DNA from: a virus
Taxonomy: Duplodnaviria; Caudoviricetes
Length of the DNA stretch: 64,000 bases
Direction: 5' to 3' (one strand)
Virus record (IMG/VR): IMGVR_UViG_3300028833_000057
Coordinates: 96,001 to 160,000 of that record
Shown here: positions 1 to 64,000 of the stretch, one piece after another
Position numbering within the stretch: the stretch's first letter is position 1
Layout of the letters: every line of letters begins with the position of its first letter
The notes under the pieces: generated by a model
The model's input: the letters and a program-made list of their open reading frames with translations, nothing else
The model's database searches: none
Told to the model about the DNA's origin: nothing
Translations under genes and position numbers: made by a program

Positions 1-98
1 TGGTTTTCTGCTTGTTTCATTTTTATCTACCTTTGTAAAGCATAATGTTAAACATAGGTTAATATACAAATCAAAAAGAAAGCCCCGAAGGGCTTTAT

Positions 99-686
99 CT
101 ATTTATTGAGGGCACCTGCAATAATTGCATCAAAGAATTTTTCAGCTACTGCTATTCGTTCCATAGTGAATTTATTAAATTCATTCCTTCCGCCATGACA
201 ATGGACTCCGGGGAAGAGATTAATGAATGAAACATCCGGCTTCATTTTATTCAAAGTCTTAAGCGGATTCATTGGCTTAATTACTTTTGTGTCAATCGTT
301 CTAATTTGTGTATGCGAAAGGAAAATATCGTCATATTTTCCACTAAATCGGTCTCGCATATAGCCGCTTGTAAGATCTGATGCTGCAGCATTCTGCTTTA
401 GAAATTCCAGAATAAATGGCATATACCTCTTTCCACTGATTTGTCCTTGAATGTCATAGAGGTCGTTATATCGTGTGTCTCTGCCGAAGTTCATTTGAAG
501 AAATTCTTTCTTAGGTTTATCATTAGCAAGCATATAAGTCTTTACGCTGTCACAATCATAGTGCCATGAGTACTTCTTATAGAAAGTAAATCCGGCATTC
601 TTACAGGCTTCCTCGTCATCTAGGAATGTAAAGAACTTGACTAGGATGTTCTTTACCGCTTGGCATTCATTATCGAAATTAGACAT
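99..686 (-). CDS. Hypothetical early protein
   Basis: 195-aa ORF, AAAGGAG SD, TATATTA motif at ~715-726, terminator hairpin at 78-96. Confidence 0.8.
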   Translation of the reverse strand: MSNFDNECQAVKNILVKFFTFLDDEEACKNAGFTFYKKYSWHYDCDSVKTYMLANDKPKKEFLQMNFGRDTRYNDLYDIQGQISGKRYMPFILEFLKQNAAASDLTSGYMRDRFSGKYDDIFLSHTQIRTIDTKVIKPMNPLKTLNKMKPDVSFINLFPGVHCHGGRNEFNKFTMERIAVAEKFFDAIIAGALNK

Positions 687-763
687 GATTCTCCTTTGTT
701 GATTAAATGAATCATAATATAATATACAAAAAAAAAGGTCTACCTGAAAGTAGACCTAAACTC

Positions 764-1105
764 TTAGCCATTATCAGGCGGAAGCTCATAAAGCGTTCCG
801 TCCTCTCTGGCCTCAACAAATTTCTCTCTTTTGGCTATATACGTAGCCGGATCATAGTTTACGATATCTTTGGGTACTTTTGTCATGTCTATTGTAAACG
901 GATTCTTTAATGCTTCTATGATTTCAGAGCAGTTAACTTCAACGATATTTTCATCATTATAGTATGTAAAATCTTTTTCTAATCGATTTCTTCCGTTGAA
1001 TTCTTCGAACTTTCTCAAAAGAAGTTTTCTGTTTTCTTCTGTGACAAATCCGCATAACGGAAATTTCATACTCTCGATATTATAAATGATTAGAAGTTTA
1101 TCCAT
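764..1105 (-). CDS. Hypothetical protein
   Basis: 113-aa ORF with AAGGAA SD and a downstream terminator (~728-757). Confidence 0.75.
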   Translation of the reverse strand: MDKLLIIYNIESMKFPLCGFVTEENRKLLLRKFEEFNGRNRLEKDFTYYNDENIVEVNCSEIIEALKNPFTIDMTKVPKDIVNYDPATYIAKREKFVEAREDGTLYELPPDNG

Positions 1106-1130
1106 TTGTGTTTCCTTTCTTTAGATATTC

Positions 1131-1368
1131 ATGGTACGAGGGAACACGGCTCCTAGCCCCTCGTACCTACGCAATTCCACCATCCGACGAACCGATAAAA
1201 GCCTTCCTCGCCGTAACTTCTCTACCTCCCGAAGGTGGTGTGTCTCCTGCGTACTTTGTAGCCCTAGTGCTGACTGACAGCTTCACGACTGAACCGTGTA
1301 GGTACGTCTTTGACGTTTTACTCGTTTGAAGTCGTGGGCGATCGTTACTTCGCCGAATAAGAGGGCAT
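1131..1368 (-). ncRNA. Candidate structured ncRNA 1 (~240 nt, pseudoknotted)
   Basis: GC-rich intergenic island. Helices 1133-1142/1158-1167, 1168-1173/1248-1253, 1177-1181/1234-1238, 1261-1265/1362-1366, 1284-1290/1330-1336, 1337-1341/1350-1354; loop 1144-1151 complementary to 1292-1299. Confidence 0.65.
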
Positions 1369-1374
1369 TTATAA

Positions 1375-2793
1375 TTATCTATTAGCTTTATGAAATTTTC
1401 TTACACATGCTTGAATATCGTTGATTGTAGAATCATCGACATGGCATACACTAGGCTGTTGTAATCTTTTATAATCATATCTATCAAGATTTACAGTAGC
1501 TATCTTTTCTCCTTTATAGAAGATATCAACTTCTGGATCTATATAATCATCGTCAATATAGCAATCATCATTCCAGTCATCATCAGCTTCACATTTATTG
1601 TCTCGCATAATAATGCGAGTATCTCCATTTCCTTCAATGTCTTCATAAATATAGAATCTAACATATTCATCCGATCCATATCGTACATGATCTTTTTTAA
1701 CTAAAATCCCACCTATTCTCTTTGTTGAAATCTTGTGGAAATCATACTTATGTCTTGTTTTGTACGCGGTTACTGAATCTTTATACTCTTGAATAGAATC
1801 TGCTATTTCTTTTATTCTTTCTTTGTATATTTCAATAAGACTTTCGCATGAATATCTTTTAAGATTATCATCAAGATAGGCTTTCATTTTTCTTTCAGTT
1901 TCTTTAATCTGTTTAGCAAATGGTAATATTGTATTATAACATTTCTTATATGCTTTTACAGAATCTTTATATGCCTGAATAGAATCCTGTTTGTACTGAA
2001 TTATTTCTCTATATTTATTTTCTATCCAATCACATCTTGTATATCTATCAAAGGTTAGATAAAGGTATTCCTTAAAATCTTTTTCTTTTTCATTTGTTTT
2101 CTTTGACAATGGACGGACTCTTGTAAAACATTCTTCTAATTCTATTATAGAATCTCTAGTCCACGCCACAGAGTCGTTATATACCTGAATGGAATCTCGA
2201 ATTTCCTTTATTCTAGTTTTATATGCTTCTGCAATACTTTCACAAGAAAATCTTTTATTCTCTTTAAGATAAGTTCTCATATCTTCTTCAGATTCGTTTA
2301 TCTTTTTAGCTAAAGGTAAGATCCAATGATAGCATTCCACAGAGTCGTTATATGCCTGAATGGAATCTCGAATATATGAATCTCGAATCTCTTTTATTCT
2401 AGTTTCATAAGCTAAAATTGAATCTTTATATGCTTTGATGGAGTCTTCAACTAGAATTGTATGAATAGAATCTGCTATTTCTTTTATTCTTTCTTTATCA
2501 GAGCATTTAATATACGCGTACTCATCATTTATTTCGACGAAAATAGTTCCATCTGGAAAACATTCACCAAGATGTTTAGTAGTACAACATTCATGTTCTT
2601 TTCCAAAAGAATAATAGTCTTTTGAATAATACTCAATATCATTTGTAGAACATCCTGTCCATTCGTGAAGAGTTTCAGACCATTCACAAGTAGAATTAGA
2701 TGAAGCTTCAAAATCTTCAGGATGACGGTCTAATAATAAGGCCGGAACACACCCTATTTGCAAGATACTTAAAAGAAATACAAGTTTCCTCAT
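1375..2793 (-). CDS. Putative lipoprotein/exported protein with internal repeats and many DSI/DSV motifs
   Basis: N-terminus MRKLVFLLSILQIG-C is lipobox-like; three Cys-flanked repeats; TATATTAC at 2835-2842. Confidence 0.75.
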   Translation of the reverse strand: MRKLVFLLSILQIGCVPALLLDRHPEDFEASSNSTCEWSETLHEWTGCSTNDIEYYSKDYYSFGKEHECCTTKHLGECFPDGTIFVEINDEYAYIKCSDKERIKEIADSIHTILVEDSIKAYKDSILAYETRIKEIRDSYIRDSIQAYNDSVECYHWILPLAKKINESEEDMRTYLKENKRFSCESIAEAYKTRIKEIRDSIQVYNDSVAWTRDSIIELEECFTRVRPLSKKTNEKEKDFKEYLYLTFDRYTRCDWIENKYREIIQYKQDSIQAYKDSVKAYKKCYNTILPFAKQIKETERKMKAYLDDNLKRYSCESLIEIYKERIKEIADSIQEYKDSVTAYKTRHKYDFHKISTKRIGGILVKKDHVRYGSDEYVRFYIYEDIEGNGDTRIIMRDNKCEADDDWNDDCYIDDDYIDPEVDIFYKGEKIATVNLDRYDYKRLQQPSVCHVDDSTINDIQACVRKFHKANR

Positions 2794-2834
2794 TATAAGT
2801 TTCTTCCTTTATTTATGGTTGAATTATATGCTTT

Positions 2835-2842
2835 GTAATATA
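2835..2842 (-). promoter_or_regulatory. Early-type promoter motif TATATTA(C/A/T), representative of ~25 copies
   Basis: Exact TATATTAC here (phiKZ early consensus); also at 59-66, 7125, 8790, 14302, 26277, 34958, 38226, 42011, 51500 (minus) and 45992, 48887 (plus). Confidence 0.75.
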
Positions 2843-2891
2843 CAAATCAAAGAATAAAAGACTTATCTGAAATTAGGTATTAAATTTAAGA

Positions 2892-3212
2892 TTAATGAAT
2901 ACTTTGTAAATTAAAACATCCCGGATATTGCTTATCAAGAAATTTCCTTAGTCCTTTAAAATTTCTTATTCCAAAAGTCATAGCATCTTTTTCTAAATTA
3001 AAATGCCCAGCAAGATAAGACACCGCTAAAGTATGTTTTGCCTCATCAATAGATGAATGAGTCTCTGCTCTTAAGGCATTTATATGATAATCCAAGAAAG
3101 CTTCATATTGCTCTTTCTCTCTTTTAAATTCAAGGCAAATTTTTATAAATTCTATAATTAATGTAAATGTAGTTATAATTAATGTAAATACAGCAATCAT
3201 ATTAATCTCCAT
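2892..3212 (-). CDS. Hypothetical membrane protein
   Basis: 106 aa with an N-terminal hydrophobic helix. Confidence 0.65.
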   Translation of the reverse strand: MEINMIAVFTLIITTFTLIIEFIKICLEFKREKEQYEAFLDYHINALRAETHSSIDEAKHTLAVSYLAGHFNLEKDAMTFGIRNFKGLRKFLDKQYPGCFNLQSIH

Positions 3213-3221
3213 TTGGTTTAA

Positions 3222-3353
3222 CTAATCACACTCCACAATACTAGCAACTTGCCCGAAATATTCCGATAAGTATTTATCATATACCTGCTGAACCAAAGAT
3301 TCCTTATCGGAATATTCTGGATCAATATTTCTCATTTCTGATTTAAATGACAT
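3222..3353 (-). CDS. Small hypothetical protein (43 aa, not in ORF track)
   Basis: MSFKSEMRNIDPEY...VECD*, AGAGGT SD, TATATTA upstream. Confidence 0.6.
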   Translation of the reverse strand: MSFKSEMRNIDPEYSDKESLVQQVYDKYLSEYFGQVASIVECD

Positions 3354-3420
3354 AATAACCTCTTATATTTGAGTTCATTTTATAATATATTATGCAAATT
3401 TAAAAAAAATAAAAGGCATC

Positions 3421-3555
3421 CTAAGATACCTTATACTTATTATAATATTCAGCTTCCCTAGCTATGTCATCATCCAACTCAGTCATAGCATCTCGAATAT
3501 TTTTTCTGATATCTATTTTTTTAGAATGCTTAGTGGGTTTATTATTCTTTGGCAT
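3421..3555 (-). CDS. Small hypothetical protein (44 aa, not in ORF track)
   Basis: MPKNNKPTKHSKK...KYKVS*, AAGGAGGT SD, TATATTAA upstream. Confidence 0.6.
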   Translation of the reverse strand: MPKNNKPTKHSKKIDIRKNIRDAMTELDDDIAREAEYYNKYKVS

Positions 3556-3649
3556 GGATACCTCCTTTTTAAGATTTCATAGCTTAATATAAATGAGTAG
3601 ATATAATCTTTACGGAAAAATAAAAGGCATCATAAAGATGCCTTATTTA

Positions 3650-3931
3650 TTATACCATGTATGATTCATAATCTGCACGACCTTCGGATCGAATTCTAGC
3701 TTCAGTGCTAGATGCCGATGCAGATGCACTTAATCCACGACTTTGTTTCTTTTTCTTCTGTTTATTAGTCTTTTTTCTTTTTATTATTGCTTTAGCCAAA
3801 ACTTTCTTTCCAAAATCTATTAACTCTTGGTCAACACCCATGTCCGGGGTTATGACTTTCTTTGTTGATTTAGAATTTATTTTATTATCTTTCTTAGACT
3901 TTGCAGTAGTTGTCATTATTCCTCCCGACAT
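3650..3931 (-). CDS. Small Lys-rich hypothetical protein
   Basis: ORF in a tightly packed minus-strand operon; probable start at MTTT after GGAGGA. Confidence 0.65.
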   Translation of the reverse strand: MSGGIMTTTAKSKKDNKINSKSTKKVITPDMGVDQELIDFGKKVLAKAIIKRKKTNKQKKKKQSRGLSASASASSTEARIRSEGRADYESYMV

Positions 3932-4227
3932 TCTAGAGATACTGGATATGGGAAATTTTCCAATGCACCACCACCAGAATGTGCTCCCGGATGAGGTACA
4001 TGATAATTTTCATTGATGATCTTGCACTTGGTCTTCTTATTAGGAACCTGCATTTCAAGGCATGTAGCTGCTAAAGAACCGCCGCCAGCCTTATATCCAG
4101 CTTCCTTTTGTATCTGTTGCTTGGCAGATTCGCATTGTGCTAGAGTTCTAAATTGTAGGTCTGTATTTATGCCACCATGATAGCTATTAATTACCAATAC
4201 AAAGATTATTTTAAACATTATCTTCAT
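3916..4227 (-). CDS. Small exported hypothetical protein
   Basis: Hydrophobic N-terminus, F-x-T-x-x-x-C-E-x-A motif, paired Cys. Confidence 0.65.
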   Translation of the reverse strand: MKIMFKIIFVLVINSYHGGINTDLQFRTLAQCESAKQQIQKEAGYKAGGGSLAATCLEMQVPNKKTKCKIINENYHVPHPGAHSGGGALENFPYPVSLECREE

Positions 4228-4621
4228 CCTTTACTTTAAGATTAGGTAATCCGAATTCATAACCTATAACAAAATAGTTAAAATCTATATCTTCATGAAG
4301 TTCACGTAATTTTTTCACAAGTTCTGAAGAATAATAATTTTTAACTGTATCATCTAAGAATATTTCTCTTTTAACAATGTAACCATGCATTCCCTCCATA
4401 ACTTCTCGTAAAAGTTTAACGGGATTACTATAAAAGGTAGTATACATCCATGGTAAATACCGCCAATCTTTATGAGCAGCAGATTCTACTAGAGTAAAGC
4501 AACATGAGCCTTTGGTTATAATATCTTCTATAAGCCAAGGCTCATATTTCTCTAAGAATGCCTCCATCTGGTCTAAGCTTTTATGCTTTATAACCACTCG
4601 AAATTCATTAGCATTTATCAT
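4211..4621 (-). CDS. Hypothetical protein
   Basis: 136-aa ORF overlapping its neighbours in the operon. Confidence 0.7.
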   Translation of the reverse strand: MINANEFRVVIKHKSLDQMEAFLEKYEPWLIEDIITKGSCCFTLVESAAHKDWRYLPWMYTTFYSNPVKLLREVMEGMHGYIVKREIFLDDTVKNYYSSELVKKLRELHEDIDFNYFVIGYEFGLPNLKVKDEDNV

Positions 4622-4785
4622 ACTTCATTGCCTTTTCTTGCACTTGGACATGTCGTCTTAACTGGACATTTTGAGCATAAACCATTATTATAGTAATAAT
4701 AGCACATGACATTTTCCTTAACAAATCCTGGTGCAGTTTTTAGCATTTCAATGAAATCACGAACTTGATCTTCGGTAAATTTCAT
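4618..4785 (-). CDS. Small Cys-rich protein (55 aa, not in ORF track)
   Basis: MKFTEDQV...CSKCPVKTTC...EV*, ATGA overlap with the next gene. Confidence 0.6.
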   Translation of the reverse strand: MKFTEDQVRDFIEMLKTAPGFVKENVMCYYYYNNGLCSKCPVKTTCPSARKGNEV

Positions 4786-4797
4786 ACAACTACCACC

Positions 4798-5097
4798 TTA
4801 GTTAGCAGTTATTTTAAATAATCCTGAAGAATAATCATCATACTTATCATCACCAGATGATACTATCTTAGTCCTAAGTTCTTCCATGCACTTGATAAAT
4901 TCAGGTTCATATTCTTTATCAAAAGATACAATAACCGCAGTATAGCCTAGTTCACTATTAACAAAATCCTTCAGAAAGTTGACAGGAATTTTGTGCTGAA
5001 TAAAGATATCATCTGCCAAGTTATTCTTATTGTCTAAATAAGTATATTGAACTGTATCGCCTAATATTTCTTCATTTTTCATTTTTATGTAATTCAT
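4798..5097 (-). CDS. Hypothetical protein
   Basis: 99-aa ORF, AAGGA SD. Confidence 0.7.
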   Translation of the reverse strand: MNYIKMKNEEILGDTVQYTYLDNKNNLADDIFIQHKIPVNFLKDFVNSELGYTAVIVSFDKEYEPEFIKCMEELRTKIVSSGDDKYDDYSSGLFKITAN

Positions 5098-5107
5098 AAT
5101 TTATTCC

Positions 5108-5623
5108 TTAAAATTTAGTTGACTTACCATCAAACGTAAGCCATTGATCATCACCTTCATCTCGTTGCTCATAATCAATTTGATATATCTTACGACTATC
5201 AAAATCTACGATATATATCATTGTTGAAGAGTCACCTTCATCATCCATTAAGCCTTCATAGAATACAAGAATATTGAAAGCATCAAGATATTGCTTCTTA
5301 AATTTCTTATGGAACTTACTAATTTTATCGTAATCTACACGATCTTGTAAGAAATCGTCTTCATCATCTTCTGGATAGAAGATATCATTATCTGGATTCT
5401 TTAGGAAAGTCTTTCCACCAAGTAAAGTAATTAGTCTCTTAAAGACTTTATTATCGCCTTCAGATATCGTTAGAAGTTCATCTTTTTCTTCATCAAAAGT
5501 AAAGATTTGTTCACCATATACAGTAGTCTTATTTAGCAGAACTGTTCTTGCATCTTCTGGATTGTTTGTATCCTTAATCCATTCAGCTATAAAATTTACG
5601 TGCTTTTTGTATTTCGATTTCAT
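5108..5623 (-). CDS. Acidic hypothetical protein
   Basis: 171-aa ORF, SD and TATATTAA upstream. Confidence 0.75.
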   Translation of the reverse strand: MKSKYKKHVNFIAEWIKDTNNPEDARTVLLNKTTVYGEQIFTFDEEKDELLTISEGDNKVFKRLITLLGGKTFLKNPDNDIFYPEDDEDDFLQDRVDYDKISKFHKKFKKQYLDAFNILVFYEGLMDDEGDSSTMIYIVDFDSRKIYQIDYEQRDEGDDQWLTFDGKSTKF

Positions 5624-5717
5624 ATTATTTTCCCTTGTTAAAATATTTTAAATAATACCCAAGTATTAATATATAGAAAAAATAAAAAGGTATCATGGAG
5701 ATACCTATTTTATTTTC

Positions 5718-5924
5718 CTAATTTTCTTCAGCAACTTCAGCTAGAGCTTGTCTAGTGCAAATATTTATAAAACGATCTTCACTTCGCTTAGCTCTCTTGC
5801 GAACTTTCTTACATGCCTTGCGGACATATTTAGAAACTCCCTTAGATTCAAATGCTTCATAATGCCCTCGGGCTGCTGTCTTAAAAATATCAGGTGCCAG
5901 ACTGTGGCTGTTTGCTTTTGCCAT
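5718..5924 (-). CDS. Small basic hypothetical protein
   Basis: 68 aa, AAAGGA SD, terminator downstream. Confidence 0.65.
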   Translation of the reverse strand: MAKANSHSLAPDIFKTAARGHYEAFESKGVSKYVRKACKKVRKRAKRSEDRFINICTRQALAEVAEEN

Positions 5925-5937
5925 ATTTATATTTCCT

Positions 5938-6330
5938 TTAATTCCAAAGGTTAAAAAACCATTTATGAAACAAGCTCATAGCCTTGTCAACAATTTTCCA
6001 ATTTTCTTCAACTACAGCGCTATCCCAGTAAAAATGTTCTGGATAGATCTCAAATCCTTTAATCATTGCATCTAAGATTTCTTGCCATTCTGCAGAAGTA
6101 ATACTGCCGGGATGATCTCCCACTTGTTCAGCATGTTCTTTGAAAGCTTTTAAGCGAGGTGCTATAAATTTTGCAATAGTACAATCAAGACTCCAGAGTT
6201 CTGTATCATCAAAGCCTCTTGTAAGACGTTGAAGTTTCCATTCATCTGCTCTGTCATCAGTATCTTTACCTAAGGTAAAATTGACATTCTTAATTCCAAT
6301 CGGATCTATATTTTTTATATCTACAGCCAT
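5938..6330 (-). CDS. Phage hypothetical protein (D-x-x-L-W-S-L-D type)
   Basis: GFDDTELWSLDCTIAKFIAPRLKAF...FFNLW pattern resembles a recurrent uncharacterised phage family. Confidence 0.7.
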   Translation of the reverse strand: MAVDIKNIDPIGIKNVNFTLGKDTDDRADEWKLQRLTRGFDDTELWSLDCTIAKFIAPRLKAFKEHAEQVGDHPGSITSAEWQEILDAMIKGFEIYPEHFYWDSAVVEENWKIVDKAMSLFHKWFFNLWN

Positions 6331-6453
6331 TATATTATCTCTCCTATAGTTAGAGTTATCTATATTTTAATATAAATATTGATAGATAAAATTTTCGAAA
6401 AAAAAATGAGTATAAAAGTTTAATCTTTTATACCCACTGTCTAAGTTGCATTT

Positions 6454-6798
6454 TTATAGTTTTAGTTTATCTATATTTTTCAATAATATTTCACAAGCAA
6501 TAGCTCGATTGAAATAAGCTTGCTCTTGTTGGCAATCTTCAAAATGCGATTTAAGAGCTTCTATAACCTTATCCTTAATATTTCTTTGCATAAGCTTTTC
6601 TGACATCAAAGTTTTTAAGGCTAACCTCATCTTATGCATAGGAATATTCGCTATGCAATCTTTCAATTTACCATTATCTACAATTGTTAAAAGAATAGTT
6701 CTAAAAGGCATTGTCTTATAATCCTTGAAAATAGTATCTCTATTTTCTTTAATAATAGGTGCTATGCCTTCACGAAATACATCAATCGGTTTTATCAT
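6454..6798 (-). CDS. Hypothetical early protein
   Basis: AAAGGAG SD, TATATTAA upstream, terminator downstream. Confidence 0.75.
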   Translation of the reverse strand: MIKPIDVFREGIAPIIKENRDTIFKDYKTMPFRTILLTIVDNGKLKDCIANIPMHKMRLALKTLMSEKLMQRNIKDKVIEALKSHFEDCQQEQAYFNRAIACEILLKNIDKLKL

Positions 6799-6865
6799 AT
6801 ATCTCCTTTGTTAATGCACACTAATTAATATAATAACGGATTATAGACATTTTAAGAAAAAAAAA

Positions 6866-7112
6866 ATGGCGCAGGTTATGTGCTTTTCCTACGCCTTGCC
6901 AGTTCCCTCCTCCACTGTTTGCAACCAGCTTTAGAACCTACTTAGTATATGTGCACTTCTACCAAGTGGATGGCTCCATGTTATAGTAATAACTGTCTCC
7001 ACTATTGTGGTTAATTGACTCTCTCCCTTGGGGGGTTCTTCCGAGGTCAAAAGCAGTAGGATTTACCCCCAAGGATAAGGGCTACTCCAAATGTACTATC
7101 TTTCCATCATAT
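6866..7112 (-). ncRNA. Candidate structured ncRNA 2 (~245 nt, pseudoknotted)
   Basis: Promoter motif 7125-7132; helices 6868-6875/6888-6895 (G-U only on the minus strand), 7026-7034/7066-7074, 6969-6973/7104-7108; loop 6881-6887 complementary to 7049-7055; ends in a U-tract. Confidence 0.65.
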
Positions 7113-7137
7113 TACCTTCTCTTTTTAATATATGAAA

Positions 7138-7488
7138 TTATTTCTTTTCTCTACGATTCTTATATTCTTCAATAATCTTTAGTAATTTTTCTTCAGTACT
7201 GAACGGAACTTTTGTAGGATTCAAGCTTCTACAACTATGTTCATCAATCATATCTGGTTCCCATTTATCAAGAATAAAACCGGGGCGACCTGTTTTATAC
7301 CTGATATTTGCTGGAAGATTAAAATCTCCGTCACCTAAATACCACCAACGTTCTTTTAGAAAGAATGATCCTTTATTCCATTCTGCAGTTTCTGCATTTA
7401 TAGTCTTAAGACGAATGTCCTTTCTCTTAAAGCCATTCTGTTTTAAAATTCTGTCTGCGAGCTGCCATGTAAGTCTTTTATTTGCCAT
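7138..7488 (-). CDS. Hypothetical protein
   Basis: 116-aa ORF in operon. Confidence 0.7.
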   Translation of the reverse strand: MANKRLTWQLADRILKQNGFKRKDIRLKTINAETAEWNKGSFFLKERWWYLGDGDFNLPANIRYKTGRPGFILDKWEPDMIDEHSCRSLNPTKVPFSTEEKLLKIIEEYKNRREKK

Positions 7489-7489
7489 T

Positions 7490-7981
7490 TTAGTATCCTA
7501 CCTTTTTTCGTACAAAGGATATAACATCACCAACAGTCCTATCAGAATTCTGACTTGTTATTTCTGCTATATTCACTTCTTCGTCTGTAATTTCAATTTG
7601 GAATTCATCTTCTAATTTCATTACAAGTTCGATTGCATCTAGAGAATCCATTCCTAAACAACTGCCAAGAGTTGTAAGTTCATTTATTTCTCCACCATAA
7701 TCTACAATCTCATGTATAATTCTATACACTTTAGAAGGAATAGTATCATCTTCCTTTTTAGGTGCATCAATTTCTGCATCAAACGTTGTCTCAGGATCAT
7801 CATGAACCCCAAGAGGTTCAATATTCTCACAATCCTTTAATTCAACATTTGGCAAAATATCTATCTGAAAAGTATCTTTAGTCTTCATATGTGTCGCTAC
7901 AATAGAAGATACTTGCTTAAGAAGTACCAAGAGATCTTTCTTATCTATGTCTTCAGTAATCTTTAACAATACCTGATACAT
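7490..7981 (-). CDS. acpP: Acyl carrier protein domain with N-terminal extension
   Basis: LGMDSLDAIELVMKLEDEFQIEITDEE...TVGDVISFV is the canonical ACP phosphopantetheine-attachment region. Confidence 0.85.
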   Translation of the reverse strand: MYQVLLKITEDIDKKDLLVLLKQVSSIVATHMKTKDTFQIDILPNVELKDCENIEPLGVHDDPETTFDAEIDAPKKEDDTIPSKVYRIIHEIVDYGGEINELTTLGSCLGMDSLDAIELVMKLEDEFQIEITDEEVNIAEITSQNSDRTVGDVISFVRKKVGY

Positions 7982-7991
7982 ATTTCCTCAC

Positions 7992-8363
7992 TTAGATTTC
8001 TATGAAGAATTTAATGTCTGGAGGCATTTTCTTCTTTTCAATCTTTGCAGCTTTCACTTTGACATTATTATTTTCCATAGCTGTACAGAGTGTACGGGCA
8101 TATGAATCCACATAATCGCTAGATAAAGACTTTATCAGTTCATCAGCGGAGTCTAAACCAAATCCACCACTTTCACTGGTAATGGTAATTTCAAATCCTG
8201 TAATTTTAGCATTCCTGCAACTAAAAGTTGCTGCTGTCTGTGCTCTTGTAGTAATAGAATTCTTAATACCAATTACAGCACCAATAACATATGGTGCTCT
8301 TGAATTTGCATCGCTTACTGCATGCTTTTTAACTTCTTCAGACATTTCTTCTCTGGTCTTCAT
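7992..8363 (-). CDS. Hypothetical protein
   Basis: 123-aa ORF, GAGGA SD. Confidence 0.7.
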   Translation of the reverse strand: MKTREEMSEEVKKHAVSDANSRAPYVIGAVIGIKNSITTRAQTAATFSCRNAKITGFEITITSESGGFGLDSADELIKSLSSDYVDSYARTLCTAMENNNVKVKAAKIEKKKMPPDIKFFIEI

Positions 8364-8381
8364 AGTTTCCTCTATAGAAGG

Positions 8382-8762
8382 TTAGATCCAATGATTCTTT
8401 TCAGCATCTTCTTTATCTTTAAATTCTCTTACATTAATTGATATGCACTCAGTAAGTGCTAGCATAGTTTCTGCAATAACAGAAAATCCAAAACTTTCAC
8501 AAAGTGCTAATAGTAATTCATTTGCAGTCTTAAAATAAATATCTTCTTCATCTTTTTCTTTAGTTTCACCTTCATCTTTATAATCGATATGCAGATGATA
8601 TGTATCTGGTTCATTAGTGTTTTCATTAAATTCTACAGAATAGTCATCTATAGATAAACCAGCTAGCGAATCACTCACGATATTATCAATAATCTCTTCA
8701 GCAAATTCTTTAAGATCACGATTAAATTCAGGCTTCGTATGTAGCTCTAATTGTGTATACAT
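8382..8762 (-). CDS. Acidic hypothetical protein
   Basis: 126 aa, AAGGA SD, TATATTAA at 8790-8797. Confidence 0.75.
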   Translation of the reverse strand: MYTQLELHTKPEFNRDLKEFAEEIIDNIVSDSLAGLSIDDYSVEFNENTNEPDTYHLHIDYKDEGETKEKDEEDIYFKTANELLLALCESFGFSVIAETMLALTECISINVREFKDKEDAEKNHWI

Positions 8763-8845
8763 ATCTATTCCTTTTGTTAAAGCTATAATTTAATATAATA
8801 AAGTATCTAAAAAAAAAATATCTCTCTAGATGAGAGATATTCATT

Positions 8846-10225
8846 TTAGTGTAGGTGAGTAAAGATCTTATTCCTACCTATAAATCCTGATGCATCATGC
8901 AGCGTATTAATATCTTTATTTTCCGCATATTGTGCATTATCCATCATTATGTGATTAAATATTTCAGTGCTACTAGCATTATTCTTGTATAAGTTATCAA
9001 TCTCGGTAGCCGTTTTATAGGCGCTCATAAATGCCGTAGCTAAAGCCTTAAGAACTGTAAGACGATTATCCTGTTCAGATTCATCTTTAGTCTTTCTTGT
9101 TTTAAAATGCTTTCTCTTGAAAGTTCTAGCCATTATATTTACATCGATGTTCTCTCTTAATGGCGTATGCACATTACATATTGTATTTTCAAGCATAACA
9201 CGCATATAACTTTCTAGAATTTGGTTCATATAGTCTTTCTTACAGATATCTATCCAATCAGTACTATTACCTATGATAGATTGTCTAAATTGTAAACCTT
9301 GGACAATACCCATACCATATCCGTAAGGATTTTCATAATATACTTCTAGAGGATGTCTAAGTGGATAATATCTACTTAGATAAGATTCTGGATCAAGCGT
9401 CTGTGAATTTATATTGTGTGCTTTAGATTCAATCTCGGCATTTATATTCATAAGAACAATATGCTCTCGATGATATAGTATCCATGCAAGTATATTACCA
9501 ATGGTCATATCTGATGCAACATCTACTGGAACTTGGGAACTATTCCAATAGGTATCATTTATATCTAATAAACCATAGCTACCATAATATGATCTATCTC
9601 TAGCATATCTTCTACTAAGGCAAATATACCCTGGACTTACTGCCGATGCACTTTTGGTTATAAGTTTACTACTATCACAAGAAACTCTATACAGATTCAA
9701 TATCTCAAAGATATCCTTATTAAAGAATTCATTATCACGAGAATATGGTGGCATAATAATCATCTTATTATCTTCTGTAATTTCCATGCCACGTCTTTGT
9801 ATAGAGGAATCAAAATATGATGATAGGTCTGTAGGTAACAACCTTTCTCTATCATTGTCATAACTAGACGGTATCCTATATACATCTTGAAACTCTATTA
9901 TAAGATTTTGTCTACCTTCCAACCATGCCTGAATATCAGGATTGCTAAGAATCTTATCAAATATTTCTACAGAAGTCGCTCTACGTTCATTAGCAATACT
10001 TTCAATATTATTATCACAAGTTGCCGTTATAAATCTAGACATAGCATTTCCAATGTCTATATTTTCTTGTACGTTCTGCAGTATCCTACTATTTTTTCTT
10101 TCATACACAAGGTTTATTCCTTCCATTAAAATACCCTTGACTATGAAATCAAATATATGCGAAGTAACATCTCCATAACGTGAATCACGATATGGATAAA
10201 GTTTTATATCTACTTTTATAGACAA
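8846..10225 (-). CDS. Hypothetical protein
   Basis: 459-aa ORF, GGAGG SD, TTG start. Confidence 0.8.
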   Translation of the reverse strand: MSIKVDIKLYPYRDSRYGDVTSHIFDFIVKGILMEGINLVYERKNSRILQNVQENIDIGNAMSRFITATCDNNIESIANERRATSVEIFDKILSNPDIQAWLEGRQNLIIEFQDVYRIPSSYDNDRERLLPTDLSSYFDSSIQRRGMEITEDNKMIIMPPYSRDNEFFNKDIFEILNLYRVSCDSSKLITKSASAVSPGYICLSRRYARDRSYYGSYGLLDINDTYWNSSQVPVDVASDMTIGNILAWILYHREHIVLMNINAEIESKAHNINSQTLDPESYLSRYYPLRHPLEVYYENPYGYGMGIVQGLQFRQSIIGNSTDWIDICKKDYMNQILESYMRVMLENTICNVHTPLRENIDVNIMARTFKRKHFKTRKTKDESEQDNRLTVLKALATAFMSAYKTATEIDNLYKNNASSTEIFNHIMMDNAQYAENKDINTLHDASGFIGRNKIFTHLH

Positions 10226-10570
10226 TTAGTCCTCCAATAATATCATATTGGTCAAAACAAATCCTTTATAATCCTTAAATATGTCATAAATAATTAAAAT
10301 ACCCTTTTCAGAAAAGGGGTTTACATCTAAGGTTCGTATAGCACTTGCTTTAGCTATATCTTTACAATCTGTTTCATAATATTCGTATACGATGTAAACT
10401 TTATAAAGATCTCTTTTAAGAGATACAAATTCTTTAGCTGGTGAAAGCATGACTTCTAAAAAGCCTTCTTCATCAGTAACTTCTGGTTGCAAAGATTCTT
10501 TCCTAAGGCGATTTATTAAGCGCATAAATGCTTTAGGATGTGATAAAAATATTGATGTTATATTGTTCAT
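10226..10570 (-). CDS. Hypothetical protein
   Basis: 114-aa ORF abutting the next gene. Confidence 0.65.
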   Translation of the reverse strand: MNNITSIFLSHPKAFMRLINRLRKESLQPEVTDEEGFLEVMLSPAKEFVSLKRDLYKVYIVYEYYETDCKDIAKASAIRTLDVNPFSEKGILIIYDIFKDYKGFVLTNMILLED

Positions 10571-10667
10571 ACTAAAATAAAATGAGCTAAGTAGATTTTA
10601 CTCTACTTAGCTCATTATAATTTATTGACCATAATAATGACGATCATCGTCATTATCATAACCATCG

Positions 10668-11780
10668 TCAGTCATAAGGGTACGTATCATCAAAAAGGGA
10701 GCTGCTACGAGAATAGTCAATCCCGTCTTGATCTTCTGGATAATCTGGGAAGGCACTACCTTTCTTTTTTGACTTGTCCTTATTTTTCTTTCCTGACTTC
10801 TTTCCTCTGGAACCAGATGGGGTCTTGGTAGTTCCCTTGCTGACACCGTCATAGGTAGCCGGTCGAAACGGACTTCCAGCTGTGCTACTAGTAGACGATA
10901 CTATCGTCGTACTTGCAGTACTGCTGGCCACCTCATCTGCCGCAGAGTTGGACTGGAATTCAAGAAGCATACGGATACACTGACGGATCTCAATATCGGA
11001 GAGGTTTTCATAGTTACCAGTCTTGGCAGCAATGTCAAACATAGCCATCAAGTAGTAGGTAGCTACCGAGATTTCTTCTTCATCGAGTTCAGCATCAGGA
11101 ATCAGATCCACACTGACCATGAAAGACTTATTGTCTTCAGCCTGGACAACAATCATAGTACCATCGAGGTTGTAATCGATGTCTACAATAATTGTCTTAT
11201 TGGCATTAATATCCCTGAGTCGTTCCACCATACCATCGACGGTAGTAATTTCTTCAGGAGGATATACAGTAAGTGTTTCAAGCTGTGCATCCAATTCATT
11301 GTAACGTTCAACATAGTCAAACGGGAGAACGCCATCAATATTGGCTTCAATTTCTTTTTCATCTTCAAGCTTGCTGAGATACTTGTATCCTGTGTCTTCA
11401 GCTTCACGTATGACGTAATGCTTACTTTCCTTTTCACAGACAGCATCAAACACCCACAGCAAAGCCGTGTGTGTTTCAGGAGACATTTCATCATCAATAC
11501 TCATGAAGAGATCAAAGATATCCTGGGCAGAGTTTTCCGGAGCATTAAGCTCGATCGGAAATTCATCATCATCCTCGGTAGGATTATCCCAGTCAATCCT
11601 GAAGTACTTCGTCGTATTCGCATGCTTGACTTTTACAGAAAGTTCAAGGTTCTGTGCATAATATGCAGACTTAGCATAGAGCTTGGTCGTAATATCTACG
11701 CCACCCTCATCTGCCTTGTGTTCTTCAATATAATCGAGACACTCCTTCATCCCGATCAAGCCTTTATCGTTCAGTGCCAT
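10668..11780 (-). CDS. Acidic hypothetical protein with Ser/Thr linker and Lys-rich/acidic tail
   Basis: 370 aa, higher GC and more C-ending codons than neighbours, follows primase. Confidence 0.8.
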   Translation of the reverse strand: MALNDKGLIGMKECLDYIEEHKADEGGVDITTKLYAKSAYYAQNLELSVKVKHANTTKYFRIDWDNPTEDDDEFPIELNAPENSAQDIFDLFMSIDDEMSPETHTALLWVFDAVCEKESKHYVIREAEDTGYKYLSKLEDEKEIEANIDGVLPFDYVERYNELDAQLETLTVYPPEEITTVDGMVERLRDINANKTIIVDIDYNLDGTMIVVQAEDNKSFMVSVDLIPDAELDEEEISVATYYLMAMFDIAAKTGNYENLSDIEIRQCIRMLLEFQSNSAADEVASSTASTTIVSSTSSTAGSPFRPATYDGVSKGTTKTPSGSRGKKSGKKNKDKSKKKGSAFPDYPEDQDGIDYSRSSSLFDDTYPYD

Positions 11781-11789
11781 TTTTGTCCT

Positions 11790-12845
11790 TTACTTTGTTA
11801 GGGTTATTGCATTTTTAACTTCTATAAAATTCTTACTAACTCCAAAGTCATGACCTTTAGAGTTTCGTAAATAATATACTTTGAATTTTAGATCTATAGG
11901 TAATCTATATTTCCACAATTGAGCTTTATATTCTTCAGGTGCGACGTCACCATCTGAAAATATAAGGATTTCTTGATCCAAGAAACCTAAGCTAACGAAG
12001 AATTTCAATACACTAATTATACCATGACCAAGCATAGCAGCAAATGTATGATCTCTTAACTGTGGGAATGCATAGTATATCCCTATTACATCGAAAATTC
12101 CTTCTGCAATTACTAATTTCAATTTAGACTGTAATATATCAAGCTTCTGATTAAATGTATAAATTCTGAAAGGACTCTTATGAAACATCAGGTCGTAATA
12201 TCGATGTTCCTTATCGTCTGACACAATATTTCTATTGATAAGACCTTCATAAGAATAATTCATGAATCCAATATAATCACTATTTAATATATTCATATAA
12301 TTCGTGTCTACTGGCAAATTCATTATTGAATTATATCTTACAAATTCTTTTAGATCAAAAACTACTTTAAACTTTTCTATTTCTTCTTTTGTAACCTTAG
12401 TATCAAACCTTTTACATAGATATTGATACTTTTGAATATTATTAATGACAGAAATTCTATTAAATGGCGGGATCAGTAGTTGATTACTACGTACTTTCTT
12501 ATCTAAGAAACTAGAAATCTGTCTTCTGCTAGATACATTCTTATGCTTAACATCTTCTTTTACAGCATTCTTATTTTGGCTAATAATTTCCTGAAGCTCT
12601 GGTGTTATGGCGACACCTAGAAGCTTCAGGAAACCTTCGTTTACAGCACCACTAAACTTACATCTGTGACATAAGTAATAGAATGGTGGTACACGAGAGA
12701 TATAAAGGTGTGCATGATTTGGATTATCACTATCCAAACATGATGGACACCTTATAACTCTGTCTTTATTACCATTTGCTAGTGTGGTAAAGCCATCGTA
12801 TGCTGAAAGAATTGCGTCTTCTAAGACTTTACCTGCATCTCTCAT
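11790..12845 (-). CDS. DNA primase (Zn-binding + TOPRIM)
   Basis: CPSC...H...CHRC zinc-binding domain; IAEGIFD and SDGD TOPRIM motifs. Confidence 0.85.
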   Translation of the reverse strand: MRDAGKVLEDAILSAYDGFTTLANGNKDRVIRCPSCLDSDNPNHAHLYISRVPPFYYLCHRCKFSGAVNEGFLKLLGVAITPELQEIISQNKNAVKEDVKHKNVSSRRQISSFLDKKVRSNQLLIPPFNRISVINNIQKYQYLCKRFDTKVTKEEIEKFKVVFDLKEFVRYNSIMNLPVDTNYMNILNSDYIGFMNYSYEGLINRNIVSDDKEHRYYDLMFHKSPFRIYTFNQKLDILQSKLKLVIAEGIFDVIGIYYAFPQLRDHTFAAMLGHGIISVLKFFVSLGFLDQEILIFSDGDVAPEEYKAQLWKYRLPIDLKFKVYYLRNSKGHDFGVSKNFIEVKNAITLTK

Positions 12846-14272
12846 TACGAAATAAATCCTATAAGTTTAATAAGTTCATCTGCTAGAGTCTCTGGATCCA
12901 ATACTATTTCAGTATCAGAATCTAGAGCCTTACGGCTACCTCTCAAACAGTTCTCAAGTAGCGTCAAGATAATGTTGCTACCATCAAATTTCGTAATGAT
13001 GTTGCTGAAGCGTTCGTTCTTAAGAATCTTATAACGTTCGCTTTCTTTAATAGCTGTAATGTACTTCTTTGTTAGCTTGAATTTTGCCATAGTGAGTTCT
13101 GTATCATATGGCTCAGACATAACAATCTTTGCAAGTTCAGTAAACCCAAACTTTATTAGTATCTTATGCAAATATAGCATAAGTATTGCAAATGTCTTCT
13201 GATTTACCATGTACAGTATTTCATGTTCTTCAATAAACTTACCATACACAATAAAGTACAGAATATTCTTCTCTTTACTGGGTTTAAGTAACGGAGTATA
13301 TTTTACTAATTCGTCATTAGTAATATCTAGATTCTTTCCAATACTATTCTTAACTCTACGTATCATATCTTCAATACCAAGCTGAATTAGTGGACCATAG
13401 ATTTCATTCTGGTTTAGCTTGGAAACTTCCATATCAAATACAGATGCTTCATCCGGTTCGATCGTAGAGTTTACAGTTTCATACTGCATAGGAATCTTAG
13501 CATGGAACAGATAATGTATCTGATGTTTGATAACTACGTGTAAGAAGTTTATACAGTTTTGCTCTAAAGATAGTTTTGGAATAATATCAATAAATACCTT
13601 TTTAAGTAGCGGTTGGACAGATTCCACAGAAGATGATCCAATATTCTTTAGATATCCCCATATAACGGAATCTGAATATTCAGTACCAAAGATTCTAGAT
13701 TCTATAAGCTTTCTGAGCTTATTCTCAATATTAATATGCCTATTTGGTACAAGTTTCTGAATATTCTGTACACAAGTTATGAATACATCCAAAAATACTG
13801 TATTGATATAATCATTATCCTTATTTACATCTTTTACATATTCTGTAATAAGCGGAATAATGCACCTATCAATTTTTGCAGCAGTAAGAATTACTAGACA
13901 ATGTGTTCTATCAAACTGTAGTTCTACATTATCAGTTCCTATGACTATATCGACATTGTAATTCTTGTCGCAATAGTCTAATGCCGCTGCGTAATACGGA
14001 GAGAATATCTCGTCTATAATCGTGCAGATATTGACATCGTCAATTTCGCCATTCTCTAGCTTCTGCCTATAAGAATATAGACCTTGGATAAATTTATCTC
14101 CGATTACTTCATAACACTGAAACCATTCATCAATATAAGAATCGCCATGTTTAGCATATATGCGTTTCTTATTTATCTTGAATTCATTATACTCTGGTTT
14201 ACATCCTTCTATAAAATCTGTAAGGTTAATGCTTACTGTGGATGGTGTTGCAGAGCATTTTAATTCAGGCAT
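12845..14272 (-). CDS. Probable sigma-like promoter-specificity subunit of non-virion RNAP (AR9 gp226/phiKZ gp68-like)
   Basis: 475 aa, helical-looking, own early motif (14302-14309), two genes from the chaperonin as for AR9 gp226/gp228; synteny inference only. Confidence 0.5.
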   Translation of the reverse strand: MPELKCSATPSTVSINLTDFIEGCKPEYNEFKINKKRIYAKHGDSYIDEWFQCYEVIGDKFIQGLYSYRQKLENGEIDDVNICTIIDEIFSPYYAAALDYCDKNYNVDIVIGTDNVELQFDRTHCLVILTAAKIDRCIIPLITEYVKDVNKDNDYINTVFLDVFITCVQNIQKLVPNRHINIENKLRKLIESRIFGTEYSDSVIWGYLKNIGSSSVESVQPLLKKVFIDIIPKLSLEQNCINFLHVVIKHQIHYLFHAKIPMQYETVNSTIEPDEASVFDMEVSKLNQNEIYGPLIQLGIEDMIRRVKNSIGKNLDITNDELVKYTPLLKPSKEKNILYFIVYGKFIEEHEILYMVNQKTFAILMLYLHKILIKFGFTELAKIVMSEPYDTELTMAKFKLTKKYITAIKESERYKILKNERFSNIITKFDGSNIILTLLENCLRGSRKALDSDTEIVLDPETLADELIKLIGFIS

Positions 14273-14315
14273 TATGCCTCCTTATTTGTTGGAGTCTTTA
14301 TTTAATATAAAAATA

Positions 14316-15122
14316 TTATCTTGTTGAAGCTTTTGGACCTATACTACGCTTAGGCAATTTCTTACTTTTAGATTGCTTTGCCATCTGTGGATGCTTAGCT
14401 TCAAAAGCTTTTTTAGCTTTTTCACTAATTTTTCTAACCCGTGTACCACCACCTTTCTTGCCATGCAGAGAGATTCCAGCATTAATATCCATGGCACGAC
14501 TTTCAATCTTTTTAGCTTTATACTCTTGCATCTTACGCTTAAAACTCATAAATTTCTTCTTAATAATTAGAAGACTAGGTTCACCCTTACTGAGTTTATT
14601 TAGCTTATCAATATACTGAAGCTTCATTTCAGTAATATATAGTGCGGGGAACATTATAGCTTTTTCAAAACCAAATGCAAAAGATGGGTTTCTTACTACT
14701 GGTTTCTCTAAGAAGAATATATCTTCAAATTTATCTTTAAATTGCGGTAAGAAATATCCTAATTTATTAGCCACATAGAGATATGTAAAAGCAAATGATG
14801 GATTATTACTGGCAAATCTGCATGTGTATTCGCCTATTGTCTTTTCCTTTCCATTAGAACCTTCCGGTGGAGTTAATTCTATAACGGTGTCATAATACAT
14901 ATCCGTTTTCTGCTTAAGATGTTCAGATCTAAACTTAAAGTATAAAACAAATACGCCATTCTTTGTCTTATAAACGGTAAGATCTATACCTCTATTCATG
15001 CCCATCACTGCTTCTGTACGCTTTCTTAAATCCATAAGAATTGCACCACGCATAGCAACTTGAGCACTACCCTTACCTACAGGGTTAGTTACTAATCTGT
15101 GAAAAGTAAGTTTTTCTGCCAT
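14316..15122 (-). CDS. Basic hypothetical protein
   Basis: 268-aa ORF with a Lys-rich C-terminus. Confidence 0.75.
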   Translation of the reverse strand: MAEKLTFHRLVTNPVGKGSAQVAMRGAILMDLRKRTEAVMGMNRGIDLTVYKTKNGVFVLYFKFRSEHLKQKTDMYYDTVIELTPPEGSNGKEKTIGEYTCRFASNNPSFAFTYLYVANKLGYFLPQFKDKFEDIFFLEKPVVRNPSFAFGFEKAIMFPALYITEMKLQYIDKLNKLSKGEPSLLIIKKKFMSFKRKMQEYKAKKIESRAMDINAGISLHGKKGGGTRVRKISEKAKKAFEAKHPQMAKQSKSKKLPKRSIGPKASTR

Positions 15123-15176
15123 AATTTACCTTAAGGGAATATATACCTATATCTAAGTAGATATAGGTATAATATA

Positions 15177-16838
15177 TTACAAGAATTGTTTCGGGAAATG
15201 TATGAACTGGTTAGAAGTACCAATCAAACCAATTACAGACATTGCACCCTTAATAATTTCTACATCAGTCTGTGCAGAATTTAGAACCGTAGTCTTAGAA
15301 ATATCTTCGATCTTACCAGTTCTTACATTGAGAATGGTGTCATTATCAAGCATTTCTTCAATGTATGCCTTATCCTTTTTAGAGACGGTTGCAAAGACAT
15401 TGATATATGCATCCTTAATCATCTCTACAAGTTCCTTAGTAGGACTGTAAAGCTCAGGATTATCCTTTGCAATGTATTTTGCAATCTTTTCTACGAACTC
15501 AGGTTCACCAAGTAAATATGCAATGAAAATATTACCTGCGGGTACAACCCCATGCAACAGAGCAGATCTTGCAGATAGAGCAGCATCTTCAACCAAGAAA
15601 CTCTTAGAAAGAATTTCAGCCTTAGAATTACCGCCTACTTTAATAACGGCAGTAGTTCCGCAAAGTCTGCCATAACGAACCTTCAAAGCACCAAGCTGAG
15701 AATCATAGTCAAACTTAGTTTCAGAATTACCAAGTTCAGCAATCTTGTTCTGAAGACTTGTCTTAAGTTCATTCATTTCAGGTGTATCTACCCCCTTACC
15801 ATCAAAGAATCTTGTAGTAGAATCCTTAATAACGGCTCTTGCAGCATATCCAAGATAGTCATCCATAATATGCTCATTTTCAAGAGCTTCAAGAGTTACA
15901 CCCTTAGACTTAAACTCTACGATCTTTGCATTTAGATAGACAGATGCATCATAGAAATGATTTCTACCAGCAGTACTACCAACACCATGCTCAACGCAAC
16001 AAATAGGAAGATTACCCTTCCATTTAACTACGTTTTCATGAATAAAGTTACTAAATGCTGGATCATAACCATTGGCGACTATTAGCAACGAACCATGTTT
16101 AACATTCATGACACGTTCCATAATAGAGCCAACTGGCTTAACGTCCATTTCACCAAGGCGTCCTTCATACATCAGGACATAAACTTTTTCAAGTTCACAG
16201 AATTTTTCATCATCCTTGGTACGGTTTACAAACATGGCATCTACATAGCCACGATACATTTCATAACCGTCTTTGAATTCAATTTCAGTTTGAGGACGAT
16301 CACCAAGTTCAACCTGAACAATACCAAACTTAGTAGTTCTCTTATAACAATCCTGAATCAACTTAGAAACTTCTTCATCATTATTTGTAGAGATTCTACA
16401 AACATTCAAAAGATCTTCAGAATCTTCAGTAATTTCCTTAGCAGATGCAGCGACTTCAGCCTGAATCATATCACTGATATGATTTAACATCTGTGACAAG
16501 TCACCTGCATAGATTTCAGGATGCTTTTCTTTATATTCTTTAAGCGTCTTAGCAATCTCATTAGAGACAATAACAGCAGATGTAGAACCATCGCCGACCA
16601 CTCTAACAATACGCATACTAATGCGCTTAACAAATTCAAGGATAACACGTTCAAGATCATCTTCGCTATACAAAGACTTTAGAACGGTATAACCATCTTT
16701 AGTACTTTTATGTTGAAGATTTCTATCTTCAATAATGGTAGTACTACCATGTGGACCAAATGTCTTTTCCAAAATACTTGAAATATCATTAATAATTTCA
16801 AATACGGGAAAGTCTTTGCTTACATTAAAGCTTGACAT
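15177..16838 (-). CDS. groEL: Phage GroEL-like chaperonin
   Basis: TFGPHG, TKDGYTV, VGDGSTSA, IKVGG, VEDA and GVVPAG equatorial/ATP-site motifs; no groES adjacent. Confidence 0.92.
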   Translation of the reverse strand: MSSFNVSKDFPVFEIINDISSILEKTFGPHGSTTIIEDRNLQHKSTKDGYTVLKSLYSEDDLERVILEFVKRISMRIVRVVGDGSTSAVIVSNEIAKTLKEYKEKHPEIYAGDLSQMLNHISDMIQAEVAASAKEITEDSEDLLNVCRISTNNDEEVSKLIQDCYKRTTKFGIVQVELGDRPQTEIEFKDGYEMYRGYVDAMFVNRTKDDEKFCELEKVYVLMYEGRLGEMDVKPVGSIMERVMNVKHGSLLIVANGYDPAFSNFIHENVVKWKGNLPICCVEHGVGSTAGRNHFYDASVYLNAKIVEFKSKGVTLEALENEHIMDDYLGYAARAVIKDSTTRFFDGKGVDTPEMNELKTSLQNKIAELGNSETKFDYDSQLGALKVRYGRLCGTTAVIKVGGNSKAEILSKSFLVEDAALSARSALLHGVVPAGNIFIAYLLGEPEFVEKIAKYIAKDNPELYSPTKELVEMIKDAYINVFATVSKKDKAYIEEMLDNDTILNVRTGKIEDISKTTVLNSAQTDVEIIKGAMSVIGLIGTSNQFIHFPKQFL

Positions 16839-16859
16839 TATTTTTCCTTGTTGGTGAGA

Positions 16860-17170
16860 TTATTCTTCATGAATTAGGGTTTCTGGTGGAGCTTCAGAAT
16901 TTATATCTCCGGGCATTGTCACATTTGGATCTCTTGATGCTACCGATTTAGCTGCCTTAGCTCTTTCTTCATTCATCTTATGCTTTGCTTCGAGTAAACC
17001 GAATAAGCGATTGACATCCATTGACAATATTTCTGTAAGGGTAATCTTACCTTCAAACGCATCAAGAATATTGAGGATGGCACGATTCTCTTCCTCAAAT
17101 ATTCTTTTGCGTTTTTCAGATAACCTTATTCGTTGTCCTTCTGAAACACCCGGCGTACTCTGAAAAAAAG
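16860..17170 (-). CDS. Predicted -1 frameshift extension of the upstream tail/baseplate assembly gene
   Basis: -1 frame open ~100 codons from the CUU UUU UUC site (17162-17170) to TAA at 16860, with no start codon near its 5' end. Confidence 0.7.
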
Positions 17171-18688
17171 TAAGTTTTCAAGATTAAGATTAATGGGGCC
17201 AATCTCATTACCACAGGCTTCGCCAGTAATCTTGCCATTTTCATCCTTCATCAAATTATTACATTTAAATTTAGGAATTTCAAAACTTACATCATATTCA
17301 GAATTAATACCTTCAAGAGCTTCATCAAGAGTAGTAACAGAAGTATCAGTCATAAGAGAAGATAAGAATCTTACAATAAGATTTGTATCTTCTACCTTAA
17401 CCATTGCCTTTGTACCATCCTTCTGGTTAGCAGCAATATCAGGAATAAGAATAGACTTAACATATAGCGATCTTTCAATCATGCTATCAAAGTCCTTAAA
17501 TTCCTTTTCCTTACCATTGAAGAATCTAATCATGTTAAGATAGTCTTCAAGGGATGGTTCTCTTATTGTAACAACAGATCGCTTTTCCATGATAGGAATA
17601 ATCTTTTCCTTATACATGGGAGCAAATGCTTTAATCTCATCATGAGTCTTTATATTGTAAAGCACATTGTTAATTTCATCATAAGACTTATTTTCAAATG
17701 TTGCAATAATAGACTCAGGATCTGTATTTACTTTTAGTGTCTCACCACACTTATTACAAGTAACTTCAAATGGCTGACTTGTAGGATAAGATGCTGCGTA
17801 GATACCATAAAGCAATGGTTCAACATCTGCAAGAGCTGTCATCTTAAGCCACTTATCAAAAGTAGGCTTACCACCTGTCATAGATTCAATCTTTTCATAA
17901 ATAATCTTATAAAGACGAATTCTATCAGAATATGGATCTTCAGCAACTGTATTCAAGCGGCTCTTATCAAGGTAGCAAAGACCAAGCATATTAGCCTTAT
18001 AACCACTATGAAGACATACAATAGAATAGTAAGTATTTACAGAAGCGATAACAGGACGAGATGCTGCTACAGCATAGTCATTATCGTTTGTCTTAATCTG
18101 GCAACCACTAAAGTTATTCTTCACCATTTCCATGAATTCATCTTCAGAGAAAACTTCAGCAGGATTACCCTTAGTCCTTGTAGCCTGAACTAGCAAGTTA
18201 TTCTGTTCAACACTTTCCTTATGACGTTCAGAGAAATATTGCTTACTCTTAATTTCATGGACATCATGTGTAAGATGAATATCCTTGGCATCTTCGGTGA
18301 GAATTGTATCAGTATGCTTTTCGCCAAATGTCTTATGAGGCATGCCCATTGTAGGATCATTTGGAATTTCTTCTTCCGCACTTACAGAATTTTCTGCTAC
18401 TTGTTCCTTTTTTTCTTCTTTAATTTCAGTAGCATCATTCTTATTCAGTGTAATATGTATTTCTTTTCCAGTCTTTTTAGATTCCTCAGCTACTTTTTCC
18501 TTAATAAAAGAAGGAATAGCCATTTCGGTAGGTACTGGCTGTTCTAGAAGCTGACTTTCATCTATTTCAGGCATAATAGGCATTTCTATCTGCCCAGATG
18601 GTTCTACTCTTACAGCTTCTACAGTTTCAGTTTCAGGCTTAGTCGTCTTTGTTTTAATTTTTAACCTTGTTCTTGGTGAATTAGCCAT
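17126..18688 (-). CDS. Baseplate hub/tail assembly chaperone-like protein (T4 gp26/gp51-like) with long charged N-terminus
   Basis: LYGIYAASY..FEVTCNKCG and FKC...CG motifs, IREPSL segment, LLFF end, next to a gp25-like gene. Confidence 0.6.
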   Translation of the reverse strand: MANSPRTRLKIKTKTTKPETETVEAVRVEPSGQIEMPIMPEIDESQLLEQPVPTEMAIPSFIKEKVAEESKKTGKEIHITLNKNDATEIKEEKKEQVAENSVSAEEEIPNDPTMGMPHKTFGEKHTDTILTEDAKDIHLTHDVHEIKSKQYFSERHKESVEQNNLLVQATRTKGNPAEVFSEDEFMEMVKNNFSGCQIKTNDNDYAVAASRPVIASVNTYYSIVCLHSGYKANMLGLCYLDKSRLNTVAEDPYSDRIRLYKIIYEKIESMTGGKPTFDKWLKMTALADVEPLLYGIYAASYPTSQPFEVTCNKCGETLKVNTDPESIIATFENKSYDEINNVLYNIKTHDEIKAFAPMYKEKIIPIMEKRSVVTIREPSLEDYLNMIRFFNGKEKEFKDFDSMIERSLYVKSILIPDIAANQKDGTKAMVKVEDTNLIVRFLSSLMTDTSVTTLDEALEGINSEYDVSFEIPKFKCNNLMKDENGKITGEACGNEIGPINLNLENLLFFRVRRVFQKDNE

Positions 18689-18736
18689 ATTTTTATCCTT
18701 CGTGGAGGTTCATTTTAAAGTTATCATGCTTAAACT

Positions 18737-19138
18737 TTACAAACTCATTACTCTGTCAAGCTTTAAGCCGTCTGATGTACTATTTCCTTTAAATATCATA
18801 GATACTGCAGAATTGTCATTTCCGACAGTAATTGTAAAGTATAATGTCTGTCTAAGCTCATTTTTATCAGTACCCTTTGATATATCAATATCTACGTATG
18901 TATCAGAAGGAAAAAACTGTTTTATATGTGATAGAATTTCTTCTTTAAGTGCAGAGATATTTCCATCACTGGCAAATTCTTGCATGCGTTCTTTAATATC
19001 AAAGAATACATAATCGTTATTAGGCAAACCTGTTTTTCTATTAAGAATCAAATTATTGATTCTAAGAGCTAATGCTCTTTCATCCATTAAAATAGTATTT
19101 TTACCTTTGGTATTAAATGCAAATGTACATTCAGTCAT
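18737..19138 (-). CDS. Putative baseplate wedge subunit (gp25/GPW-like)
   Basis: 133 aa; ALALRINNLILNRK..P pattern; position in the structural module. Confidence 0.5.
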   Translation of the reverse strand: MTECTFAFNTKGKNTILMDERALALRINNLILNRKTGLPNNDYVFFDIKERMQEFASDGNISALKEEILSHIKQFFPSDTYVDIDISKGTDKNELRQTLYFTITVGNDNSAVSMIFKGNSTSDGLKLDRVMSL

Positions 19139-19230
19139 ATTATACCTATAAATTTAAATTAAATTTATATATTTTTCATACTTATGTTAAATTTTATGAA
19201 TAATTATAATATTATATTTTATACATAATA

Positions 19231-19983
19231 TTGAAAGAAATAATGGTAATTACTATGTCAACGAAAATTTTTCCTTGTCCTGTATGTAAGCGTAAATTCG
19301 CTTCTATGGAATCTGCTATAGATCATGTAGATACTGAACACGAATATTGCTGTCCTAAATCTATAACTGTAAAGCAATGGATATTTAATGTAAAAAATAG
19401 ATTAAATCCATTTACTAAATATGGAAAATCTATTTTATCTGGAAAACCTACTAATTGGAATGAAAAGCTTGGTAGATATGAACGTCTAGCAGATGATAAA
19501 GAGCGTGCAGCCTTTAGAAAGCTATTTGTTCAAAGAATGATGAAAACTCATGGAAAAGCTACTTTACTGAATGATCCAGAAGTTCAAAAGAAAATGCTTG
19601 AACATCGTAAGATTTCTGGTAAATATGTCTTTGATGATAAAGTATTTCCATATACGGGATCTTATGAGTTTGATTTCTTAAGATATATGGATGTGGTATT
19701 ATCTTGGGATCCAGGTGATCTATATATGCCATGCCCAATTATTGTAAAATATATAAGTCCGAGGGATGGAAAAGAGCATTTCTATATACCAGATGCATAT
19801 ATCCAATCTTTAAATCTTATTGTAGAGATAAAGAGTCAGGAAAATAAGCATTATAGAAAACGTGACTTAGATATAGAGTTAGCTAAAGATGCTGCTATGA
19901 AAAAGCTTAAAGTTAACTATGTAAAGATTTATGATAAAGACTATGAAGACTTTACATCTATGGTCAATGCCTTAAGGCAGTAA
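19231..19983 (+). CDS. C2H2 zinc finger + PD-(D/E)xK nuclease (TnsA/T4 gp4 head-completion-like)
   Basis: CPVC...H...H; YISPRDGKEHFYIPD...IVEIK. Confidence 0.7.
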   Translation: MKEIMVITMSTKIFPCPVCKRKFASMESAIDHVDTEHEYCCPKSITVKQWIFNVKNRLNPFTKYGKSILSGKPTNWNEKLGRYERLADDKERAAFRKLFVQRMMKTHGKATLLNDPEVQKKMLEHRKISGKYVFDDKVFPYTGSYEFDFLRYMDVVLSWDPGDLYMPCPIIVKYISPRDGKEHFYIPDAYIQSLNLIVEIKSQENKHYRKRDLDIELAKDAAMKKLKVNYVKIYDKDYEDFTSMVNALRQ

Positions 19984-20036
19984 TTTTTGAGCCTATGCTT
20001 GGCATAGGCTAAAAATTATTCTGAAAACACTCAATT

Positions 20037-20918
20037 ATGACTGACTTAAAAACATTTTTTGACTTCAAGAAAGCTAAATTTGAAGATTTACATAATATTC
20101 TTGATGATGCTAAATTTTGCTGGACGTTACCTACCAGTATTTTTATTGACGTAGATCAACTTATAGCTTCTATGAAAGAAGCAGGTCTTACTACTAAGAA
20201 ATTTGAATTTTCTAGTGTACTTCTAAACCTTGCAAGTTATTATAGATACTTCTTTTGGAAGCATAAGATTCGTACAAATATTACTTTCTTTGCAACCGAA
20301 AGAATAATTTCAGAAGATGAAGCTATAAAATCCGAAATGAATATGCTTACATTAATAGTAAAAAATATTCCAGGAATTTATAGTATTGTATCTAAAATGC
20401 CTGCTAAACTTGTACCATTTGCATTATATTCTAAAGATAAATTTGAGAATACTATAGTTGCATCTTATGGAAATTTTTCATATCTTTATCCATTCTTTAT
20501 GAATGCAGCGCCATCTTACACTTTACATTTATCAGGTAAGTATTCATCTGTAATTAATTCTATTACCAAAGAATGGCAATATGATCCAATTACAGTTCTA
20601 GCCCTAGCTGGTGATCCATCGAAGGGTATTCCAAATATTAGAAAATTTGGAATGGTACGTGCAGAGAAATTCTGTTTAAAAAATAAAGATTCTAATATAG
20701 AAGATCTTTTAAAGGATAATGACTTGCTACAATTCAAATATAATAAATCATATTATGATGTACCAAGTCTTATTGAGCGTTATAAAGATGAATTCTTTAC
20801 ATTAGAAACAAACCCGAATTTAGTAGATTATTACAACAAAGAAGAAGTAAAAGCTATACAAAGAGAATACTATTCAGTATACTCATTTCATATCCCACAT
20901 TTATTTTTAGGTGAATAA
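20037..20918 (+). CDS. 5'-3' exonuclease/flap endonuclease-like protein, probably degenerate
   Basis: H3TH motif ALAGDPSKGIPNIRKFGMVRAEK; N-terminal FID. Confidence 0.6.
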   Translation: MTDLKTFFDFKKAKFEDLHNILDDAKFCWTLPTSIFIDVDQLIASMKEAGLTTKKFEFSSVLLNLASYYRYFFWKHKIRTNITFFATERIISEDEAIKSEMNMLTLIVKNIPGIYSIVSKMPAKLVPFALYSKDKFENTIVASYGNFSYLYPFFMNAAPSYTLHLSGKYSSVINSITKEWQYDPITVLALAGDPSKGIPNIRKFGMVRAEKFCLKNKDSNIEDLLKDNDLLQFKYNKSYYDVPSLIERYKDEFFTLETNPNLVDYYNKEEVKAIQREYYSVYSFHIPHLFLGE

Positions 20919-22269
20919 TATGGCCTTAAAATTAAATAGCCTTGAAAATAAAATAACGCAAAATCCATATGAGCGTTTTCCAGCCGTAGATCTAAGCAGT
21001 AAAGCTAAGCTTTATGCTTATAGCGTAAATACTACTATTCAATTAGATAATGTCGATGATAAAGATCCACAGGATATCAGCGATTATGTTATGGGCGTAT
21101 CTATTGAAAAAAATTTTGAAAAGATGTTTTGTCCATTAATAAAGCTGGTTTTAAATATTCCCAGAGGATTAGCTTTCTCTATACAAGATAACTTTAGAGA
21201 TGTTTCCTTATTTTTTACTTTAGAAAGACATGAGGTATCCAGTATAGAACGTGGTACAATATCTTCTCCAGAAGCAGTTTACAAAGGTGCTGAATTATCT
21301 ATAATAAATATAGAAGGCGATGCATTTATTGATGATGATGCAACCACGGGCGATATTGACGTTATGCCTACAAAGAATACAAAAGATGATGTAGTTCTAA
21401 CGCTCTATATGTATGAAAAGTCAGCTCTTGAAGTTAAAAGACCTCTTCTTAATAAAGTATACAATAATGTAACAATAAGTGATGTTTTAAATTACTTAGT
21501 AGCAAATAATTTCAAAAATAGAAAAGTAGTAATAGACGCTCCAGAAAATGAAGAAGAATATGAGCAGATCTTTATACCGCCATTAAGTTTTCCAGATATT
21601 ATTGAATATCTTCAGGCTTTCTATGGCATATATCGTAGTGGTGTTGAAGTATTTATGGATATAGATACACTTTATATAATATCTAAAGATACTGAAGCTA
21701 AAAATGGTGAATTATATAACTCAATGTATATCCGAACGAGAGCTTCAAAGCAGAAAGATGCTGAGTCTGCAGCTAAGGGCACTAGATCTACATTTATAGA
21801 TGAAGATAGTAAAGTTGTAAATATAACACTAGATAATCGTCCTAATATAGAATCTGGTGATGTTCTTTCTAAAGAATTTATAGGCGAGCATCTCTATATC
21901 AATAATGATTCAAAGCTTGATATTGCTGTCGGTGGTGGCGGCATTAATCCATCAGAGCTTGGTGAAGGTAAAGAAAGATTCTTATGGTCTAGATCATCCT
22001 CAGTTTTTGCTACTGATGAAATAGCACTCAGAATCAATCGTAGCACAGAAATATCTAACTTTTTTATAGAAAATACAGATATACGATATTTTAATCCAGT
22101 TACAGTAATACATCTTGGCTATGCATTTAAAACAAATGATGATGTAGAAGCTGAATATAGATTCTCTCTCGTACATTCTTCGTTTACACGTGGAGAAGAT
22201 TCTATTATGGATGATACATATAAGAATATTTTTTATGAAAAAACTTATGCTAGATTTATAAGAGTATAA
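20911..22269 (+). CDS. Putative virion/baseplate hub protein
   Basis: 452 aa, beta-rich-looking, in late module; hub-like NVTISDVLNYL and YEQIFIPP segments. Confidence 0.45.
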   Translation: MNNMALKLNSLENKITQNPYERFPAVDLSSKAKLYAYSVNTTIQLDNVDDKDPQDISDYVMGVSIEKNFEKMFCPLIKLVLNIPRGLAFSIQDNFRDVSLFFTLERHEVSSIERGTISSPEAVYKGAELSIINIEGDAFIDDDATTGDIDVMPTKNTKDDVVLTLYMYEKSALEVKRPLLNKVYNNVTISDVLNYLVANNFKNRKVVIDAPENEEEYEQIFIPPLSFPDIIEYLQAFYGIYRSGVEVFMDIDTLYIISKDTEAKNGELYNSMYIRTRASKQKDAESAAKGTRSTFIDEDSKVVNITLDNRPNIESGDVLSKEFIGEHLYINNDSKLDIAVGGGGINPSELGEGKERFLWSRSSSVFATDEIALRINRSTEISNFFIENTDIRYFNPVTVIHLGYAFKTNDDVEAEYRFSLVHSSFTRGEDSIMDDTYKNIFYEKTYARFIRV

Positions 22270-22307
22270 AAATATCCCTTAGGTTTTAACCTAAGGGATT
22301 ATTTATT

Positions 22308-23192
22308 TTAATTATTCTTAAAGGAAATAATAGCGTCATTCAAGCTCTTATAATTATCTATAAATGTATCCTTAATGCATTTAAGATTATAAGACATAGC
22401 AAGAATACGACCTGTAAGACTCTCAATCATAGAAATGACCTTTAAATGCAGATATCTGCAATTTTCGCTCATTTCGAAGAAGTTATTCGGTACTTCAGGT
22501 TTGTTAAATCTTGAAGCTAGAATACGGAGCTTATCAGGAATTGCTTTAACAATATCACAATATTCCTTATATCTAACTCGATCGTTATTCTGCTTAATGA
22601 CAGCATCACCCGCATAAATATAATCGGTAGATAAACTCTTTTCAACTACAGATCTTGGCTTAAATAAGTCATTTGCTTTAACAAGATCCATGAATTCCTT
22701 AACTTTGAGAGCAGCTTCTCTAGTTGCAGGATCATTTCCTATCAAATCATTAGGCTTATTTTCCATAAGTCTGAAGATATCTAGAAGACCAGTAGTAATA
22801 CTCTTACTATCATTCTTCATAGATTCAACAATCTTATCCATAGTCTCAGTATTATATTTGTAATATGGAATTTCTCTTAGTTTTGTATTTTCATTAAATA
22901 TTCCATATGCAGCTAAGGAAGGTAGCTCAGGAAGATCTCTGAATTCGATATCAAGATATCCTGCAGCTTCTTCAAGAGTCTTTGACATATTTGCAAATAC
23001 GGTCTTTGTAATTACACCAGTATCATTCTTCAATTCTTCTTTAAGAGCAGCAATATCAATCTTATCACCTGATTCAAGAGTCTTCTGCCAACGATCTTCC
23101 ATATCATTGAAAGAAGCTTTAACACTTCTGGTATATTCTGAACGATTAGATAAATTTTCTACAAGTTTTCTAAATTTCAAATCTTTTGACAT
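22308..23192 (-). CDS. Putative virion structural protein
   Basis: 294-aa ORF, third gene of a late-motif operon. Confidence 0.6.
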   Translation of the reverse strand: MSKDLKFRKLVENLSNRSEYTRSVKASFNDMEDRWQKTLESGDKIDIAALKEELKNDTGVITKTVFANMSKTLEEAAGYLDIEFRDLPELPSLAAYGIFNENTKLREIPYYKYNTETMDKIVESMKNDSKSITTGLLDIFRLMENKPNDLIGNDPATREAALKVKEFMDLVKANDLFKPRSVVEKSLSTDYIYAGDAVIKQNNDRVRYKEYCDIVKAIPDKLRILASRFNKPEVPNNFFEMSENCRYLHLKVISMIESLTGRILAMSYNLKCIKDTFIDNYKSLNDAIISFKNN

Positions 23193-23201
23193 ATATACAC
23201 C

Positions 23202-24200
23202 TTAGAAGTTAAGTGCGGCAACATTACCACCAACGGCAGTCTTGCTATTTGGCATAGTTTCTTGTTTCTCGGCTATAGATATTTCCCTGCGTAGAGCAGC
23301 CTTATCAGCCTGAACAGCTTTCTGAAGATTATCTTCATCATCTGTCAAATTGACATCGATAGTTTTAGCAATATCTTCTAATTTTTTAGAATATTCTAAC
23401 TGCTCTTTCTGTTGCTTAGGTGAGAGATTACCATTATTATTTGCTACAACTTTAGCAAAATATGCTTCGGACTTCAGCCAATCAGAAATCTTTACTCGCA
23501 TATCTAAAAATAGCATAATAACAAAACGAATGAAGTATACTAGAATTAATACTCCTGCAACCGTAGCCATAATGATTCCAGTTACAAATACCGCAGATTC
23601 ATTAGACAATTCATCCTTTTCACCTGCACTAATAGCAGACTTTATGCTACCATCATTAATTCTAGATGACAGTTCTTTGACGCTCTTGAAATAAGGCTTA
23701 TCAAGAAGACGTGTAGATGCGTTAGCATTCCAAGAAACATCACCTTCAGCAACATTTGTTAATGTAAGAATAGCATAATTAATACCAATAATAAGAATAG
23801 AGACTGCAGATACATAAAAAGCAGCTACAACTTCCTTCTTATGCTTATATGCACTCTGGAAAGTTTCTTTATTTTTAACAAGCCACTTCATTATATTTTC
23901 TAAATCTAGAACTACACCGGCACAGTATCCACCACCTTTACTCATAGATACTAATGCATCTAATGAAATCTTGGCATTTTTATATTCGCCAAGTTTGGTA
24001 ATATCACCTTTAGTCTTGGCGATATCCATACCAAGTCTAGTTCTTCCTTTAGAAATACTTGAAGAGAAATTTTTAATTACAGCATTTACAATTCTTTTAC
24101 TCGTCTGAGTAATAGCACCTTCAGATGCACATTCAAGATCATTCTTATCAAAGAATGTATCATAAAAAATATTATTATTTAAGTACATTTTCTTATTCAT
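23202..24200 (-). CDS. Putative virion protein with hydrophobic helices and A/S-x-E sites
   Basis: ASE near the N-terminus, SNE before a hydrophobic helix. Confidence 0.6.
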   Translation of the reverse strand: MNKKMYLNNNIFYDTFFDKNDLECASEGAITQTSKRIVNAVIKNFSSSISKGRTRLGMDIAKTKGDITKLGEYKNAKISLDALVSMSKGGGYCAGVVLDLENIMKWLVKNKETFQSAYKHKKEVVAAFYVSAVSILIIGINYAILTLTNVAEGDVSWNANASTRLLDKPYFKSVKELSSRINDGSIKSAISAGEKDELSNESAVFVTGIIMATVAGVLILVYFIRFVIMLFLDMRVKISDWLKSEAYFAKVVANNNGNLSPKQQKEQLEYSKKLEDIAKTIDVNLTDDEDNLQKAVQADKAALRREISIAEKQETMPNSKTAVGGNVAALNF

Positions 24201-24211
24201 ATTATTCCCTA

Positions 24212-25810
24212 TTATCTTTTAAGTGCACCAAAGATAGCCTTAACGACATCATCGCTATTCTTATTTTTATTGTCCTTTAGAGATGTTTTATTATACATAA
24301 TAGAATCATCATTAAAGAAAGAATAGAATGCATCATTAGCAGCATCGACAATAAGTATGCCGAATAATCCGAGCTTATTACAAAGCTCACGAGCATCTTT
24401 TGTATTCTTTATAAGATCCTTACTGCAACTATTTCTTATCTGATCAACTTCATCTAAAGTCATCATAATAGAAACAGTAGGTAACAAAGATCCGTTAGCT
24501 GTAAATGCATCATATGCAATGGAATTCTTAGTCATGAATCTCATTGAAGCAAATACGCCACTAAGACCATTTTTAGTATTTCTACCATTTTTAGCGGCAA
24601 CCGTCTGCTTAATTTCTTTGAGATTTAAGAGGACATCTTTAAAGAAAGAAAGTTCACCAGAACGCCATCTAATTAAGCGTGAAACAAGGCTAGTAGAAGA
24701 GTATGTATCTTTGATAGCCTTCACTAATTCATCGCTAGCTACTTCATGAGCATTAACTTTTACACCAAATGCAAGATTACGTTCAAGTGTGTCTGTCGGT
24801 GTTTGAAGTAAAACTGTAGCATTTACTATTGTTGGAGAAAGCTTACTAACTTTTTCTTCAATCTTCGCTTCTTTAGTACCATCTAAGCGAGCTTTCCAAG
24901 GCAAAACTTTACGACCGCCACTTGTTCCTCTTGGAGCAGCATATAATGGATTCTTTTTAGGTGGCTTTCCCGTAGAAGAAGGTTTAGTAGATTTAGGAGA
25001 ACTTGGAGGAACTGCACCTGCACCCGTAGCAGTACCTGAAGGAGTGCCTGTTGCAGCCGCACCAGTGGCACCACCAGGGAAAGGCTTAAATCCAGGCTTT
25101 GGATTCTTTTTATTCTTTTTACTTTCAGCAGCAAACTCATCGTTTACTTCATCATCGTCATCATATTCATCATCTTCAGAGGAATTACCAGTAGCTACGC
25201 CCATAGGAACAGATACTGGAGCCACTGCTCCCATAGCAAATTCTTCTTCAACGCTGAGACATGGATTAAAAAGAGTAGACATTTCAAATGAAGATGTAAT
25301 ATTCATATCTTCAAGGTACATAGCTTCATTTGCTATTTGTTTTAAAGTAATAGCATCAATGCCAGAAACACAATTCTTCTGGTAATCAGATTTAAATTTG
25401 CCAATATTACTTACTAAATAATCTAAATTGCTACCATTGTTATCTAAAGAATTCCTACCAGCATTAGTATATGATTCTATGAACTTACGCTTGGATTCAG
25501 GATCTCTCAAATCTAAAAGATTATTACCATTCTGAATGCAAAGCAAAATCATGTCAGCAATTGTTCTTTCGACAATTTCACAAGTTTTTAAAGCCTGTTC
25601 ATCACCGATAGCATTACTAATAATAATAGGGAACTGTCCTATATTTTTCTTTGCTTGTTTTGCCAGATTAGCATCTAGACCCACTTTGTGTCCAGAGATC
25701 ATTCCAGCAATATCCGTCAATGTCTTTTTACGCTGAGCATCACCAGCATCGCCATCAGAGACTATACCCTTTAAAGCTTGGCTAACGACTCCAAAGATTT
25801 CACTAATCAT
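24212..25810 (-). CDS. Putative virion head protein with central low-complexity insert
   Basis: Likely start MISEIFG (AAGGA SD); late motif 25835-25846; ANE/AAE candidate protease sites. Confidence 0.65.
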   Translation of the reverse strand: MISEIFGVVSQALKGIVSDGDAGDAQRKKTLTDIAGMISGHKVGLDANLAKQAKKNIGQFPIIISNAIGDEQALKTCEIVERTIADMILLCIQNGNNLLDLRDPESKRKFIESYTNAGRNSLDNNGSNLDYLVSNIGKFKSDYQKNCVSGIDAITLKQIANEAMYLEDMNITSSFEMSTLFNPCLSVEEEFAMGAVAPVSVPMGVATGNSSEDDEYDDDDEVNDEFAAESKKNKKNPKPGFKPFPGGATGAAATGTPSGTATGAGAVPPSSPKSTKPSSTGKPPKKNPLYAAPRGTSGGRKVLPWKARLDGTKEAKIEEKVSKLSPTIVNATVLLQTPTDTLERNLAFGVKVNAHEVASDELVKAIKDTYSSTSLVSRLIRWRSGELSFFKDVLLNLKEIKQTVAAKNGRNTKNGLSGVFASMRFMTKNSIAYDAFTANGSLLPTVSIMMTLDEVDQIRNSCSKDLIKNTKDARELCNKLGLFGILIVDAANDAFYSFFNDDSIMYNKTSLKDNKNKNSDDVVKAIFGALKR

Positions 25811-25867
25811 AATTATATCCTTAAGAATAAATTTCAATTCAAAGTTTTTAAGGTATTAATGAATAAA

Positions 25868-26272
25868 AAAAGAAAGTGGCTTGGCTGGCCACTTTAAGAT
25901 ATCCTAACCCAATAGGATCTTTTGCTATGTACATTATTTGTATAAGCAAGTAAAATTCTTATAGCCATCTGGTTCTTACGCCACCAGCGACGCCCATTCC
26001 CCATCAATAATAAAACTCTATTCTCTTATAATGCCTAAAATATTTTATTATTTTAATTACCAAATATATAATAGAAAATTATAATACTATGCAGAAATAG
26101 CTTTCCTAAAGATTTCAAGATGTATTTTTCATATTGGTTCCTCTTATCCTTGTTAGTTGATAAGTTAGTACATAGCCATTACAACAATAAACATTGTAAG
26201 CCTAGCTAATCTTACATCTACCAAATATGCATCATCAAGGCATCATATCTGGCGAATCCCGTAGGGAGTTCT
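25868..26272 (-). ncRNA. Candidate structured ncRNA 4 (~400 nt)
   Basis: Promoter motif 26277-26284, 3' terminator AAAGUGGC/GCCACUUU + U-tract, no long ORF, several 7-9 bp helices. Confidence 0.5.
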
Positions 26273-26346
26273 TTTCTTAATATAAGCATAAAGTTATAAT
26301 GTTTTTTATAGAAAACACACAATTGAAAAAATATATAGGTATTAAT

Positions 26347-28974
26347 ATGGCTAGTGAATATAATTTAGAAGGTACACTTGTAGGCAGAGCTAAAGAAGAT
26401 GGCTCTGAAGCCCTTAAAGATATTGGAAAGGGCATTGTAACCAGAGTAGGTATCGTAGATGATACTGAGCTAAATAATGCCAAAAGCAAATATGCAAAAT
26501 ATAGTGATTTAGATACTAGATCTGAATGGGATTCTACTGTTGTACCATCATACTATAAAAGAATACAATACTGGGAATCTTTTATAAAGAATGAACAGGC
26601 TAAGAATAAAATCAGAATTGAGACTATACAATTAGCCAACAAAATTCTTGTTACCAGTACTAAAGATAATAAAGCAAAGCTAGGTGCTACTCTTAGTGCT
26701 ATAGAGAATTCTGTTAAAAAAGCCTTACCTGCCAATATTAATAAAAAGGGTATATGTGATAAACTATTTGAGGATATGACAAATCTTGTCGTAAAAGAGA
26801 CAAGAAGTGGTCTTAATGCTGTAGCAGCGGCTGCAGCAGCAGCTGAAAATAGTGTAATATCAATGGTTGGAACCTATGTTGATGGTAAATTACAGCCTAT
26901 TACTGGTGGTATTCGTGATTTCTATAATTCTGCAAGAAATTTTGTAATGGATGCTATCGAAGCAGGACTCGAAGGCATCTTGAATGGTACTCGTAGCGTA
27001 CTAGGACTTGATTATGCCACATTTAATACCAAACTTAGTGCCGATGCTCAAAAAGCAATAGACAAAGTAGACCTTCTAGAAGGTTATCCTATTATGGAGA
27101 ATCCTACGCCTACAAAAACACCAGGTAAAGGCGTTAATGCTTCATCATATATAGTTGAACCACTTGAAAGCCGAAAGTTGACTCCTGAAAATATAGATGA
27201 AATAAAGAATAGCCTTCAAGAAGAAGCCAAAGCTACTATTAAACGTCTTTATGATGTGATTGGAACAAGTATGTTCCAAGCGGATGCCAATCCAGATACT
27301 AGAGATTATATCGTAATGAGTTTAATGGAAGCCGCAAAAGAACGTATTCATGTTTTTAAGTATGTGACAGATCTTTTAGGATATAATGACAGTACTCAGA
27401 AATTGATGTCTTTTGCTAATGAAAATCTCAGACCATCAAATCTTATAAAATCTTTACTTTATGATAATCCGTGGGGTGAACAAAATACTACTGCACAGGA
27501 AGCTATCGGGTCTGTTAGAGCCTTAATGGGATTTACTAATAGCAATGAAGAAAAAGAATTTAATAAGAAAGCCATGGAAGAAGCTAAACAAGCATATATA
27601 GACTTCTGTAAAGATATGGGCAAACTTAGCCCAAGTATTAAAAAAGAAGTATCTGAATATGTAAAGCTTATCAAAGCTATAACTGGTATGTTTTCTATTG
27701 ATGATTCAGCTAGCGAATCAAATACATATTCTCCTGAACCATTATGGGGAGACATGCGAGATGCCGCTAAAGATGGTCGTAATGATGTATATGGTCTTGG
27801 ATCTTTAGTAAAATCCTTTAGAGTAAATAAATACATACCTAGCGGTGAGATTGATTATTTCCAAAGCGGATTTTCACACATATTCTTTATAAAGCCGGAT
27901 TTAAACCTTACCCAGAATGCAGTTGCGTCTATGGATATGACGGGTAATCCTATGCTTGGGGATATTATTACCAATCTCAATTATAATAATAATGACTTGA
28001 GACCGTTCTGGAATGATTTCCCAGAACCAAGCGCAGATTACTCAAGATCTAATAGTTATGTATCTTATTTGCTATCTAATATGCTAGAGAATATACCAGT
28101 TACAGATCTTACGCTTGATACAAAAGATGCATATGAAAACCTTAAAGGTTTTAGAATGCCATATGGCCTAACCCATTTTAAGAATACATGGGGTGGTGAA
28201 ATATCTTTAGCATTTAAAGATACAAAAACATTACTAATAAACAATATCTTACAAGCATGGGTAAAATATATTAGCGTAATGAAAGAAGGCATAGCAGAAT
28301 GTACACCAAAGTATAAGAACTATGGTTATCTTGATTATGCTGGAGCCATTTATGGCTTTATTACTGAGCCAGATGGTCAGACTATAACTCACTGGTTTAG
28401 ATATACAGGAGTGTTCCCTACTAATGTACCTTTTAGTACGATATCTACCAATAGAGGTAGCCAAGATATTCCTGAATTTAATGTAAATTTCAAATATGTA
28501 ATCTATGAAAGTAATGATGTAAATATATTACGTGATTTTAATTATGTAATGAACAATACTGGAAATAATACCGGTTCTTCAATATCAAGGAATATGGAAG
28601 CATTTGCATATCTTGGGGCAATACCTAGACTAAAAGCATATGTACCTTTAAGTGATATTACCTTAAAAACTGGAATGTTCCCTAATGAAAACCATGCATT
28701 TGTAGGTATGCTTCTTAAAGAAGATGTTGGTGCTGATGATTCTGAAGTTAAAGCATCATCTCCAACAACAATGCGTAGCAATCAATACAGATTTCTTCTT
28801 AGATATGATTCTACTAAATACTTCCAAGGTGCATTAATTGGTGATCTTCCTTCTAACAGCGATGTTAGAAATGCATCAGTCTCAATGTCTCTTGAACAAC
28901 AAAAAGCTGCGGCTACAAAACAATGGAACTTTGATTCTAGTGTAGGTACTTCCGGTCCAATGGTATTTCGTTAA
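26347..28974 (+). CDS. Virion protein with C-terminal tail-tube-like (baseplate-tube initiator) domain
   Basis: Likely start MASEY; EISLAFKD, WVKYI, RYTGVFPTNVP and FNVNFKY match tail-tube-fold patterns; late motif 26314-26325. Confidence 0.55.
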   Translation: MASEYNLEGTLVGRAKEDGSEALKDIGKGIVTRVGIVDDTELNNAKSKYAKYSDLDTRSEWDSTVVPSYYKRIQYWESFIKNEQAKNKIRIETIQLANKILVTSTKDNKAKLGATLSAIENSVKKALPANINKKGICDKLFEDMTNLVVKETRSGLNAVAAAAAAAENSVISMVGTYVDGKLQPITGGIRDFYNSARNFVMDAIEAGLEGILNGTRSVLGLDYATFNTKLSADAQKAIDKVDLLEGYPIMENPTPTKTPGKGVNASSYIVEPLESRKLTPENIDEIKNSLQEEAKATIKRLYDVIGTSMFQADANPDTRDYIVMSLMEAAKERIHVFKYVTDLLGYNDSTQKLMSFANENLRPSNLIKSLLYDNPWGEQNTTAQEAIGSVRALMGFTNSNEEKEFNKKAMEEAKQAYIDFCKDMGKLSPSIKKEVSEYVKLIKAITGMFSIDDSASESNTYSPEPLWGDMRDAAKDGRNDVYGLGSLVKSFRVNKYIPSGEIDYFQSGFSHIFFIKPDLNLTQNAVASMDMTGNPMLGDIITNLNYNNNDLRPFWNDFPEPSADYSRSNSYVSYLLSNMLENIPVTDLTLDTKDAYENLKGFRMPYGLTHFKNTWGGEISLAFKDTKTLLINNILQAWVKYISVMKEGIAECTPKYKNYGYLDYAGAIYGFITEPDGQTITHWFRYTGVFPTNVPFSTISTNRGSQDIPEFNVNFKYVIYESNDVNILRDFNYVMNNTGNNTGSSISRNMEAFAYLGAIPRLKAYVPLSDITLKTGMFPNENHAFVGMLLKEDVGADDSEVKASSPTTMRSNQYRFLLRYDSTKYFQGALIGDLPSNSDVRNASVSMSLEQQKAAATKQWNFDSSVGTSGPMVFR

Positions 28975-28994
28975 TAATCTTCAATGGTAATTTT

Positions 28995-31739
28995 ATGGCT
29001 CAAAATATAAATGATACAACAATAAATACATTAACTACGGATCAATATGGCTTTTTAGATGCATTTAATGCATTATCTAGTAAGTATTTTGATATTACTC
29101 CAGATAATAACAAATTAGGTTTATTTGGTTATATCAATGAAATTACTGCTCATGTAGCAAAAAGTCATATGTTCCATAGGAATATGCTTTATGGAGAGAT
29201 AGCTCTTAATACGGCTATGCTTCCTTCTACTATATACAATATAGCTATAGATGAGAATGTAGATTTCCCAAAAGCTACTCCAGCTATAGCTACAGTTATT
29301 GTAGATATAAAATTATCAGATCTTGAAAAGAAGTTAGATGAGACTGATGGTGATTATATTACTTTAGACAGAAATGATTTTCTTGTAAAATTCGAAAATG
29401 ATGAATTTAGACCTCCTTATTCTATAGTATTAAAAAGAGATAATCTTTCTATTAATGCCTTTTATGCCAGCGTAGCATTTATGGATAAACATGGGAATAC
29501 TATTCCTAAGGAATATGATATTAGTGATATATTCTCAAAGTATATAAATAATCCATTTATGCCTATCAAGGTATATTATGATGAAGAAGAATCTGAAAAA
29601 TATATCTCTATCCGAATGGATGTTTATAATTACTACATAGAAGAAAATGAAGACGTAATTTATGCATCTAAACTAGATGGAAGCTTACTATTCCCTATAA
29701 GACATGATAATTCTTTATTTGAATTCTTTGTAATGTATAAGGAGAATGAAGAATCTGAATTTGAGATTATTCCAAAATTCTCTAGTAAATATGCTGTTGA
29801 TGATGAAGATAAATATTGTTTCTATAAAATTGTAGATGACAATAACTATGAAACATACTTTAGCCCAAATAGTAGAAGTTTTAGATTGTCTATTAACTCT
29901 ACTGTAAAGAATATTACATATACAACCAAGGGTAGTGAATGTAATTATAACTTTACCGGTGTACCTCAGGCTAGTGATGATAAATTAGGGTTTGAATTTA
30001 AATCAGCTGTATATTCTAGTCCTATGGGTGGTAAAGATAAACCTACTTTATTGGAATACAAAAAGCAAATATTCAATAATAGACGAAATGTAGCTTATAA
30101 AGCTACTGAAGATGATCTAAATAGTTATCTTGCTGAAGTATCTAATACTGCATTTGGTGATGGTAGTAGAGTCCTATTTTTGAAAGCAGAAGATGATATT
30201 ATAACGAGAATGTTCCTCGCTTATAATATGATAATGGATCAGAATAAAAATCCATTCCCGACTAATACTGCCGATCTTGAGATAGGTAGAGCTTGTTTCA
30301 TTGATAGTACAATGCCTATTGTTTATGATGAAACTACAGATACATATAAACTTTATACATTAATTATTGGTGATACTGATTCATCTATTAGTGGTCTTCC
30401 AGAATTAATTCAGACATATTTAAAAGATGAATACAAATTTATTTATTTTACTCCGTTCTCTATCAATATAACAGTAGATCCTGGAGATGTTGCTATTGAA
30501 TTCTATAATGAAAATATAGATGAAACGTATTCTGTATCTTATATAAAACTTGCTAGTGGAAGTACTGATGTTCCAGTAATCAATACAGTTGCATCTTATA
30601 GAAATAGTGCATTGAATAATGTTATTGAAACACGTATGAACATAATTTCTGATGAGCCTACCGATTATAAATTCCTGATCTGTTATGCTCGTAAAGATGC
30701 AGATACTATTGATTGCTTTGCCGAAATGCAGTATAATTTTGAAGATAATGTCTTCTTTAATAATATTGTAATAGCACCAACCAATGTCGATGCCAATAGA
30801 TTTAAGCATAGGAAGATACATGTTATAGATGGCTTAGAGTTTACGTCTAGTGCACCGGAAGAAGATTATCTATCTGATAATTATAGATGTATAATTTATA
30901 CATTAGAGAAGATTGATGATCCAAATATGATACATGATAATAAAGATTCATTTGACTATATGGCTAGTCAGCTATTTAGTAATGATGATATTCGTGAAAG
31001 GTATAATGAATACAGAATTAAAGCTAGTGCATCATGTGACGAAGACTTTATTTTCTTTAAATCACTAAATGCTGCATTAGGTTCAGAATTATCATTTATT
31101 GAATCTGGTATAAAGTTAGATAGTATACCTCTTGTCGGAGCTAATCTTCTTTATAATGAAGAAAGATATGATTACTTTATGTCTCATTTATTTAAGTATA
31201 TAGATATAATTAGCGATCTAGGTAAAGATCTCGCCAATTCTTCGAAGATTAGCTTTAAGTTCTATAATACTTATGGGCCATCTAAGCAATTTAAGCTTTA
31301 CTTAAAATCTTCAATAACTGCTGAAGCTAAACCAGTACCTATAAAGAAGACCAATCTTGGTATGGTTCTTGAGATAGATCGTGAAGATGGCTTTGATATA
31401 GATGTCGATCATAAGATTAAAGATATATGCAGAGAATTTATTAATGAAATAAACACGTCTATAACGGATAAGACTGCTTTGAATTCTTCTATCTCATTTA
31501 GTAATCTTACAACAAGGATTGAAAAAGAAATACCTTCTATAAATTCTTGTAATTTGATCTCTATTAATGGTAATGAATTCCCAAGAAAAGTCTTTAGAAC
31601 TAATGACGATTATACATCTGGAAAATTCTCCTATACTACATGGATTACTCCAGAAATCATAGCTCTTGACTTACGTCGTAAGCCATCAGATATGTCTAGT
31701 ATTGAAGAACTTAATGTTGAAACGATTTATATATCCTAA
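28995..31739 (+). CDS. Putative baseplate wedge protein (gp6/baseplate J-like)
   Basis: 914 aa; NTAMLPSTIY, YTTKGSECN, MGGKDKPTL and TEDDL segments are typical of gp6-like wedges. Confidence 0.6.
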   Translation: MAQNINDTTINTLTTDQYGFLDAFNALSSKYFDITPDNNKLGLFGYINEITAHVAKSHMFHRNMLYGEIALNTAMLPSTIYNIAIDENVDFPKATPAIATVIVDIKLSDLEKKLDETDGDYITLDRNDFLVKFENDEFRPPYSIVLKRDNLSINAFYASVAFMDKHGNTIPKEYDISDIFSKYINNPFMPIKVYYDEEESEKYISIRMDVYNYYIEENEDVIYASKLDGSLLFPIRHDNSLFEFFVMYKENEESEFEIIPKFSSKYAVDDEDKYCFYKIVDDNNYETYFSPNSRSFRLSINSTVKNITYTTKGSECNYNFTGVPQASDDKLGFEFKSAVYSSPMGGKDKPTLLEYKKQIFNNRRNVAYKATEDDLNSYLAEVSNTAFGDGSRVLFLKAEDDIITRMFLAYNMIMDQNKNPFPTNTADLEIGRACFIDSTMPIVYDETTDTYKLYTLIIGDTDSSISGLPELIQTYLKDEYKFIYFTPFSINITVDPGDVAIEFYNENIDETYSVSYIKLASGSTDVPVINTVASYRNSALNNVIETRMNIISDEPTDYKFLICYARKDADTIDCFAEMQYNFEDNVFFNNIVIAPTNVDANRFKHRKIHVIDGLEFTSSAPEEDYLSDNYRCIIYTLEKIDDPNMIHDNKDSFDYMASQLFSNDDIRERYNEYRIKASASCDEDFIFFKSLNAALGSELSFIESGIKLDSIPLVGANLLYNEERYDYFMSHLFKYIDIISDLGKDLANSSKISFKFYNTYGPSKQFKLYLKSSITAEAKPVPIKKTNLGMVLEIDREDGFDIDVDHKIKDICREFINEINTSITDKTALNSSISFSNLTTRIEKEIPSINSCNLISINGNEFPRKVFRTNDDYTSGKFSYTTWITPEIIALDLRRKPSDMSSIEELNVETIYIS

Positions 31740-31779
31740 TGCAACATTCCATTGTATAACATGATAAAGGATTTTCATT

Positions 31780-32631
31780 ATGGCTGACTACATTACCGGA
31801 AAAACTCGTAAGCAACTGAAAAACTTAGAAGCTAATCAGGAAGCTTATAACCGAGTTCTTAAAAACCGTGAAGAAGAAATTAATCTTAAGCAGTGGAAAC
31901 CAAAGACTGATACAGAATCTCTCATTGGTACTAAGCCTGGATTTAAGAATCTTCAAAAGATTAAAAATGCTAATGCACTAAATACTCGTATTGGTGAACT
32001 CTTCTTAGATAAATTGAGTAATTCTTTAGCTTTATCTGTTGTTGATGCCGTCAACTTAGATGAAGGTAACGAAGAAGTTAAAGTAGCTTTACACCAAGGT
32101 GTATCTAATATGTTTAAGAATATCTTTGCTACTGAAAAAGTTGCTTTGAATAATCTTAAACTAGATGCTGCTCCACATACAGCTTCATATATTGCTAATC
32201 TTATGGAATTGGCAAAGACCCAGGCTGAAACTGAAAAGCTTGAAAAGCCTGAAGATAAAGAAGCTGAAGATACTTTGAATTCTGCAATCTTAGCTTATGA
32301 GACTCAGCTATCTACTGTTGTTGCTGAGAAGATTAAGCTAATGCTTAAGAATGAAAAAGAAATTAGTGCAAGACGCAAGGCTGATGAACTCTATGCTAAA
32401 GAAAATGCTATCAGTCCTGAGAAGTATATGAAAAAGAAGGCCAAGTCTTATGGAAGTATGTTCCAGGATATTATGCAAGCTCATATTGAAGGTGAACTAA
32501 AAAATGGCAAGACTGAATCTGAAATAAATAAAAATCATCTTCTTGCTGAAAGTATTGTTTCATATGCTATTCTTGAAACATTACATACTTCTAAACTTGC
32601 AACCAGAGCTGATCTTTCTTATATAGAATAA
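31780..32631 (+). CDS. Putative virion protein
   Basis: 283 aa, late motif 31743-31754. Confidence 0.6.
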   Translation: MADYITGKTRKQLKNLEANQEAYNRVLKNREEEINLKQWKPKTDTESLIGTKPGFKNLQKIKNANALNTRIGELFLDKLSNSLALSVVDAVNLDEGNEEVKVALHQGVSNMFKNIFATEKVALNNLKLDAAPHTASYIANLMELAKTQAETEKLEKPEDKEAEDTLNSAILAYETQLSTVVAEKIKLMLKNEKEISARRKADELYAKENAISPEKYMKKKAKSYGSMFQDIMQAHIEGELKNGKTESEINKNHLLAESIVSYAILETLHTSKLATRADLSYIE

Positions 32632-32684
32632 GACTCATAGAAAACTCCGAAAAAAAAGATGAAGACCAGAAGGTCTTCATCTTT

Positions 32685-33197
32685 TTAATTCATCATCTTT
32701 ACCCAACCACTCTTAGATGATGACACCCTAATAAAATCAAAGGATCCATTTTGAATTTTTTCAAACCATGAGTTGAGATCATCATAGTATTCCCAACGTA
32801 TAACTTCTTCTCGAATCCTTTTTATATTTTCATTTTCATCTGCATAGACTCGTATATCCGCATCAGCTAATATATGTTTAGCTAATATGTCTATTGCTAC
32901 TGGATCTGTCGTTGAATCTCGATGAGCAATACTTATCATCGTATTAATATCAGAAACTTGTTCTATAGCTTTTCTTCTTAAGACTGTAAGTGCTGCATAC
33001 CAGCACTGTATCAATACAGTTCTTTCCTCTAACAAGCGTTTAACCGTCTCTGTATCATCTGGATCATGCGAGAACTTAGCTTCTAAGTTTTCTAAACGAT
33101 TAGAACATTCATCTATACATGCTACAATTTGTTCTTTTTCAGCATCTACTGGATGTTGCATTGCATAGAATACTATATCAGGTAAGTCTAATTTCAT
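32685..33197 (-). CDS. Hypothetical protein
   Basis: 170-aa ORF, stop/start overlap. Confidence 0.7.
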   Translation of the reverse strand: MKLDLPDIVFYAMQHPVDAEKEQIVACIDECSNRLENLEAKFSHDPDDTETVKRLLEERTVLIQCWYAALTVLRRKAIEQVSDINTMISIAHRDSTTDPVAIDILAKHILADADIRVYADENENIKRIREEVIRWEYYDDLNSWFEKIQNGSFDFIRVSSSKSGWVKMMN

Positions 33198-33640
33198 TAG
33201 GAATTATCCTTTAAAGTTTTAAGTTCATCAGTTAACAGAGATTTGGCAGATTTTAATTCAGAAATCTTCTTTTCCTGTTCATTTAAGAAGTTTTTTGCCT
33301 TAGATATATTTAATTTGCAGTTTTCTATCTCGGTATCTATCGCCTTTATTTTATTCTCAATGAGTATGATCTTTGAATCTGTGATTTTATCTCTAAAGCG
33401 TTGTTTTGTAAGACCTTTGAAAGTTATGTCTTTAGATGATTTCTTATCAGTTTCAAAGTAGATATACCCATTATGTATAACTGCTAGCTTATCTGGCTTC
33501 TTTTTACTAAAGATATCTTCGAGCTGTCTAGGAGGTTCATACAATAAATTCATTCGAACCTCATCCTTATTTAAATTTCTTGAATAAGATATCTTTACTG
33601 ACATGTCATTACACATGTCTGTCAGTGTTTCCATCTGCAT
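33197..33640 (-). CDS. Hypothetical coiled-coil protein
   Basis: 147 aa, TATATTA upstream (~33701). Confidence 0.7.
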   Translation of the reverse strand: MQMETLTDMCNDMSVKISYSRNLNKDEVRMNLLYEPPRQLEDIFSKKKPDKLAVIHNGYIYFETDKKSSKDITFKGLTKQRFRDKITDSKIILIENKIKAIDTEIENCKLNISKAKNFLNEQEKKISELKSAKSLLTDELKTLKDNS

Positions 33641-33790
33641 AAATTTTATCCCTTTTGTATAAAAGTTATGCTTAATCTTGAAATTTTGAGTCTATATACA
33701 TAATATACAAACTATTCTAATCAAAAGAAGCAATATTTAATATAAAAAAGAAAAAGCCCAATAGGATCGTAGATCGCTATTGGGCTATTA

Positions 33791-34906
33791 TTAGTCAGAC
33801 TCCCACTTCTTCTTTTTCTGGTCAGGATGCAGCTGCCAGAAAGATGGAAGTTCTTCATCAGAAGTTTGCTTGTTGGTACTTACCAGCTTAAAGCCGGGTT
33901 TTCCCATTTTAACTTCTGACAGAGGAATGCCAAGCTTGTTCATGACCGCAGTCATCATAGACTGTATGATCTGAACTTGCAGTTCGAGGTTTCTTATCGC
34001 AGGCTGGACATCATTGCCTATTTTATCCCTACATTCAACAGAATATGCCGTTGCACGAGGGATTTCCTTTTCAATAATGTCAAGAATACCAATGTTGCGC
34101 AGAGCAGTACGCATTGCCTTGGCATTCTCGTCTGCTTCGATTGCCTTTTCTTCGTGAAGAGCAGCAAGACGTTCTTCTTCTGCCTTCTTCGCTTCATCGA
34201 ATTGCTTCTGCTGTTCGGCAAGAAGTCTAGCTTCCTCTTCTGCTTTCTTTGCAGCTTCCTCATCGGCAGCTTTCTTTTCACGGGCTTTCTTCTCAGCAAT
34301 GATACGATCAATATCGTCATTGGTGAGAGCCTTAACCTTCATATAGAAGGTCGGATAAGGAATCCAGCGCCGAATCTCGTCATCGGCATTATCCAGAAAC
34401 TTCTTGATACTAGGTACTCCACTAGTAAAGAATTCTTCTAATGCACGCTTCAAGACTTCATTACGCTTTGCTTCATCAGCTTCACGCTTTGCTTTAGCTT
34501 CTTCCTTGTCCCTGCGCTTAGCTTCACGCAGTGCTGCCCTCTTTTCCTTGGCTTCCTTTTCGGCAGCCCTAGCAGCCAATTCTGTAGGGGTCAATACCCT
34601 ACGTCCACGACGGTGAGAGACTTCATTATGCGGGATGTGAATCTTGTTCGCTTCCTGTGCCTGAAACCTCTTTCTAGCCTTAGTCATCTGATCATGACAA
34701 GGCTTTTTGGAATCTGCCACCAGCGCTTCCTTCATATAATCGGGAAGATCTGATTCTTCCACGAATTTAATGAAACAGCACTGTAGTTCCTGGTCTTTGC
34801 TCATAGCCACACCAGTCACTTTATTGACATAATGGCGAGCATTGAATTCTGGGGCAGCTCCTAAAAGAGCATCCTTAAGATGCTCAATCGAAAATGTAAA
34901 TTCCAT
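33791..34906 (-). CDS. Early charged coiled-coil protein
   Basis: E/K/R/A-rich helices, AAAGGAG SD, promoter 34958-34965, own terminator. Confidence 0.8.
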   Translation of the reverse strand: MEFTFSIEHLKDALLGAAPEFNARHYVNKVTGVAMSKDQELQCCFIKFVEESDLPDYMKEALVADSKKPCHDQMTKARKRFQAQEANKIHIPHNEVSHRRGRRVLTPTELAARAAEKEAKEKRAALREAKRRDKEEAKAKREADEAKRNEVLKRALEEFFTSGVPSIKKFLDNADDEIRRWIPYPTFYMKVKALTNDDIDRIIAEKKAREKKAADEEAAKKAEEEARLLAEQQKQFDEAKKAEEERLAALHEEKAIEADENAKAMRTALRNIGILDIIEKEIPRATAYSVECRDKIGNDVQPAIRNLELQVQIIQSMMTAVMNKLGIPLSEVKMGKPGFKLVSTNKQTSDEELPSFWQLHPDQKKKKWESD

Positions 34907-35017
34907 AATAATGGCTCCTTTGGAATTTATGACATAACGGAATTGTTACATCATAAATTAATATAAAAGTGTATAAAAAAGAAATACAGTATTTGATACT
35001 GTATTTCTTGTTAAAGG

Positions 35018-35245
35018 TTAACAGTCAAAAGAAGCATTTCTAATAGTAGAAAGCATTTCTTCATCAGGAATCCAGAGCCGTCTTCCAACAGCATCTGTAT
35101 ACTTTATATCTCGTTTATTACCGAGATAATCAACCACCTTCAGTGTGGTTCCATGAATAGCCTTGACGAAGAAGACGTCAGCTAATTCATGAAGCTTAAC
35201 TGTTAGGTGTCCTTTCAACGCTAACTTGAGTTCATGAATAGTCAT
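35018..35245 (-). CDS. Small hypothetical protein
   Basis: Probable start MTIHEL after AAAGGAG. Confidence 0.65.
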   Translation of the reverse strand: MTIHELKLALKGHLTVKLHELADVFFVKAIHGTTLKVVDYLGNKRDIKYTDAVGRRLWIPDEEMLSTIRNASFDC

Positions 35246-35292
35246 AATGACTCCTTTTGTTAAAAAAAGATGCCCCCGATATGGGGGCGTTT

Positions 35293-35547
35293 CTAAATCA
35301 TACCCAAAGCATCCCAACCCTTTTCAGGATTGAACTCCCAGCACATAAACTCATCCTGAAGAACAAGTCTATTTTTGAAGAGAGTTACTGCTACAGAACC
35401 CCCAGTTAAAGGGATATCTGCATCTCCAGTAAAGATTCGAGAAGCCTCATTGATACAGAGAACACTGTAATCAGTGAGGTGATTGAGTATACTCTCCAGA
35501 TCTTTATGATTCTGGAGAGTGTAAGAGTTACCATTAACAGTAACCAT
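35293..35547 (-). CDS. Small hypothetical protein
   Basis: Probable start MVTVNG after AAAGGAG. Confidence 0.65.
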   Translation of the reverse strand: MVTVNGNSYTLQNHKDLESILNHLTDYSVLCINEASRIFTGDADIPLTGGSVAVTLFKNRLVLQDEFMCWEFNPEKGWDALGMI

Positions 35548-35666
35548 GATGGCTCCTTTAGTAAGCGTGTTACCACACACATTGATAATAAATGACTTTA
35601 TTGTCATTTACTTGCTTACGTCTTAATTTAATATAATAGAGAGCCATAATTTCCTACATTTTATTG

Positions 35667-37004
35667 TTATGTTTGTCGAGGACCAGAATATACTGCTTTT
35701 AAGACAGGGTGTCTCATGTTAGGTACACCGTCCTTATTTTGTATCTCATGGAAGTACTGTATAGTTACAATCTTTCCGACAATTTCCTCAGGATGTTCCT
35801 TCCATCTAACACGTTGGTCCATAGTAATTCCAGATCCAACTTTAACAATAGTACCTTTATAGTTAATGATTATTTTCTTAACACCATCAACTTTAACCAT
35901 ACCTTTACCTTTGACTTCATAGGATCCTACTCCTGTTTCGAGATCCAGTACTTCAAATTCATCATCGTCATAAGGTTTTATTTTAAGCATATTAACGGTT
36001 CTACCAGATTGATATGGTAAGTTCTTGCGAATAATTAAACCTTCCCAACCTAAATCCAAACCTTTCTCTAGCATTTCATTAATCTGCTCTTCAGATGTGA
36101 CTGGTATTTGTTCTACAGGTTCCATAAATTCAGGATCAAGCCATTGCATTGACTGCATTTCTAAGATATTATTATATCTATCGCTAAAGATAGGGCTTTC
36201 CTCTTTCATATAGAACTGATCTTCAGTCATAAAATCAAATATCATATACTTTGGGTGCTCTATTTGCCAATTATCTTTATTCCATTCAGATAATATTCTC
36301 TGGAAATTCTCTAAGCCATTTTCCATTATACAACATTCACCATCAAAGACATATGTATCATCCGGTAGCTTTTGTACAGCTTTAATAAGCGGAGCATGTA
36401 ATACATTTAAAGTATTATAAACGTTTCCATTTCTTGTACGAATAACACAACTATTTTTAGTAACATGTGCGATGCATCTCAACCCATCAAGCTTTCTAGA
36501 TGCAAACCATGTATGTCCATTAAATTCTTTTCTTAACTTTGGCATTCTATCCTTTATCTTATCAGCTAAAGCTGCTTCATAAATAAGGATGGCATGATCC
36601 CAAACTTCATTTATCATGTCAGGACTTATACCTAAAGCTAGGTTGTGCTTGAGAATTCCTGCAAATACTTCTTGAGAGAAAGCATCATATTCGGAAAGGA
36701 TACTTTCTACTCTTGCGATTGCAGCTTTTCCTACGTATACTCTATTAGCAAGCTCTTGTAAAAGATTATATATTGGTAACCAGTCAGTGCCTAATGTTTT
36801 AGATCCTACTCCCGGTACTTCATATTTTTTTATCCAGTAATTTATAAAAGGATCATATGCTGCCTTGAATATATCTAATATTCTAATATTACCAATATTC
36901 TTTCTAAGGATATTAACCTTTTCAGTCTTTTTGGTAGTACTTTCTATTTCTTTAAATACAGTTTCTACAGGAAAAGCCGTATTTCTTTTAAAATCTTCAA
37001 TCAT
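35667..37004 (-). CDS. ATP-dependent DNA ligase
   Basis: SRKLDGLR (motif I), FDGE, IFD, WEGLIIR, LKIK and a C-terminal OB-fold (KVGSG, MRHP). Confidence 0.95.
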   Translation of the reverse strand: MIEDFKRNTAFPVETVFKEIESTTKKTEKVNILRKNIGNIRILDIFKAAYDPFINYWIKKYEVPGVGSKTLGTDWLPIYNLLQELANRVYVGKAAIARVESILSEYDAFSQEVFAGILKHNLALGISPDMINEVWDHAILIYEAALADKIKDRMPKLRKEFNGHTWFASRKLDGLRCIAHVTKNSCVIRTRNGNVYNTLNVLHAPLIKAVQKLPDDTYVFDGECCIMENGLENFQRILSEWNKDNWQIEHPKYMIFDFMTEDQFYMKEESPIFSDRYNNILEMQSMQWLDPEFMEPVEQIPVTSEEQINEMLEKGLDLGWEGLIIRKNLPYQSGRTVNMLKIKPYDDDEFEVLDLETGVGSYEVKGKGMVKVDGVKKIIINYKGTIVKVGSGITMDQRVRWKEHPEEIVGKIVTIQYFHEIQNKDGVPNMRHPVLKAVYSGPRQT

Positions 37005-37072
37005 TATATTATCCTTATAAAAAAGATAAGTAGAGAGGATTTCTCCTCTCTACTTATTTCGCATTCAACCAA

Positions 37073-37675
37073 TCAGGTATCACTCTTTTGTTCTTCAGAC
37101 TTCAACAATCCACTTTCTTCGAGAGCCTTAACGGTCTTCTTATTGAGTGAAATGTTTCCACCTTCAAACTTAAGTCTTTCAATTTCTTGCTTGACTCTAG
37201 GATTGTTCTTGAATTCATCAGTTTCAATAAATTCAGATACAGCCTTAAAGCCATCCTTGGACATACGCATACCGGCAAAGCCAGGAAGAATGTAACATTC
37301 TTCACCAACTGCAATAAGTGTATGCTGGACTGGGCAGTAGATTTCTGGCGTTTCAGTCTTAATAGTATCTAGTGTAGGATACTGACCTGCCGCTAGAGAA
37401 TTTGCCATCTTCCAAATAAATGCCTTGACAGACCCTTTAACATTCTTTCTGTCATTGATAAGTACTGAAATACGTTCTGCACCGGATTTTGCTTGAAGGA
37501 CTTCCCTGAAAGCAGCCTTTTCCTCACGACGCTTCTCTATATAAGCCATCTTCTTAGCAGATTTCTCCGGATTTTCTTTCTTAACAACCTTTTTCTTATT
37601 CTGTGCTGCAGTATTTGCTAACCTTTTCTTCAAATCTTCTGCAGATATCATGCTGATCTTCGTGGGCATGAACAA
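37073..37675 (-). CDS. Basic hypothetical protein
   Basis: 200 aa, AAGGAG SD. Confidence 0.75.
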   Translation of the reverse strand: MFMPTKISMISAEDLKKRLANTAAQNKKKVVKKENPEKSAKKMAYIEKRREEKAAFREVLQAKSGAERISVLINDRKNVKGSVKAFIWKMANSLAAGQYPTLDTIKTETPEIYCPVQHTLIAVGEECYILPGFAGMRMSKDGFKAVSEFIETDEFKNNPRVKQEIERLKFEGGNISLNKKTVKALEESGLLKSEEQKSDT

Positions 37676-37682
37676 GCTCTCC

Positions 37683-38090
37683 TTAAGGGTTCATTGTGCA
37701 AATTTCTCTCAAAAATTGTTTTTTGTCAATTGTCAGCATATAAGGTTTAACTACGGTCTGATGAATCTTTCTCTGAGCTATAACCTGTTCTGTTATAGAC
37801 TTTTTGTCTTCATCAGTCAAAGAAGAAATCTTCAATGCTCTTTCAAGAGACATAGTGATTCCTAACTTCTCATCATAATTATCTGTGTAACGGCACCATG
37901 CTGTACCAGTCCACTGACCAAATGATTCAGTAAGTCTGTGTTTATACTCTTTTACAGTACAAATTATAGCAGGTTCTTTCCACATTGCAATATGAATTCT
38001 TCCGTAGTTATCCAGTCTGCTCTCTTTATAATATTTGTGCACTTTCCTAAATTTTACAATATAAGAATTGCTAGCAGTCTTGATAATCAT
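37683..38090 (-). CDS. Hypothetical protein
   Basis: 135 aa; GTAWC...DNYDEKLG..MSLERA pattern seen in small phage proteins. Confidence 0.7.
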   Translation of the reverse strand: MIIKTASNSYIVKFRKVHKYYKESRLDNYGRIHIAMWKEPAIICTVKEYKHRLTESFGQWTGTAWCRYTDNYDEKLGITMSLERALKISSLTDEDKKSITEQVIAQRKIHQTVVKPYMLTIDKKQFLREICTMNP

Positions 38091-38122
38091 AATATTTCCT
38101 TATAATTTTGTAGTAGTAGGTA

Positions 38123-38196
38123 TAGTCCATGCGGGATTCGAACCCACGACCTACTGCTTAGAAGGCAGTTGCTCTATCCAGCTGAGCTAATAGACT
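38123..38196 (-). tRNA. tRNA-Arg (anticodon UCU)
   Basis: Cloverleaf: acceptor AGTCTAT/ATGGACT, D-arm TAGCTCAGCTGGATAGAGC, anticodon arm ACTGC-CTTCTAA-GCAGT, GGTTCGAATCC; CCA not encoded. Confidence 0.95.
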
Positions 38197-38316
38197 TGGT
38201 AACAACTTTATGTTAGAATCAATATTTAATATAAAATTATAAAGAAAGCCTCCGGGAGCGATCAATGACGATGATTTTGTCTACGAACATTCCATGGCTG
38301 CTCCCATCGGCTCATA

Positions 38317-38883
38317 TTAGTATCTACAGACGTTTACTTGATCTAAAGTTAGATTTATTGTTAGCATATCGAGAGGAAAGAATTTAAAACAAGTACCATT
38401 GATAATATCATACGTAGATATTGTTTTATTTCCACGCATATAATGCCAAAGGTATTTGCCCATCATTCCATGTCCTATTACTACAATATTTTTGCTAGAA
38501 GATAATTCACAAATCTTAAAGAATTCCTCTGTTCGTCTAGCCATATCAAATGAACTAATAGAGACAAGAGTTTCAAATTCAATTTGTGAAATCTCCCAAA
38601 ACTTTTTGTCAAATAAATGACTGCAGTCAAAATTTTCAGCTTCAGACATCTTTAATGCATCTATATCTGGAAATAACTTTTCAGCTGTTTGAAGACAGCT
38701 GTAAGCAGGACTAACATATAAACGAAAAGCTTCATTAGGAAGAAACTTTCCTACTTTTGTATGCCATTTTCTAACTTCTTTTTCAGTTATATCCAGAATA
38801 GGTACATCATTATACCCAAAGGTCATTGTTCCATTGAGATTATAAACTGTTGGAGCATGACGTATGAAGTATATTCTTTTCAT
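38317..38883 (-). CDS. Histidine phosphatase (phosphoglycerate mutase) family protein
   Basis: IYFIRHA, YVSP...QTA and VVIGHG motifs. Confidence 0.8.
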   Translation of the reverse strand: MKRIYFIRHAPTVYNLNGTMTFGYNDVPILDITEKEVRKWHTKVGKFLPNEAFRLYVSPAYSCLQTAEKLFPDIDALKMSEAENFDCSHLFDKKFWEISQIEFETLVSISSFDMARRTEEFFKICELSSSKNIVVIGHGMMGKYLWHYMRGNKTISTYDIINGTCFKFFPLDMLTINLTLDQVNVCRY

Positions 38884-39377
38884 TAGAACTCTACTAGATT
38901 GATTCCAGTATCATGTGCAAACTTTATGGATTCTTCAATCTTACCAGCAATGCATGATAGATTTAGCTCTACTTCAATTTTATTTATGAATGCTTTCAGT
39001 GTCATAGCCATAATCAGCGACTCAAGATGTTCATTTGTACCGCAGATTTCAACCTTAACGCCGCCTTCATGTTCATATTTCCGATGAAGCTTAATAACCT
39101 GATTTACAAGATCAAGACTTCCAAGAGTATACTTATTCTGAATAGGAATATGTATATTACTTAGGCCAATAATCGTTTCTTTAAGTTCATCAAAGATAAA
39201 TGGATGCTTGTCGGAGACATAACGTCTGTCAAGAGATCCATAAATATCTCCATTTTCTTCATCAGCATGATATTGAACACGATCACAAAGATTTTTAATG
39301 AATTCTTTCTTTTCTTCTTCTGTCAATGATTTACATTTGTTATCTTGTGGGTCGATTACGATAAGGATGTTGTGCAT
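38883..39377 (-). CDS. Isochorismatase/nicotinamidase-fold protein, degenerate
   Basis: ILIVIDPQ, KYTLGS and EICG motifs; catalytic Cys not apparent. Confidence 0.55.
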   Translation of the reverse strand: MHNILIVIDPQDNKCKSLTEEEKKEFIKNLCDRVQYHADEENGDIYGSLDRRYVSDKHPFIFDELKETIIGLSNIHIPIQNKYTLGSLDLVNQVIKLHRKYEHEGGVKVEICGTNEHLESLIMAMTLKAFINKIEVELNLSCIAGKIEESIKFAHDTGINLVEF

Positions 39378-39378
39378 T

Positions 39379-39576
39379 TTAGGCCATGAGGGGTTTAAGT
39401 GCGGTTGTGAGGATTTCTAATTGTGCAAGGAAATTATAACCAGACAGATTGTACCATTCACCTTTAAAGCTAAATCCAATTCCGTAAGGTCTTTCTTCTA
39501 AATGAAAATCTTCAGATTTATAATCTTTTTCTAATTTCTCAATTACTGCTTTAATGTCCAATGCTTCTGCTGCCAT
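39379..39576 (-). CDS. Small hypothetical protein
   Basis: 65 aa, AAGGAG SD. Confidence 0.65.
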   Translation of the reverse strand: MAAEALDIKAVIEKLEKDYKSEDFHLEERPYGIGFSFKGEWYNLSGYNFLAQLEILTTALKPLMA

Positions 39577-39640
39577 TATAGAACTCCTTTAAAAAGACCT
39601 ATAGAACTTAGTTCTATAGGTCATATGTTGGCTGGTAAAA

Positions 39641-40063
39641 TTATTCTAATGTACACTTTTCAAAGTACTTTGGATATAAGAGATTTAGATATTCTACATC
39701 TGCAGTACTACATTCTATATACTTACTCATAGCGAATTCACGTTTATCAGAATCCCAAGCCATGATATTGGCTTTATACCAATGCAAGGTCTTACCATCT
39801 TCAGATGCTACAAAAACAACCATAGCATCTTTAATAGCGAGAGGGCTTGTATCGATATAGTCTTTTACCTGGTCATATTTAGCAAGAATTTCGCAATGAC
39901 GGTCAATGATACGATATATCTTTAGACCGTGCATATCATATTCTTTACCACTTTGGCCATAGGCTACAGTGGATACTTTATCACCGTGGAATTCAATTAA
40001 GAATAAAGGTTTATTCTCATCTTGAATATTAACATCAATCGTTTTAACTATATCTTCTAACAT
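39641..40063 (-). CDS. Hypothetical protein
   Basis: 140 aa, overlaps the stop of the RNAP gene. Confidence 0.7.
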   Translation of the reverse strand: MLEDIVKTIDVNIQDENKPLFLIEFHGDKVSTVAYGQSGKEYDMHGLKIYRIIDRHCEILAKYDQVKDYIDTSPLAIKDAMVVFVASEDGKTLHWYKANIMAWDSDKREFAMSKYIECSTADVEYLNLLYPKYFEKCTLE

Positions 40064-41976
40064 TCTTCATCACTCGGTTCAAGTTTTAAACCTAGTACTG
40101 TGAAGTATGCCGTTAATAAGTCTTTAATCGTATTAAATCTAGATTTCTCTAGCTTAAGAGGTTCACCTTCCATCTTCGTCAAGAGTTTATGAATCAAATT
40201 CTTTCTATCTTCTTTGTTTGAAGAATGGAAGTCCAACATGTCAAAGACTGCATCTGGGTTCTGACACAGTAACAGGTTCAGTGTTTCTTGTTCGCCCATT
40301 CTAATAGGTGTATTAGAATATGGTGCCATACCTGCTTTATAAATCTTATTAGATTTATTTGGTATCCCCTTCATGTTGATCTGACCACAAGATCTTGCAG
40401 ACATCTTAGATGCTGGTTCATGCTTTAGTCGAAGATAGTAGACATCACCCATGACTAAGGGATTTTCAATATTCTTAAACTTCAATGGCTTAACATCATA
40501 GGCTTCATAAAGCTCCATAAGCCAATCGAAGTTCATATTGTTGAAGAAAGGCGGCTGATGAATTATGAATCCATTTTCATAGAATTCATTTACGAATTGT
40601 TCCTTTTCTTCTTGAGTTTCAAGACCATCATAATACTCTCTAAGATCTGAAACTTGTTCTTCCATATTTACAGATGAATAGAACTCTGTTAAGACTCCCC
40701 ACTTTGTTTCATGGTCATCATCTTTATGCCTGAGTCTTACTTCATCACCTATAAAATTCAATTCCTGTTCGAGAAGAGTAGATAAGTTCATTCGACCTAG
40801 AATCCCCAATGGATTCAAACATGCTTCTGCATATCTACCATCTTCAGTTTGAGGCATTTCCGTATCATCTACAATCTTTGCAACCACACCTTTACCACCA
40901 TACCTATTGGTAATCTTGGATCCTACCAGTGCGGGTTTCTCATAGACTACTGTAAATTTGATAACGATATTATCGAATGCATTTTCAGCTTTCCATTCAA
41001 TATTATCATTTAAGCTATCTTTAGAGCGTCTATAGTAATACGCTGCATCAGATGTAAGCTTACTTCCATCTTCCATTAATTTCTCAATGGTCGAAGTGAG
41101 TATTTTATCATACTCAATCTGTCTAGCTAAATATTTCTTTATCTGCTCAGATGCAGGATCATTAAACTCAGATATATCTTTGTTAGAGTAAATGAATATA
41201 TCCATGACCTTACCTCTGGCGTATATACTTGTATCTGTAGACAACTTACGTCTTAAAGCACTGTTGCTAAGATTTCCAAGCATTGTAGAATTTACTATTC
41301 TACGTCTAGAACATAATACACCATCAACGATTTCTTCGCCTATATCTGGGAATGCCTTATAAGTATCACTATTTCCATATAGATTTATAAGAAGGTCGTT
41401 TGTATTTACAGGTACCATATACTCTGTAACAGCATTATATGCTAATTTCTTTGCAGCTGATTTGGAAATTACCAATGAGTCTTCATATGTTAGACCCTTG
41501 TATGGATAAAATACAGTCTTTAAATTTGTACCTATCATTAAATTTCCATCTTCATCATAACATGTTGCAGCAGCTAGACACATATTTTCGTCAACATGTT
41601 CAATATCTTCAAAATCTTCTGAGTCTACAACATTCTGAAGATATCCATAATTCTCTGTAAGCGGAATGGCTCTTTGTTGATTTATAACACCTATTGTTCC
41701 ATCATCGTTCTTAGTGACTACGGTATAAAATCCTTCAGAACGTCTTATGACTTTTACCGGTTTGAATCCCTGTTTAGTAACCGGAAAGCCCGCACTAATT
41801 TGTCCAATTCTATTCTCAAAATTCGTAAATATTCTAGGAATTTCTGGATTAGATAATATTACACTTTGAACCAAGTGATTCGAGAACATATAGGATCGTC
41901 CTGAATCAGTATGGTTCGTACAAGGCTGTAATAGTTCTTCCGCTAGGAAGTCATGTGTACTTGGTTCGTCAACCAT
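40057..41976 (-). CDS. RNA polymerase beta subunit, C-terminal half (probably non-virion RNAP)
   Basis: R..MFSNHLVQ, YEDS, VGSKITNRYGGKGVV, NPLGILGRMN, LKH...KMSARS, RMGEQE; early motif at 42011-42018. Confidence 0.92.
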   Translation of the reverse strand: MVDEPSTHDFLAEELLQPCTNHTDSGRSYMFSNHLVQSVILSNPEIPRIFTNFENRIGQISAGFPVTKQGFKPVKVIRRSEGFYTVVTKNDDGTIGVINQQRAIPLTENYGYLQNVVDSEDFEDIEHVDENMCLAAATCYDEDGNLMIGTNLKTVFYPYKGLTYEDSLVISKSAAKKLAYNAVTEYMVPVNTNDLLINLYGNSDTYKAFPDIGEEIVDGVLCSRRRIVNSTMLGNLSNSALRRKLSTDTSIYARGKVMDIFIYSNKDISEFNDPASEQIKKYLARQIEYDKILTSTIEKLMEDGSKLTSDAAYYYRRSKDSLNDNIEWKAENAFDNIVIKFTVVYEKPALVGSKITNRYGGKGVVAKIVDDTEMPQTEDGRYAEACLNPLGILGRMNLSTLLEQELNFIGDEVRLRHKDDDHETKWGVLTEFYSSVNMEEQVSDLREYYDGLETQEEKEQFVNEFYENGFIIHQPPFFNNMNFDWLMELYEAYDVKPLKFKNIENPLVMGDVYYLRLKHEPASKMSARSCGQINMKGIPNKSNKIYKAGMAPYSNTPIRMGEQETLNLLLCQNPDAVFDMLDFHSSNKEDRKNLIHKLLTKMEGEPLKLEKSRFNTIKDLLTAYFTVLGLKLEPSDEEC

Positions 41977-42021
41977 TTTGTTTGAGATCTCCTTATAAGG
42001 AATGCTATTTTTAATATAAGT

Positions 42022-43686
42022 TTATATACCTAGGTTATCTGTATCATCTTTATTTGCAGATGGTGCAGGACTTCTTTTTCTACTAGATGGCATGCGCTTA
42101 CCACTAGATGCTGCCGGATTATACTCCGATAAACCATCGCCTATATTAGTAATTACGTGAGACTCAGATCTCAAATTAGTCTCAAGAGATATAGAGTTCG
42201 TTTCATATGGAATTCCAAAGAATATTCTTTCATCCTTGATACGATATCTAGACTTTAGTTTAGTAAAGCAGAGATATCTTGTACCAGTTGTTGGATTCAT
42301 ATATGGAATAAAGGCACCACAATAGTCACAGTTCTGATAAATCATCAAAGATTCACCAATATTTGCAGCAGTAATACATTTTTCAATATTCTTACCGCTA
42401 TCTCGTGCTTCTTCAATCTTTGCAACTGCTTCACGATTAACCTGCATAACTGTAACTACAGGAATTTTTCTCTTCTTGGCTATTACACATTCGTCATTTA
42501 CAACTTCACCAAGATCAATTCTTAAGTCATACTGCGGGTTAGATGGACGAATTCTTCCAATATAGTCATGAATTAACATCACGACTTCATAACCCTTAGC
42601 AGCATAAGAGTCTATCATTATATCTAGATCTCTAGTGCTAATTTCTTTATTCTCTCTATATTCGATCGCATAAGTTACATTACTATCCGACCATCCACGT
42701 TCTGTATAGATATCATAAAGATCTTCTGCAGTATGTTCTTCAAACGGAACATTACTTGCTATATCAGGAGCTGCTACAGAATAGAATCTTTCATCTGTTT
42801 CAGAAAGAGAATTTTCCTGTGTAACCATTAATACTAATGGCTTCAAATCAGGATTCTTTGCTTGCATCTTAGGATTACAAAGCACCGCCCACTTCAATAC
42901 ATTAAGTAAGAATACACTCTTACCTGTACCTGGAGCACCTAAGAATACATACACCTTTTCACTTAAGAATCCTCCACCAAGAACTGCATTCAGTTCTCTA
43001 ACACCAGTCTTTATAACTGCTGAAGGCTTCTTCTTATCTTCAATCACCTTATTTAAGGTTTTCCTATGTTCCTCAGTACCAAAAATATAACTTCTCTGTT
43101 TTATAGATACTTCTTCAGATTTCTGAATATCTGCATTTATCTTTTGTGTAAGATTACTAAAATCCTGTGCGATAATATTTAAAGAACCAACATCACCAGA
43201 ATTTACTTTCTGAAGAATATCTCCAAGTTGATCCTTATGCTTATAAATTGTACTATATTGAGAAAGATTATTTACTCTTTGTGCAATATATTCAACATTC
43301 GTATCTGAAAAAATATTGTCATCTAAACCCTCTTGGTTCTTGTAGGCTTCTTCAAGCCCATCAAGAACTCCAGAGAAATTTTCTTCGCCACTATCTTGAC
43401 TGATAATATAATCCTTTATCATATCATTATCAGTCAGATCCATATTCATGATAGCATGAATTGCATGGCGTATCATATGGAATCTAGATATTCTATCTGC
43501 AAATGCCGATATACTTTCTTCAGATAGATTATCAAATAGATCTTTAATACTAGAAACTAATTCAAGATTTAACGGTTTCTTATAAAGCAAATATGCTAAA
43601 ATTCTTTCAAGAAGCTGAAAAGTGATCGGGGCTTTTAGCTTCTCTTCTCTATATACTTTCTTTAATATACGGGGTCTACCAGCCAT
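42022..43686 (-). CDS. dnaB: DnaB-like (SF4) replicative helicase
   Basis: GAPGTGKS Walker A, TQEN, IHDYI Walker B, QVNR, KSR finger. Confidence 0.9.
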   Translation of the reverse strand: MAGRPRILKKVYREEKLKAPITFQLLERILAYLLYKKPLNLELVSSIKDLFDNLSEESISAFADRISRFHMIRHAIHAIMNMDLTDNDMIKDYIISQDSGEENFSGVLDGLEEAYKNQEGLDDNIFSDTNVEYIAQRVNNLSQYSTIYKHKDQLGDILQKVNSGDVGSLNIIAQDFSNLTQKINADIQKSEEVSIKQRSYIFGTEEHRKTLNKVIEDKKKPSAVIKTGVRELNAVLGGGFLSEKVYVFLGAPGTGKSVFLLNVLKWAVLCNPKMQAKNPDLKPLVLMVTQENSLSETDERFYSVAAPDIASNVPFEEHTAEDLYDIYTERGWSDSNVTYAIEYRENKEISTRDLDIMIDSYAAKGYEVVMLIHDYIGRIRPSNPQYDLRIDLGEVVNDECVIAKKRKIPVVTVMQVNREAVAKIEEARDSGKNIEKCITAANIGESLMIYQNCDYCGAFIPYMNPTTGTRYLCFTKLKSRYRIKDERIFFGIPYETNSISLETNLRSESHVITNIGDGLSEYNPAASSGKRMPSSRKRSPAPSANKDDTDNLGI

Positions 43687-43696
43687 GGTGTTTTCC

Positions 43697-44884
43697 TTAT
43701 ATATTTGCTATTGCCATTTCAATATCGTTTATGGACACATCTTCCTTTAATATGTCACCTGCGAATTTTTGAATCTTTTCTTCAAGACTCATAGAATTGT
43801 TAGAAAGGAAGGACATGGGGTTTTCTACAGCAGATGTATCTTCTTGTCCATTTGATGCAGATTCAGCAGAGACCATAGGGCCAGCTACTACCACATCCTT
43901 AATATCGATATTATGCTTACCAGAGATATATTCACGAATTATATTATGGATTTCAGGATAGTCTTCTTTAATTTGTCTATCCATGTTGATTCTATAATTG
44001 ACATTTTCTTTACTGGAAAGCTTATCTAATTCTTTGACAACATTTTCAATATTACCAGAATTCTCTACAATAAGATTCATTAGGTCTATTTGTTTATATT
44101 CTGGTGCTTCTTCGTTTATTATTCTATACACTTCGCAGTCATCTGGGGATACATAGTCATATATATTGTAACCTTTTGGATTCTCTTCACCTTGAGCCAT
44201 ACGAGAGAATGAACCGTGATAGAATATTTTATTTTTGTAATTACAAGCATTATGAATATGGCCACCAGTTACAATACCTCTTGTAATGCGCATCATATCT
44301 GCGCATTTCCATACAGGTGCGGACTCTATAAGCTTCTCGGATTCATACTTCTGACTAGAGAATGCTTGGAATTCCATAGTACCATGGAAGAATACAAATT
44401 CGTATTCATTATCCGGTACGTCAAATACTAATTCCTTATAATATTCATGCATATCAACTGGATATTCTTCAGGAATATAAAGTACTTTGAAGCCAGGGAA
44501 GACTTCTTCAGCTTCTACTTTAGAAATAACCTTTAAGTATTGACTATGCATTGTAAGCATATTTAAAGTACTAAGCTGCTCACAATCATGTGCGGCAGTT
44601 CCTTTAATAATGCGGAGTACAATTCTATTGGTTTCGCAAAGATGTATGAGTTCTCCAAGGAATGCGTATGCATATTTTGCAGCCTCAGAACTCATCTTTA
44701 ATTCATAATGAAAGATATCACCGGTTAAAACTACCATATCAAGTACATCTTTGTTCTCAATGACTTGACTGATTAAATAATTCTTTAATTCGGAGTATAA
44801 ACTTTTAGCGTTGTTATAACTAAAATGAATATCTCCTGCATTCAATATACAATAATTATCTCCGAGTGTATGTTTATCAAACAT
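43697..44884 (-). CDS. sbcD: SbcD/Mre11-like nuclease
   Basis: GDIH, GDIFH, GTAAHD, FFHG, GHIH and YHGS metallophosphoesterase motifs. Confidence 0.88.
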   Translation of the reverse strand: MFDKHTLGDNYCILNAGDIHFSYNNAKSLYSELKNYLISQVIENKDVLDMVVLTGDIFHYELKMSSEAAKYAYAFLGELIHLCETNRIVLRIIKGTAAHDCEQLSTLNMLTMHSQYLKVISKVEAEEVFPGFKVLYIPEEYPVDMHEYYKELVFDVPDNEYEFVFFHGTMEFQAFSSQKYESEKLIESAPVWKCADMMRITRGIVTGGHIHNACNYKNKIFYHGSFSRMAQGEENPKGYNIYDYVSPDDCEVYRIINEEAPEYKQIDLMNLIVENSGNIENVVKELDKLSSKENVNYRINMDRQIKEDYPEIHNIIREYISGKHNIDIKDVVVAGPMVSAESASNGQEDTSAVENPMSFLSNNSMSLEEKIQKFAGDILKEDVSINDIEMAIANI

Positions 44885-44970
44885 AAATTTTCCTTTCGAA
44901 TTTGTATTGTATTGTTGCTTTTGTTAAATATCAACACTAGATTGTAAATATTTTAAACAACAGGTTTATA

Positions 44971-45903
44971 ATGAAAAAACTTTCTGAAGTCAAAGCCCTT
45001 GATTCTAAATCACTGGGCCAAATTGCTAAGATTATTAGTGGCATTGATCTTAATGTATCTAGAGCAGACCCCGATAAGATCGCAGATTGCATTAAGACCA
45101 TTGCCAAGAAAGAAACTAGGCCACTCAAGGCTAGAGTTATTATGGACTATGAAGATAGGATTACAATTCCTATGCTTGATGCGATGGTTGCCGATCAAGT
45201 TCCACCGTATCTTCCATTCTGGGTAATGCCTAATTCTGGAAATGCTCGTACTGTAGTTAATATTACACGTTATGCTAGAATAGATAAGAAAACCAAAGAG
45301 ATCAATGTTTACCCTAAGACATTATTTGGTCTTCTTATGGCTGGTACTATTATGACACAATTGCAACAGAATGAAGCTGCAATTATGGGTAGTACTAAGC
45401 TTTTAACGGCTTTATGCCAAATATACTCTAGAATATTTACAAAGATTCTTGACAAGAACTTTGCAATTAGTTCTAATGAAGTTTACTTAGATCAGATTAG
45501 ATATCTATCTGCAAAATTCTTGCTTTTATCAGTAATTGGAAGACCCGATACTCCTAATACATCTGAGATTGCTGCAAAGACTATTATGAATTCTTCTAAG
45601 AGTCTTGTTATGCAAATTGATGCTCAGATGCCGCCTGGTTCTTATACCGATATTCTTACATTTATTGAAGGTCTTAAATCTATATACAAGCGTCTTAATC
45701 GTTTGACATATAGACTAATTCTTGGTGATATGGTTAAATTGTATTCAGCTACATCATTCTTGATGCTTGAATATTTACCATACTTTATTGCAAACGTCAT
45801 GTATTCTACTTTGAATGCAGGTATTAATAATGAATATTCATTTGAAGCAGTAAATGGTAAAGATGGTATAACGGTTTATCAAGAATTAGCTAGACTTATT
45901 TAA
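44971..45903 (+). CDS. Putative late/virion protein
   Basis: 310 aa, late motif 44933-44944, own terminator. Confidence 0.65.
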   Translation: MKKLSEVKALDSKSLGQIAKIISGIDLNVSRADPDKIADCIKTIAKKETRPLKARVIMDYEDRITIPMLDAMVADQVPPYLPFWVMPNSGNARTVVNITRYARIDKKTKEINVYPKTLFGLLMAGTIMTQLQQNEAAIMGSTKLLTALCQIYSRIFTKILDKNFAISSNEVYLDQIRYLSAKFLLLSVIGRPDTPNTSEIAAKTIMNSSKSLVMQIDAQMPPGSYTDILTFIEGLKSIYKRLNRLTYRLILGDMVKLYSATSFLMLEYLPYFIANVMYSTLNAGINNEYSFEAVNGKDGITVYQELARLI

Positions 45904-46069
45904 ATTTAAATTCTATATAGGTTTTTCCTATATAGAATTTTTATTTTAATTTAAATTATTTATAATTATTTATTACAATTTTTAATATAAATATATTATA
46001 ATAAGATAGGAAATTTGTATAAAATTCTTATAAACGAACTAAAAAATGAATTCTAAATAAAGGTAAATC

Positions 46070-48868
46070 ATGAAAATTTTAAAAGCATATTTTAAAAATT
46101 TCCAAGGATTTTATACTGGTATGAATTTAGTTGAGTTAAAACTAGATTTTACCAAAGGTATAAACTCTGCTTTTAATGTAATATTTGGAAAAAATGCTTC
46201 TGGTAAAAGTACCTTATTGTCAATACTTCAACCATTTCCAGGAACGAATGATAATCGTTCCGATATTATTAGGGCTGGACATGAAGGTAGAAAAGATATA
46301 ATCTTTCAAGATACACCAGATAAAATTTATCGCATAACAATTATCTATCCTGTAGAAGTTAAAGGTAAAAGACCAACCGAAAAGTGTTATATCTATAAGC
46401 TAAATGAAGGTGCTTCTATAGATGATAAAAACGGTTGGACAAATCTTAATCCTAATGGCGGTAAACAGACGTATATTACTGCTCTAGAGGATTATTTACA
46501 TATCACTAAAGATTTCTTTATGGTTGGAAGACTTGGTGGTGTTGATAACTTCATTGATCTTAATAAGTCTGATAGAAAGAAATTTATAGCAAACTTCTTG
46601 CCAGATGTTGATCCATATCTTACAGCCAATGAGATAGTGAGTAAAAAAGTTACTACTCAGAAAAAGATGATGGTGACATTCGGAGAAGAGCTTAATAAAT
46701 TGGCTCCTCAAGCAGAATGTGAAGCTAATCTTTCAAGAATTAATACACAGCTTACAGATCTAAATGAAGAACTTGAAAAACAAAATCAGATTTTTGGTAG
46801 TTCTAAGGGCTTTGTAGATAATATTCTTGAATCCACAACGGAAACTTTGCCAGAACTTAGAGATTTTGCTAGAACTGGTGTTAATCCTTTAATTGATGAA
46901 ATTAAATCTCTTGAAGAGAAGATACAGAAACTGAAAGATAATCTTCGTTCATTTACTAGTAAGGAAGAACTTGAAGCAGATATCGAAAAAATAAATGCAG
47001 AGATTATAAAACTTTCTGAAGCAAAAGCAAAGAAAGAAAGTAATAAAGCAACAGCGATCCAGAATCAAGCTAATTTTAAGCTTGAAATGGATAAATTATC
47101 TGCTCGTCTTTCTGCAGTACAATCCAAAATAGGTCTTCTTGAGTCTCTTAATGCACAATTAGATCAAAGACTTGAAGAAGAGAAGGGTTATCTTGCTGAA
47201 AAAGAAGAATTTAAAAAGCCTATATTTAAGCATTTTGCAAATATGACTCCAGAAGTAATGATTACTTTCAAGGGTCTTGTTACTGAATTGCGTATAATGC
47301 TTAATGAAGTTAGAAATGCTTATGATGAAGCAGGATTGAGATCCTTATCTCTTACAGATAGTAAGAGCATAAATAAAGAAATGTTTGAAATGACTGCAGC
47401 CTGTAAGAAAGCTACAGCTACCATTGAACGTATTGCTGAAAGTAAAGCAAAATTACCATTACTCGAAGCTAATGCTAAATCGGAGTCAATCTTACTTAAG
47501 AGACCTACAGAATGTAAAATAGATAAGTGTCCATTTATTTCTGCTGCTCTTGAATTTGAAGGTGCTACACTTGAATATAAGCGTGTACTAAAAATAATTG
47601 AAACTTCTTCTGAAGAAGAAGAAAAAGCAAAGATTATTTTAGAAGATTATCAGCCTAAGATTAAATTCTTATCATCATATGAAAAGAGTTATGCAAAGAT
47701 AGCCGAGCATTTTAAATCTCAACCATTGCTTAAGCTATATCCAAAAATTCAAGATATTACGTTATCCATAGATAAGTATCTTGAAGCTATTACAATTAGC
47801 TCTATTGAATTTGATGAGTTAATGAATATAGATCATATCGAATCTTATGTAAATCATAAGGCTAATCTTGCAAAAGTTAGAGAAGATATATCCACACTCA
47901 GAACAAGAATATCTGAAATTGAAGAATCTTCTACATTTGTTAAGCAGCTTAATCAGGATCATGAAACTGCTGAAAGAAACTACAATGAAGCTACATCTGT
48001 ACTTGAAACTGTAGATTCTGAAGTTGAAGATTTAGAAACCGATATTCAAAATAAGAAGAATGAAATCCTAAGTATTAAATGTACAATTCAGTCCGTAGAC
48101 TTGTTAAAAGAAAGAGAATCAGAGTTATCTGTCCTTAAGATTAAATCCGACTCTATGGAAAAATATCTTGCCGATGTTTCTAAAAATAGAGATATCATGC
48201 TTGAATGTAAAGATAGAATTTCCAAGATTAAAGGTGAGATAGAAACCTTAAGCTCAGATAAAGATAAATTCACTCATCAGATAGAGTCTAGAAAGGATCT
48301 TGAAGATAAGCTTTTAAAGATGCAAGATGAGTTTAAGACTCTTGAAATAGTAAAACGTTGTACAGATACTGTTAAAGGTATTCCACTTTATCTAATTGAT
48401 GCATACCTTGAAGATATTCGTCAACGTACAAATACGCTATTACAGGTTGCATATAATGGTGATTTTATTCTTGATAGATTTGTAATTAATGAAAAAGAAT
48501 TTGCTATACCGGTTATTAGAAGTAATGGTGATAAACTAGAAGATATTACTTTAGGTAGTGGTGCCGAAACATCATTAGTTAAAAGTAGTCTTAGTTTTGC
48601 TATTATTCAGAAAGCTATGGGCGGTTATAATATTCTATCTCTTGATGAGATCGATGGCTGTCTAGATGAAGCTAAGCGTAAAGAATTTATATCTATGCTC
48701 CGCAAACAAGTGGAAGAGCTTGGTATAGAGCAGATGTTTATTATTAGTCATAACAGAGTCTTCCTTGATGAATCCTTAAATCTTATTCTTCTTAAGGATC
48801 ATGGCATTGAAACTGATAACTCAGAATTGATGTCTAACAAGGCTGTGATTTATGACTACTATAAGTAA
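46070..48868 (+). CDS. sbcC: SbcC/Rad50-like SMC ATPase
   Basis: GKNASGKS, long coiled coils with central CKIDKCPF hook, SGAE signature, LDEID, ISH. Confidence 0.92.
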   Translation: MKILKAYFKNFQGFYTGMNLVELKLDFTKGINSAFNVIFGKNASGKSTLLSILQPFPGTNDNRSDIIRAGHEGRKDIIFQDTPDKIYRITIIYPVEVKGKRPTEKCYIYKLNEGASIDDKNGWTNLNPNGGKQTYITALEDYLHITKDFFMVGRLGGVDNFIDLNKSDRKKFIANFLPDVDPYLTANEIVSKKVTTQKKMMVTFGEELNKLAPQAECEANLSRINTQLTDLNEELEKQNQIFGSSKGFVDNILESTTETLPELRDFARTGVNPLIDEIKSLEEKIQKLKDNLRSFTSKEELEADIEKINAEIIKLSEAKAKKESNKATAIQNQANFKLEMDKLSARLSAVQSKIGLLESLNAQLDQRLEEEKGYLAEKEEFKKPIFKHFANMTPEVMITFKGLVTELRIMLNEVRNAYDEAGLRSLSLTDSKSINKEMFEMTAACKKATATIERIAESKAKLPLLEANAKSESILLKRPTECKIDKCPFISAALEFEGATLEYKRVLKIIETSSEEEEKAKIILEDYQPKIKFLSSYEKSYAKIAEHFKSQPLLKLYPKIQDITLSIDKYLEAITISSIEFDELMNIDHIESYVNHKANLAKVREDISTLRTRISEIEESSTFVKQLNQDHETAERNYNEATSVLETVDSEVEDLETDIQNKKNEILSIKCTIQSVDLLKERESELSVLKIKSDSMEKYLADVSKNRDIMLECKDRISKIKGEIETLSSDKDKFTHQIESRKDLEDKLLKMQDEFKTLEIVKRCTDTVKGIPLYLIDAYLEDIRQRTNTLLQVAYNGDFILDRFVINEKEFAIPVIRSNGDKLEDITLGSGAETSLVKSSLSFAIIQKAMGGYNILSLDEIDGCLDEAKRKEFISMLRKQVEELGIEQMFIISHNRVFLDESLNLILLKDHGIETDNSELMSNKAVIYDYYK

Positions 48869-48910
48869 ATTATAGAAGTACTCAATTATATTAAGTAATG
48901 AGGTACAAAT

Positions 48911-49012
48911 ATGAAACAAGCTTTTGCAACATGGTCTTTCTTTATGTCAATAGCATGCACTGGACTATTCTTCTTCGGTCTTATCTTGCTACTTGCTATA
49001 AGAGGCATGTAA
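48911..49012 (+). CDS. 33-aa single-pass membrane peptide (not in ORF track)
   Basis: MKQAFATWSFFMSIACTGLFFFGLILLLAIRGM*, GAGGT SD, TATATTAA at 48887-48894. Confidence 0.65.
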   Translation: MKQAFATWSFFMSIACTGLFFFGLILLLAIRGM

Positions 49013-49026
49013 AAAAAGAAGAGCAT

Positions 49027-49383
49027 TTAGTGCTCTTCTTTTTTTCCGTCCTCCTTACACGGAAACATGAATTGCCAAGTAACCTTTTTAACGTCCTCAA
49101 CATCGGCTAAGGTAATGTCTACTTCTAGCTGATTAGTAGTATGCCTATTTCTTTTGACATACTTTATGGGAACAGCTGTAAAAGTAAAATGATCGCCAAT
49201 GATAAGACGCTTTTTAGTAAGCCATGGTCCAATATCTACCCAGACATGATCACAGATCACTTTATTTTCCGTGTCAACAATATTGATCAGGCATACCCTA
49301 TCCTTTTTAGCACCATGCGCATCGAATTTCTCGATTTCTGCTTTGTATTGGTTTCTCTGATGAATCGTTCCTAAATTTCGCAC
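49027..49383 (-). CDS. Hypothetical protein (possibly OB-fold-like)
   Basis: 118 aa, DHVW motif, AAGGAGG SD, early motif upstream. Confidence 0.7.
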   Translation of the reverse strand: MRNLGTIHQRNQYKAEIEKFDAHGAKKDRVCLINIVDTENKVICDHVWVDIGPWLTKKRLIIGDHFTFTAVPIKYVKRNRHTTNQLEVDITLADVEDVKKVTWQFMFPCKEDGKKEEH

Positions 49384-49480
49384 ATAAGACCTCCTTGTTG
49401 AAGTGCAATTTTTAATATATTCTTTAAAAGTAAATATTTACATAAAAAAAAAATAAAAAGACATCAGCTGTCTTTTTATT

Positions 49481-49780
49481 TTAATTAGATTCATCAAGAA
49501 ATTTAGCTCTAATTATAAAGAATGTATCTCTACATGTCAAAGGATCAAATAAATAAAGATCTTGAAAAAATCTTTTTTGAATATTATTAAGGCTATCTAA
49601 ATATGTAATTTTTATATCTTTAATTGTATTGAATGTAATCGGAGCAATTCGCATATGGAGACATATACCGAATTGCTTTGATGTAATGCCTTCGGTTAGT
49701 TTTCCATATGCTAAATTGATAAAACCTGAAACTGTACCAGTATATTCTTCTCCAGTTACAGTGTGTATTAAAGCTTTCAT
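49481..49780 (-). CDS. Hypothetical protein
   Basis: 99 aa, ATGA overlap with an upstream small ORF. Confidence 0.6.
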   Translation of the reverse strand: MKALIHTVTGEEYTGTVSGFINLAYGKLTEGITSKQFGICLHMRIAPITFNTIKDIKITYLDSLNNIQKRFFQDLYLFDPLTCRDTFFIIRAKFLDESN

Positions 49781-49929
49781 ACAGTACCCACATAGTTGCT
49801 TTTAATATCTTGTACTATAGACTTTGCAATCATTACTATCTTATGTATATTTTGCTTAGTAATCTCTTGATTATAAGCTTCTAATTCTTCGGGACTTAGA
49901 AAATTCTCTGAATCAGTATTCAAAGCCAT
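49777..49929 (-). CDS. Small hypothetical protein (50 aa, not in ORF track)
   Basis: MALNTDSENF...GTV*, GAGGT SD. Confidence 0.55.
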   Translation of the reverse strand: MALNTDSENFLSPEELEAYNQEITKQNIHKIVMIAKSIVQDIKSNYVGTV

Positions 49930-49938
49930 ATAAACCTC

Positions 49939-50277
49939 TTATCTAAAAATATCCCTATTAAACATTTGGTCAGTGATATCTTTTATATCTTCAGATTTTA
50001 TTGGATAACGCACACAATTTTTAAATATTAGTCTGAATGTCTTAAATCGTGTATAAATGATCCTATACCTGTCGTTATCATATATAACATCAGACGAATA
50101 ATACTTATTATAATCTGGATCATTGCGCCTAAGGTCTTCGTCACGTAATCCATACATGTCTTGATAGTACCCATTGGGAACCCTCATTATATCTACATTT
50201 GTTTTGCGATGTTTGAGTATTAAACCCAATATAAAGTAATATACCTTAAAATATAGGTATGCCATTCTTTCCTCCAA
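49939..50277 (-). CDS. Hypothetical protein
   Basis: Probable start MAYL after GGAGGA; early motif upstream. Confidence 0.65.
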   Translation of the reverse strand: MEERMAYLYFKVYYFILGLILKHRKTNVDIMRVPNGYYQDMYGLRDEDLRRNDPDYNKYYSSDVIYDNDRYRIIYTRFKTFRLIFKNCVRYPIKSEDIKDITDQMFNRDIFR

Positions 50278-50336
50278 AGTTAGGCAAATTTTAATATATG
50301 TAAAAAATTTATAAAAAAAAGAAGAGGCCGTAGCCT

Positions 50337-50900
50337 CTAATTAATGTCTAATATTTCTGACTCCTTAGGATATACCTTTTTGTAAAGATGCCTATAAATA
50401 GATTTAAATAATTTATCCTTTATAAAAATATCTTTGTATTTGTCTAAGAAGTATAATAGATTATATCGGTCAAATTTATCAGATGGTATCTCACTTATAT
50501 CCATTAAACGTGTACTAGGAATTATTTCATTGTTAAGCGATTTTTGGCGCATGTTCTCCATGACCTGTAAATTACCGCGTATATGACTAATAGTAGGATC
50601 AGTTATACATTCCTGATATACTTCTATAACATCACCTTGTTTGATTGGATTTCCCTTCTTATATTTTTTTCCGTTTAGAAGGGCTTCAGCCCGTATAATT
50701 CCTTTATCTCGCATAATGCTAAGAACTTGAGATAAAAAATCTTTAGATGCATCTAATTCTATACCATTTGGGCTAGATCTATGAAAGATATGCATCGTTA
50801 TATTTTCCATCAGTTTATAAGCTCTTACTCCGCTTGTATTAGGCATTGGATGTATTACGTCCATATTGCCAAAATAAAGTATTGTTTTAGTATCATTCAT
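50337..50900 (-). CDS. Hypothetical protein
   Basis: 187 aa, AAGGAG SD, early motif ~50932. Confidence 0.7.
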   Translation of the reverse strand: MNDTKTILYFGNMDVIHPMPNTSGVRAYKLMENITMHIFHRSSPNGIELDASKDFLSQVLSIMRDKGIIRAEALLNGKKYKKGNPIKQGDVIEVYQECITDPTISHIRGNLQVMENMRQKSLNNEIIPSTRLMDISEIPSDKFDRYNLLYFLDKYKDIFIKDKLFKSIYRHLYKKVYPKESEILDIN

Positions 50901-51002
50901 AATGACTCCTTGATATTAAACGATACATATCTTAATATAAGGAAGCGTAATGAAAAATTTCGATTATTTTGTATATGAAATCTATTTTAATCTTTATAGA
51001 AA

Positions 51003-51498
51003 AAAGAAGTGGCTAGCTTCTTCCCACATCCTTCTAGGGATGTGTAAGTCCGTTTCTAAGTCTATCTAGTCCTCGCCTATGATGTTGCCACCCGGCTCTT
51101 AGATCCCATCTTTCCATTCCGCAACCTTGGTAGGTACATCGAAACGTGAGTCGCGCTTTCCACGACGGGTTACCCAGTTGCCTACTGGAAAATGAATTTT
51201 AACCTTTGCTATGGGCTACGTATTTTCATGCGTATCGCTATTGTTTCAATGGTCATGATAGACCCTGATGCTATTGCATAGTAGCGCATGCTGTCAGGCT
51301 TACTTTTGTTTTTATGAGTCCTGCTTCATTTTACAGTCTCAACCTAGCTATTCATACATATTTGACGCTATGTATGCGTTTAACGTCAGCTAGGATGCTG
51401 TGCCACCTTAACGGTTTTCAGTGACACTTGACGATATCATAACACGTTTGACCATACCGATCCTCTTAGGAGTTAGTATCTTATACTATGATACACGT
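51003..51498 (-). ncRNA. Candidate large structured ncRNA 3 (~490 nt)
   Basis: ORF-free and GC-enriched; promoter motif 51500-51507; more than 10 helices including a pseudoknot; terminal hairpin + U-tract. Confidence 0.7.
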
Positions 51499-51557
51499 TT
51501 TAATATAATATTATTAAAATGATCTTTACGTTTATTTATATGAAGTTATCCGTCAAA

Positions 51558-51569
51558 AACACATCATTA
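51558..51569 (+). promoter_or_regulatory. Late-type promoter motif AACA-N6-T(A/G), representative
   Basis: AACA CATCAT TA; the same spacing at 20026, 26314, 31743 and 44933; variants at 53777, 59140, 60158, 61428, 63513 and 25835-25846 (minus). Confidence 0.65.
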
Positions 51570-51586
51570 TAAATAGGAAAATTATT

Positions 51587-53086
51587 ATGCAATTAGTATT
51601 ACCTGATGTAAACAAAATCGTTGAGCAAAATAGGCTCCCAGAAGTTACCAATCCAGTTTACCTAGATGGTAGTAATACCCCTACTTCCGATGGCATTTTC
51701 AGTTATGAACTATTTGGTAGGCCAGGTAGTGCCAAACGTAAATTTCAATTTGGTTATATTGATCTTGGAAAGCACTTTATTCAGCCATTAGCTTATGTCC
51801 AAATGGCAAAGTTATTCTCAAAATTACCAGATATTATCAATGGTACTAAGAAATTCACCATTGCTAAGAATGGTTTTCTTATTGAAGATGAGGAAAAAGG
51901 TGGTACTGGTATTGAATGGCTATACGAGAATTTTGATAGAATAAACTTTGATGATCGTGGTACTGCTAGTCGTAAAAAGAAAATAGAGATATTTACAGCA
52001 TATTCTAAGAATGAGATATTTACATCTAAATGGCTGACTATACCTCCATTCTATTTTGACATTAATTTAAGAACTGCAGAAGGTGCTAGATCTATTGATG
52101 AACTTGGATCACTTTATATTAAACTTTTGTCTATGACTAAGATCTTAAAGAATGAAGGTGCATTCTTTACTGCTTATAATATGGAGCATACAATTCAAGA
52201 TACTCTTGTTCAGATCTACAAGCTATTGTCTAGTAAGATCGCTATGAAAACTGGTTTGATCCATAGTTCTATTCTTGGTAAAAATATTGACTATACAGTT
52301 CGTGGAGTTATATCTACACCAATTATCCGTAAAGCAAATTCTTATAGAGACCAGCAAGTTCCATATGGCTATGTAGGCGTTCCATTATATATGGTGGCTA
52401 CAGCTATGTTCCCGTTTATGATTTCAGAACTTGAAAAGTTTATGCAATCAATGAATGCTTATAAAGTATTTATTTCTAATAGTGTTGGACATGAGATTAT
52501 AGAAGATACTATTGATAATATTTCTTCTACAAACTATGAAAAGCTAATTAAGCTGTATGCAAAGTCTCCAGAAAATCGTATGCAAGAATTCAAGGTAGAA
52601 ACACCTGATGGTGCAAATGCCTTAGCTCCATTTGAGAAATATCTAGGTAGACCTTTTACTATTACAGATCTATTATATCTTGCAGCTAGCGAATGTGTTA
52701 AGGATAAATTTGTCTTATTTACTAGATATCCGATTACTGACTATCGTAGTATCTGTCCTTATAAAACTACAATTCTTACAACAGAAGCTACTTGTCATAT
52801 GAGATTACTAGACAGTGATAGATTTGACTTTAAATTCTATCCAGATTTCACAAAGAAACCTATTTCTTGGATTGATAGTATTAGACCTCATTTCAGTTAC
52901 CTTACTGGTTTCGGTGCCGATTTCGATGGTGATACTATGAGCCTTAAATATGTATACTCACAAGAGGCTAACCTTGAACTTGCAAAGAATTTCTACAACC
53001 CGATGATGTTCTTGGATCCAAATGGTGGTGACTCCAGAGGTCTAATTAAAGACTCTATTTTATCACTTTATGAAATGACTAAGTAA
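51587..53086 (+). CDS. RNA polymerase beta' N-terminal piece with catalytic DFDGD (probably virion RNAP)
   Basis: DGIFSYELFG, FGYIDL, ILGKNIDYTVRGVI, TRYP, FGADFDGDTM; late motif 51558-51569. Confidence 0.92.
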   Translation: MQLVLPDVNKIVEQNRLPEVTNPVYLDGSNTPTSDGIFSYELFGRPGSAKRKFQFGYIDLGKHFIQPLAYVQMAKLFSKLPDIINGTKKFTIAKNGFLIEDEEKGGTGIEWLYENFDRINFDDRGTASRKKKIEIFTAYSKNEIFTSKWLTIPPFYFDINLRTAEGARSIDELGSLYIKLLSMTKILKNEGAFFTAYNMEHTIQDTLVQIYKLLSSKIAMKTGLIHSSILGKNIDYTVRGVISTPIIRKANSYRDQQVPYGYVGVPLYMVATAMFPFMISELEKFMQSMNAYKVFISNSVGHEIIEDTIDNISSTNYEKLIKLYAKSPENRMQEFKVETPDGANALAPFEKYLGRPFTITDLLYLAASECVKDKFVLFTRYPITDYRSICPYKTTILTTEATCHMRLLDSDRFDFKFYPDFTKKPISWIDSIRPHFSYLTGFGADFDGDTMSLKYVYSQEANLELAKNFYNPMMFLDPNGGDSRGLIKDSILSLYEMTK

Positions 53087-53122
53087 AAAATAAAAGGCTT
53101 TATAGCCTTTTATTTTTTTTTT
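53085..53122. terminator. Bidirectional intrinsic terminator (representative of many)
   Basis: AAAAAATAAAAGGCT-TTAT-AGCCTTTTATTTTTT between convergent genes; similar hairpins near 22270, 32650, 56520 and 62485. Confidence 0.8.
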
Positions 53123-53146
53123 ATTTAATATCTAGAATATACTAAC

Positions 53147-53731
53147 CTACAATGACAACAATGCTCTGATTATGCCTTCTCTATTTTTTAATGTGTCTTC
53201 ATATTGCCATAATGTATATTCTTTAGCATAAACATTATGAATCACTTCCTTAAGGATAAGTTCCTTCTTATTTATACTATTGCTATAAAACAGATCTTTC
53301 AATATAGAGCGTAAATATTTATCGTATTCATGCTGAATAAACCAGAAAATTCCTGCAGAATGTATCGGATTTGCATCTAATGGTAAAAATTTGGTTTCTG
53401 CATTTATTTCTATCTGACGGCTAGATATACTTAATGATCCAAGCATATATTCTTTATTCTTATCTAATTTAATCCATATATATGAGAAATTATCATTTAT
53501 TTGAACCTGTGATAATCCTCTTCTAACATGCATGCTCTTTGCGATAGATTCATCTAGTATATCATTTTTAGCATCAATTAATATTTTTCTTGTATCAAAA
53601 TTATCAGAATCGTATATACGACCTTCTGAAGCACATCCTACATATTTCCATCCATTTGACTCAGAAATAATTTCAATATATTTAAGAATTAGCTTATGTA
53701 TATGCTGATGATTAACTGAAACAGTTGCCAT
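53147..53731 (-). CDS. Hypothetical protein
   Basis: 194 aa, early motif ~53756. Confidence 0.7.
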   Translation of the reverse strand: MATVSVNHQHIHKLILKYIEIISESNGWKYVGCASEGRIYDSDNFDTRKILIDAKNDILDESIAKSMHVRRGLSQVQINDNFSYIWIKLDKNKEYMLGSLSISSRQIEINAETKFLPLDANPIHSAGIFWFIQHEYDKYLRSILKDLFYSNSINKKELILKEVIHNVYAKEYTLWQYEDTLKNREGIIRALLSL

Positions 53732-53809
53732 ATAAATTCCTATAGTTTACTATTTTTAATATATACATAAATTAAAGACTATATATTGAAATTAATAAAG
53801 GAAATTTTT

Positions 53810-55042
53810 ATGGCTAGCGTAATTCCTGATTCTCGAAATTTTAAACAAACCGAATCTGCATTTTTAAAACAGAGCTTATTCGATTATTCATCATATTTAA
53901 ATGCATTACCGCTTCTTGTTACTTACTATTCTAAAGACCATATGAATAGTACTTATGATGAAAATCTTCATACAGTACAAGAAATTCTTGGAGATGATTC
54001 TCCTATTAAATTTAATAAGATTAATGACTTCCCACTTTATAAAGCTTCCGTACTTGAAGGCACTGAAGATGAAAGTGAAGATGTTGGAACTGAAGGCGAT
54101 GTTCAAGGTACAGCAATCATACCTCCACAACAAGTATATCCTCGTGTAGATGACTTATTCCAAATTAAGTTCTACGGTAAAGAAACTGTATTTAGAGTTA
54201 GTTCTGTTAAGCGTTCTAATATCAAAGGAAAAACGTTTTTTGAAATCTCATACTATTTGTATAGTACCTTAGGTGATTCCGGAAATATTGATAAACAGGT
54301 ACAGAATGAATACAAGGTTGTTGGTAGTCCTTCTTCCGTAACAAAATCTGCTATTGTTGCAGTCGATAAAGCCGAAATCTGCGCAAAGCTCCAGACAAAG
54401 ATTAATAATCTTTTAAATAATCTTAAAGCATTCTATAATGATCAAGCAGAAGCATATATCATAGAAACTAGTTATAATATGTACAAATGGGATGAATGTG
54501 TTCATGCATTTGTATGCAATAATAAAGTATTTGATAAAGCTGGAGCATATAGAAATGAAGTCACGTTAAGACATATTGAAGCTGTAGATTATCCTGATAT
54601 GTATGAGCAGTATCAAGGATCTATATACTGGGCTTTAGAACATGGTGATTATAGTATGCTTAATCCAGAATTTACAGGAGCATCTTCTTGGGCAATATTT
54701 AGCTCTGAATCTCCTTTAAGATTCTTGCAAGATGCAACTATTAGTGGAGCAATATATAACTCAGGCAATATTAAAGCCAGCTATATGACAATATTTGGTA
54801 ATATTAAAGAATATTTAGAAGATACTAGCGGTGAAGTTCAGCCATCAGTTACTAATGCCGAAAATTATTTAAAGCTATTAAAGTATTACCATGATGAACC
54901 AAATATTGATGAGATAGATACATATATAAAAAGCATTATTCCAAAGCGCACTATATATGATTATTACTATCTGCCAATAGCTATATTCATATTTAAGAAT
55001 CTAATTGAACAAATAAAGAATATATACAACTTTAATAATTAA
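53810..55042 (+). CDS. Putative virion (neck/head-tail) protein
   Basis: Likely start MASVIP; late motif 53777-53788; VTYY, FPLY and YPRVDDLF segments. Confidence 0.55.
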   Translation: MASVIPDSRNFKQTESAFLKQSLFDYSSYLNALPLLVTYYSKDHMNSTYDENLHTVQEILGDDSPIKFNKINDFPLYKASVLEGTEDESEDVGTEGDVQGTAIIPPQQVYPRVDDLFQIKFYGKETVFRVSSVKRSNIKGKTFFEISYYLYSTLGDSGNIDKQVQNEYKVVGSPSSVTKSAIVAVDKAEICAKLQTKINNLLNNLKAFYNDQAEAYIIETSYNMYKWDECVHAFVCNNKVFDKAGAYRNEVTLRHIEAVDYPDMYEQYQGSIYWALEHGDYSMLNPEFTGASSWAIFSSESPLRFLQDATISGAIYNSGNIKASYMTIFGNIKEYLEDTSGEVQPSVTNAENYLKLLKYYHDEPNIDEIDTYIKSIIPKRTIYDYYYLPIAIFIFKNLIEQIKNIYNFNN

Positions 55043-55056
55043 GGATTAATGTTCTT

Positions 55057-55263
55057 ATGTTTTCTGAAATTTTAGAAAAAACTAAAGAAGATCCAAAAGA
55101 TCTAAATTCTAATTTAGAAATAATGGAACTTCTTAATGACGATTATGCTGAAGCTGAATTTTTTGCAAAGCTTCGTTCAAATTCAGAACTTACTGATGAG
55201 ATGATTGAGTCTCTAGAGTCTGAATTTGAAGCTTTGGATATTAATTCAGAAGCAAGACTTTAA
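55057..55263 (+). CDS. Small acidic protein
   Basis: 68 aa, AAGGA SD. Confidence 0.65.
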   Translation: MFSEILEKTKEDPKDLNSNLEIMELLNDDYAEAEFFAKLRSNSELTDEMIESLESEFEALDINSEARL

Positions 55264-55284
55264 ACTTAAACCAAAGGTAATATT

Positions 55285-55947
55285 ATGAAGAATCTTTTTA
55301 ACGAAGATGATTTCAATTCCCTCTTCGAATCTTCTGTGATCGATTCTGAAGGTAAGGGTCCGAAGAACAACACCAAGACTCCTGACGTTGGTGCTACTAA
55401 GGGCATGCAGTCTGATTTTGATAGCATGTTTGATGACCTTTTCAGTGATGCTGAAATGGGTGATGATCAGTCTGCTCCTGTTGCTAAGCAGCCGGATACT
55501 GGTGCTGCTGGTGGCTCTGTCGATCCTGAAGGTGAAGACAAGGGCAAGCAGGGTATTGAACCCCCGACCAAGAGCGAATGGGATTCTCTGTTTGAAACGG
55601 CAGATACTGATACTACTGATGAAGATCCTGCTAAATCTGAAGAAGAAAATAAGAAGGATGTTCCTCCTTCCGGAGATAAGATTCCTTGCGGTAAAAAGTG
55701 CAAGAAGAAAGGCGGTAAAAAGCTGAAGTCTGATTTTGAATCTCTCTTTGAAGATGATGATGTCGAAGATGATGATGATGAAACAGCTGAAGTTGAACCA
55801 GGTGAAGATGCTGATGTTCCTCCGGTTGAAGGCGAAAAGAAAGATGATAAGAAGAAGGATGATGCTGCTGCAGAAGTTGATTCTGTTGCTGACGAATTCG
55901 CTGACCTTATGTCTGACCTTGATGATCTGGAACTTACTGGTTTCTAA
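55285..55947 (+). CDS. Acidic disordered protein with repeated (D/E)-(F/W)-x-S-(L/M)-F-(D/E) motifs (scaffold-like)
   Basis: DFNSLFE, DFDSMFD, EWDSLFE, DFESLFE; strongly biased codons. Confidence 0.75.
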   Translation: MKNLFNEDDFNSLFESSVIDSEGKGPKNNTKTPDVGATKGMQSDFDSMFDDLFSDAEMGDDQSAPVAKQPDTGAAGGSVDPEGEDKGKQGIEPPTKSEWDSLFETADTDTTDEDPAKSEEENKKDVPPSGDKIPCGKKCKKKGGKKLKSDFESLFEDDDVEDDDDETAEVEPGEDADVPPVEGEKKDDKKKDDAAAEVDSVADEFADLMSDLDDLELTGF

Positions 55948-56011
55948 TTAAATCTTAATAAGTGACTAAGAATATCTTAGTCACTTATTACACCACAACA
56001 AGGAAAATATC

Positions 56012-56521
56012 ATGATTCACGTTACTATAGATTATACAGGGATCATTCCAGGTTTGGGGCGTGGTCCATTCACAAATATTCCTATATCTAATACAGCATA
56101 TTCACGCTTAAAGGCTATAGGCTATCCTATTAAGGTTCTTAATTCTAATACTATCGTTAGAAAGGTTTCTGCTAAAAAGGTAACTCCGATTACTAACACT
56201 AATCCAAGTGTTACACTGACTTCTTCTAAGTCCGCTAAACCTGAAACTGTTGAAGCAGTTGCACCTGCGGAAATCAATAAGACTACGGTTGTTGAAAAAC
56301 CTAAGAAAGAAGTTGTAGAAGAACCCAAGATAGAAGCAGTAGTTGAACCTGAAGTTACTACAGAAGTAACTGAACAGGAAGAAGCTAAAGTGCTTTCTGC
56401 TAAGGATCTTGATAATATGACTAAAGAAGAACTAGATAAGTTACTATATGTCTATACCACTGACAGACCATCTAGATATGGTAAGCCTTGGTTGATCAAG
56501 AAACTCAAAGAAGTTATGTAA
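56012..56521 (+). CDS. Hypothetical protein with E/P/V/T linker and C-terminal HeH/Rho-N-like motif
   Basis: LDNMTKEEL...KPWLIKKL. Confidence 0.65.
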   Translation: MIHVTIDYTGIIPGLGRGPFTNIPISNTAYSRLKAIGYPIKVLNSNTIVRKVSAKKVTPITNTNPSVTLTSSKSAKPETVEAVAPAEINKTTVVEKPKKEVVEEPKIEAVVEPEVTTEVTEQEEAKVLSAKDLDNMTKEELDKLLYVYTTDRPSRYGKPWLIKKLKEVM

Positions 56522-56559
56522 AAAAAAAAATATCCATAGCTAAGGCTATGGATATTAAT

Positions 56560-57195
56560 TTATCTTTGCGGGATCTTAGATAAATCTGGCTTATATGGAT
56601 CTTTATCTAATGACATTCTACCATTACTTTTACGATCACAATACCAAAGCATTGTATTAATCATAACTTTAGAAGATGTATATAGATCAAAATCTTTTAT
56701 AAACGCACAAAGTTGCATCATAGTATCAAATGATACAAATCCAGATTTATTTGGATCATTAATCATCATCATACAGCCAAGTTCTTGAGTACCATTATCA
56801 AGATCTCGGATGTGTGGCATGATCATTATGGATTTATTTCCAATTAGATTTTCAAGTTTATAACCATGTTTATAACTTGGATGAATTCCATAAGCTCGAT
56901 AGTCTTCATTATATACAAGAGCAGCATCCAAGAATTCGCGAATTTCCTGAAATCCTTCTTTAAGGGTTGCTAAATGTAAATATGAAGCCATTACGCTTTC
57001 AAATTCAGTACCGTTATTATACTTAAACACAATGTATTCACTTGAAGAGAATTTCAGATTCCAACCATCCTTACGTTTGAATTCATAAAACAAAGAATGT
57101 TTTTCATCTTCAGTTCTCACCATCAATTCAATAGAGATAGAACTCTTAGGTAAGACTACCAGAGTTTCAGTAACTACACTAGGCAGTCCACTCAT
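56560..57195 (-). CDS. Hypothetical protein
   Basis: 211 aa, overlaps the IF1 stop. Confidence 0.75.
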   Translation of the reverse strand: MSGLPSVVTETLVVLPKSSISIELMVRTEDEKHSLFYEFKRKDGWNLKFSSSEYIVFKYNNGTEFESVMASYLHLATLKEGFQEIREFLDAALVYNEDYRAYGIHPSYKHGYKLENLIGNKSIMIMPHIRDLDNGTQELGCMMMINDPNKSGFVSFDTMMQLCAFIKDFDLYTSSKVMINTMLWYCDRKSNGRMSLDKDPYKPDLSKIPQR

Positions 57196-57419
57196 TTCTT
57201 AGTAACCTTTTCTCTAAATACAATTCTACCACGAGTCAAGTCATATGGACTGACTTCTACATGAATAGTATCACCAGGAATAGTTCTAATAAAATTCTGT
57301 CGCATTTTACCAGATAAATATGCCTGTGTAAGTATACCATTTTCAAGACGGATTTTAAAGAAGAATCCGTTAACTTCTTCCACCGTTCCTTTAAGGACGA
57401 TGCCTTCTTCCTTAGCCAT
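57192..57419 (-). CDS. infA: Translation initiation factor IF-1
   Basis: MAKEEGI...LENG...AYLSGKMRQNFIR..PGD.I.VEVSPYDLTRGRIVFR. Confidence 0.97.
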   Translation of the reverse strand: MAKEEGIVLKGTVEEVNGFFFKIRLENGILTQAYLSGKMRQNFIRTIPGDTIHVEVSPYDLTRGRIVFREKVTKK

Positions 57420-57431
57420 TTTACCTCTTTG

Positions 57432-57707
57432 TTAGAATCTAGCTGAGTATATTTCTCGTTTATACATATCAAAAAGTTCTCTGATTTTATGTTCATGAAT
57501 AGCAGCTATTAAGCCTTTTATAATCTCGATATTATAATTTTGCAAAGTTGGTGAAGAACTTAATGTTCTTAGAATTTGCGGATATATATCTTCTAATAAA
57601 TTTAAATCATAAGTATTAAGTATTCTATGCTTAACAAATGAAATCACTTCTTTATTACATTTGTATATTGGTGATGTTGGATAGCATCTTATATGTAAGT
57701 TTATCAT
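57432..57707 (-). CDS. Hypothetical protein
   Basis: 91 aa in an overlapping operon. Confidence 0.6.
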   Translation of the reverse strand: MINLHIRCYPTSPIYKCNKEVISFVKHRILNTYDLNLLEDIYPQILRTLSSSPTLQNYNIEIIKGLIAAIHEHKIRELFDMYKREIYSARF

Positions 57708-57979
57708 CCTGTTAATCCAATTCTAAATGTGCTATTAACCATTTTATAATAATTATCTTTATTACTAATTTTATAAAATGCAAATACCAAGATTATATTT
57801 GGGACATGCTGATATTTATTTCTCCAGTTATTAAAATCTTTTTCTTCATTAACTATACGATCAACAGCATAATCCAATAATACTGGAAAATTTATTGGAA
57901 GGCCCAGAAATAGCACCTCCTGAATATAATCTGCCGGTACTATCCCTGTTAAATATTGTATCAAATTATGAAGATACAT
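57704..57979 (-). CDS. Hypothetical protein
   Basis: 91 aa, GAGGA SD. Confidence 0.6.
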   Translation of the reverse strand: MYLHNLIQYLTGIVPADYIQEVLFLGLPINFPVLLDYAVDRIVNEEKDFNNWRNKYQHVPNIILVFAFYKISNKDNYYKMVNSTFRIGLTG

Positions 57980-57988
57980 AAAATTCCT

Positions 57989-58291
57989 CTAGATCCATAA
58001 ACCAGGCAAGGTGTCTTCTCGTTCGGGAGTATAACGTTTCTTTAATACCATAAGTATATCAATATTTGTCACTATATCTGAAAAGTTATTACGACATCTT
58101 TGTAGCACTTCAAAAATGGGATATCTTACTTTTTCTATCTCTTTAAGATATTCTTCAATAAAATACTCTTTTTGGGGATATGTAATTACTATATCAGTAC
58201 ATTTATCCGCATACAAACTATGTCTCTGAAGTAATTGCCTGAGCAAATCCCTATATTCCCATGGAGTCATATAATTGTAACTATATATCAT
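57989..58291 (-). CDS. Hypothetical protein
   Basis: 100 aa, ATGA overlap. Confidence 0.6.
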   Translation of the reverse strand: MIYSYNYMTPWEYRDLLRQLLQRHSLYADKCTDIVITYPQKEYFIEEYLKEIEKVRYPIFEVLQRCRNNFSDIVTNIDILMVLKKRYTPEREDTLPGLWI

Positions 58292-58551
58292 TTTTGGGAT
58301 TCCTTAATTGCTACAAGTATGTCTTTGTAATCTATCGTACCACATCTCAAGCCATCCTTAATACATTCCAGTATAAATTCTTTATTATAAGAAGTAGCGA
58401 TTGTAGTATTCGATGTATCCAAATATAAATTCTTGTATGCAGTAGTTACCGTATCTAAAATAGCTTCATTGGCATTATCACGCAGACTGTTAACAACTCT
58501 TAAATATGCGTCTGTTCTATCGCTCATCTTTGGTCTCCTTGCATTTTGCAA
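58288..58551 (-). CDS. Small paralog C (shared C-terminal helical motif)
   Basis: KEFILECIKDGLRCGTIDYKDILVAI; probable start MSDR. Confidence 0.65.
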   Translation of the reverse strand: MQNARRPKMSDRTDAYLRVVNSLRDNANEAILDTVTTAYKNLYLDTSNTTIATSYNKEFILECIKDGLRCGTIDYKDILVAIKESQK

Positions 58552-58726
58552 AGACCATCAAAACGTCTTTAGCAGTAATTATATTGGATTTGATTGATTC
58601 TTCAAGATAGTACAGCATTGCTTCCTTAGTTGGAGGATTTATTTTATATATTGCTCGCTGCAATCTATCCTTATCAACTCTGCAAAGATCTTCCCAATTT
58701 ACTCTAGCATGATTACTAAATGCCAT
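58517..58726 (-). CDS. Small paralog B
   Basis: KEAMLYYLEESIKSNIITAKDVLMVF. Confidence 0.65.
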   Translation of the reverse strand: MAFSNHARVNWEDLCRVDKDRLQRAIYKINPPTKEAMLYYLEESIKSNIITAKDVLMVFAKCKETKDER

Positions 58727-59084
58727 CGGTTTTCTCCTTAACTTTAGAGAATACCATAATAATATCTTTTGTAGTTATTATACCCTTTAATAGAGCCTTC
58801 TCAATACATTCAAGCATATAGTCTTTATGTTCATATGGTTCAAGTCGTCTTATAGTACTAGACCATTTAGGTTCTTCAACACGAATAGTAGATGAAAGAT
58901 CTATATCTACATTTCCCAATTCTACAGATTCGCCATCGCTATCAATTACATGCATATTTCCGTTCTCATCTATTGAAAGATCTCCTGGTCTTGAAGGATG
59001 ATCTGTATAATTTAGTGTATTGGAAATAAATCCATGTATTTGATTATAAATGGAGTTTTCATTTTCAACTTCATCATCATTCAT
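58716..59084 (-). CDS. Small paralog A
   Basis: KDYMLECIEKALLKGIITTKDIIMVF; early motif ~59105. Confidence 0.65.
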   Translation of the reverse strand: MNDDEVENENSIYNQIHGFISNTLNYTDHPSRPGDLSIDENGNMHVIDSDGESVELGNVDIDLSSTIRVEEPKWSSTIRRLEPYEHKDYMLECIEKALLKGIITTKDIIMVFSKVKEKTDGI

Positions 59085-59191
59085 AAATTACCTTATAGCC
59101 TAATTTAATATAAAGATATAAAAAACTAAAAGGTAAAATAACCTATAATTGAATTATTAAATTCAAATACTTTTTAAAAAGGATTAAAATT

Positions 59192-60109
59192 ATGTATCTA
59201 GATCATTTAAAAGCTACTGCTCAGCCTGCTCCGGCTGCTACAGCTGCTCCTGTTTCTGTATCTTTTATGGATTGCATGGATGCTGCTCTGTACTGCACTG
59301 AAGTTTGCTCTGCTGCCGATCCGTATCTGATTAAGGCTGAAGCTGAATACATGGCTAAGGCTACTGAAGATGGTGATGGTGCCGCTAAGGAAGGCTGGTG
59401 GAACAAGATTAAGAAGGTTTTCCAGAAGATTTGGGATACTCTTCAGAATTTCTACAAAAAAATTGCTGCTTTCATTAAGGACAGAGTTATTCCTCATGTC
59501 GTCAAGAAGGCCAAGGAAATTGCTGTTAAGTTCCAGAAGATTGGCATGAAGTCCAAGATTGAAAAGTGCAAAGATCCTGATAAGTCTAAGCTTGAAAATG
59601 TTACTTTCATGGAAGGCACTGCTTGTGAGAAACAGATTGAAGATGTAATTAACAACATTAACGATCGCCTCGAAAAGAATGATCTTTCTTCTGTTGACAT
59701 TAAGGAACTTATGGGCAAGCTTCCTTCTAGAGAGAAGAGCGATTGCATGAAGAAGATCGCAGATGAAAGCTATGAAAATGTCAAGAAGATAGCTGACAAT
59801 ATTCTTAACGGCAATACTGCCAAGGACGTTCTCAAGAAGATTGATGAATTGGCTAAGACTTCTGCTACAAAGGTTGCTTCTCATATTAAAGAAGCTAAGG
59901 GTAAGATTGCCGCTGCTGAAAAGGCTAAGGATGAAGCTAAGGCTCAGGAAGCTATTAATGACCTTAAGAGCGTCCGTGCTTTTGGTACAGCTGTAACTGT
60001 TATTATGAACCATGCAGGTACCCTTGCTGTTAGCATTATTCTTTCTCAGGCTGTGGCTGTCAATAAGTGGTGTGCAGCTTGCTCTACTAAGAAAGAAGAA
60101 AAGAAGTAA
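59192..60109 (+). CDS. Internal head protein paralog 1 (A-x-E processed)
   Basis: Propeptide ending KATE, then EGWWNKIKKVFQKIWD; strongly biased codons suggest high expression. Confidence 0.7.
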   Translation: MYLDHLKATAQPAPAATAAPVSVSFMDCMDAALYCTEVCSAADPYLIKAEAEYMAKATEDGDGAAKEGWWNKIKKVFQKIWDTLQNFYKKIAAFIKDRVIPHVVKKAKEIAVKFQKIGMKSKIEKCKDPDKSKLENVTFMEGTACEKQIEDVINNINDRLEKNDLSSVDIKELMGKLPSREKSDCMKKIADESYENVKKIADNILNGNTAKDVLKKIDELAKTSATKVASHIKEAKGKIAAAEKAKDEAKAQEAINDLKSVRAFGTAVTVIMNHAGTLAVSIILSQAVAVNKWCAACSTKKEEKK

Positions 60110-60149
60110 TTCTTAAATAATAAAATACCAGAAATGGTATTTTATTATT

Positions 60150-61467
60150 TTTTATTTGACTATATATTGAAAATATTTATAAAGGATTTTATTATGAACG
60201 ATTATTTAGTTTTAATGCTTGATCAAATGAAATATATAGAGACATTAGGAATGGATAATGCTGCTATAGCTAAAGCTCAGGCTGCCCTTAATGTAGCTAA
60301 TGAAAGTGCAATATACTATAAATTAGCTAATGAAGGCGTTATACAAGCTGTAAAAAATTTTTTTGCTAATCTTTGGAAGTATATCAAGAATATCGCTTTA
60401 AAAGTTGCCGGATTTTTTAAAAATTTATATATACGAGTTAAAGATTTTATTACTGGAAAAGTTCGTAAGGATAATGAAGCTCTTAATAAGAAAAATGCAG
60501 AATTAAAAAAGTACTATGAACAACGCATCTCAGATTTAAAAGATGAAATTAATTCTTTATCTTCAAAAAATGAAACTAATAAAGAAAGATTACAAAATAA
60601 GGATAAAGAACTAAAAGACGCAAGAGAAGACCTTATAGCTTTATATAAAGCAAGGAGTAAACTATCAGAATTTAATGTAGGTCGTCCTGAGACATCCAAT
60701 GAATTTATTGAATTCCTAAATAAAAATAAAGAAAGACCTTCATATGTTAATAAGGCTTTAGATATTTTATCAAATGAATATTATAGAAATATTGACAAAA
60801 TTAAATCGAGCATGAATTATAGTCCTTTAATTGCAAATAGTATTGAAAGCGTAGAAGATACAATAGAATTTATTATAGAAGCTGCAAATAAAAATCCTGA
60901 AAGATTTGAAAAATATAAGACAAAGATACCTACCCTTATTGAAAATTATGAAAATAATATTTGTAAGGAAATATCTTCAAAACTTGATGAGCTATTGGAA
61001 AAAAGTGGTTCACCATCTAAAGATGTTAATATTGAATTTGATAGAAAATTTATAGAACGCCATGTAAGAGATCAATTTATATTTGTCAAAGAGACTTGTG
61101 TTAAAACTTTGAATGAGTATAATGATGATATTAATAAAGCTACACATGTATATAAAGAAATGAAGCTAGAGGATAAGTTAGTAAATAAAGATCAATTACA
61201 AGATGTACACCATTTAGCATCTTTGGTGGTTAAAAGTTATACCCTTTATCTTAGCACTTATCTAAAAATAACTAGAGTAAATACTATACTTATGAAAGAC
61301 TATGCCAACGCTAGTACAATTTTAGGAAATTATATATCTTCTAAAAGTAAAGAATATATAGATTCCATTCTTAATGAATAATCTTATAAAAATAGATAAA
61401 CCGTAAGGTTTATCTATTTTTTTATTTGACTATATATTGAAAATATTCATAAAGGATTCTATTTATG
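60150..61467 (+). repeat. Duplicated ~45-bp promoter/RBS cassette (60150-60196 and 61420-61467)
   Basis: TTTATTTGACTATATATTGAAAATATT.ATAAAGGATT.TATT..ATG precedes two paralogs. Confidence 0.8.
60194..61381 (+). CDS. Internal head protein paralog 2
   Basis: Likely start MNDYL; ANE, then GVIQAVKNFFANLWKYI; late motif 60158-60169. Confidence 0.7.
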   Translation: MNDYLVLMLDQMKYIETLGMDNAAIAKAQAALNVANESAIYYKLANEGVIQAVKNFFANLWKYIKNIALKVAGFFKNLYIRVKDFITGKVRKDNEALNKKNAELKKYYEQRISDLKDEINSLSSKNETNKERLQNKDKELKDAREDLIALYKARSKLSEFNVGRPETSNEFIEFLNKNKERPSYVNKALDILSNEYYRNIDKIKSSMNYSPLIANSIESVEDTIEFIIEAANKNPERFEKYKTKIPTLIENYENNICKEISSKLDELLEKSGSPSKDVNIEFDRKFIERHVRDQFIFVKETCVKTLNEYNDDINKATHVYKEMKLEDKLVNKDQLQDVHHLASLVVKSYTLYLSTYLKITRVNTILMKDYANASTILGNYISSKSKEYIDSILNE

Positions 61468-62466
61468 TACTTAGACTTTTTAAGAGTTAATCAAGAAAAT
61501 ACTTCAGTAAGCTATAGTGGATTAATGGCTATGACTTTAGAGATGGTAGAAGATATTAATTCACTAAATCTCTATTCTTTGGCTAAAGAAGATGCATATG
61601 AAAAAGACTTTCTAGATAATCCAGATAATAATAAAGTACATGCAATCACAAAAGTCATGGGTGCTATTGGAAAAGTTATTCGTAAATTACTAGAATACAT
61701 TCTTTATGTAGTCAATTTTATTAGAAAGATTTTTGAAAAAATAAAAACATGGTGTGTTAAGATTCTTAATTCTATTAAAATGGTTGGATTAGACCAGAAA
61801 ATGGAAGTCTTTAAAGATAACGATTATAATGCATATAATGAGCATATCGATAATATGCCTTATTTTTCCTCTAAGTTCTTTAATAACTTTTTTGATAGAA
61901 TATCGGTTATATTTAAAGACACCTATAAAAATAACGTTGAAAGAATAGCGAAAGCTGTTGATGAAAATGATGGCAAAGATGCGTTAGCTTATCTTAAGTC
62001 TATGTATAAAGATATAAGTGTATCTAAAGACTTGACTGTTAAAGATTGCAGAGATGATGGAAGTATAGATAATATTTATAATGAATACAAAAAATTTAAA
62101 GATGCAGTATCAAAACTTCCAGAAAAATATAATGCTTGGTATAGAACTATAGAAGCTAGTAAAAAAGAAATGCTCCAAATAGCTAAACAGGCTCAAATAT
62201 CTTTAAAAGATACTAAAAGTTCAGTGGAATACCAAGAAGATAGTTCGGAAAAATCCAAAGATCATTACTACACTGCAGATGAAAATTATCTTAGAGCTAA
62301 GTTGAGGATTTCTCTTCTTCGTTTATCTGCTACTTTTATGTCAAAATTTGCGATGTCTGCTAATACTACAATACAAAAGGCTATTACACAAAACTTAAGA
62401 GTTTATAAAGCTATGGTGGAGAACGATAATAGAATTACCAAGCAAATATCAAATAAAAGTAAATAA
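61465..62466 (+). CDS. Internal head protein paralog 3
   Basis: MYLDFL start like paralog 1; AKE site; amphipathic helix; late motif 61428-61439. Confidence 0.7.
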   Translation: MYLDFLRVNQENTSVSYSGLMAMTLEMVEDINSLNLYSLAKEDAYEKDFLDNPDNNKVHAITKVMGAIGKVIRKLLEYILYVVNFIRKIFEKIKTWCVKILNSIKMVGLDQKMEVFKDNDYNAYNEHIDNMPYFSSKFFNNFFDRISVIFKDTYKNNVERIAKAVDENDGKDALAYLKSMYKDISVSKDLTVKDCRDDGSIDNIYNEYKKFKDAVSKLPEKYNAWYRTIEASKKEMLQIAKQAQISLKDTKSSVEYQEDSSEKSKDHYYTADENYLRAKLRISLLRLSATFMSKFAMSANTTIQKAITQNLRVYKAMVENDNRITKQISNKSK

Positions 62467-62528
62467 TATATTTAATGAATAATAAAAATTCATAAGAACA
62501 TTAGTTCTTATGAATTTTTTAATTTAAT

Positions 62529-63491
62529 TTAGGATTCTTCCTTTTTATTTTCTATCTGTTTTGTATCTAGTTCTAAATTGGCCTTTTTACTATCAGTTAA
62601 TAAGAACCAAGCATTATAAGCCCTCATGTTATGGCCTAACATAGTAATTATACGCGTATTAAATATTGAAGATAATTTAGCAAAAGCTATTCCAACAGCC
62701 TTTAAAGCAGTTACATTAAGTCTCCATTTAGAATATGTTTCTTCTGTTACAGACTCGCCCATTTCTGGTAATATTTTTTTAATCTTCTCAGCTCTACCTG
62801 TAATTAATTTACCTGCTCGTTTACCACGATCTATTATTGTATTTAATTCATTACTTTTAAGGAATTGGATAAACTTCTTCATTTCTTCCTTGGCTTCTTT
62901 AAAAGTCATATCCAATACTTTTTCTTTCATGAAAGTATCATTCAAATTTTCAACCACTAATTTATCAAAAAGGCCTTTATATCTTTCTTTAAAATCACCA
63001 TAATCTCCAACATCAGTTATATCGAGATAAAGACGCTTTTCCATATCTTCAATATATATCTTTATTTCTTTTACAAGTTTAGAGACATCGTCCATTTTAA
63101 TATACTTAGCATCAGTATATTTTTCTTTGTAACCTGGAACTAAAATATCTCCAAGTTTTTTACTTTCATGTCCATTCAGCACTTCTGCAAGCTTTTTATA
63201 TCGACTATTTGTAATAAGAGCTTTAACCCTAATAATAACTTTAGATATAAAATTAGCAATTTTAACAAACAAGCCAAGAATAAATCCAGCAATACGTGCA
63301 GCCCATTCACCAAGTTTATTAACTATACCTGAAGCAATAATATTAGCTTTATTATTTGGTTTATCTTCTTTTTTATTATCAGCATCTTCTTGTGCTATAG
63401 TGAATTGTACATATGCATCACCCTTAAAGCATAAATCAGAAAGATTTATTGTTTCCATATAAATGGCAGCTAGATCTATATTAGAATTCAT
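62529..63491 (-). CDS. Internal head protein paralog 4
   Basis: AQE site followed by an amphipathic helix; C-terminal LKAVGIAF resembles paralog 1. Confidence 0.7.
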   Translation of the reverse strand: MNSNIDLAAIYMETINLSDLCFKGDAYVQFTIAQEDADNKKEDKPNNKANIIASGIVNKLGEWAARIAGFILGLFVKIANFISKVIIRVKALITNSRYKKLAEVLNGHESKKLGDILVPGYKEKYTDAKYIKMDDVSKLVKEIKIYIEDMEKRLYLDITDVGDYGDFKERYKGLFDKLVVENLNDTFMKEKVLDMTFKEAKEEMKKFIQFLKSNELNTIIDRGKRAGKLITGRAEKIKKILPEMGESVTEETYSKWRLNVTALKAVGIAFAKLSSIFNTRIITMLGHNMRAYNAWFLLTDSKKANLELDTKQIENKKEES

Positions 63492-63510
63492 AAATTTAAC
63501 CTCTTTAATT

Positions 63511-63528
63511 TAGACAATTAATTGTCTA
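63511..63528. promoter_or_regulatory. Palindromic bidirectional late promoter
   Basis: TAGACAATTAATTGTCTA reads GACA-ATTAAT-TG on both strands, between divergent head-protein genes. Confidence 0.6.
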
Positions 63529-63544
63529 TAAGGAATTTATAATT

Positions 63545-64000
63545 ATGGTACAGTACGAAAATATATCTATATGCGATTATTACTCTTTTTGCATGGACTC
63601 TATAGAAAATCTTAATTCTATGGAAAAAGATTTAGAATTAGATTTAGCTACCGAAGGTGTTATAGGAAATGCTTTTGATCGTGTTGATCGTGCAGCTATT
63701 ACTACAACAAAATTTACAAATTCATATATTTTAAGGTTCTTTGATAAAATTCAGCAAATACTTAATTATTTATTAGATATTATTCAAAAAATTACTTTAA
63801 AGGTAAAATTATTTCTTCGAAAATTATTCTTTAAGATAACCTCTGAACGTATTAGAGAATTTTTTCAAAATGTAAAATCTGGCCCTATTGCCGTTGCTGT
63901 TTATGATAAAGATGGAAATCAGCTGAGTAATCATTCATATGGAGATGATAAAGCATCAAAAAAGATGGATGATATTAAATTTATTAACATCGAAGCTTTG
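63545..64000 (+). CDS. Internal head protein paralog 5 (partial, runs off window)
   Basis: MVQYENIS...FCMDS...LATEGVIG, AAGGA SD. Confidence 0.65.
   Translation, partial: MVQYENISICDYYSFCMDSIENLNSMEKDLELDLATEGVIGNAFDRVDRAAITTTKFTNSYILRFFDKIQQILNYLLDIIQKITLKVKLFLRKLFFKITSERIREFFQNVKSGPIAVAVYDKDGNQLSNHSYGDDKASKKMDDIKFINIEAL

Follow-up and report, generated by a model that had tools for sequence, protein, structure and literature searches.

Probable noncoding RNA cassettes at terminator–promoter junctions of an AR9/PBS1-like jumbo phage

In T4-type phages, promoter-early stem-loop (PeSL) cassettes mediate modular shuffling (PMC2839356, PMC4122927), and the protein "moron" cassettes of these phages are shuffled in the same manner as we propose below for RNA genes. 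The phage considered here is an AR9/PBS1-like jumbo phage of 268 kb from sheep rumen, of which we analyzed a window of 64,000 nucleotides. It resembles the PeSL systems in that composites of a terminator hairpin and an early promoter recur at cassette borders, with contents and order between the borders that vary among phages related to it. It differs in that part of what is shuffled consists of structured noncoding RNA modules instead of small protein genes, and in that the cassettes reside in AR9-like jumbo phages, which have RNA polymerases of their own. We consider it probable that four ORF-free gaps of the window, RNA1 to RNA4, are independent noncoding RNA cassettes shuffled at terminator–promoter junctions, and not one coordinated system. 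Independent support exists for two of them, for RNA1 from homologs and covariation and for RNA2 from RNA depth.

Several described RNAs invite comparison. GOLLD and ROOL are phage-borne, ORF-free RNAs of ~400–800 nt, similar in size to RNA3, RNA4 and a 601-nt unit of a related phage (G001), but these three match no Rfam 15 model at E values up to 10. T4 species 1 and 2 (RNA C and RNA D) are stable, abundant and dispensable RNAs of ~120–140 nt, modules of a variable region that lie in a tRNA cluster and arise by processing of tRNA precursors. The modules described here are likewise phage-encoded, modular and of a similar size class, yet the single tRNA gene here lies ~31 kb or more from RNA1 and RNA2 and ~12 kb from RNA3 and RNA4. 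Bacterial Y RNAs, which occur with Ro60, are phage-carried, structured, modular RNAs of ~100 nt with protein partners and are comparable in size and modularity to module A of RNA1; in contrast to them, the RNAs here match no Rfam Y RNA model, and no Ro60 gene lies beside RNA1.

Comparison with Rfam 15, which includes GOLLD, ROOL, OLE, raiA, HEARO, 6S, RNase P, tmRNA, riboswitches, ribozymes and introns, was among the checks proposed in a first-pass annotation of this DNA, and none of the gaps matches. At the gathering score the whole window yields tRNA-Arg alone, and permissive scans of the gaps, the homologous loci and the 601-nt unit return chance-level matches (E >0.09). ARAGORN finds just tRNA-Arg(TCT) at 38123–38196, bearing out the earlier remark that the gaps lack tRNA and tmRNA hallmarks. 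The analysis supports noncoding RNA genes that are not in Rfam 15.

ORF-free gaps and their borders

Phage genomes are tightly packed, and ORFs cover ~93% of this one. The four large ORF-free gaps singled out earlier are real. The minus strand of all four contains no ORF of at least 60 aa; on either strand, the longest ORF is 41 aa in the RNA4 gap and 37 aa in the RNA3 gap, barring a plus-strand ORF at a gene edge that merely clips the latter. RNA1 is overlapped by a plus-strand GTG ORF of 73 aa, which looks like a by-product of the high GC content of RNA1. The sole further large gap, 3213–3704, proved to be coding: it holds small proteins of 44 and 43 aa in two cassettes, each with its own promoter, RBS and terminator, and the true ORF-free gaps are therefore RNA1 to RNA4. 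Three of them are GC-enriched, as had been observed (RNA1 52.9%, RNA2 44.9% and RNA4 43.3%, against 33.5% for the genome), whereas RNA3, at 32.6%, is at the genome average and thus not enriched. The description of the gaps as helix-rich fared less well. Folding z-scores of the minus strand relative to dinucleotide shuffles are −2.6 for RNA1, −1.6 for RNA2, −1.0 for RNA3 and −3.3 for RNA4, no better than those of coding windows of the same genome (26 windows of 250 nt; mean −1.45, sd 1.5, minimum −5.6).

The minus strand contains 82 copies of the motif TATATTAA and the plus strand 25, mostly ~25–40 nt 5′ of start codons, and the motif agrees with the AR9 early promoter consensus, AAATATATATTAT-(6N)-G (PMC5312081). 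TATATTA(A) can be regarded as a credible early promoter. Matches to the motif on the minus strand precede RNA2 (7126–7132), RNA3 (26278–26284) and RNA4 (51501–51507); in this phage RNA1 lacks both a promoter motif and a terminator. The proposal that three gaps run from TATATTA to a hairpin with a U-tract thus stands in full for RNA2 and RNA3, which have a clear hairpin and U-tract at the 3′ end, and in part for RNA4, where the motif is present and the 3′ end is a weak A/U-rich stem with a U-tract in which a terminator scan found nothing. Ordinary cassettes of the same region have an RBS and ATG ~35 nt past the motif; behind the motifs of RNA2, RNA3 and RNA4 there is no RBS-led ordinary ORF.

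Modules A and B of RNA1

RNA1 had been read as a single RNA with conserved long-range pairing. It consists instead of two separable modules, which a related phage places on separate transcripts. Module A (~108 nt; 1259–1366, minus strand), delimited by homologs and covariation, is a four-way-junction RNA. In the covariance-supported model it comprises a closing stem P1, a hairpin P2, a long arm P3, which bears the inner hairpin P3a and an internal loop that is large and invariant, and a hairpin P4. Homologs are present in G001/L046, L163 and L190, and a diverged copy, A′, in L128 scores 75 bits with the covariance model (R1). In an alignment that was fitted to the model, 99.2% of cells pair over 26 base pairs; none of 500 shuffles does as well, and 21–43% of cells pair when the partners are slid. 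Compensatory changes on both sides occur in seven of the 26 pairs and affect all five helices; they all derive from the single diverged sequence A′ and so amount to one lineage comparison. The G-U pairs of the module fit only the minus strand, which is the transcribed one. Covariation among homologs, which had been suggested as a check, is thus found for module A: the compensatory substitutions expected of a structured RNA family are present, by comparison with one diverged homolog, and they indicate that its fold is under selection. Module A is 96–98% identical to its relatives, compared with 78–81% for the adjacent gene of the same shared blocks, in which B reaches 87–98%. Its GGUUCA segment recalls a T-loop, and a T-loop-like hairpin on it was considered and rejected, as A′ does not preserve the hairpin and covariation favors the long-range P3 pairing instead.

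Module B (~132 nt; 1127–1258, minus strand), delimited by homologs and an RNAalifold consensus, is predicted to be closed by a stem of 7 bp, with two hairpins inside it, and to have a terminal hairpin of 10–12 bp. It is found at 87–98% identity in G001/L046/L178, G003/L064/L165, L163, L190 and L128. Its sequence is nearly invariant, and most columns never vary. Of the 37 consensus pairs, one shows a compensatory change (C-G to U-A, in the terminal hairpin) and five contain a broken or gapped cell, figures to be read with few columns varying. The conservation of B could derive in part from recent transfer, and the alignments indicate that both A and B are constrained at the nucleotide level. 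No conserved family, and hence no covariation, was found for RNA3 or RNA4.

The gene adjacent to these modules (gene113; 764–1105, minus strand) encodes a 113-aa protein for which Pfam, PHROG and Atlas gave no lead. It often, not always, adjoins A and B: it lies beside one or both in this phage, L163, G001, G003 and L064, and does not accompany A-B in L190 or B-A′ in L128. Five other rumen phage sequences carry A and B alone, in either order or with a different domain fused, and the related sequences together show six arrangements of A, B, domain C and gene113. This phage has A-B-gene113, L163 has A-B-gene113-A, L190 has A-B-terminator, L128 has B-A′-terminator, and G003 and L064 have B-gene113 without A. 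In G001, L046 and L178, A is followed by a terminator, a promoter and gene113, then by another gene, domain C fused to B, and a terminator. Three whole genomes contain no further copies of either module. A riboswitch or other cis-acting leader was considered for A and B and set aside, as they precede different genes, precede each other or stand alone behind terminators.

The borders of these units repeat a stem-loop with an early promoter, and units are inserted, deleted and re-ordered between them, as in the PeSL systems. In G001 the junction of terminator and TATATTA that follows A is near-identical to the one that follows B, and the small-gene cassettes at 3213–3704 are bounded by the same layout of terminator and early promoter. 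This phage shares a 1.2-kb block with G003 at 86–99% identity, where otherwise the two genomes align at 66–73%; the remainder of the relatives' genomes aligns at just 65–73%, confined to the best-conserved genes. We propose a model in which the cassettes sit in variable, presumably early-transcribed parts of the AR9/PBS1-like genome, each a self-contained unit that would be gained, lost and re-ordered by recombination at the repeated junctions of terminator and early promoter. RNA1 would be a composite of cassettes A and B, and RNA3 and RNA4 strain-specific candidate units of the same layout. The most plausible way for A, B and RNA2 to work would be in trans, as stable RNAs to which a protein or some other macromolecule binds. 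They would serve as decoys or scaffolds and not as catalysts or base-pairing RNAs, and A and B would make contact through their invariant internal loops.

RNA2, RNA3 and RNA4

RNA2 (6857–7118, minus strand) is a stand-alone transcript of ~250 nt, delimited by its motif, its terminator and metatranscriptome contigs. The predicted start is at ~7118, and the terminator hairpin (6868–6895) is followed by a U-tract (6857–6866). The abundant 5′ end is at 7106, and the contigs pass into adapter sequence at 7106 and 6974. Word depth in the bin 6671–7337 is 453 and 338 in two metatranscriptome runs, against ~3–20 in flanking bins, such that RNA2 is 20–100× deeper than its neighbors, in assembled contigs from two runs of one sheep-rumen sample, which do not reveal strand, precise ends or true levels. 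Over the same bin the depth of two DNA runs stays flat (9 and 34). The metatranscriptome check that had been called for therefore shows RNA2 to be very abundant in rumen RNA contigs, and we conclude that it is a stable, very abundant RNA. An identical copy (L308) is present in a second sample. In the same data, depth over module A is 33–53, compared with 1–8 over the gene directly upstream.

Like the protein-sponge RNAs CsrB and RsmZ, RNA2 is abundant and rich in GGA (10 motifs, 5.1 expected) and GGAG (6, 1.3 expected). Unlike them, most of its GGA motifs are predicted in stems, and GGAGGAGGG is shown in just one loop. A CsrB/Rsm sponge was rejected as an identity for RNA2, the G residues of seven of the ten GGA motifs being paired with high probability; the CsrB/Rsm family models do not match it.

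RNA3 (25865–26270, minus strand) is an ORF-free candidate unit of ~400 nt that runs from promoter to terminator, with a terminator hairpin at 25873–25895 followed by a U-tract and an AT-rich middle. The structural gene downstream of it has a late-type motif of its own, AACTTTGAATTG. RNA4 (51000–51494, minus strand) is an ORF-free candidate unit of ~495 nt, delimited by its motif and by the weak terminal stem and U-tract, and is divergent from the gene for the virion RNA polymerase β′ subunit.

Kinship and alternative readings

The first-pass annotation had proposed one coordinated early noncoding RNA system in which RNA1 and RNA2 would form one paralogous pair and RNA3 and RNA4 another, a proposal we find scarcely credible. 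The same promoter type at three of the four RNAs is consistent with it, as is a slight collinear excess of words common to RNA3 and RNA4: 80 6-mers against 57.5 in shuffles (P ~0.007), and a chain of 13 against 8.8. However, the excess is not significant for 7-mers, the local alignment score of this pair equals that of shuffles, and RNA1 and RNA2 have fewer common words than shuffles, their common ending CCAU being trivial. Blastn within the genome matches each RNA to itself alone, plus AT-rich chance matches, and the covariance models of A and B (R1, R2) find no match in RNA2, RNA3 or RNA4. Relatives that carry A and B are without the other three RNAs, and the four thus do not travel together. 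A different reading takes the units as cis-acting leaders or long UTRs, with B, alone or with A, regulating gene113 and RNA4 serving as the 5′ leader of a 187-aa gene (50337–50900). The end of B lies 27 nt from the start of gene113, with no U-tract or terminator between them, in this phage, L163, G003 and L064; RNA depth is alike over B (9–21) and gene113 (9–39); the terminal stem of RNA4 is one that the terminator scan missed; and in AR9, 5′ UTRs can reach 491 nt (PMC5312081). This reading is nonetheless unlikely, as G001, L178, L190 and L128 have a strong terminator and a new promoter after A and B with other genes downstream, RNA2 and RNA3 are strongly terminated and followed by genes with their own promoters, and the 187-aa gene has its own TATATTA (50933–50939), 33 nt past the end of RNA4.

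The units might also express tiny peptides. Candidates are a 4-codon ORF (MMER-stop) at the start of RNA2, a 15-codon ORF of RNA4 behind AAGAGGA and a 5-codon ORF of RNA3 behind AAGAGGAA, each with an RBS-like sequence at the correct spacing; the mini-ORF of RNA2 closes with AGA, and a tRNA-Arg(UCU) gene is present in the phage. The bar minigenes of phage lambda are a precedent for such expression. Against this, the abundant 5′ end of RNA2 falls inside its mini-ORF, the mini-ORFs make up <10% of each unit, and the compensatory and G-U changes of module A are the signature of an RNA fold, which together leave minigenes highly improbable. More weight, though still little, goes to the possibility that only RNA1 and RNA2 are real RNA genes, RNA3 and RNA4 being non-functional filler, left by recombination or gene decay, that happens to lie between a stray promoter and a terminator. 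Neither RNA3 nor RNA4 has homologs in the searches made, which covered G001 and G003 for both and phage records for RNA4; RNA3 is at the genome average in GC, with a fold z-score of only −1.0, and the z-score of RNA4 lies within the coding background. The RNA4 site, 5′ of the β′ gene, holds a different sequence in a 94% relative and has no gap in relatives at 60–68% β′ identity. On the other side stand the tight packing of the genome, the elevated GC content of RNA4, and its fold, far better on the minus strand than on the plus strand (z of −0.6). Independent RNA cassettes, our preferred reading, also draw on the site of RNA3: at the syntenic position G001 retains its non-homologous, ORF-free unit of 601 nt, which runs from an early promoter to a terminator and suggests that this site is used for RNA genes.

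Layout of the four gaps

The source record in IMG/VR is 267,826 bp long and judged complete; the window spans bases 96001-160000 of it, has a GC content of 33.5% and about 93% of it is covered by ORFs. Its proteins group the phage with the AR9/PBS1/phiR1-37-like jumbo phages: virion proteins of these phages match a structural protein of the window at 27-30% identity, and a piece of a split RNA polymerase beta' is encoded at 51587-53086 (PHROG 2986, E 4e-91). The public runs that contain the window sequence come from sheep gut or rumen.

The first-pass annotation singled out four minus-strand gaps, RNA1 (1131-1368), RNA2 (6866-7112), RNA3 (25868-26272) and RNA4 (51003-51498), and a sizeable ORF is indeed absent from each. 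GC enrichment holds for RNA1 (52.9%), RNA2 (44.9%) and RNA4 (43.3%) and does not extend to RNA3, at 32.6% against 33.5% for the window. The motif TATATTAA has 82 copies on the minus strand and 25 on the plus strand, usually 25-40 nt 5' of start codons and often right after a U-rich hairpin. It resembles the early promoter of AR9, mapped by experiment as AAATATATATTAT-(6N)-G(+1) (PMC5312081). As claimed, RNA2, RNA3 and RNA4 each begin below TATATTAA; the hairpins with U-tracts said to end them are strong at RNA2 and RNA3, while the terminal stem of RNA4 is weak and was missed by a terminator scan. RNA1 lacks both the motif and a terminator in this phage. A late-type AACTTTGAATTG precedes the structural gene after RNA3.

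The only other large gap, 3213-3704, encodes two small proteins of 44 aa (3421-3555) and 43 aa (3222-3353), each within a cassette in which a terminator and TATATTAA are followed, after about 20 nt, by RBS and ATG, and so provides a useful internal control for the ordinary early cassette of this phage. Both genes would escape gene calling with a 50-aa cut-off. Outside the window, a crude scan of the rest of the record (G000:C1) found three more ORF-free stretches (1-602, 61847-62177 and 262123-262421), each with a TATATTA motif followed 130-270 nt on by a terminator, and the genome may therefore hold about seven promoter-to-terminator ORF-free units.

Permissive Rfam scans of each gap returned nothing, and tRNA-Arg(UCU) at 38123-38196 was the sole find in the window by Rfam 15 and ARAGORN. 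The gaps had also been described as helix-rich, a description that does not rise above background. Against dinucleotide shuffles, minus-strand folding z-scores are -2.6 (RNA1), -1.6 (RNA2), -1.0 (RNA3) and -3.3 (RNA4), within the range of 26 random 250-nt sense windows placed in long protein genes of the same window (mean -1.45, sd 1.52, minimum -5.6, with 6 of the 26 at or below -2.79). Because coding windows fold comparably, folding energy is no evidence for RNA1-RNA4, and z-scores taken alone are untrustworthy in this genome. The only energy-based pointer left standing, a hint, is the asymmetry between minus and plus strands (-3.3 vs -0.6 for RNA4 and -1.6 vs +0.4 for RNA2).

RNA1 is built of two separable modules

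RNA1 consists of modules A (1259-1366) and B (1127-1258), whose separability follows from six arrangements of the locus. Homologs, recovered by pattern scans of IMG/VR and of metagenome and genome collections, are carried by a complete 259-kb phage of 42% GC (G001), by a 235-kb phage of 41% GC (G003, with L064 as a partial relative) and by four metagenome contigs (L128, L163, L178 and L190). Our phage has A-B-gene113, the last being the gene of a 113-aa protein (764-1105). L163 has A-B-gene113-A, an arrangement that also explains a joint in RNA-run contigs that 'goes back' from 1369 to 825, and L190 has A-B-terminator-promoter-other gene. The order is B-A'-terminator in L128, where A' is a diverged A. 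G001, L046 and L178 have A-terminator-promoter-gene113, then another gene, a domain 'C' fused to B, and a terminator-promoter; G003 and L064 have B-gene113 without A. Each module is present once per genome in the whole genomes compared (G003 lacking A). Behind A and behind B in G001 the terminator-promoter junctions are nearly identical, a layout that matches the modular shuffling mediated by promoter-early stem-loops (PeSL) in T4-type phages (PMC2839356, PMC4122927). Domain 'C' (L061:13780-13898 in G001) is GC-rich and noncoding, is fused 5' of B, and occupies the slot held by module A in our phage.

Elsewhere, alignment of G001 and G003 with our phage is confined to the best-conserved genes, at 65-73% identity, against which the RNA1 locus, at 78-99%, is an outlier. 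A 1.2-kb block (60-1255) that takes in module B together with the genes of a 195-aa protein and of the 113-aa protein is 86-99% identical to G003, the genomes otherwise aligning at 66-73% identity; this early-region block appears to have been exchanged recently. Measured in the same shared stretches, identity is 96-98% for A, 87-98% for B and 78-81% for the adjoining 113-aa gene; that the modules are more identical than their neighbouring gene argues for nucleotide-level constraint on A and B in addition to recent transfer.

Module A is a structured RNA. A covariance model built from four near-identical copies and the structure proposed in this analysis has A' as its sole further hit, at 75 bits (E about 5e-20). 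In an alignment fitted to the model, the 26 pairs of the five helices are formed in 99.2% of cells; 7 of the 26 pairs, at least one per helix, change on both sides, all seven through the single sequence A', whose hairpin P2 is almost wholly different in sequence. Another five pairs vary via G-U. These values were equalled in none of 500 column shuffles, and sliding the partners lowers pairing to 21-43%. The fold belongs to the transcribed minus strand, since its G-U pairs would be A-C mismatches on the opposite strand. The large internal loop between P3 and P3a (UCAAACGA..UAAA and ACCU....GGUUC) is almost invariant, A' included, and is the leading candidate for a functional surface. We dropped the idea of a T-arm-like hairpin within A, as A' does not retain it. 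Module B is nearly invariant, with one compensatory pair only; its consensus structure combines a closing stem of 7 bp with two inner hairpins and a long terminal hairpin. An earlier proposal had ACACGGUU in A pair over a long range with AGCCGUGU in the terminal hairpin loop of B. We have abandoned it, since L128 does not preserve this pairing and A and B have separate transcripts in G001.

Neither module matches an Rfam family. The module B pattern yielded more than 200 loci in the metagenome and genome collections, only five of them real and all five metagenomic, with no true copy from any bacterial genome; two looser patterns for module A gave no additional copies in IMG/VR. The DNA of RNA1 and of RNA4 had no match among 50,697 phage records. 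The 472-aa protein upstream of RNA1 has a single homolog, without the RNA behind it, and the 113-aa protein gave no lead in Pfam, PHROG or Atlas. An A/T-rich stretch 5' of module A is kept in several genomes (window 1363-1390; L061:12815-12833; L190:700-723) and ends ..AAAT-G or ..AAACA-G directly before the first G of helix P1. With this stretch loosely recalling the late promoter of AR9 type (AACA-(6N)-TA/G), module A may start exactly at P1 from a promoter of that kind.

Abundance of RNA2 and the sites of RNA3 and RNA4

RNA2 is among the most abundant phage transcripts of one rumen metatranscriptome sample, as judged by contig-based depth. We used contigs of two RNA runs from one sheep-rumen sample (X3, X4) and of two DNA runs (X1, X5) over window positions 1-20000, and interpreted only those parts that have contig cover; contigs from a single sample speak to presence and relative abundance, with strand, exact level and true ends beyond their reach. 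In the RNA runs, the bin holding RNA2 (6671-7337) reaches a summed word depth of 453 and 338, its neighbours lying at about 3-20; the DNA runs are flat across it (9 and 34). RNA-run depth is 33-53 over module A, 9-21 over B, 9-39 over gene113 and 1-8 over the 472-aa gene immediately upstream. A contig runs into adapter when very many short inserts end alike. RNA-run contigs enter the Illumina adapter directly at 7106 and 6974, which are therefore an abundant 5' end of RNA2, about 12 nt below the start predicted from AR9 spacing, and an abundant internal end. High depth at 3336-4002 in all four runs (55-144) is cross-mapping, since the low-complexity stretch 3746-3782 attracts contigs of many other organisms in all four; this stretch would produce false depth peaks under any read mapping.

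RNA2 is 100% identical in a second sample (L308), and so offers no variation. No diverged homolog was found, a pattern of its pseudoknot and helix returned 11 IMG/VR loci that were all chance, and the 116-aa protein upstream is confined to identical strains. RNA2 contains a perfect 9-bp helix (CCUUGGGGG/CCCCCAAGG) whose loop could pair with downstream sequence (UUGAC/GUCAA) in a candidate pseudoknot. GGA and GGAG are enriched; the majority of copies lie in predicted stems, and a role as CsrA sponge was dropped on that ground. Near the 3' end, the hairpin loop 6900-6916 shows GGAGGAGGG; this strong Shine-Dalgarno-like run is not followed by a start codon.

RNA3 and RNA4 have the right anatomy for putative RNA genes; no homolog of either was found in the phage records, G001, G003 or any fetched locus. 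The RNA3 site recurs. G001 has a 601-nt ORF-free unit on the minus strand (L054:12262-12862, about 92.3-92.9 kb of IMGVR_UViG_3300028832_000002), syntenic with RNA3 and flanked by the same two divergent structural genes. This unit has a TATATTA motif, a strong terminator and a fold z of -3.75 (20 shuffles only); it matches no Rfam family and resembles no RNA of the window or other sequence compared. Judging from this synteny, what is conserved is a site that houses a long noncoding unit, and not the sequence in it.

The region upstream of beta', where RNA4 lies, appears from comparison of relatives to be a replacement hot spot. Relatives with beta' at 60-68% identity are gap-free there, and one at 87% has an 890-nt gap. 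One at 94% (L045:1-60) has unrelated sequence where the RNA4 promoter and 5' end lie here, as read from 120 nt of flank of which the outer (upstream) 55 nt or so differ. No RNA4 analogue was found upstream of beta' in G001 or G003; an apparent 741-nt gap in G001 is actually a plus-strand protein gene. The exact sequence of the 187-aa protein beside RNA4 is not on record.

Probable independent cassettes and their possible roles

The first-pass annotation read the four RNAs as one coordinated system, possibly two paralogous pairs. The best-supported picture is instead one of independent noncoding-RNA cassettes, which would sit in plastic parts of the genome. Paralogy among the four is not seen by blastn, and covariance models of modules A and B (R1 and R2) gave zero matches in RNA2, RNA3 and RNA4. 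RNA1 and RNA2, said to share a topology, have fewer common 6-mers than shuffles do. RNA3 and RNA4, said to share words in the same order, have 80 common 6-mers against 57.5 in shuffles (P about 0.007) and a collinear chain of 13 against 8.8; their 7-mer excess is not significant and their best local alignment equals the shuffle mean.

To our knowledge, phage-encoded structured RNAs are few and have a known function in almost no case. The present analysis adds two new RNA modules, carried by a handful of sequences from rumen jumbo phages; one of the modules has a four-way junction supported by covariation. Stable RNAs without an assigned function are already known from phages, as is the shuffling of cassettes at terminator-promoter junctions. 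What is new is the RNA families themselves, absent from Rfam 15, and structured RNA modules as shuffled units, which stand alone, combine in either order or are joined to other domains. This suggests that the mechanism shuffling cassettes of small early protein genes moves RNA genes too. It is tempting to speculate, although we think it unlikely, that A, B, C, RNA2, RNA3, RNA4 and the 601-nt RNA of G001 form an undescribed repertoire of mobile RNA 'domains', freely combined by rumen jumbo phages in any order, whether fused or not, in the way that protein domains are shuffled. Each module would then act on its own as a decoy that binds a different host factor or defence sensor with high affinity, and counter-defence functions would reach phages in the form of RNA cassettes.

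We regard RNA1 (A and B) and RNA2 as very probably genuine, stable RNAs. In our view their most likely mode is binding in trans, in which they would engage a protein or other macromolecule as decoy or scaffold; this is suggested by invariant loops in a covarying or conserved frame, by terminated stand-alone forms, by free combination of modules and by high abundance. If the targets of the modules prove to be host factors or defence proteins, the modules would represent a compact class of phage counter-measures that is easy to test. Rival readings would make the units filler, leaders acting in cis, or carriers of mini-peptides. Both RNA1 modules outdo the neighbouring protein gene in conservation and recur in several arrangements, and the genes downstream of RNA2 and RNA4 have promoters of their own (TATATTA at 6826 and 50933). 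The mini-ORF at the start of RNA2 (7095-7109) has four codons (MMER-stop), and the abundant RNA 5' end at 7106 falls within it. This mini-ORF ends in AGA, the codon read by the window's only tRNA, tRNA-Arg(UCU), which may be coincidence.

Follow-up and report, generated by a model that had tools for sequence, protein, structure and literature searches.

The early promoters of the Bacillus jumbo phage AR9 have the form AAATATATATTAT-N6-G+1 and are read by the virion polymerase (PMC5312081). Small RNAs have been described for the Pseudomonas jumbo phage 201phi2-1 by ONT-cappable-seq; three of the 11 reported sRNAs are intergenic, with unknown functions, and the conservation of sRNA005 extends to phiKZ, EL, and PA3, the fold being common to all (PMC11512511). 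The variable early genes of T4-type phages are arranged in PeSL cassettes, which are bracketed by repeated terminator plus promoter units and whose modules are swapped by recombination (PMC2839356).

The locus analyzed here, designated RNA2, can be set beside each of these systems. It shares with the early units of AR9 and phiKZ-like phages an AT-rich conserved core followed by a conserved G start 5-6 nt downstream (TATATTAA-N5-G here, AAATATATATTAT-N6-G in AR9; PMC5312081), the presence of split multisubunit RNA polymerase genes in the same phage, and transcription units ending in intrinsic terminators. This phage differs from AR9 in that an upstream element TCGTA is added at about one third of the sites and the G follows the core at a distance shorter by one base; moreover, the early units reported to date for AR9 are protein-coding, in contrast to RNA2, which has no ORF and whose early timing is predicted. 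Like the sRNAs of 201phi2-1, RNA2 is a short promoter-to-terminator unit without a CDS in a jumbo phage. Those sRNAs were, however, seen as RNA, whereas RNA2 is predicted from sequence, with no relatives found and no excess folding. Finally, RNA2 lies between two terminator-promoter units in the manner of a PeSL module, and its homology with a related phage breaks at the terminator T-run, although the promoters here are of the phage-polymerase type rather than the sigma-70 type and the cargo is non-coding. ORF-free small transcription units are thus already known in jumbo phages such as 201phi2-1, and RNA2 is most likely an unconserved addition to them. If transcribed as predicted, it would be one more ORF-free early unit in giant phages, the roles of which are almost entirely unknown.

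Genomic setting

RNA2 is located in the IMG/VR record IMGVR_UViG_3300028833_000057 (267,826 bp; GC, 33%), which derives from an uncultured rumen jumbo phage (268 kb). The window, i.e. the whole stretch of DNA that was analyzed, comprises bases 96,001-160,000 of this record (64,000 nt), and positions refer to it unless given as genome positions. The record carries pieces of a split multisubunit RNA polymerase, a chaperonin, and a DnaB-like helicase, which together indicate a jumbo phage with its own transcription apparatus. The polymerase pieces in the window were recognized by domain matches to Rpb2 domain 6 (Rpb2_6; E 1.6e-25) and Rpb1 domain 2 (Rpb1_2) in the ORFs at 40057-41976 and 51587-53086. 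The phage also encodes a tRNA-Arg(UCU), and 8% of its genome is non-coding. RNA2 occupies the minus strand of a 339-nt ORF-free gap within a run of small minus-strand genes (Table 1).

Table 1. Sequence features of RNA2 and its flanks (window coordinates)
Feature	Position	Strand	Remarks
116-aa ORF	7138-7488		Upstream flank of the RNA2 gap
Upstream promoter element TCGTA	7152..7156	-	CG at -23/-22 from the first T of TATATTA; within the last codons of the 116-aa ORF
Core promoter box TATATTAA	7125..7132	-	Position weight matrix and motif counts
Predicted transcription start G	7119	-	G at +13 from the first T of the box; predicted from sequence
SD-like AAGG (7118-7115), then AUG AUG GAA AGA UAG (7110-7096)	7096..7118	-	Read in the sequence
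GAUGG / CCAUC	7108-7104 / 6973-6969	-	Sequence present
G/C stem CCUUGGGGG / CCCCCAAGG	7074-7066 / 7034-7026	-	9-bp perfect inverted repeat; 31-nt loop with UGCUUUU (7055-7049)
CCAC / GUGG	7010-7007 / 7002-6999	-	Small hairpin CCAC-AAUA-GUGG
GUUAU / AUAAC	6993-6989 / 6984-6980	-	Small hairpin GUUAU-UACU-AUAAC
Hairpin ACUUGGUA / UACUAAGU	6967-6960 / 6947-6940	-	One G.U pair; 12-nt loop
Hairpin GCUGGUU / AACUGGC	6898..6929	-	Centroid structure; 18-nt loop exposes SD-like GGAGGAGGG (6913-6905)
Terminator loop AAAAGCA vs UGCUUUU	6887-6881 vs 7055-7049	-	7-nt complementarity
Intrinsic terminator	6857..6895	-	8-bp stem GGCGUAGG / CCUGCGCC (6895-6888 / 6875-6868), 12-nt loop AAAAGCACAUAA, then A and ten T (6866-6857)
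Promoter of the next cassette	6832-6825		Downstream of the RNA2 terminator
114-aa ORF	6454-6798		Other flank of the RNA2 gap

Promoter and terminator

A reading made earlier from the sequence alone (hereafter the sequence-only reading) had placed a promoter at 7125-7132, and this site indeed holds a TATATTAA box (7132-7125) with a full match to the motif of the phage itself, TCGTA-N18-TATATTAA-N5-G. The motif is strongly concentrated outside genes. The TATATTAA-N5-G part occurs 74 times in the genome, 62 of the copies (84%) falling in the non-coding 8%, and CGTA-N17-19-TATATTA-N6-G occurs 17 times, with 15 copies intergenic. A at +7 and +8 is a common feature of the 91 intergenic TATATTA sites, 68 of which have G at +13 (genome G content, 17%); CG at -23/-22, as part of TTCGTA, is found in about a third of them. 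When the sites were scored with a position weight matrix, the RNA2 promoter reached 18.2 bits (rank 34 of the 91 intergenic sites), exceeding the median of the gene-preceding sites, while TATATTA sites within genes had a median of 3.0 bits and only 2.3% of them attained the RNA2 score. With the looser pattern TATATTA-N6-G, 69 intergenic sites were obtained, 56 of which lie at most 120 nt from a same-strand gene start, and one further site is located immediately upstream of tRNA-Arg. The same promoter type, including the upstream element, was also found in a related rumen phage contig (L021). In sequence, the RNA2 promoter resembles the early promoters used by the AR9 virion polymerase.

About 250 nt downstream of the promoter, the gap contains a G+C-rich hairpin directly before a U-run, as expected of a Rho-independent terminator. 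Six of the eight base pairs of the stem are G-C and one is U.G, and the hairpin energy of -12.4 kcal/mol marks it as strong. Its 12-nt loop is atypical, since 74% of the 104 terminator-like hairpins of the phage have loops of 3-5 nt. A paralogous terminator module, which includes ~13 nt upstream of the stem, is located at genome 88524-88551; in this copy, one G-C pair has become A-U by compensatory change, and the loop is different.

No terminator was found between the promoter of the upstream four-gene operon (~8797) and RNA2, including after the 116-aa gene, and therefore the RNA2 sequence should also be the 3' UTR of this operon, which the RNA2 terminator closes. The sequence-only reading had regarded RNA2 as a stand-alone early transcript. 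As predictions from sequence, its promoter (CG at -23/-22, TATATTAA, and G at +1), strong terminator, and minus sense all hold, whereas its independence is incomplete, because the same stretch would be part of the operon 3' UTR as well.

Altogether, the reading that we favor, and to which we give about even weight, is that RNA2 is a genuine early transcription unit, orphan and non-coding, which forms a strain-specific cassette from promoter to terminator within a mosaic early region. The virion-polymerase-type early promoter TCGTA-N18-TATATTAA-N5-G would start the RNA at G7119, and the hairpin with its U-run (6895-6857) would stop transcription to give an RNA of ~255-260 nt. Read through from upstream, the same sequence would double as the 3' UTR of the four-gene operon, its terminator closing the operon and insulating the next cassette. 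RNA2 might then be described as a non-coding 'moron', an accessory cargo swapped by recombination at terminator-promoter units. Sequence statistics bear out the quality of the promoter and terminator and, as described below, the lack of coding signal and of excess fold, the orphan distribution, and the cassette boundary; early transcription, the precise ends of the RNA, and any activity that it may have are predictions.

Coding potential

The RNA2 body (~220 nt) is non-coding. All six frames are closed in this stretch, with 5-10 stops per frame, and the codon log-odds of the three sense frames (-0.02, -0.04, and +0.08) compare with 0.385 +/- 0.23 for small genes of the phage. The period-3 power of 0.49 corresponds to the 1st percentile of small genes (median, 2.22), and Pfam and PHROG searches with the translated RNA2 frames gave no match.

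Several coding or derived origins were considered and rejected. Minus frame 2 has only TAG stops past the first TAA and would be open with TAG read as Q. A TAG-recoded gene was nevertheless dismissed, because the frame crosses the terminator and the next promoter, no suppressor tRNA was found in the genome, TAG is the stop codon of 47 of 252 genes, and no family match was obtained. Two small ORFs of 37 and 39 aa have TTG starts, no SD, codon log-odds of 0.12-0.13, and GC3 values of 0.47 and 0.35, as compared with 0.25 for phage genes. A decayed gene, in which the 116-aa ORF, the minigene described below, and the 39-aa ORF would share one frame, was ruled out by the lack of both codon bias and periodicity. 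As for a remnant of an early leader or ribosome-binding site, the best match to 53 predicted leaders was only 11 nt (P = 0.27).

Relatives and cassette exchange

Only tRNA-Arg passed the gathering threshold when the window was searched against Rfam 15, and a permissive Rfam search with RNA2 gave RT-17 as the best match, at 15.9 bits (threshold, 40.4; E 5.4). Searches of the genome with blastn, nhmmer, and a covariance model of 254 positions revealed no paralogue of RNA2. The sequence-only reading had suggested a structural alignment with another candidate, RNA1, but no likeness emerged: the covariance model R1 matched only RNA2 itself in the whole genome, and neither blastn nor nhmmer nor a covariance model revealed a design shared by the two. 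Outside this genome, blastn found no homologue in the phage collection, neither DNA nor covariance-model searches recovered it from the related fragments G001 and G002 or from loci L020-L025, and scanning viral, metagenome, and genome collections for helix patterns and 17-mers returned chance matches only. Relatives were also sought by tblastn and word searches with four neighboring proteins, and by a promoter-pattern scan, which yielded one contig. The only other readable copy of RNA2, on a 942-nt JGI contig (L018), is 100% identical. This absence of homologues is weak evidence, because the neighboring protein genes are no less unique and the relatives were searchable only as small fragments; for the flanking 116-aa and 163-aa proteins, billions of protein sequences contained nothing but copies at >=99% identity.

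Synteny with the two more distant relatives, L003 (~50% protein identity) and L020/L021 (37%), ends before RNA2. L022 is a closer relative. Its counterpart of the 114-aa gene product is 91% identical, and the DNA aligns at ~90% from the terminator T-run (window 6866) onward, whereas upstream of the T-run the sequence is unrelated and the RNA2 slot is filled by a ~30-aa ORF and a different terminator. The homology break exactly at the T-run indicates that RNA2 is one exchangeable cassette between terminator-promoter units; RNA2 thus shows, relative to L022, both marks of a shuffling cassette, namely terminator-promoter bounds and a difference between related genomes at that place. The exact cassette break at the terminator and the bipartite promoter motif are annotation by-products for this uncultured phage group, and both bear on the evolution of the early regions of these phages.

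The exchangeability of the slot also suits a different account, in which RNA2 is not an independent gene: the TATATTAA box would have little or no activity, and the stretch would be either the terminator of the upstream operon with an extended 3' UTR or a scrap of foreign DNA, neutral and left behind by cassette recombination. This account, which we consider rather unlikely, agrees with the lack of a terminator between the 116-aa ORF and RNA2, with a body that bears no signature of selection on fold or coding, with the duplication of the terminator module elsewhere in the genome, and with a high GC content, which fits a recent foreign origin as in several GC-rich phage genes. It is the promoter that argues against it. 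The match is complete and scores above the median of gene-preceding sites, a full TATATTAA-N5-G would arise by chance in the 340-nt gap with a probability of <1% (as estimated from base composition), and most such intergenic sites (the 56 of 69 within 120 nt of a gene start, and the one before tRNA-Arg) stand at the head of a gene.

Composition and GGAG motifs

The GC content of RNA2 (7119-6866) is 45%, compared with 33% for the genome and 24-38% for the intergenic gaps of at least 150 nt. Such a value fits selection or a recent foreign origin, and would be unexpected for neutral cargo. The sequence is also rich in GGAG, with six occurrences against 1.9 expected (P = 0.002, for a motif chosen after viewing the sequence), and UGGAG occurs four times against 0.45 expected (0/500 shuffles). 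Six or more GGAG per 254 nt are reached in 0.057% of the genome windows, which belong to two regions in 268 kb, RNA2 being the only non-coding one, and this density hints at a function carried by the sequence itself. At the DNA level, the only repeat or iteron found was a 10-nt direct repeat, AA[C/T]AGTGGAG, whose copies are 87 nt apart.

If RNA2 is active, we think that a purine-rich, GGAG-rich decoy is likelier than a pseudoknotted machine. An abundant early RNA with SD-like GGAG motifs, chiefly the exposed GGAGGAGG, might titrate 30S subunits, an RNA bearing an anti-SD sequence, or a CsrA-type protein binding GGA/GGAG. Besides the excess of GGAG and UGGAG and the rank of RNA2 as the sole non-coding region of the phage genome with such a density, the GGAGGAGG run (6913-6905) is placed by the prediction in an open 18-nt loop, free of pairing and with no start codon after it. 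The remaining evidence is less favorable. Pairing is predicted for four of the six GGAG motifs, RNA2 has no complementarity to any part of the phage genome beyond chance (all E >= 0.2), and ~256 tetramers could have been tested in place of the one picked after looking at the sequence. Because the test was chosen post hoc, the enrichment is a lead for decoy function rather than evidence of it, and we regard a sequence-acting decoy as rather unlikely.

Fold and loop-loop pairing

In the sequence-only reading, GAUGG and CCAUC pair around three hairpins of RNA2, and the terminator loop AAAAGCA is complementary to UGCUUUU inside the G/C stem. On this model, RNA2 would be a dedicated, highly structured RNA, with its 5' and 3' domains locked to each other by the kissing loops. 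All of the strings that it listed are present on the minus strand at the coordinates in Table 1, so that every complementary segment exists. It was also right that the G.U pairs fit only one strand: there are two such pairs, both possible on the minus strand only, and the minus-strand RNA folds better (-74.3 kcal/mol, z -2.24) than the plus-strand RNA (-57.6 kcal/mol, z +0.45), which supports the minus strand as the probable sense strand.

The architecture as such, by contrast, is indistinguishable from chance. Relative to dinucleotide shuffles, the fold of the whole unit has z-scores of -1.7 to -2.2, whereas without the terminator (nt 1-222) the z-score is -0.26, i.e. at shuffle level. The 5' half scores 0.02 and the 3' body -1.42; coding segments of equal length and GC content average -0.99. 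Fourteen large intergenic gaps were scored, and the minus-strand z-score of the RNA2 gap (-1.99) is surpassed by nine of the other 13, with one equal (-1.98) and three weaker. Folding beyond that of shuffles, which with the terminator excluded would distinguish a structured RNA, was therefore not detected in RNA2.

The individual helices differ in their predicted stability. The closing helix GAUGG/CCAUC has a probability of about zero in the thermodynamic ensemble, because CCAUC is taken by an extension of the neighboring ACUUGGUA/UACUAAGU hairpin. This hairpin has pair probabilities of >0.9, with UGGAGCC/GGUUCUA as its extension in the minimum free energy structure (whole element, 6932..6978), which coincides with the centroid. 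The two small hairpins within 6980..7010 are likewise well defined (pair probabilities, 0.84-1.0), yet short and statistically ordinary. The loop of GCUGGUU/AACUGGC consists mostly of unpaired bases (probabilities, 0.96-1.0). The 9-bp G/C stem has an ensemble probability of ~0.3, and a stem of this length appears in 4.8% of shuffles (P = 0.048). Thus, no selected fold is detectable in the RNA2 body according to these models, and only the local hairpins of the 3' half and one exposed SD-like loop are predicted with confidence.

The proposed pairing between the terminator loop and the loop of the G/C stem is likewise at chance level, with p = 0.05 for Watson-Crick pairs only and 0.13 when G.U pairs are allowed. 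Although this is the lowest p among the 15 large-loop terminators of the phage, a uniform null distribution predicts just such a minimum. The terminator at genome 88.5 kb, with its different loop, has its own 6-nt upstream complement, and this pairing has p = 0.33. Furthermore, UGCUUUU has a local alternative, CUUUUG/CGGAAG. Both signals, that of the G/C stem (P = 0.048) and that of the loop pairing (p = 0.05), are borderline, so that a real fold may exist. The highly structured RNA is nonetheless unlikely in our judgment: the unusually large terminator loop, the paralogous terminator with a pairing of its own, the enriched GC content, and the strand preference of the G.U pairs and fold energy would all suit it, and they are set against a body and a 5' half that fold no better than shuffles, a closing helix of negligible probability, a loop pairing that is the minimum of 15 tests, and the lack of an Rfam match and of homologues in which covariation could be seen.

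The pRNA of phage phi29 is a phage RNA made from an early promoter; it adjoins packaging genes, is conserved, and pairs between molecules. RNA2 resembles this and other kissing RNAs in having two loops able to pair via 7 nt, and differs in that its complementarity does not exceed chance and that it lies in an early ORFan region. A combination of the decoy and the loop pairing can also be envisaged, in which RNA2 is a young lineage-specific regulatory RNA, a bulk early product of the virion polymerase, whose six GGAG mimics soak up 30S subunits, ACCUCCUU-bearing phage small RNAs, or a host GGA-binding regulator, while the terminator loop kisses the 5' domain and holds the decoy loops open. We hold this to be decidedly unlikely. 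RNA2 is of particular value for calibration: with its many helices and high GC content, this promoter-to-terminator gap looked ornate, yet its folding is not in excess and it is not conserved. Controls are therefore needed before gaps of this kind are called structured RNAs.

Minigene at the 5' end

The bar minigenes of phage lambda consist of an SD, an AUG, very few sense codons, and a stop, near a promoter, and their toxicity depends on peptidyl-tRNA drop-off in Pth-limited hosts. The 5' end of RNA2 has the same layout (SD, start, one to four sense codons, and stop) close to its promoter, in AUG AUG GAA AGA UAG. The minigene that the sequence-only reading had pointed out is thus present at 7110-7096, but it is statistically ordinary: a comparable mini-ORF, defined as an ATG within 15 nt of the predicted start that opens fewer than 30 codons, was found at 13 of 69 predicted starts (19%). 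Its ending in an AGA codon, singled out as read by the phage tRNA, is the default rather than a special feature, because AGA is the commonest Arg codon of the phage (50% of Arg codons). In contrast to lambda bar, where peptidyl-tRNA drop-off is at work, the comparison here concerns the sequence layout alone, and the mini-ORF is no commoner than chance. That this translated minigene is the active part of RNA2, either through a bar-like release of peptidyl-tRNA-Arg(UCU) or as a leader peptide, is very unlikely in spite of the phage-encoded tRNA-Arg(UCU) and the well-placed AAGG (+2 to +5) and AUG (+10), given the frequency of such mini-ORFs, the default AGA ending, and the 240 further nucleotides that it would not need.

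The 5' end nevertheless resembles a usable initiation region. Two real genes of the phage have AUG at +10 or +11 of the predicted start and serve as short-leader precedents. The 196-aa ORF at genome 79710, preceded by GAGGAUAUUAUG, has the same spacing as RNA2, with AUG at +10, and AAGGUAAUUUAUG and AAGGUAAU each precede a 122-aa ORF.

RNA2, its terminator and the upstream operon

The 942-nt contig L018 (JGI 3300024342) is 100% identical to window 7827–6886, with one end lying inside the gene for the 163-aa protein and the other in the middle of the RNA2 terminator hairpin. If the underlying sample is a metatranscriptome, this contig would be direct evidence for a read-through transcript ending at the RNA2 terminator. 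The 163-aa protein (window 7490–7981, minus strand), encoded in the early operon upstream of RNA2, contains an acyl-carrier-protein (PP-binding) domain in its C-terminal half, while its N-terminal 80 residues are unique; the only copies of the protein are 99–100% identical. In window 6931–7488 (minus strand), the 116-aa ORF, the four-codon minigene pointed out in the sequence-only reading and a 39-aa TTG ORF share one frame, interrupted by the stops TAA, TAG, and TAA. Since no coding signal is left downstream of 7138, the common frame is regarded as a coincidence.

A paralogue of the RNA2 terminator module was found on the minus strand of the whole phage record (G000:C1:88516–88620), ~7.4 kb before the window start, and has the sequence GGAAGUGGCAUGGACGUAGG-[GGGUUUCAAAA]-CCUACGUC followed by U8. 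Its stem differs from that of RNA2 by a compensatory G-C to A-U change, and its 11-nt loop is unlike that of RNA2. The paralogue is preceded by a 67-aa ORF and directly followed by a bipartite promoter. Besides RNA2, the only genome region with at least six copies of the SD-like GGAG motif per 254 nt (up to eight) is 54332–54778 on the minus strand, located outside the window and within a coding region.

Promoter motif and ORF-less promoters

The promoter-like motif of the phage is bipartite, TTCGTA(A/T)AATTTCT...N...TATATTAA-N5-G. Its core, TATATTAA-N5-G (n = 74), is intergenic in 84% of cases, nearly always with a gene start downstream in its direction. The upstream half defines a subclass of ~20–25 sites and is kept in a contig of a related rumen phage (L021, 3480–3515). 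Examples of the motif are spread over the whole window and also occur in the rest of the record. Two divergent genes beyond the window (genome 79662, minus; 79710, plus) are driven by overlapping, back-to-back TATATTA boxes. Both have extremely short leaders: counted from the predicted starts, AUG lies at +11 and +10, respectively, and the SD starts at +1 or +2.

Downstream of thirteen full-motif promoters, no ORF of at least 50 aa is found within 120 nt. One of them (38220–38233) drives a tRNA-Arg, and others head the ORF-free gaps designated RNA3 and RNA4 in the sequence-only reading, as well as gaps of high GC content near 66.4 kb and 76 kb of the genome. The ORF-free stretches behind these promoters may be further non-coding units; no likeness to RNA2 was detected among them with a covariance model.

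Positions of promoter-like motifs and leader hairpins
Feature	Frame	Position	Strand	Remark
Bipartite motif	window	3578–3591
Bipartite motif	window	6825–6832
Bipartite motif	window	8790–8797
Bipartite motif	window	50932–50939
ORF-less promoter	window	3376–3389	minus
ORF-less promoter	window	3578–3591	minus
ORF-less promoter	window	26271–26284	minus
ORF-less promoter	window	45976–45989	minus
ORF-less promoter	window	51494–51507	minus
ORF-less promoter	window	48887–48900	plus
ORF-less promoter	genome	62069
ORF-less promoter	genome	66756
ORF-less promoter	genome	76044
ORF-less promoter	genome	206018
ORF-less promoter	genome	252419
Leader hairpin	window	~34925–34950		after promoter 34958–34965
Leader hairpin	genome	4635
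Leader hairpin	genome	88093
Leader hairpin	genome	88493
Leader hairpin	genome	208880

Hairpin of predicted early leaders

Many predicted early leaders start with a hairpin having AACAAUNNCGUU as its loop (e.g., GAUGUAACAAUUCCGUUAUGUC). The hairpin recurs in the contig of the related phage (L021, 3535–3560), and it may represent a 5′ stem-loop conserved among early mRNAs.

Follow-up and report, generated by a model that had tools for sequence, protein, structure and literature searches.

The window analysed here is a stretch of 64,000 nucleotides (bases 96001-160000) of a 267,826-bp IMG/VR virus record that is estimated to be complete. The phage is an uncultured AR9/PBS1-like jumbo phage of the rumen with a genome of 268 kb, of which 33% is GC and 7.6% is non-coding DNA. 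At 50901-51586 of the window, 686 bases devoid of any open reading frame (ORF) separate a 187-aa ORF on the minus strand from a plus-strand gene that encodes a piece of the β′ subunit of a phage multisubunit RNA polymerase (RNAP) (PHROG 2986, E 4e-91; Pfam Rpb1 domain 2). The nearest isolated relatives of the latter belong to the AR9/PBS1 group (~35% identity), and its best match among isolated phages, AR9_g145, is annotated as the N-terminal subunit of virion RNAP β′, so the name 'virion RNAP β′ gene' is reasonable. The AR9 orthologue (AR9 118211-123163), unlike the uninterrupted window gene, contains two group I introns that carry homing endonucleases. The 187-aa ORF is an orphan with an early promoter of its own: it had no Pfam or PHROG match and no tblastn match among phages, and among 5.8 billion proteins searched the sole hit was the ORF itself. 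The sole tRNA in the window (38123-38196) is 13 kb away.

Between these two genes, and divergent from the β′ gene, lies the unit that we call RNA3 (Table 1). The first-pass annotation had proposed a stand-alone non-coding unit of ~490 nt at this place, on the minus strand and back-to-back with a virion-type RNAP β′ gene, and our analysis supports that description; every helix string that it listed is indeed found on the minus strand where it had been placed. Each of the six frames of the 686-base interval holds 13-20 stop codons. A hidden ORF or an alternative genetic code was considered and rejected: because all three kinds of stop are present in every frame, no recoding opens the interval, and no single stop-codon reassignment opens any frame. 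Local GC is 0.42-0.46, as against ~0.30 in the flanks, and with a GC content of 0.43 the 495-nt unit ranks among the highest 4% of genome windows. Internal direct repeats amount to short chance pairs only. The idea of a CsrA sponge was set aside on a count by eye of 10 GGA motifs in RNA3, near the number predicted from base composition.

Table 1. Features at the RNA3 locus, in window coordinates. Comparisons are with the homologous unit of the sister-strain contig L063; L002 is a second sister-strain contig.
Feature	Coordinates	Strand	Elements and comparison
Virion RNAP β′ gene	51587-53086	plus	
Shared divergent control region	51508..51586	plus	78-80% identical in L002 and L063
Late-type motif	51558-51569	plus	AACACATCATTA, in front of β′; fits AR9 late consensus AACA-(6N)-TA/G (PMC5312081)
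Early promoter motif	51494..51507	minus	TATATTAA-AACG-TG; predicted transcription start G 51494
RNA3 unit	51494 to ~51000	minus	~495 nt, from promoter motif to hairpin and U-run
5′ domain, copy-specific	51428..51494	minus	GUAUCAUA/UAUGAUAU, UCCU-AAG-AGGA; sequence only, no comparative support
H1	51400..51427	minus	GUGUCACU/GGUGGCAC, conserved loop AAAACCGUUAAG (L063 comparison); in L063 CUCAUGCA/UGUAUGAG with the same loop
H2	51343..51394	minus	CCUAGCUG/UAGCUAGG, enclosing copy-specific hairpin CAUACAUA/UAUGUAUG and proposed pseudoknot UGACGU/GCGUCA; outer helix in L063 CCUAGA/UCUAGG
H3 and conserved single-stranded linker	51299..51341	minus	UGAG/CUCA and UAAAAACAAAAGUAAGC; in L063 GCGC/GCGU, then UAAAAAUCAAAGAAGGC
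Variable central domain	51195..51298	minus	
Conserved hairpin of central domain	51246-51268	minus	GGUC/GACC extended by UCAG/UUGA; in L063 GGUCA/UGACC extended by UUCAUAG/CUGUGAA (independent MFE fold)
3′ domain	51045..51195	minus	H5-H9, then conserved strand AUCAUAGGCGAGGACUAGA...UAGAAACGGA
H5	51174-51188	minus	CCAGU/ACUGG
H6	51150-51166	minus	GUCGUG-GAAAG-CGCGAC; one pair changed on both sides
H7	51115-51146	minus	five pairs changed on both sides
H8	51094-51106	minus	GGAUC-UAA-GAGCC
H9	51081-51092	minus	GGUG-GCAA-CAUC
3′ end	51000..51044	minus	copy-specific hairpin CACAUCC/GGAUGUG, then terminator hairpin and U-run
Terminator hairpin and U-run	51025-51000	minus	GAAGAAG/CUUCUUU, GGGAAGAAGCUAGCCACUUCUUUUUU; 26/27 bases the same as in L063
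Next early promoter	50926..50946 (motif at 50939)	minus	TTATATTAAGATATG; serves the 187-aa ORF
187-aa orphan ORF	50337-50900	minus	

The 5′ end of RNA3 is predicted from its promoter motif, and the predicted start is also the first base of the first helix in the earlier annotation. The core TATATTAA occurs 107 times in the genome, with 68 of these copies in the small non-coding fraction; the logo of the 68 reads T-TATATTAA-A-N3-TG, with a G at +13 in 60 of them. This resembles the mapped early promoter consensus of AR9, AAATATATATTAT-(6N)-G+1, which is used without new protein synthesis, i.e. by the virion RNAP (PMC5312081). Both are extended AT-rich motifs with a G start at a fixed downstream distance, although the spacing differs by one base (the G lies 5 nt past TATATTAA here and 6 nt past TATATTAT in AR9), and back-to-back early and late promoters between opposed genes are common to both phages. 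A scan for sigma-70 sites returned 11, against 8.7 expected; the RNA3 promoter motif is of the AR9 early type rather than sigma-70-like. In a subclass of the early promoters across the genome, a further conserved element, (A)CCGTAAAAT(TTCTAAGATCC), is seen ~20-25 nt before TATATTAA; examples are found at G000 80974, 79753 and 80235 and, ahead of RNA3, at 51520-51545 of the window, and CGTAAA(A/G)AT stands in the place of this element in RNA3, L063 and L002.

At the other end of the unit the terminator stem is weak (7 bp, two of them G-C) and was missed by a terminator scan, and read-through into the 187-aa ORF is possible. A second early promoter sits between this terminator and the ORF, and the RNA3 unit and the ORF are therefore separate cassettes.

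Structure of RNA3 and its homologue

Judged from its own sequence, the structure of RNA3 is not above chance. The minimum free energy (MFE) of the minus strand gives a z-score of -3.08 versus -0.70 for the plus strand, but a sample of 18 windows of 495 nt drawn at random from this genome has a mean z of -2.2 (sd 1.6, minimum -5.7), with several below -3. Because such windows, which are mostly coding, fold on average 2.2 sd better than dinucleotide shuffles, a z-score near -3 is no evidence for an RNA gene in this genome. The same asymmetry between strands is seen in the homologous unit described below (-3.05 versus -0.83) and is suggestive only. Local stems of at least 7 bp number five in RNA3, compared with 3.2 ± 1.8 in dinucleotide shuffles, and 68 of 300 shuffles reach five. 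The density of helices that the first-pass annotation had placed in the range of large phage-associated RNAs is thus within the range of shuffled sequence and of the genome background. What support there is for a fold comes solely from comparison with a second copy.

That copy is a non-coding unit of ~480 nt in a sister strain (L063:2925-3406), which has the same promoter as RNA3, no open frame and raised GC. BLAST aligns the two units at their ends only, namely in the promoter region (80%) and the terminator. A covariance model of the 3′ domain of RNA3 alone nevertheless finds L063:2996-3141 (38.2 bits, E 1.3e-7 in 208 kb) and one built on the 5′ domain picks out L063:3270-3379 (21.8 bits, E 0.0034). 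The two matches are collinear, as are the nine hairpins H1-H9. The body of the unit is ~57% identical between the copies, with 85 of ~150 bases shared in the 3′ domain, as against ~85% for the adjoining β′ gene.

On the model-based alignments, 96.6% of pairing cells can pair in the 3′ domain and 100% in the 5′ domain; when the partners are slid by 1-3 columns as a control, only 18-53% of cells do so. Altogether 21 pairs differ between RNA3 and L063, of which 19 pair in both copies, and 12 pairs are changed on both sides, spread over five helices (four in H1, one each in H2, H3 and H6, and five in H7); in H1 all cells pair. These counts use alignments fitted to the covariance models, and the covariation comes from two sequences only. 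H1 and H7, however, lie between invariant loops and linkers, so that their alignment is independent of pairing, and the independent MFE fold of L063 shows the same hairpins. The loops and linkers are more conserved than the stems (AAAACCGU, UAAAAA-CAAAG, (A/U)GGCA, GAAA, UAA and AUCAUA-GCGA-GACUAGA...ACGGA), with conserved single-stranded stretches 10-19 nt long. Loops of the GNRA type are present in both copies: GCAA in RNA3, and GAAA and GUAA in L063. Overall, the conserved part of RNA3 is mostly a string of local hairpins, the comparison of the two copies backing no long-range helix, multistem junction or pseudoknot.

The first-pass annotation had made its case depend on covariation, and covariation is present between the two sequences; of its helices about half recur in L063. 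Those backed by the comparison are GUGUCAC/GUGGCAC, CCUAGCU/AGCUAGG, GGUC/GACC, CCAGU/ACUGG, the GAAA-capped stem and the terminator. No conservation in L063 is seen for UACG/CGUA or CACAUCC/GGAUGUG, and AUUG/CAAU finds no backing, the strand concerned extending the GGUC stem instead in both copies. The hairpin CAUACAUA/UAUGUAUG and the pseudoknot proposed with it are both missing from L063, which has a 12-nt loop, UCGACGAAACAU, in place of the inner hairpin of H2; in the outer helix one pair is changed on both sides. In our judgement the 2-nt third loop of the proposed pseudoknot also looks sterically tight. The rest of the central ~100 nt of the two copies cannot be aligned with confidence.

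At the 5′ end, the helix GUAUCAUA/UAUGAUAU enclosing UCCU/AGGA likewise lacks backing, as the region is missing from L063: the first 67 nt of RNA3 are not conserved, and their counterpart is only ~30 nt long and unrelated. This copy-specific domain contains an SD-like AAGAGGA followed by a 5-nt spacer, an AUG and a 15-codon minigene (MVKRVMISSSVTENR; 51443-51461, minus strand). The SD-like sequence can pair within the UCCU/AGGA hairpin, and the minigene is missing from L063.

These comparisons bear on the possibility that RNA3 is non-functional filler, i.e. a decayed gene or captured foreign DNA which has come to lie between a promoter and a terminator and is shuffled by recombination. Such an origin would fit with folding statistics that do not rise above background, with a body that diverges much faster than the β′ gene, and with the absence of RNA3 from most sister strains and its very narrow distribution (see below). 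Compensating changes in stems whose loops stay fixed, with almost all of the differing pairs still able to pair in both copies, would not be expected of drifting junk, however, and neither copy has an open frame while GC is raised in both. We consider this explanation unlikely.

A strain-variable slot beside the virion RNAP gene

We compared the locus among sister strains, defined by proteins at least 87% identical to the β′ of the window and represented by nine informative contigs. DNA homology to the window ends at a conserved ORF of 108 or 112 aa and resumes ~60-90 bases before the start of β′; ~58 nt of the control region, around the late-type motif, are kept in all sister strains. Between these limits is a slot for which we found five states among strains whose β′ DNA is ~80-88% identical to that of the window. 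The slot is empty in L062 and L064, holds a 150-aa ORF in L058-L061, holds a 149-aa ORF with two other non-coding units in L002, holds a single non-coding unit of ~480 nt (the RNA3 homologue) in L063, and holds the 187-aa orphan ORF together with RNA3 in the window. Every one of these cargoes comes with a TATATTAA-type promoter of its own (with one base changed in the case of both L002 RNA units) and closes with a T-run, preceded in most cases by an evident hairpin. Of 50 TATATTAA-N4-TG sites across the genome, 30 are preceded by a T-run no more than 45 nt away, compared with a background of 8%. The adjacent 108-aa proteins of L063 and the empty-slot strain L062 are one residue apart, which indicates that the RNA unit was gained or lost cleanly and recently, as an indel of ~511 nt.

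More broadly, the region from an SbcC-like gene to β′ (window 48869-51586, and L058-L064) is a stack of small early cassettes, each laid out as promoter, cargo, and hairpin with T-run, whose content varies between strains. The two non-coding units of L002 (L002:1112-1852, minus strand; ~290 and 419 nt) each have a near-consensus early promoter and a terminator, lack any ORF, and have fold z-scores of -3.50 and -2.91 and GC contents of 0.45 and 0.46. The terminator of the first begins like that of RNA3 (GGGAAGAAGUUGGC). Neither unit matched the RNA3 covariance models (R1, R3) or Rfam.

The RNA3 family has two known members, RNA3 and the L063 unit. No blastn match to RNA3 was found in 50,697 GenBank phage records, and exact and degenerate pattern scans of IMG/VR viral contigs, JGI metagenomes and GTDB genomes returned no true further member. 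Fifteen pattern matches in metagenomes were set aside as chance, as only the pattern itself matches, and a single match in a viral contig of 22,646 nt was taken to be the same locus as one of these, whose contig is equally long. Model R2, run against 36 related IMG/VR records and the phage's own genome, recovered only RNA3 itself, and BLAST of RNA3 against five related virus records yielded nothing beyond 29 nt that match by chance within a 793-aa ORF.

The downstream gene differs between the two copies: RNA3 is followed by the 187-aa ORF and the L063 unit by the 108-aa ORF. This is relevant to the idea that RNA3 is a long 5′ leader or another cis-regulatory element of the 187-aa ORF, such as an attenuator or a riboswitch-like element. 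RNA3 lies directly upstream of that ORF and in the same orientation, the intervening terminator is weak enough to have escaped the scan, and the 5′ domain offers a minigene and an SD-like site that could be taken up in the UCCU/AGGA hairpin, all of which would fit a leader. A full early promoter nevertheless stands between the terminator and the ORF, the homologue precedes another gene rather than keeping a constant association, the minigene region is missing from L063 and no riboswitch or leader family was matched. Given the different downstream genes and the intervening promoter, a cis-acting leader is improbable.

What RNA3 may be

The reading that we favour, with a probability of roughly two in three, is that RNA3 is a real, separately transcribed structured RNA gene of ~495 nt, and a candidate for a new small family. 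Transcription would start early at the TATATTAA-N4-TG promoter, with the injected virion RNA polymerase as the probable enzyme, and the transcript would end at its own hairpin and U-run. The comparison with the one homologue suggests that the RNA folds into the hairpin series H1-H9, in which the stems drift while pairing is kept. RNA3 would then be one cargo of the promoter-cargo-terminator slot between the 108/112-aa gene and the virion RNAP β′ gene. Its gain or loss between near-identical strains indicates that the core lytic cycle can proceed without it.

How a structured RNA of this kind might act can be addressed only in outline. A partner, either protein or RNA, may recognise the conserved single-stranded loops, and the different downstream genes of the two copies argue for action in trans. 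An alternative is that RNA3 regulates phage or host mRNAs by base-pairing with them, as a long sRNA or an antisense RNA would, and the conserved single-stranded stretches might serve for this. Across the phage genome, though, RNA3 has 22 complementary 12-mers versus 23.9 in shuffles; with no excess of complementarity, base-pairing with phage mRNAs is without support. A 495-nt RNA with many hairpins would also be atypical for an sRNA, and we regard this role as quite improbable.

Strain-variable early cassettes usually carry host-takeover or counter-defence functions. By analogy with these, and in view of the fast divergence of the RNA3 body, we tentatively suggest that RNA3 could have an accessory role of this sort, for example as a decoy or scaffold. 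A broader and rather speculative proposal is that AR9-like jumbo phages of the rumen keep an 'RNA slot' beside the virion RNAP β′ gene which is filled by interchangeable large structured RNAs; two strains have a member of the RNA3 family, and a third (L002) has a pair of unrelated non-coding units with low z-scores. If this were true, fast-evolving RNAs that keep their fold would point to RNA effectors, such as decoys, in an arms race with the host, and to a class of accessory phage RNAs that is not yet described. Large structured RNAs of unknown function are seldom encountered, and they have come repeatedly from phages. As a candidate new family, RNA3 offers ends predicted from motifs, a predicted early start and a natural series of presence and absence, which among near-identical strains provides a genetic contrast for seeking a phenotype.

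Relation to known phage RNAs and cassette systems

A search of Rfam 15 (4227 families) with cmscan returned no match for the window at gathering score, for RNA3 at E ≤ 10 with permissive filters, or for the L063 unit at E ≤ 5, in keeping with the earlier impression that no known family is represented. The ROOL and GOLLD families, which we take to be included in Rfam 15, had been named in the first-pass annotation as RNAs of comparable size and helix density; that comparison is not borne out, there being no covariance-model match at E ≤ 10 and no tRNA neighbourhood. A group I intron was also considered and rejected: there is no match to an Rfam core, no flanking exon and no interrupted ORF, and the upstream flank is a promoter region. 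RNA3 could still be conceived of as a diverged member of a large known class (ROOL, GOLLD, a group I intron remnant, RNase P, tmRNA or 6S), given a size near the ROOL mean of 581 nt, the first discovery of ROOL in rumen data and its occurrence in phages too (PMC5737381), the group I introns in the orthologous β′ gene of AR9, and the GNRA-type loops. Set against this are the failure of either copy to match any of the Rfam families even with permissive filters and the lack of flanking exons, of a homing endonuclease and of neighbouring tRNAs, which together make such membership very improbable.

ROOL and GOLLD are large ornate RNAs of bacteria and phages whose function is unknown (PMC5737381, PMC12286853) and which form homo-oligomeric, RNA-only assemblies (PMC12286853). 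RNA3 is similarly large, non-coding, phage-borne and of rumen origin, with GNRA-type loops, but it is shorter than the average ROOL RNA (495 nt versus 581 nt). ROOL has six junctions and three pseudoknots (PMC5737381), whereas in RNA3 and L063 only local hairpins are backed, from two sequences, and the proposed pseudoknot is missing from L063. ROOL and GOLLD are spread over multiple phyla and are often found near tRNAs or in prophages; the RNA3 family has two members, and RNA3 itself lies in a lytic-type jumbo phage away from tRNAs.

Some other structured RNAs encoded by phages are smaller. The stable RNAs of T4, species 1 and 2 (RNA C and RNA D), are ~140 nt long and processed from a tRNA operon, and the pRNA of phi29, 174 nt long and expressed from an early promoter, is indispensable for packaging. 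RNA3 resembles these as a phage-encoded structured RNA that is not a tRNA, and the pRNA also in having an early promoter, but it differs in its length of ~495 nt, in forming a unit of its own and in being dispensable, as its absence from sister strains indicates. To our knowledge, AR9 has not been described as making a long non-coding early RNA, and neither 'noncoding' nor 'non-coding' occurs as a word in the AR9 transcription paper (PMC5312081).

A close parallel for the locus as a whole is with the PeSLs of T4-type phages, in which early promoter and stem-loop terminator modules allow recombination to shuffle non-essential genes in hyperplastic regions (PMC2839356, PMC4122927). As in a PeSL, RNA3 lies between a conserved early promoter on one side and a stem-loop terminator on the other, and insertions, deletions and replacements between near-identical strains fall exactly at such modules. 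The promoter here is of the AR9 virion-RNAP type, however, whereas that of a PeSL is sigma-70-like, and the cargo is a structured RNA, whereas PeSL cargo is described as protein-coding genes (PMC2839356). These likenesses suggest that promoter-terminator cassette shuffling of the T4 type operates in AR9-like jumbo phages, and that RNA genes can be moved by it along with small protein genes. A cassette slot that carries different structured RNAs in sister strains would be of more interest than RNA3 alone.
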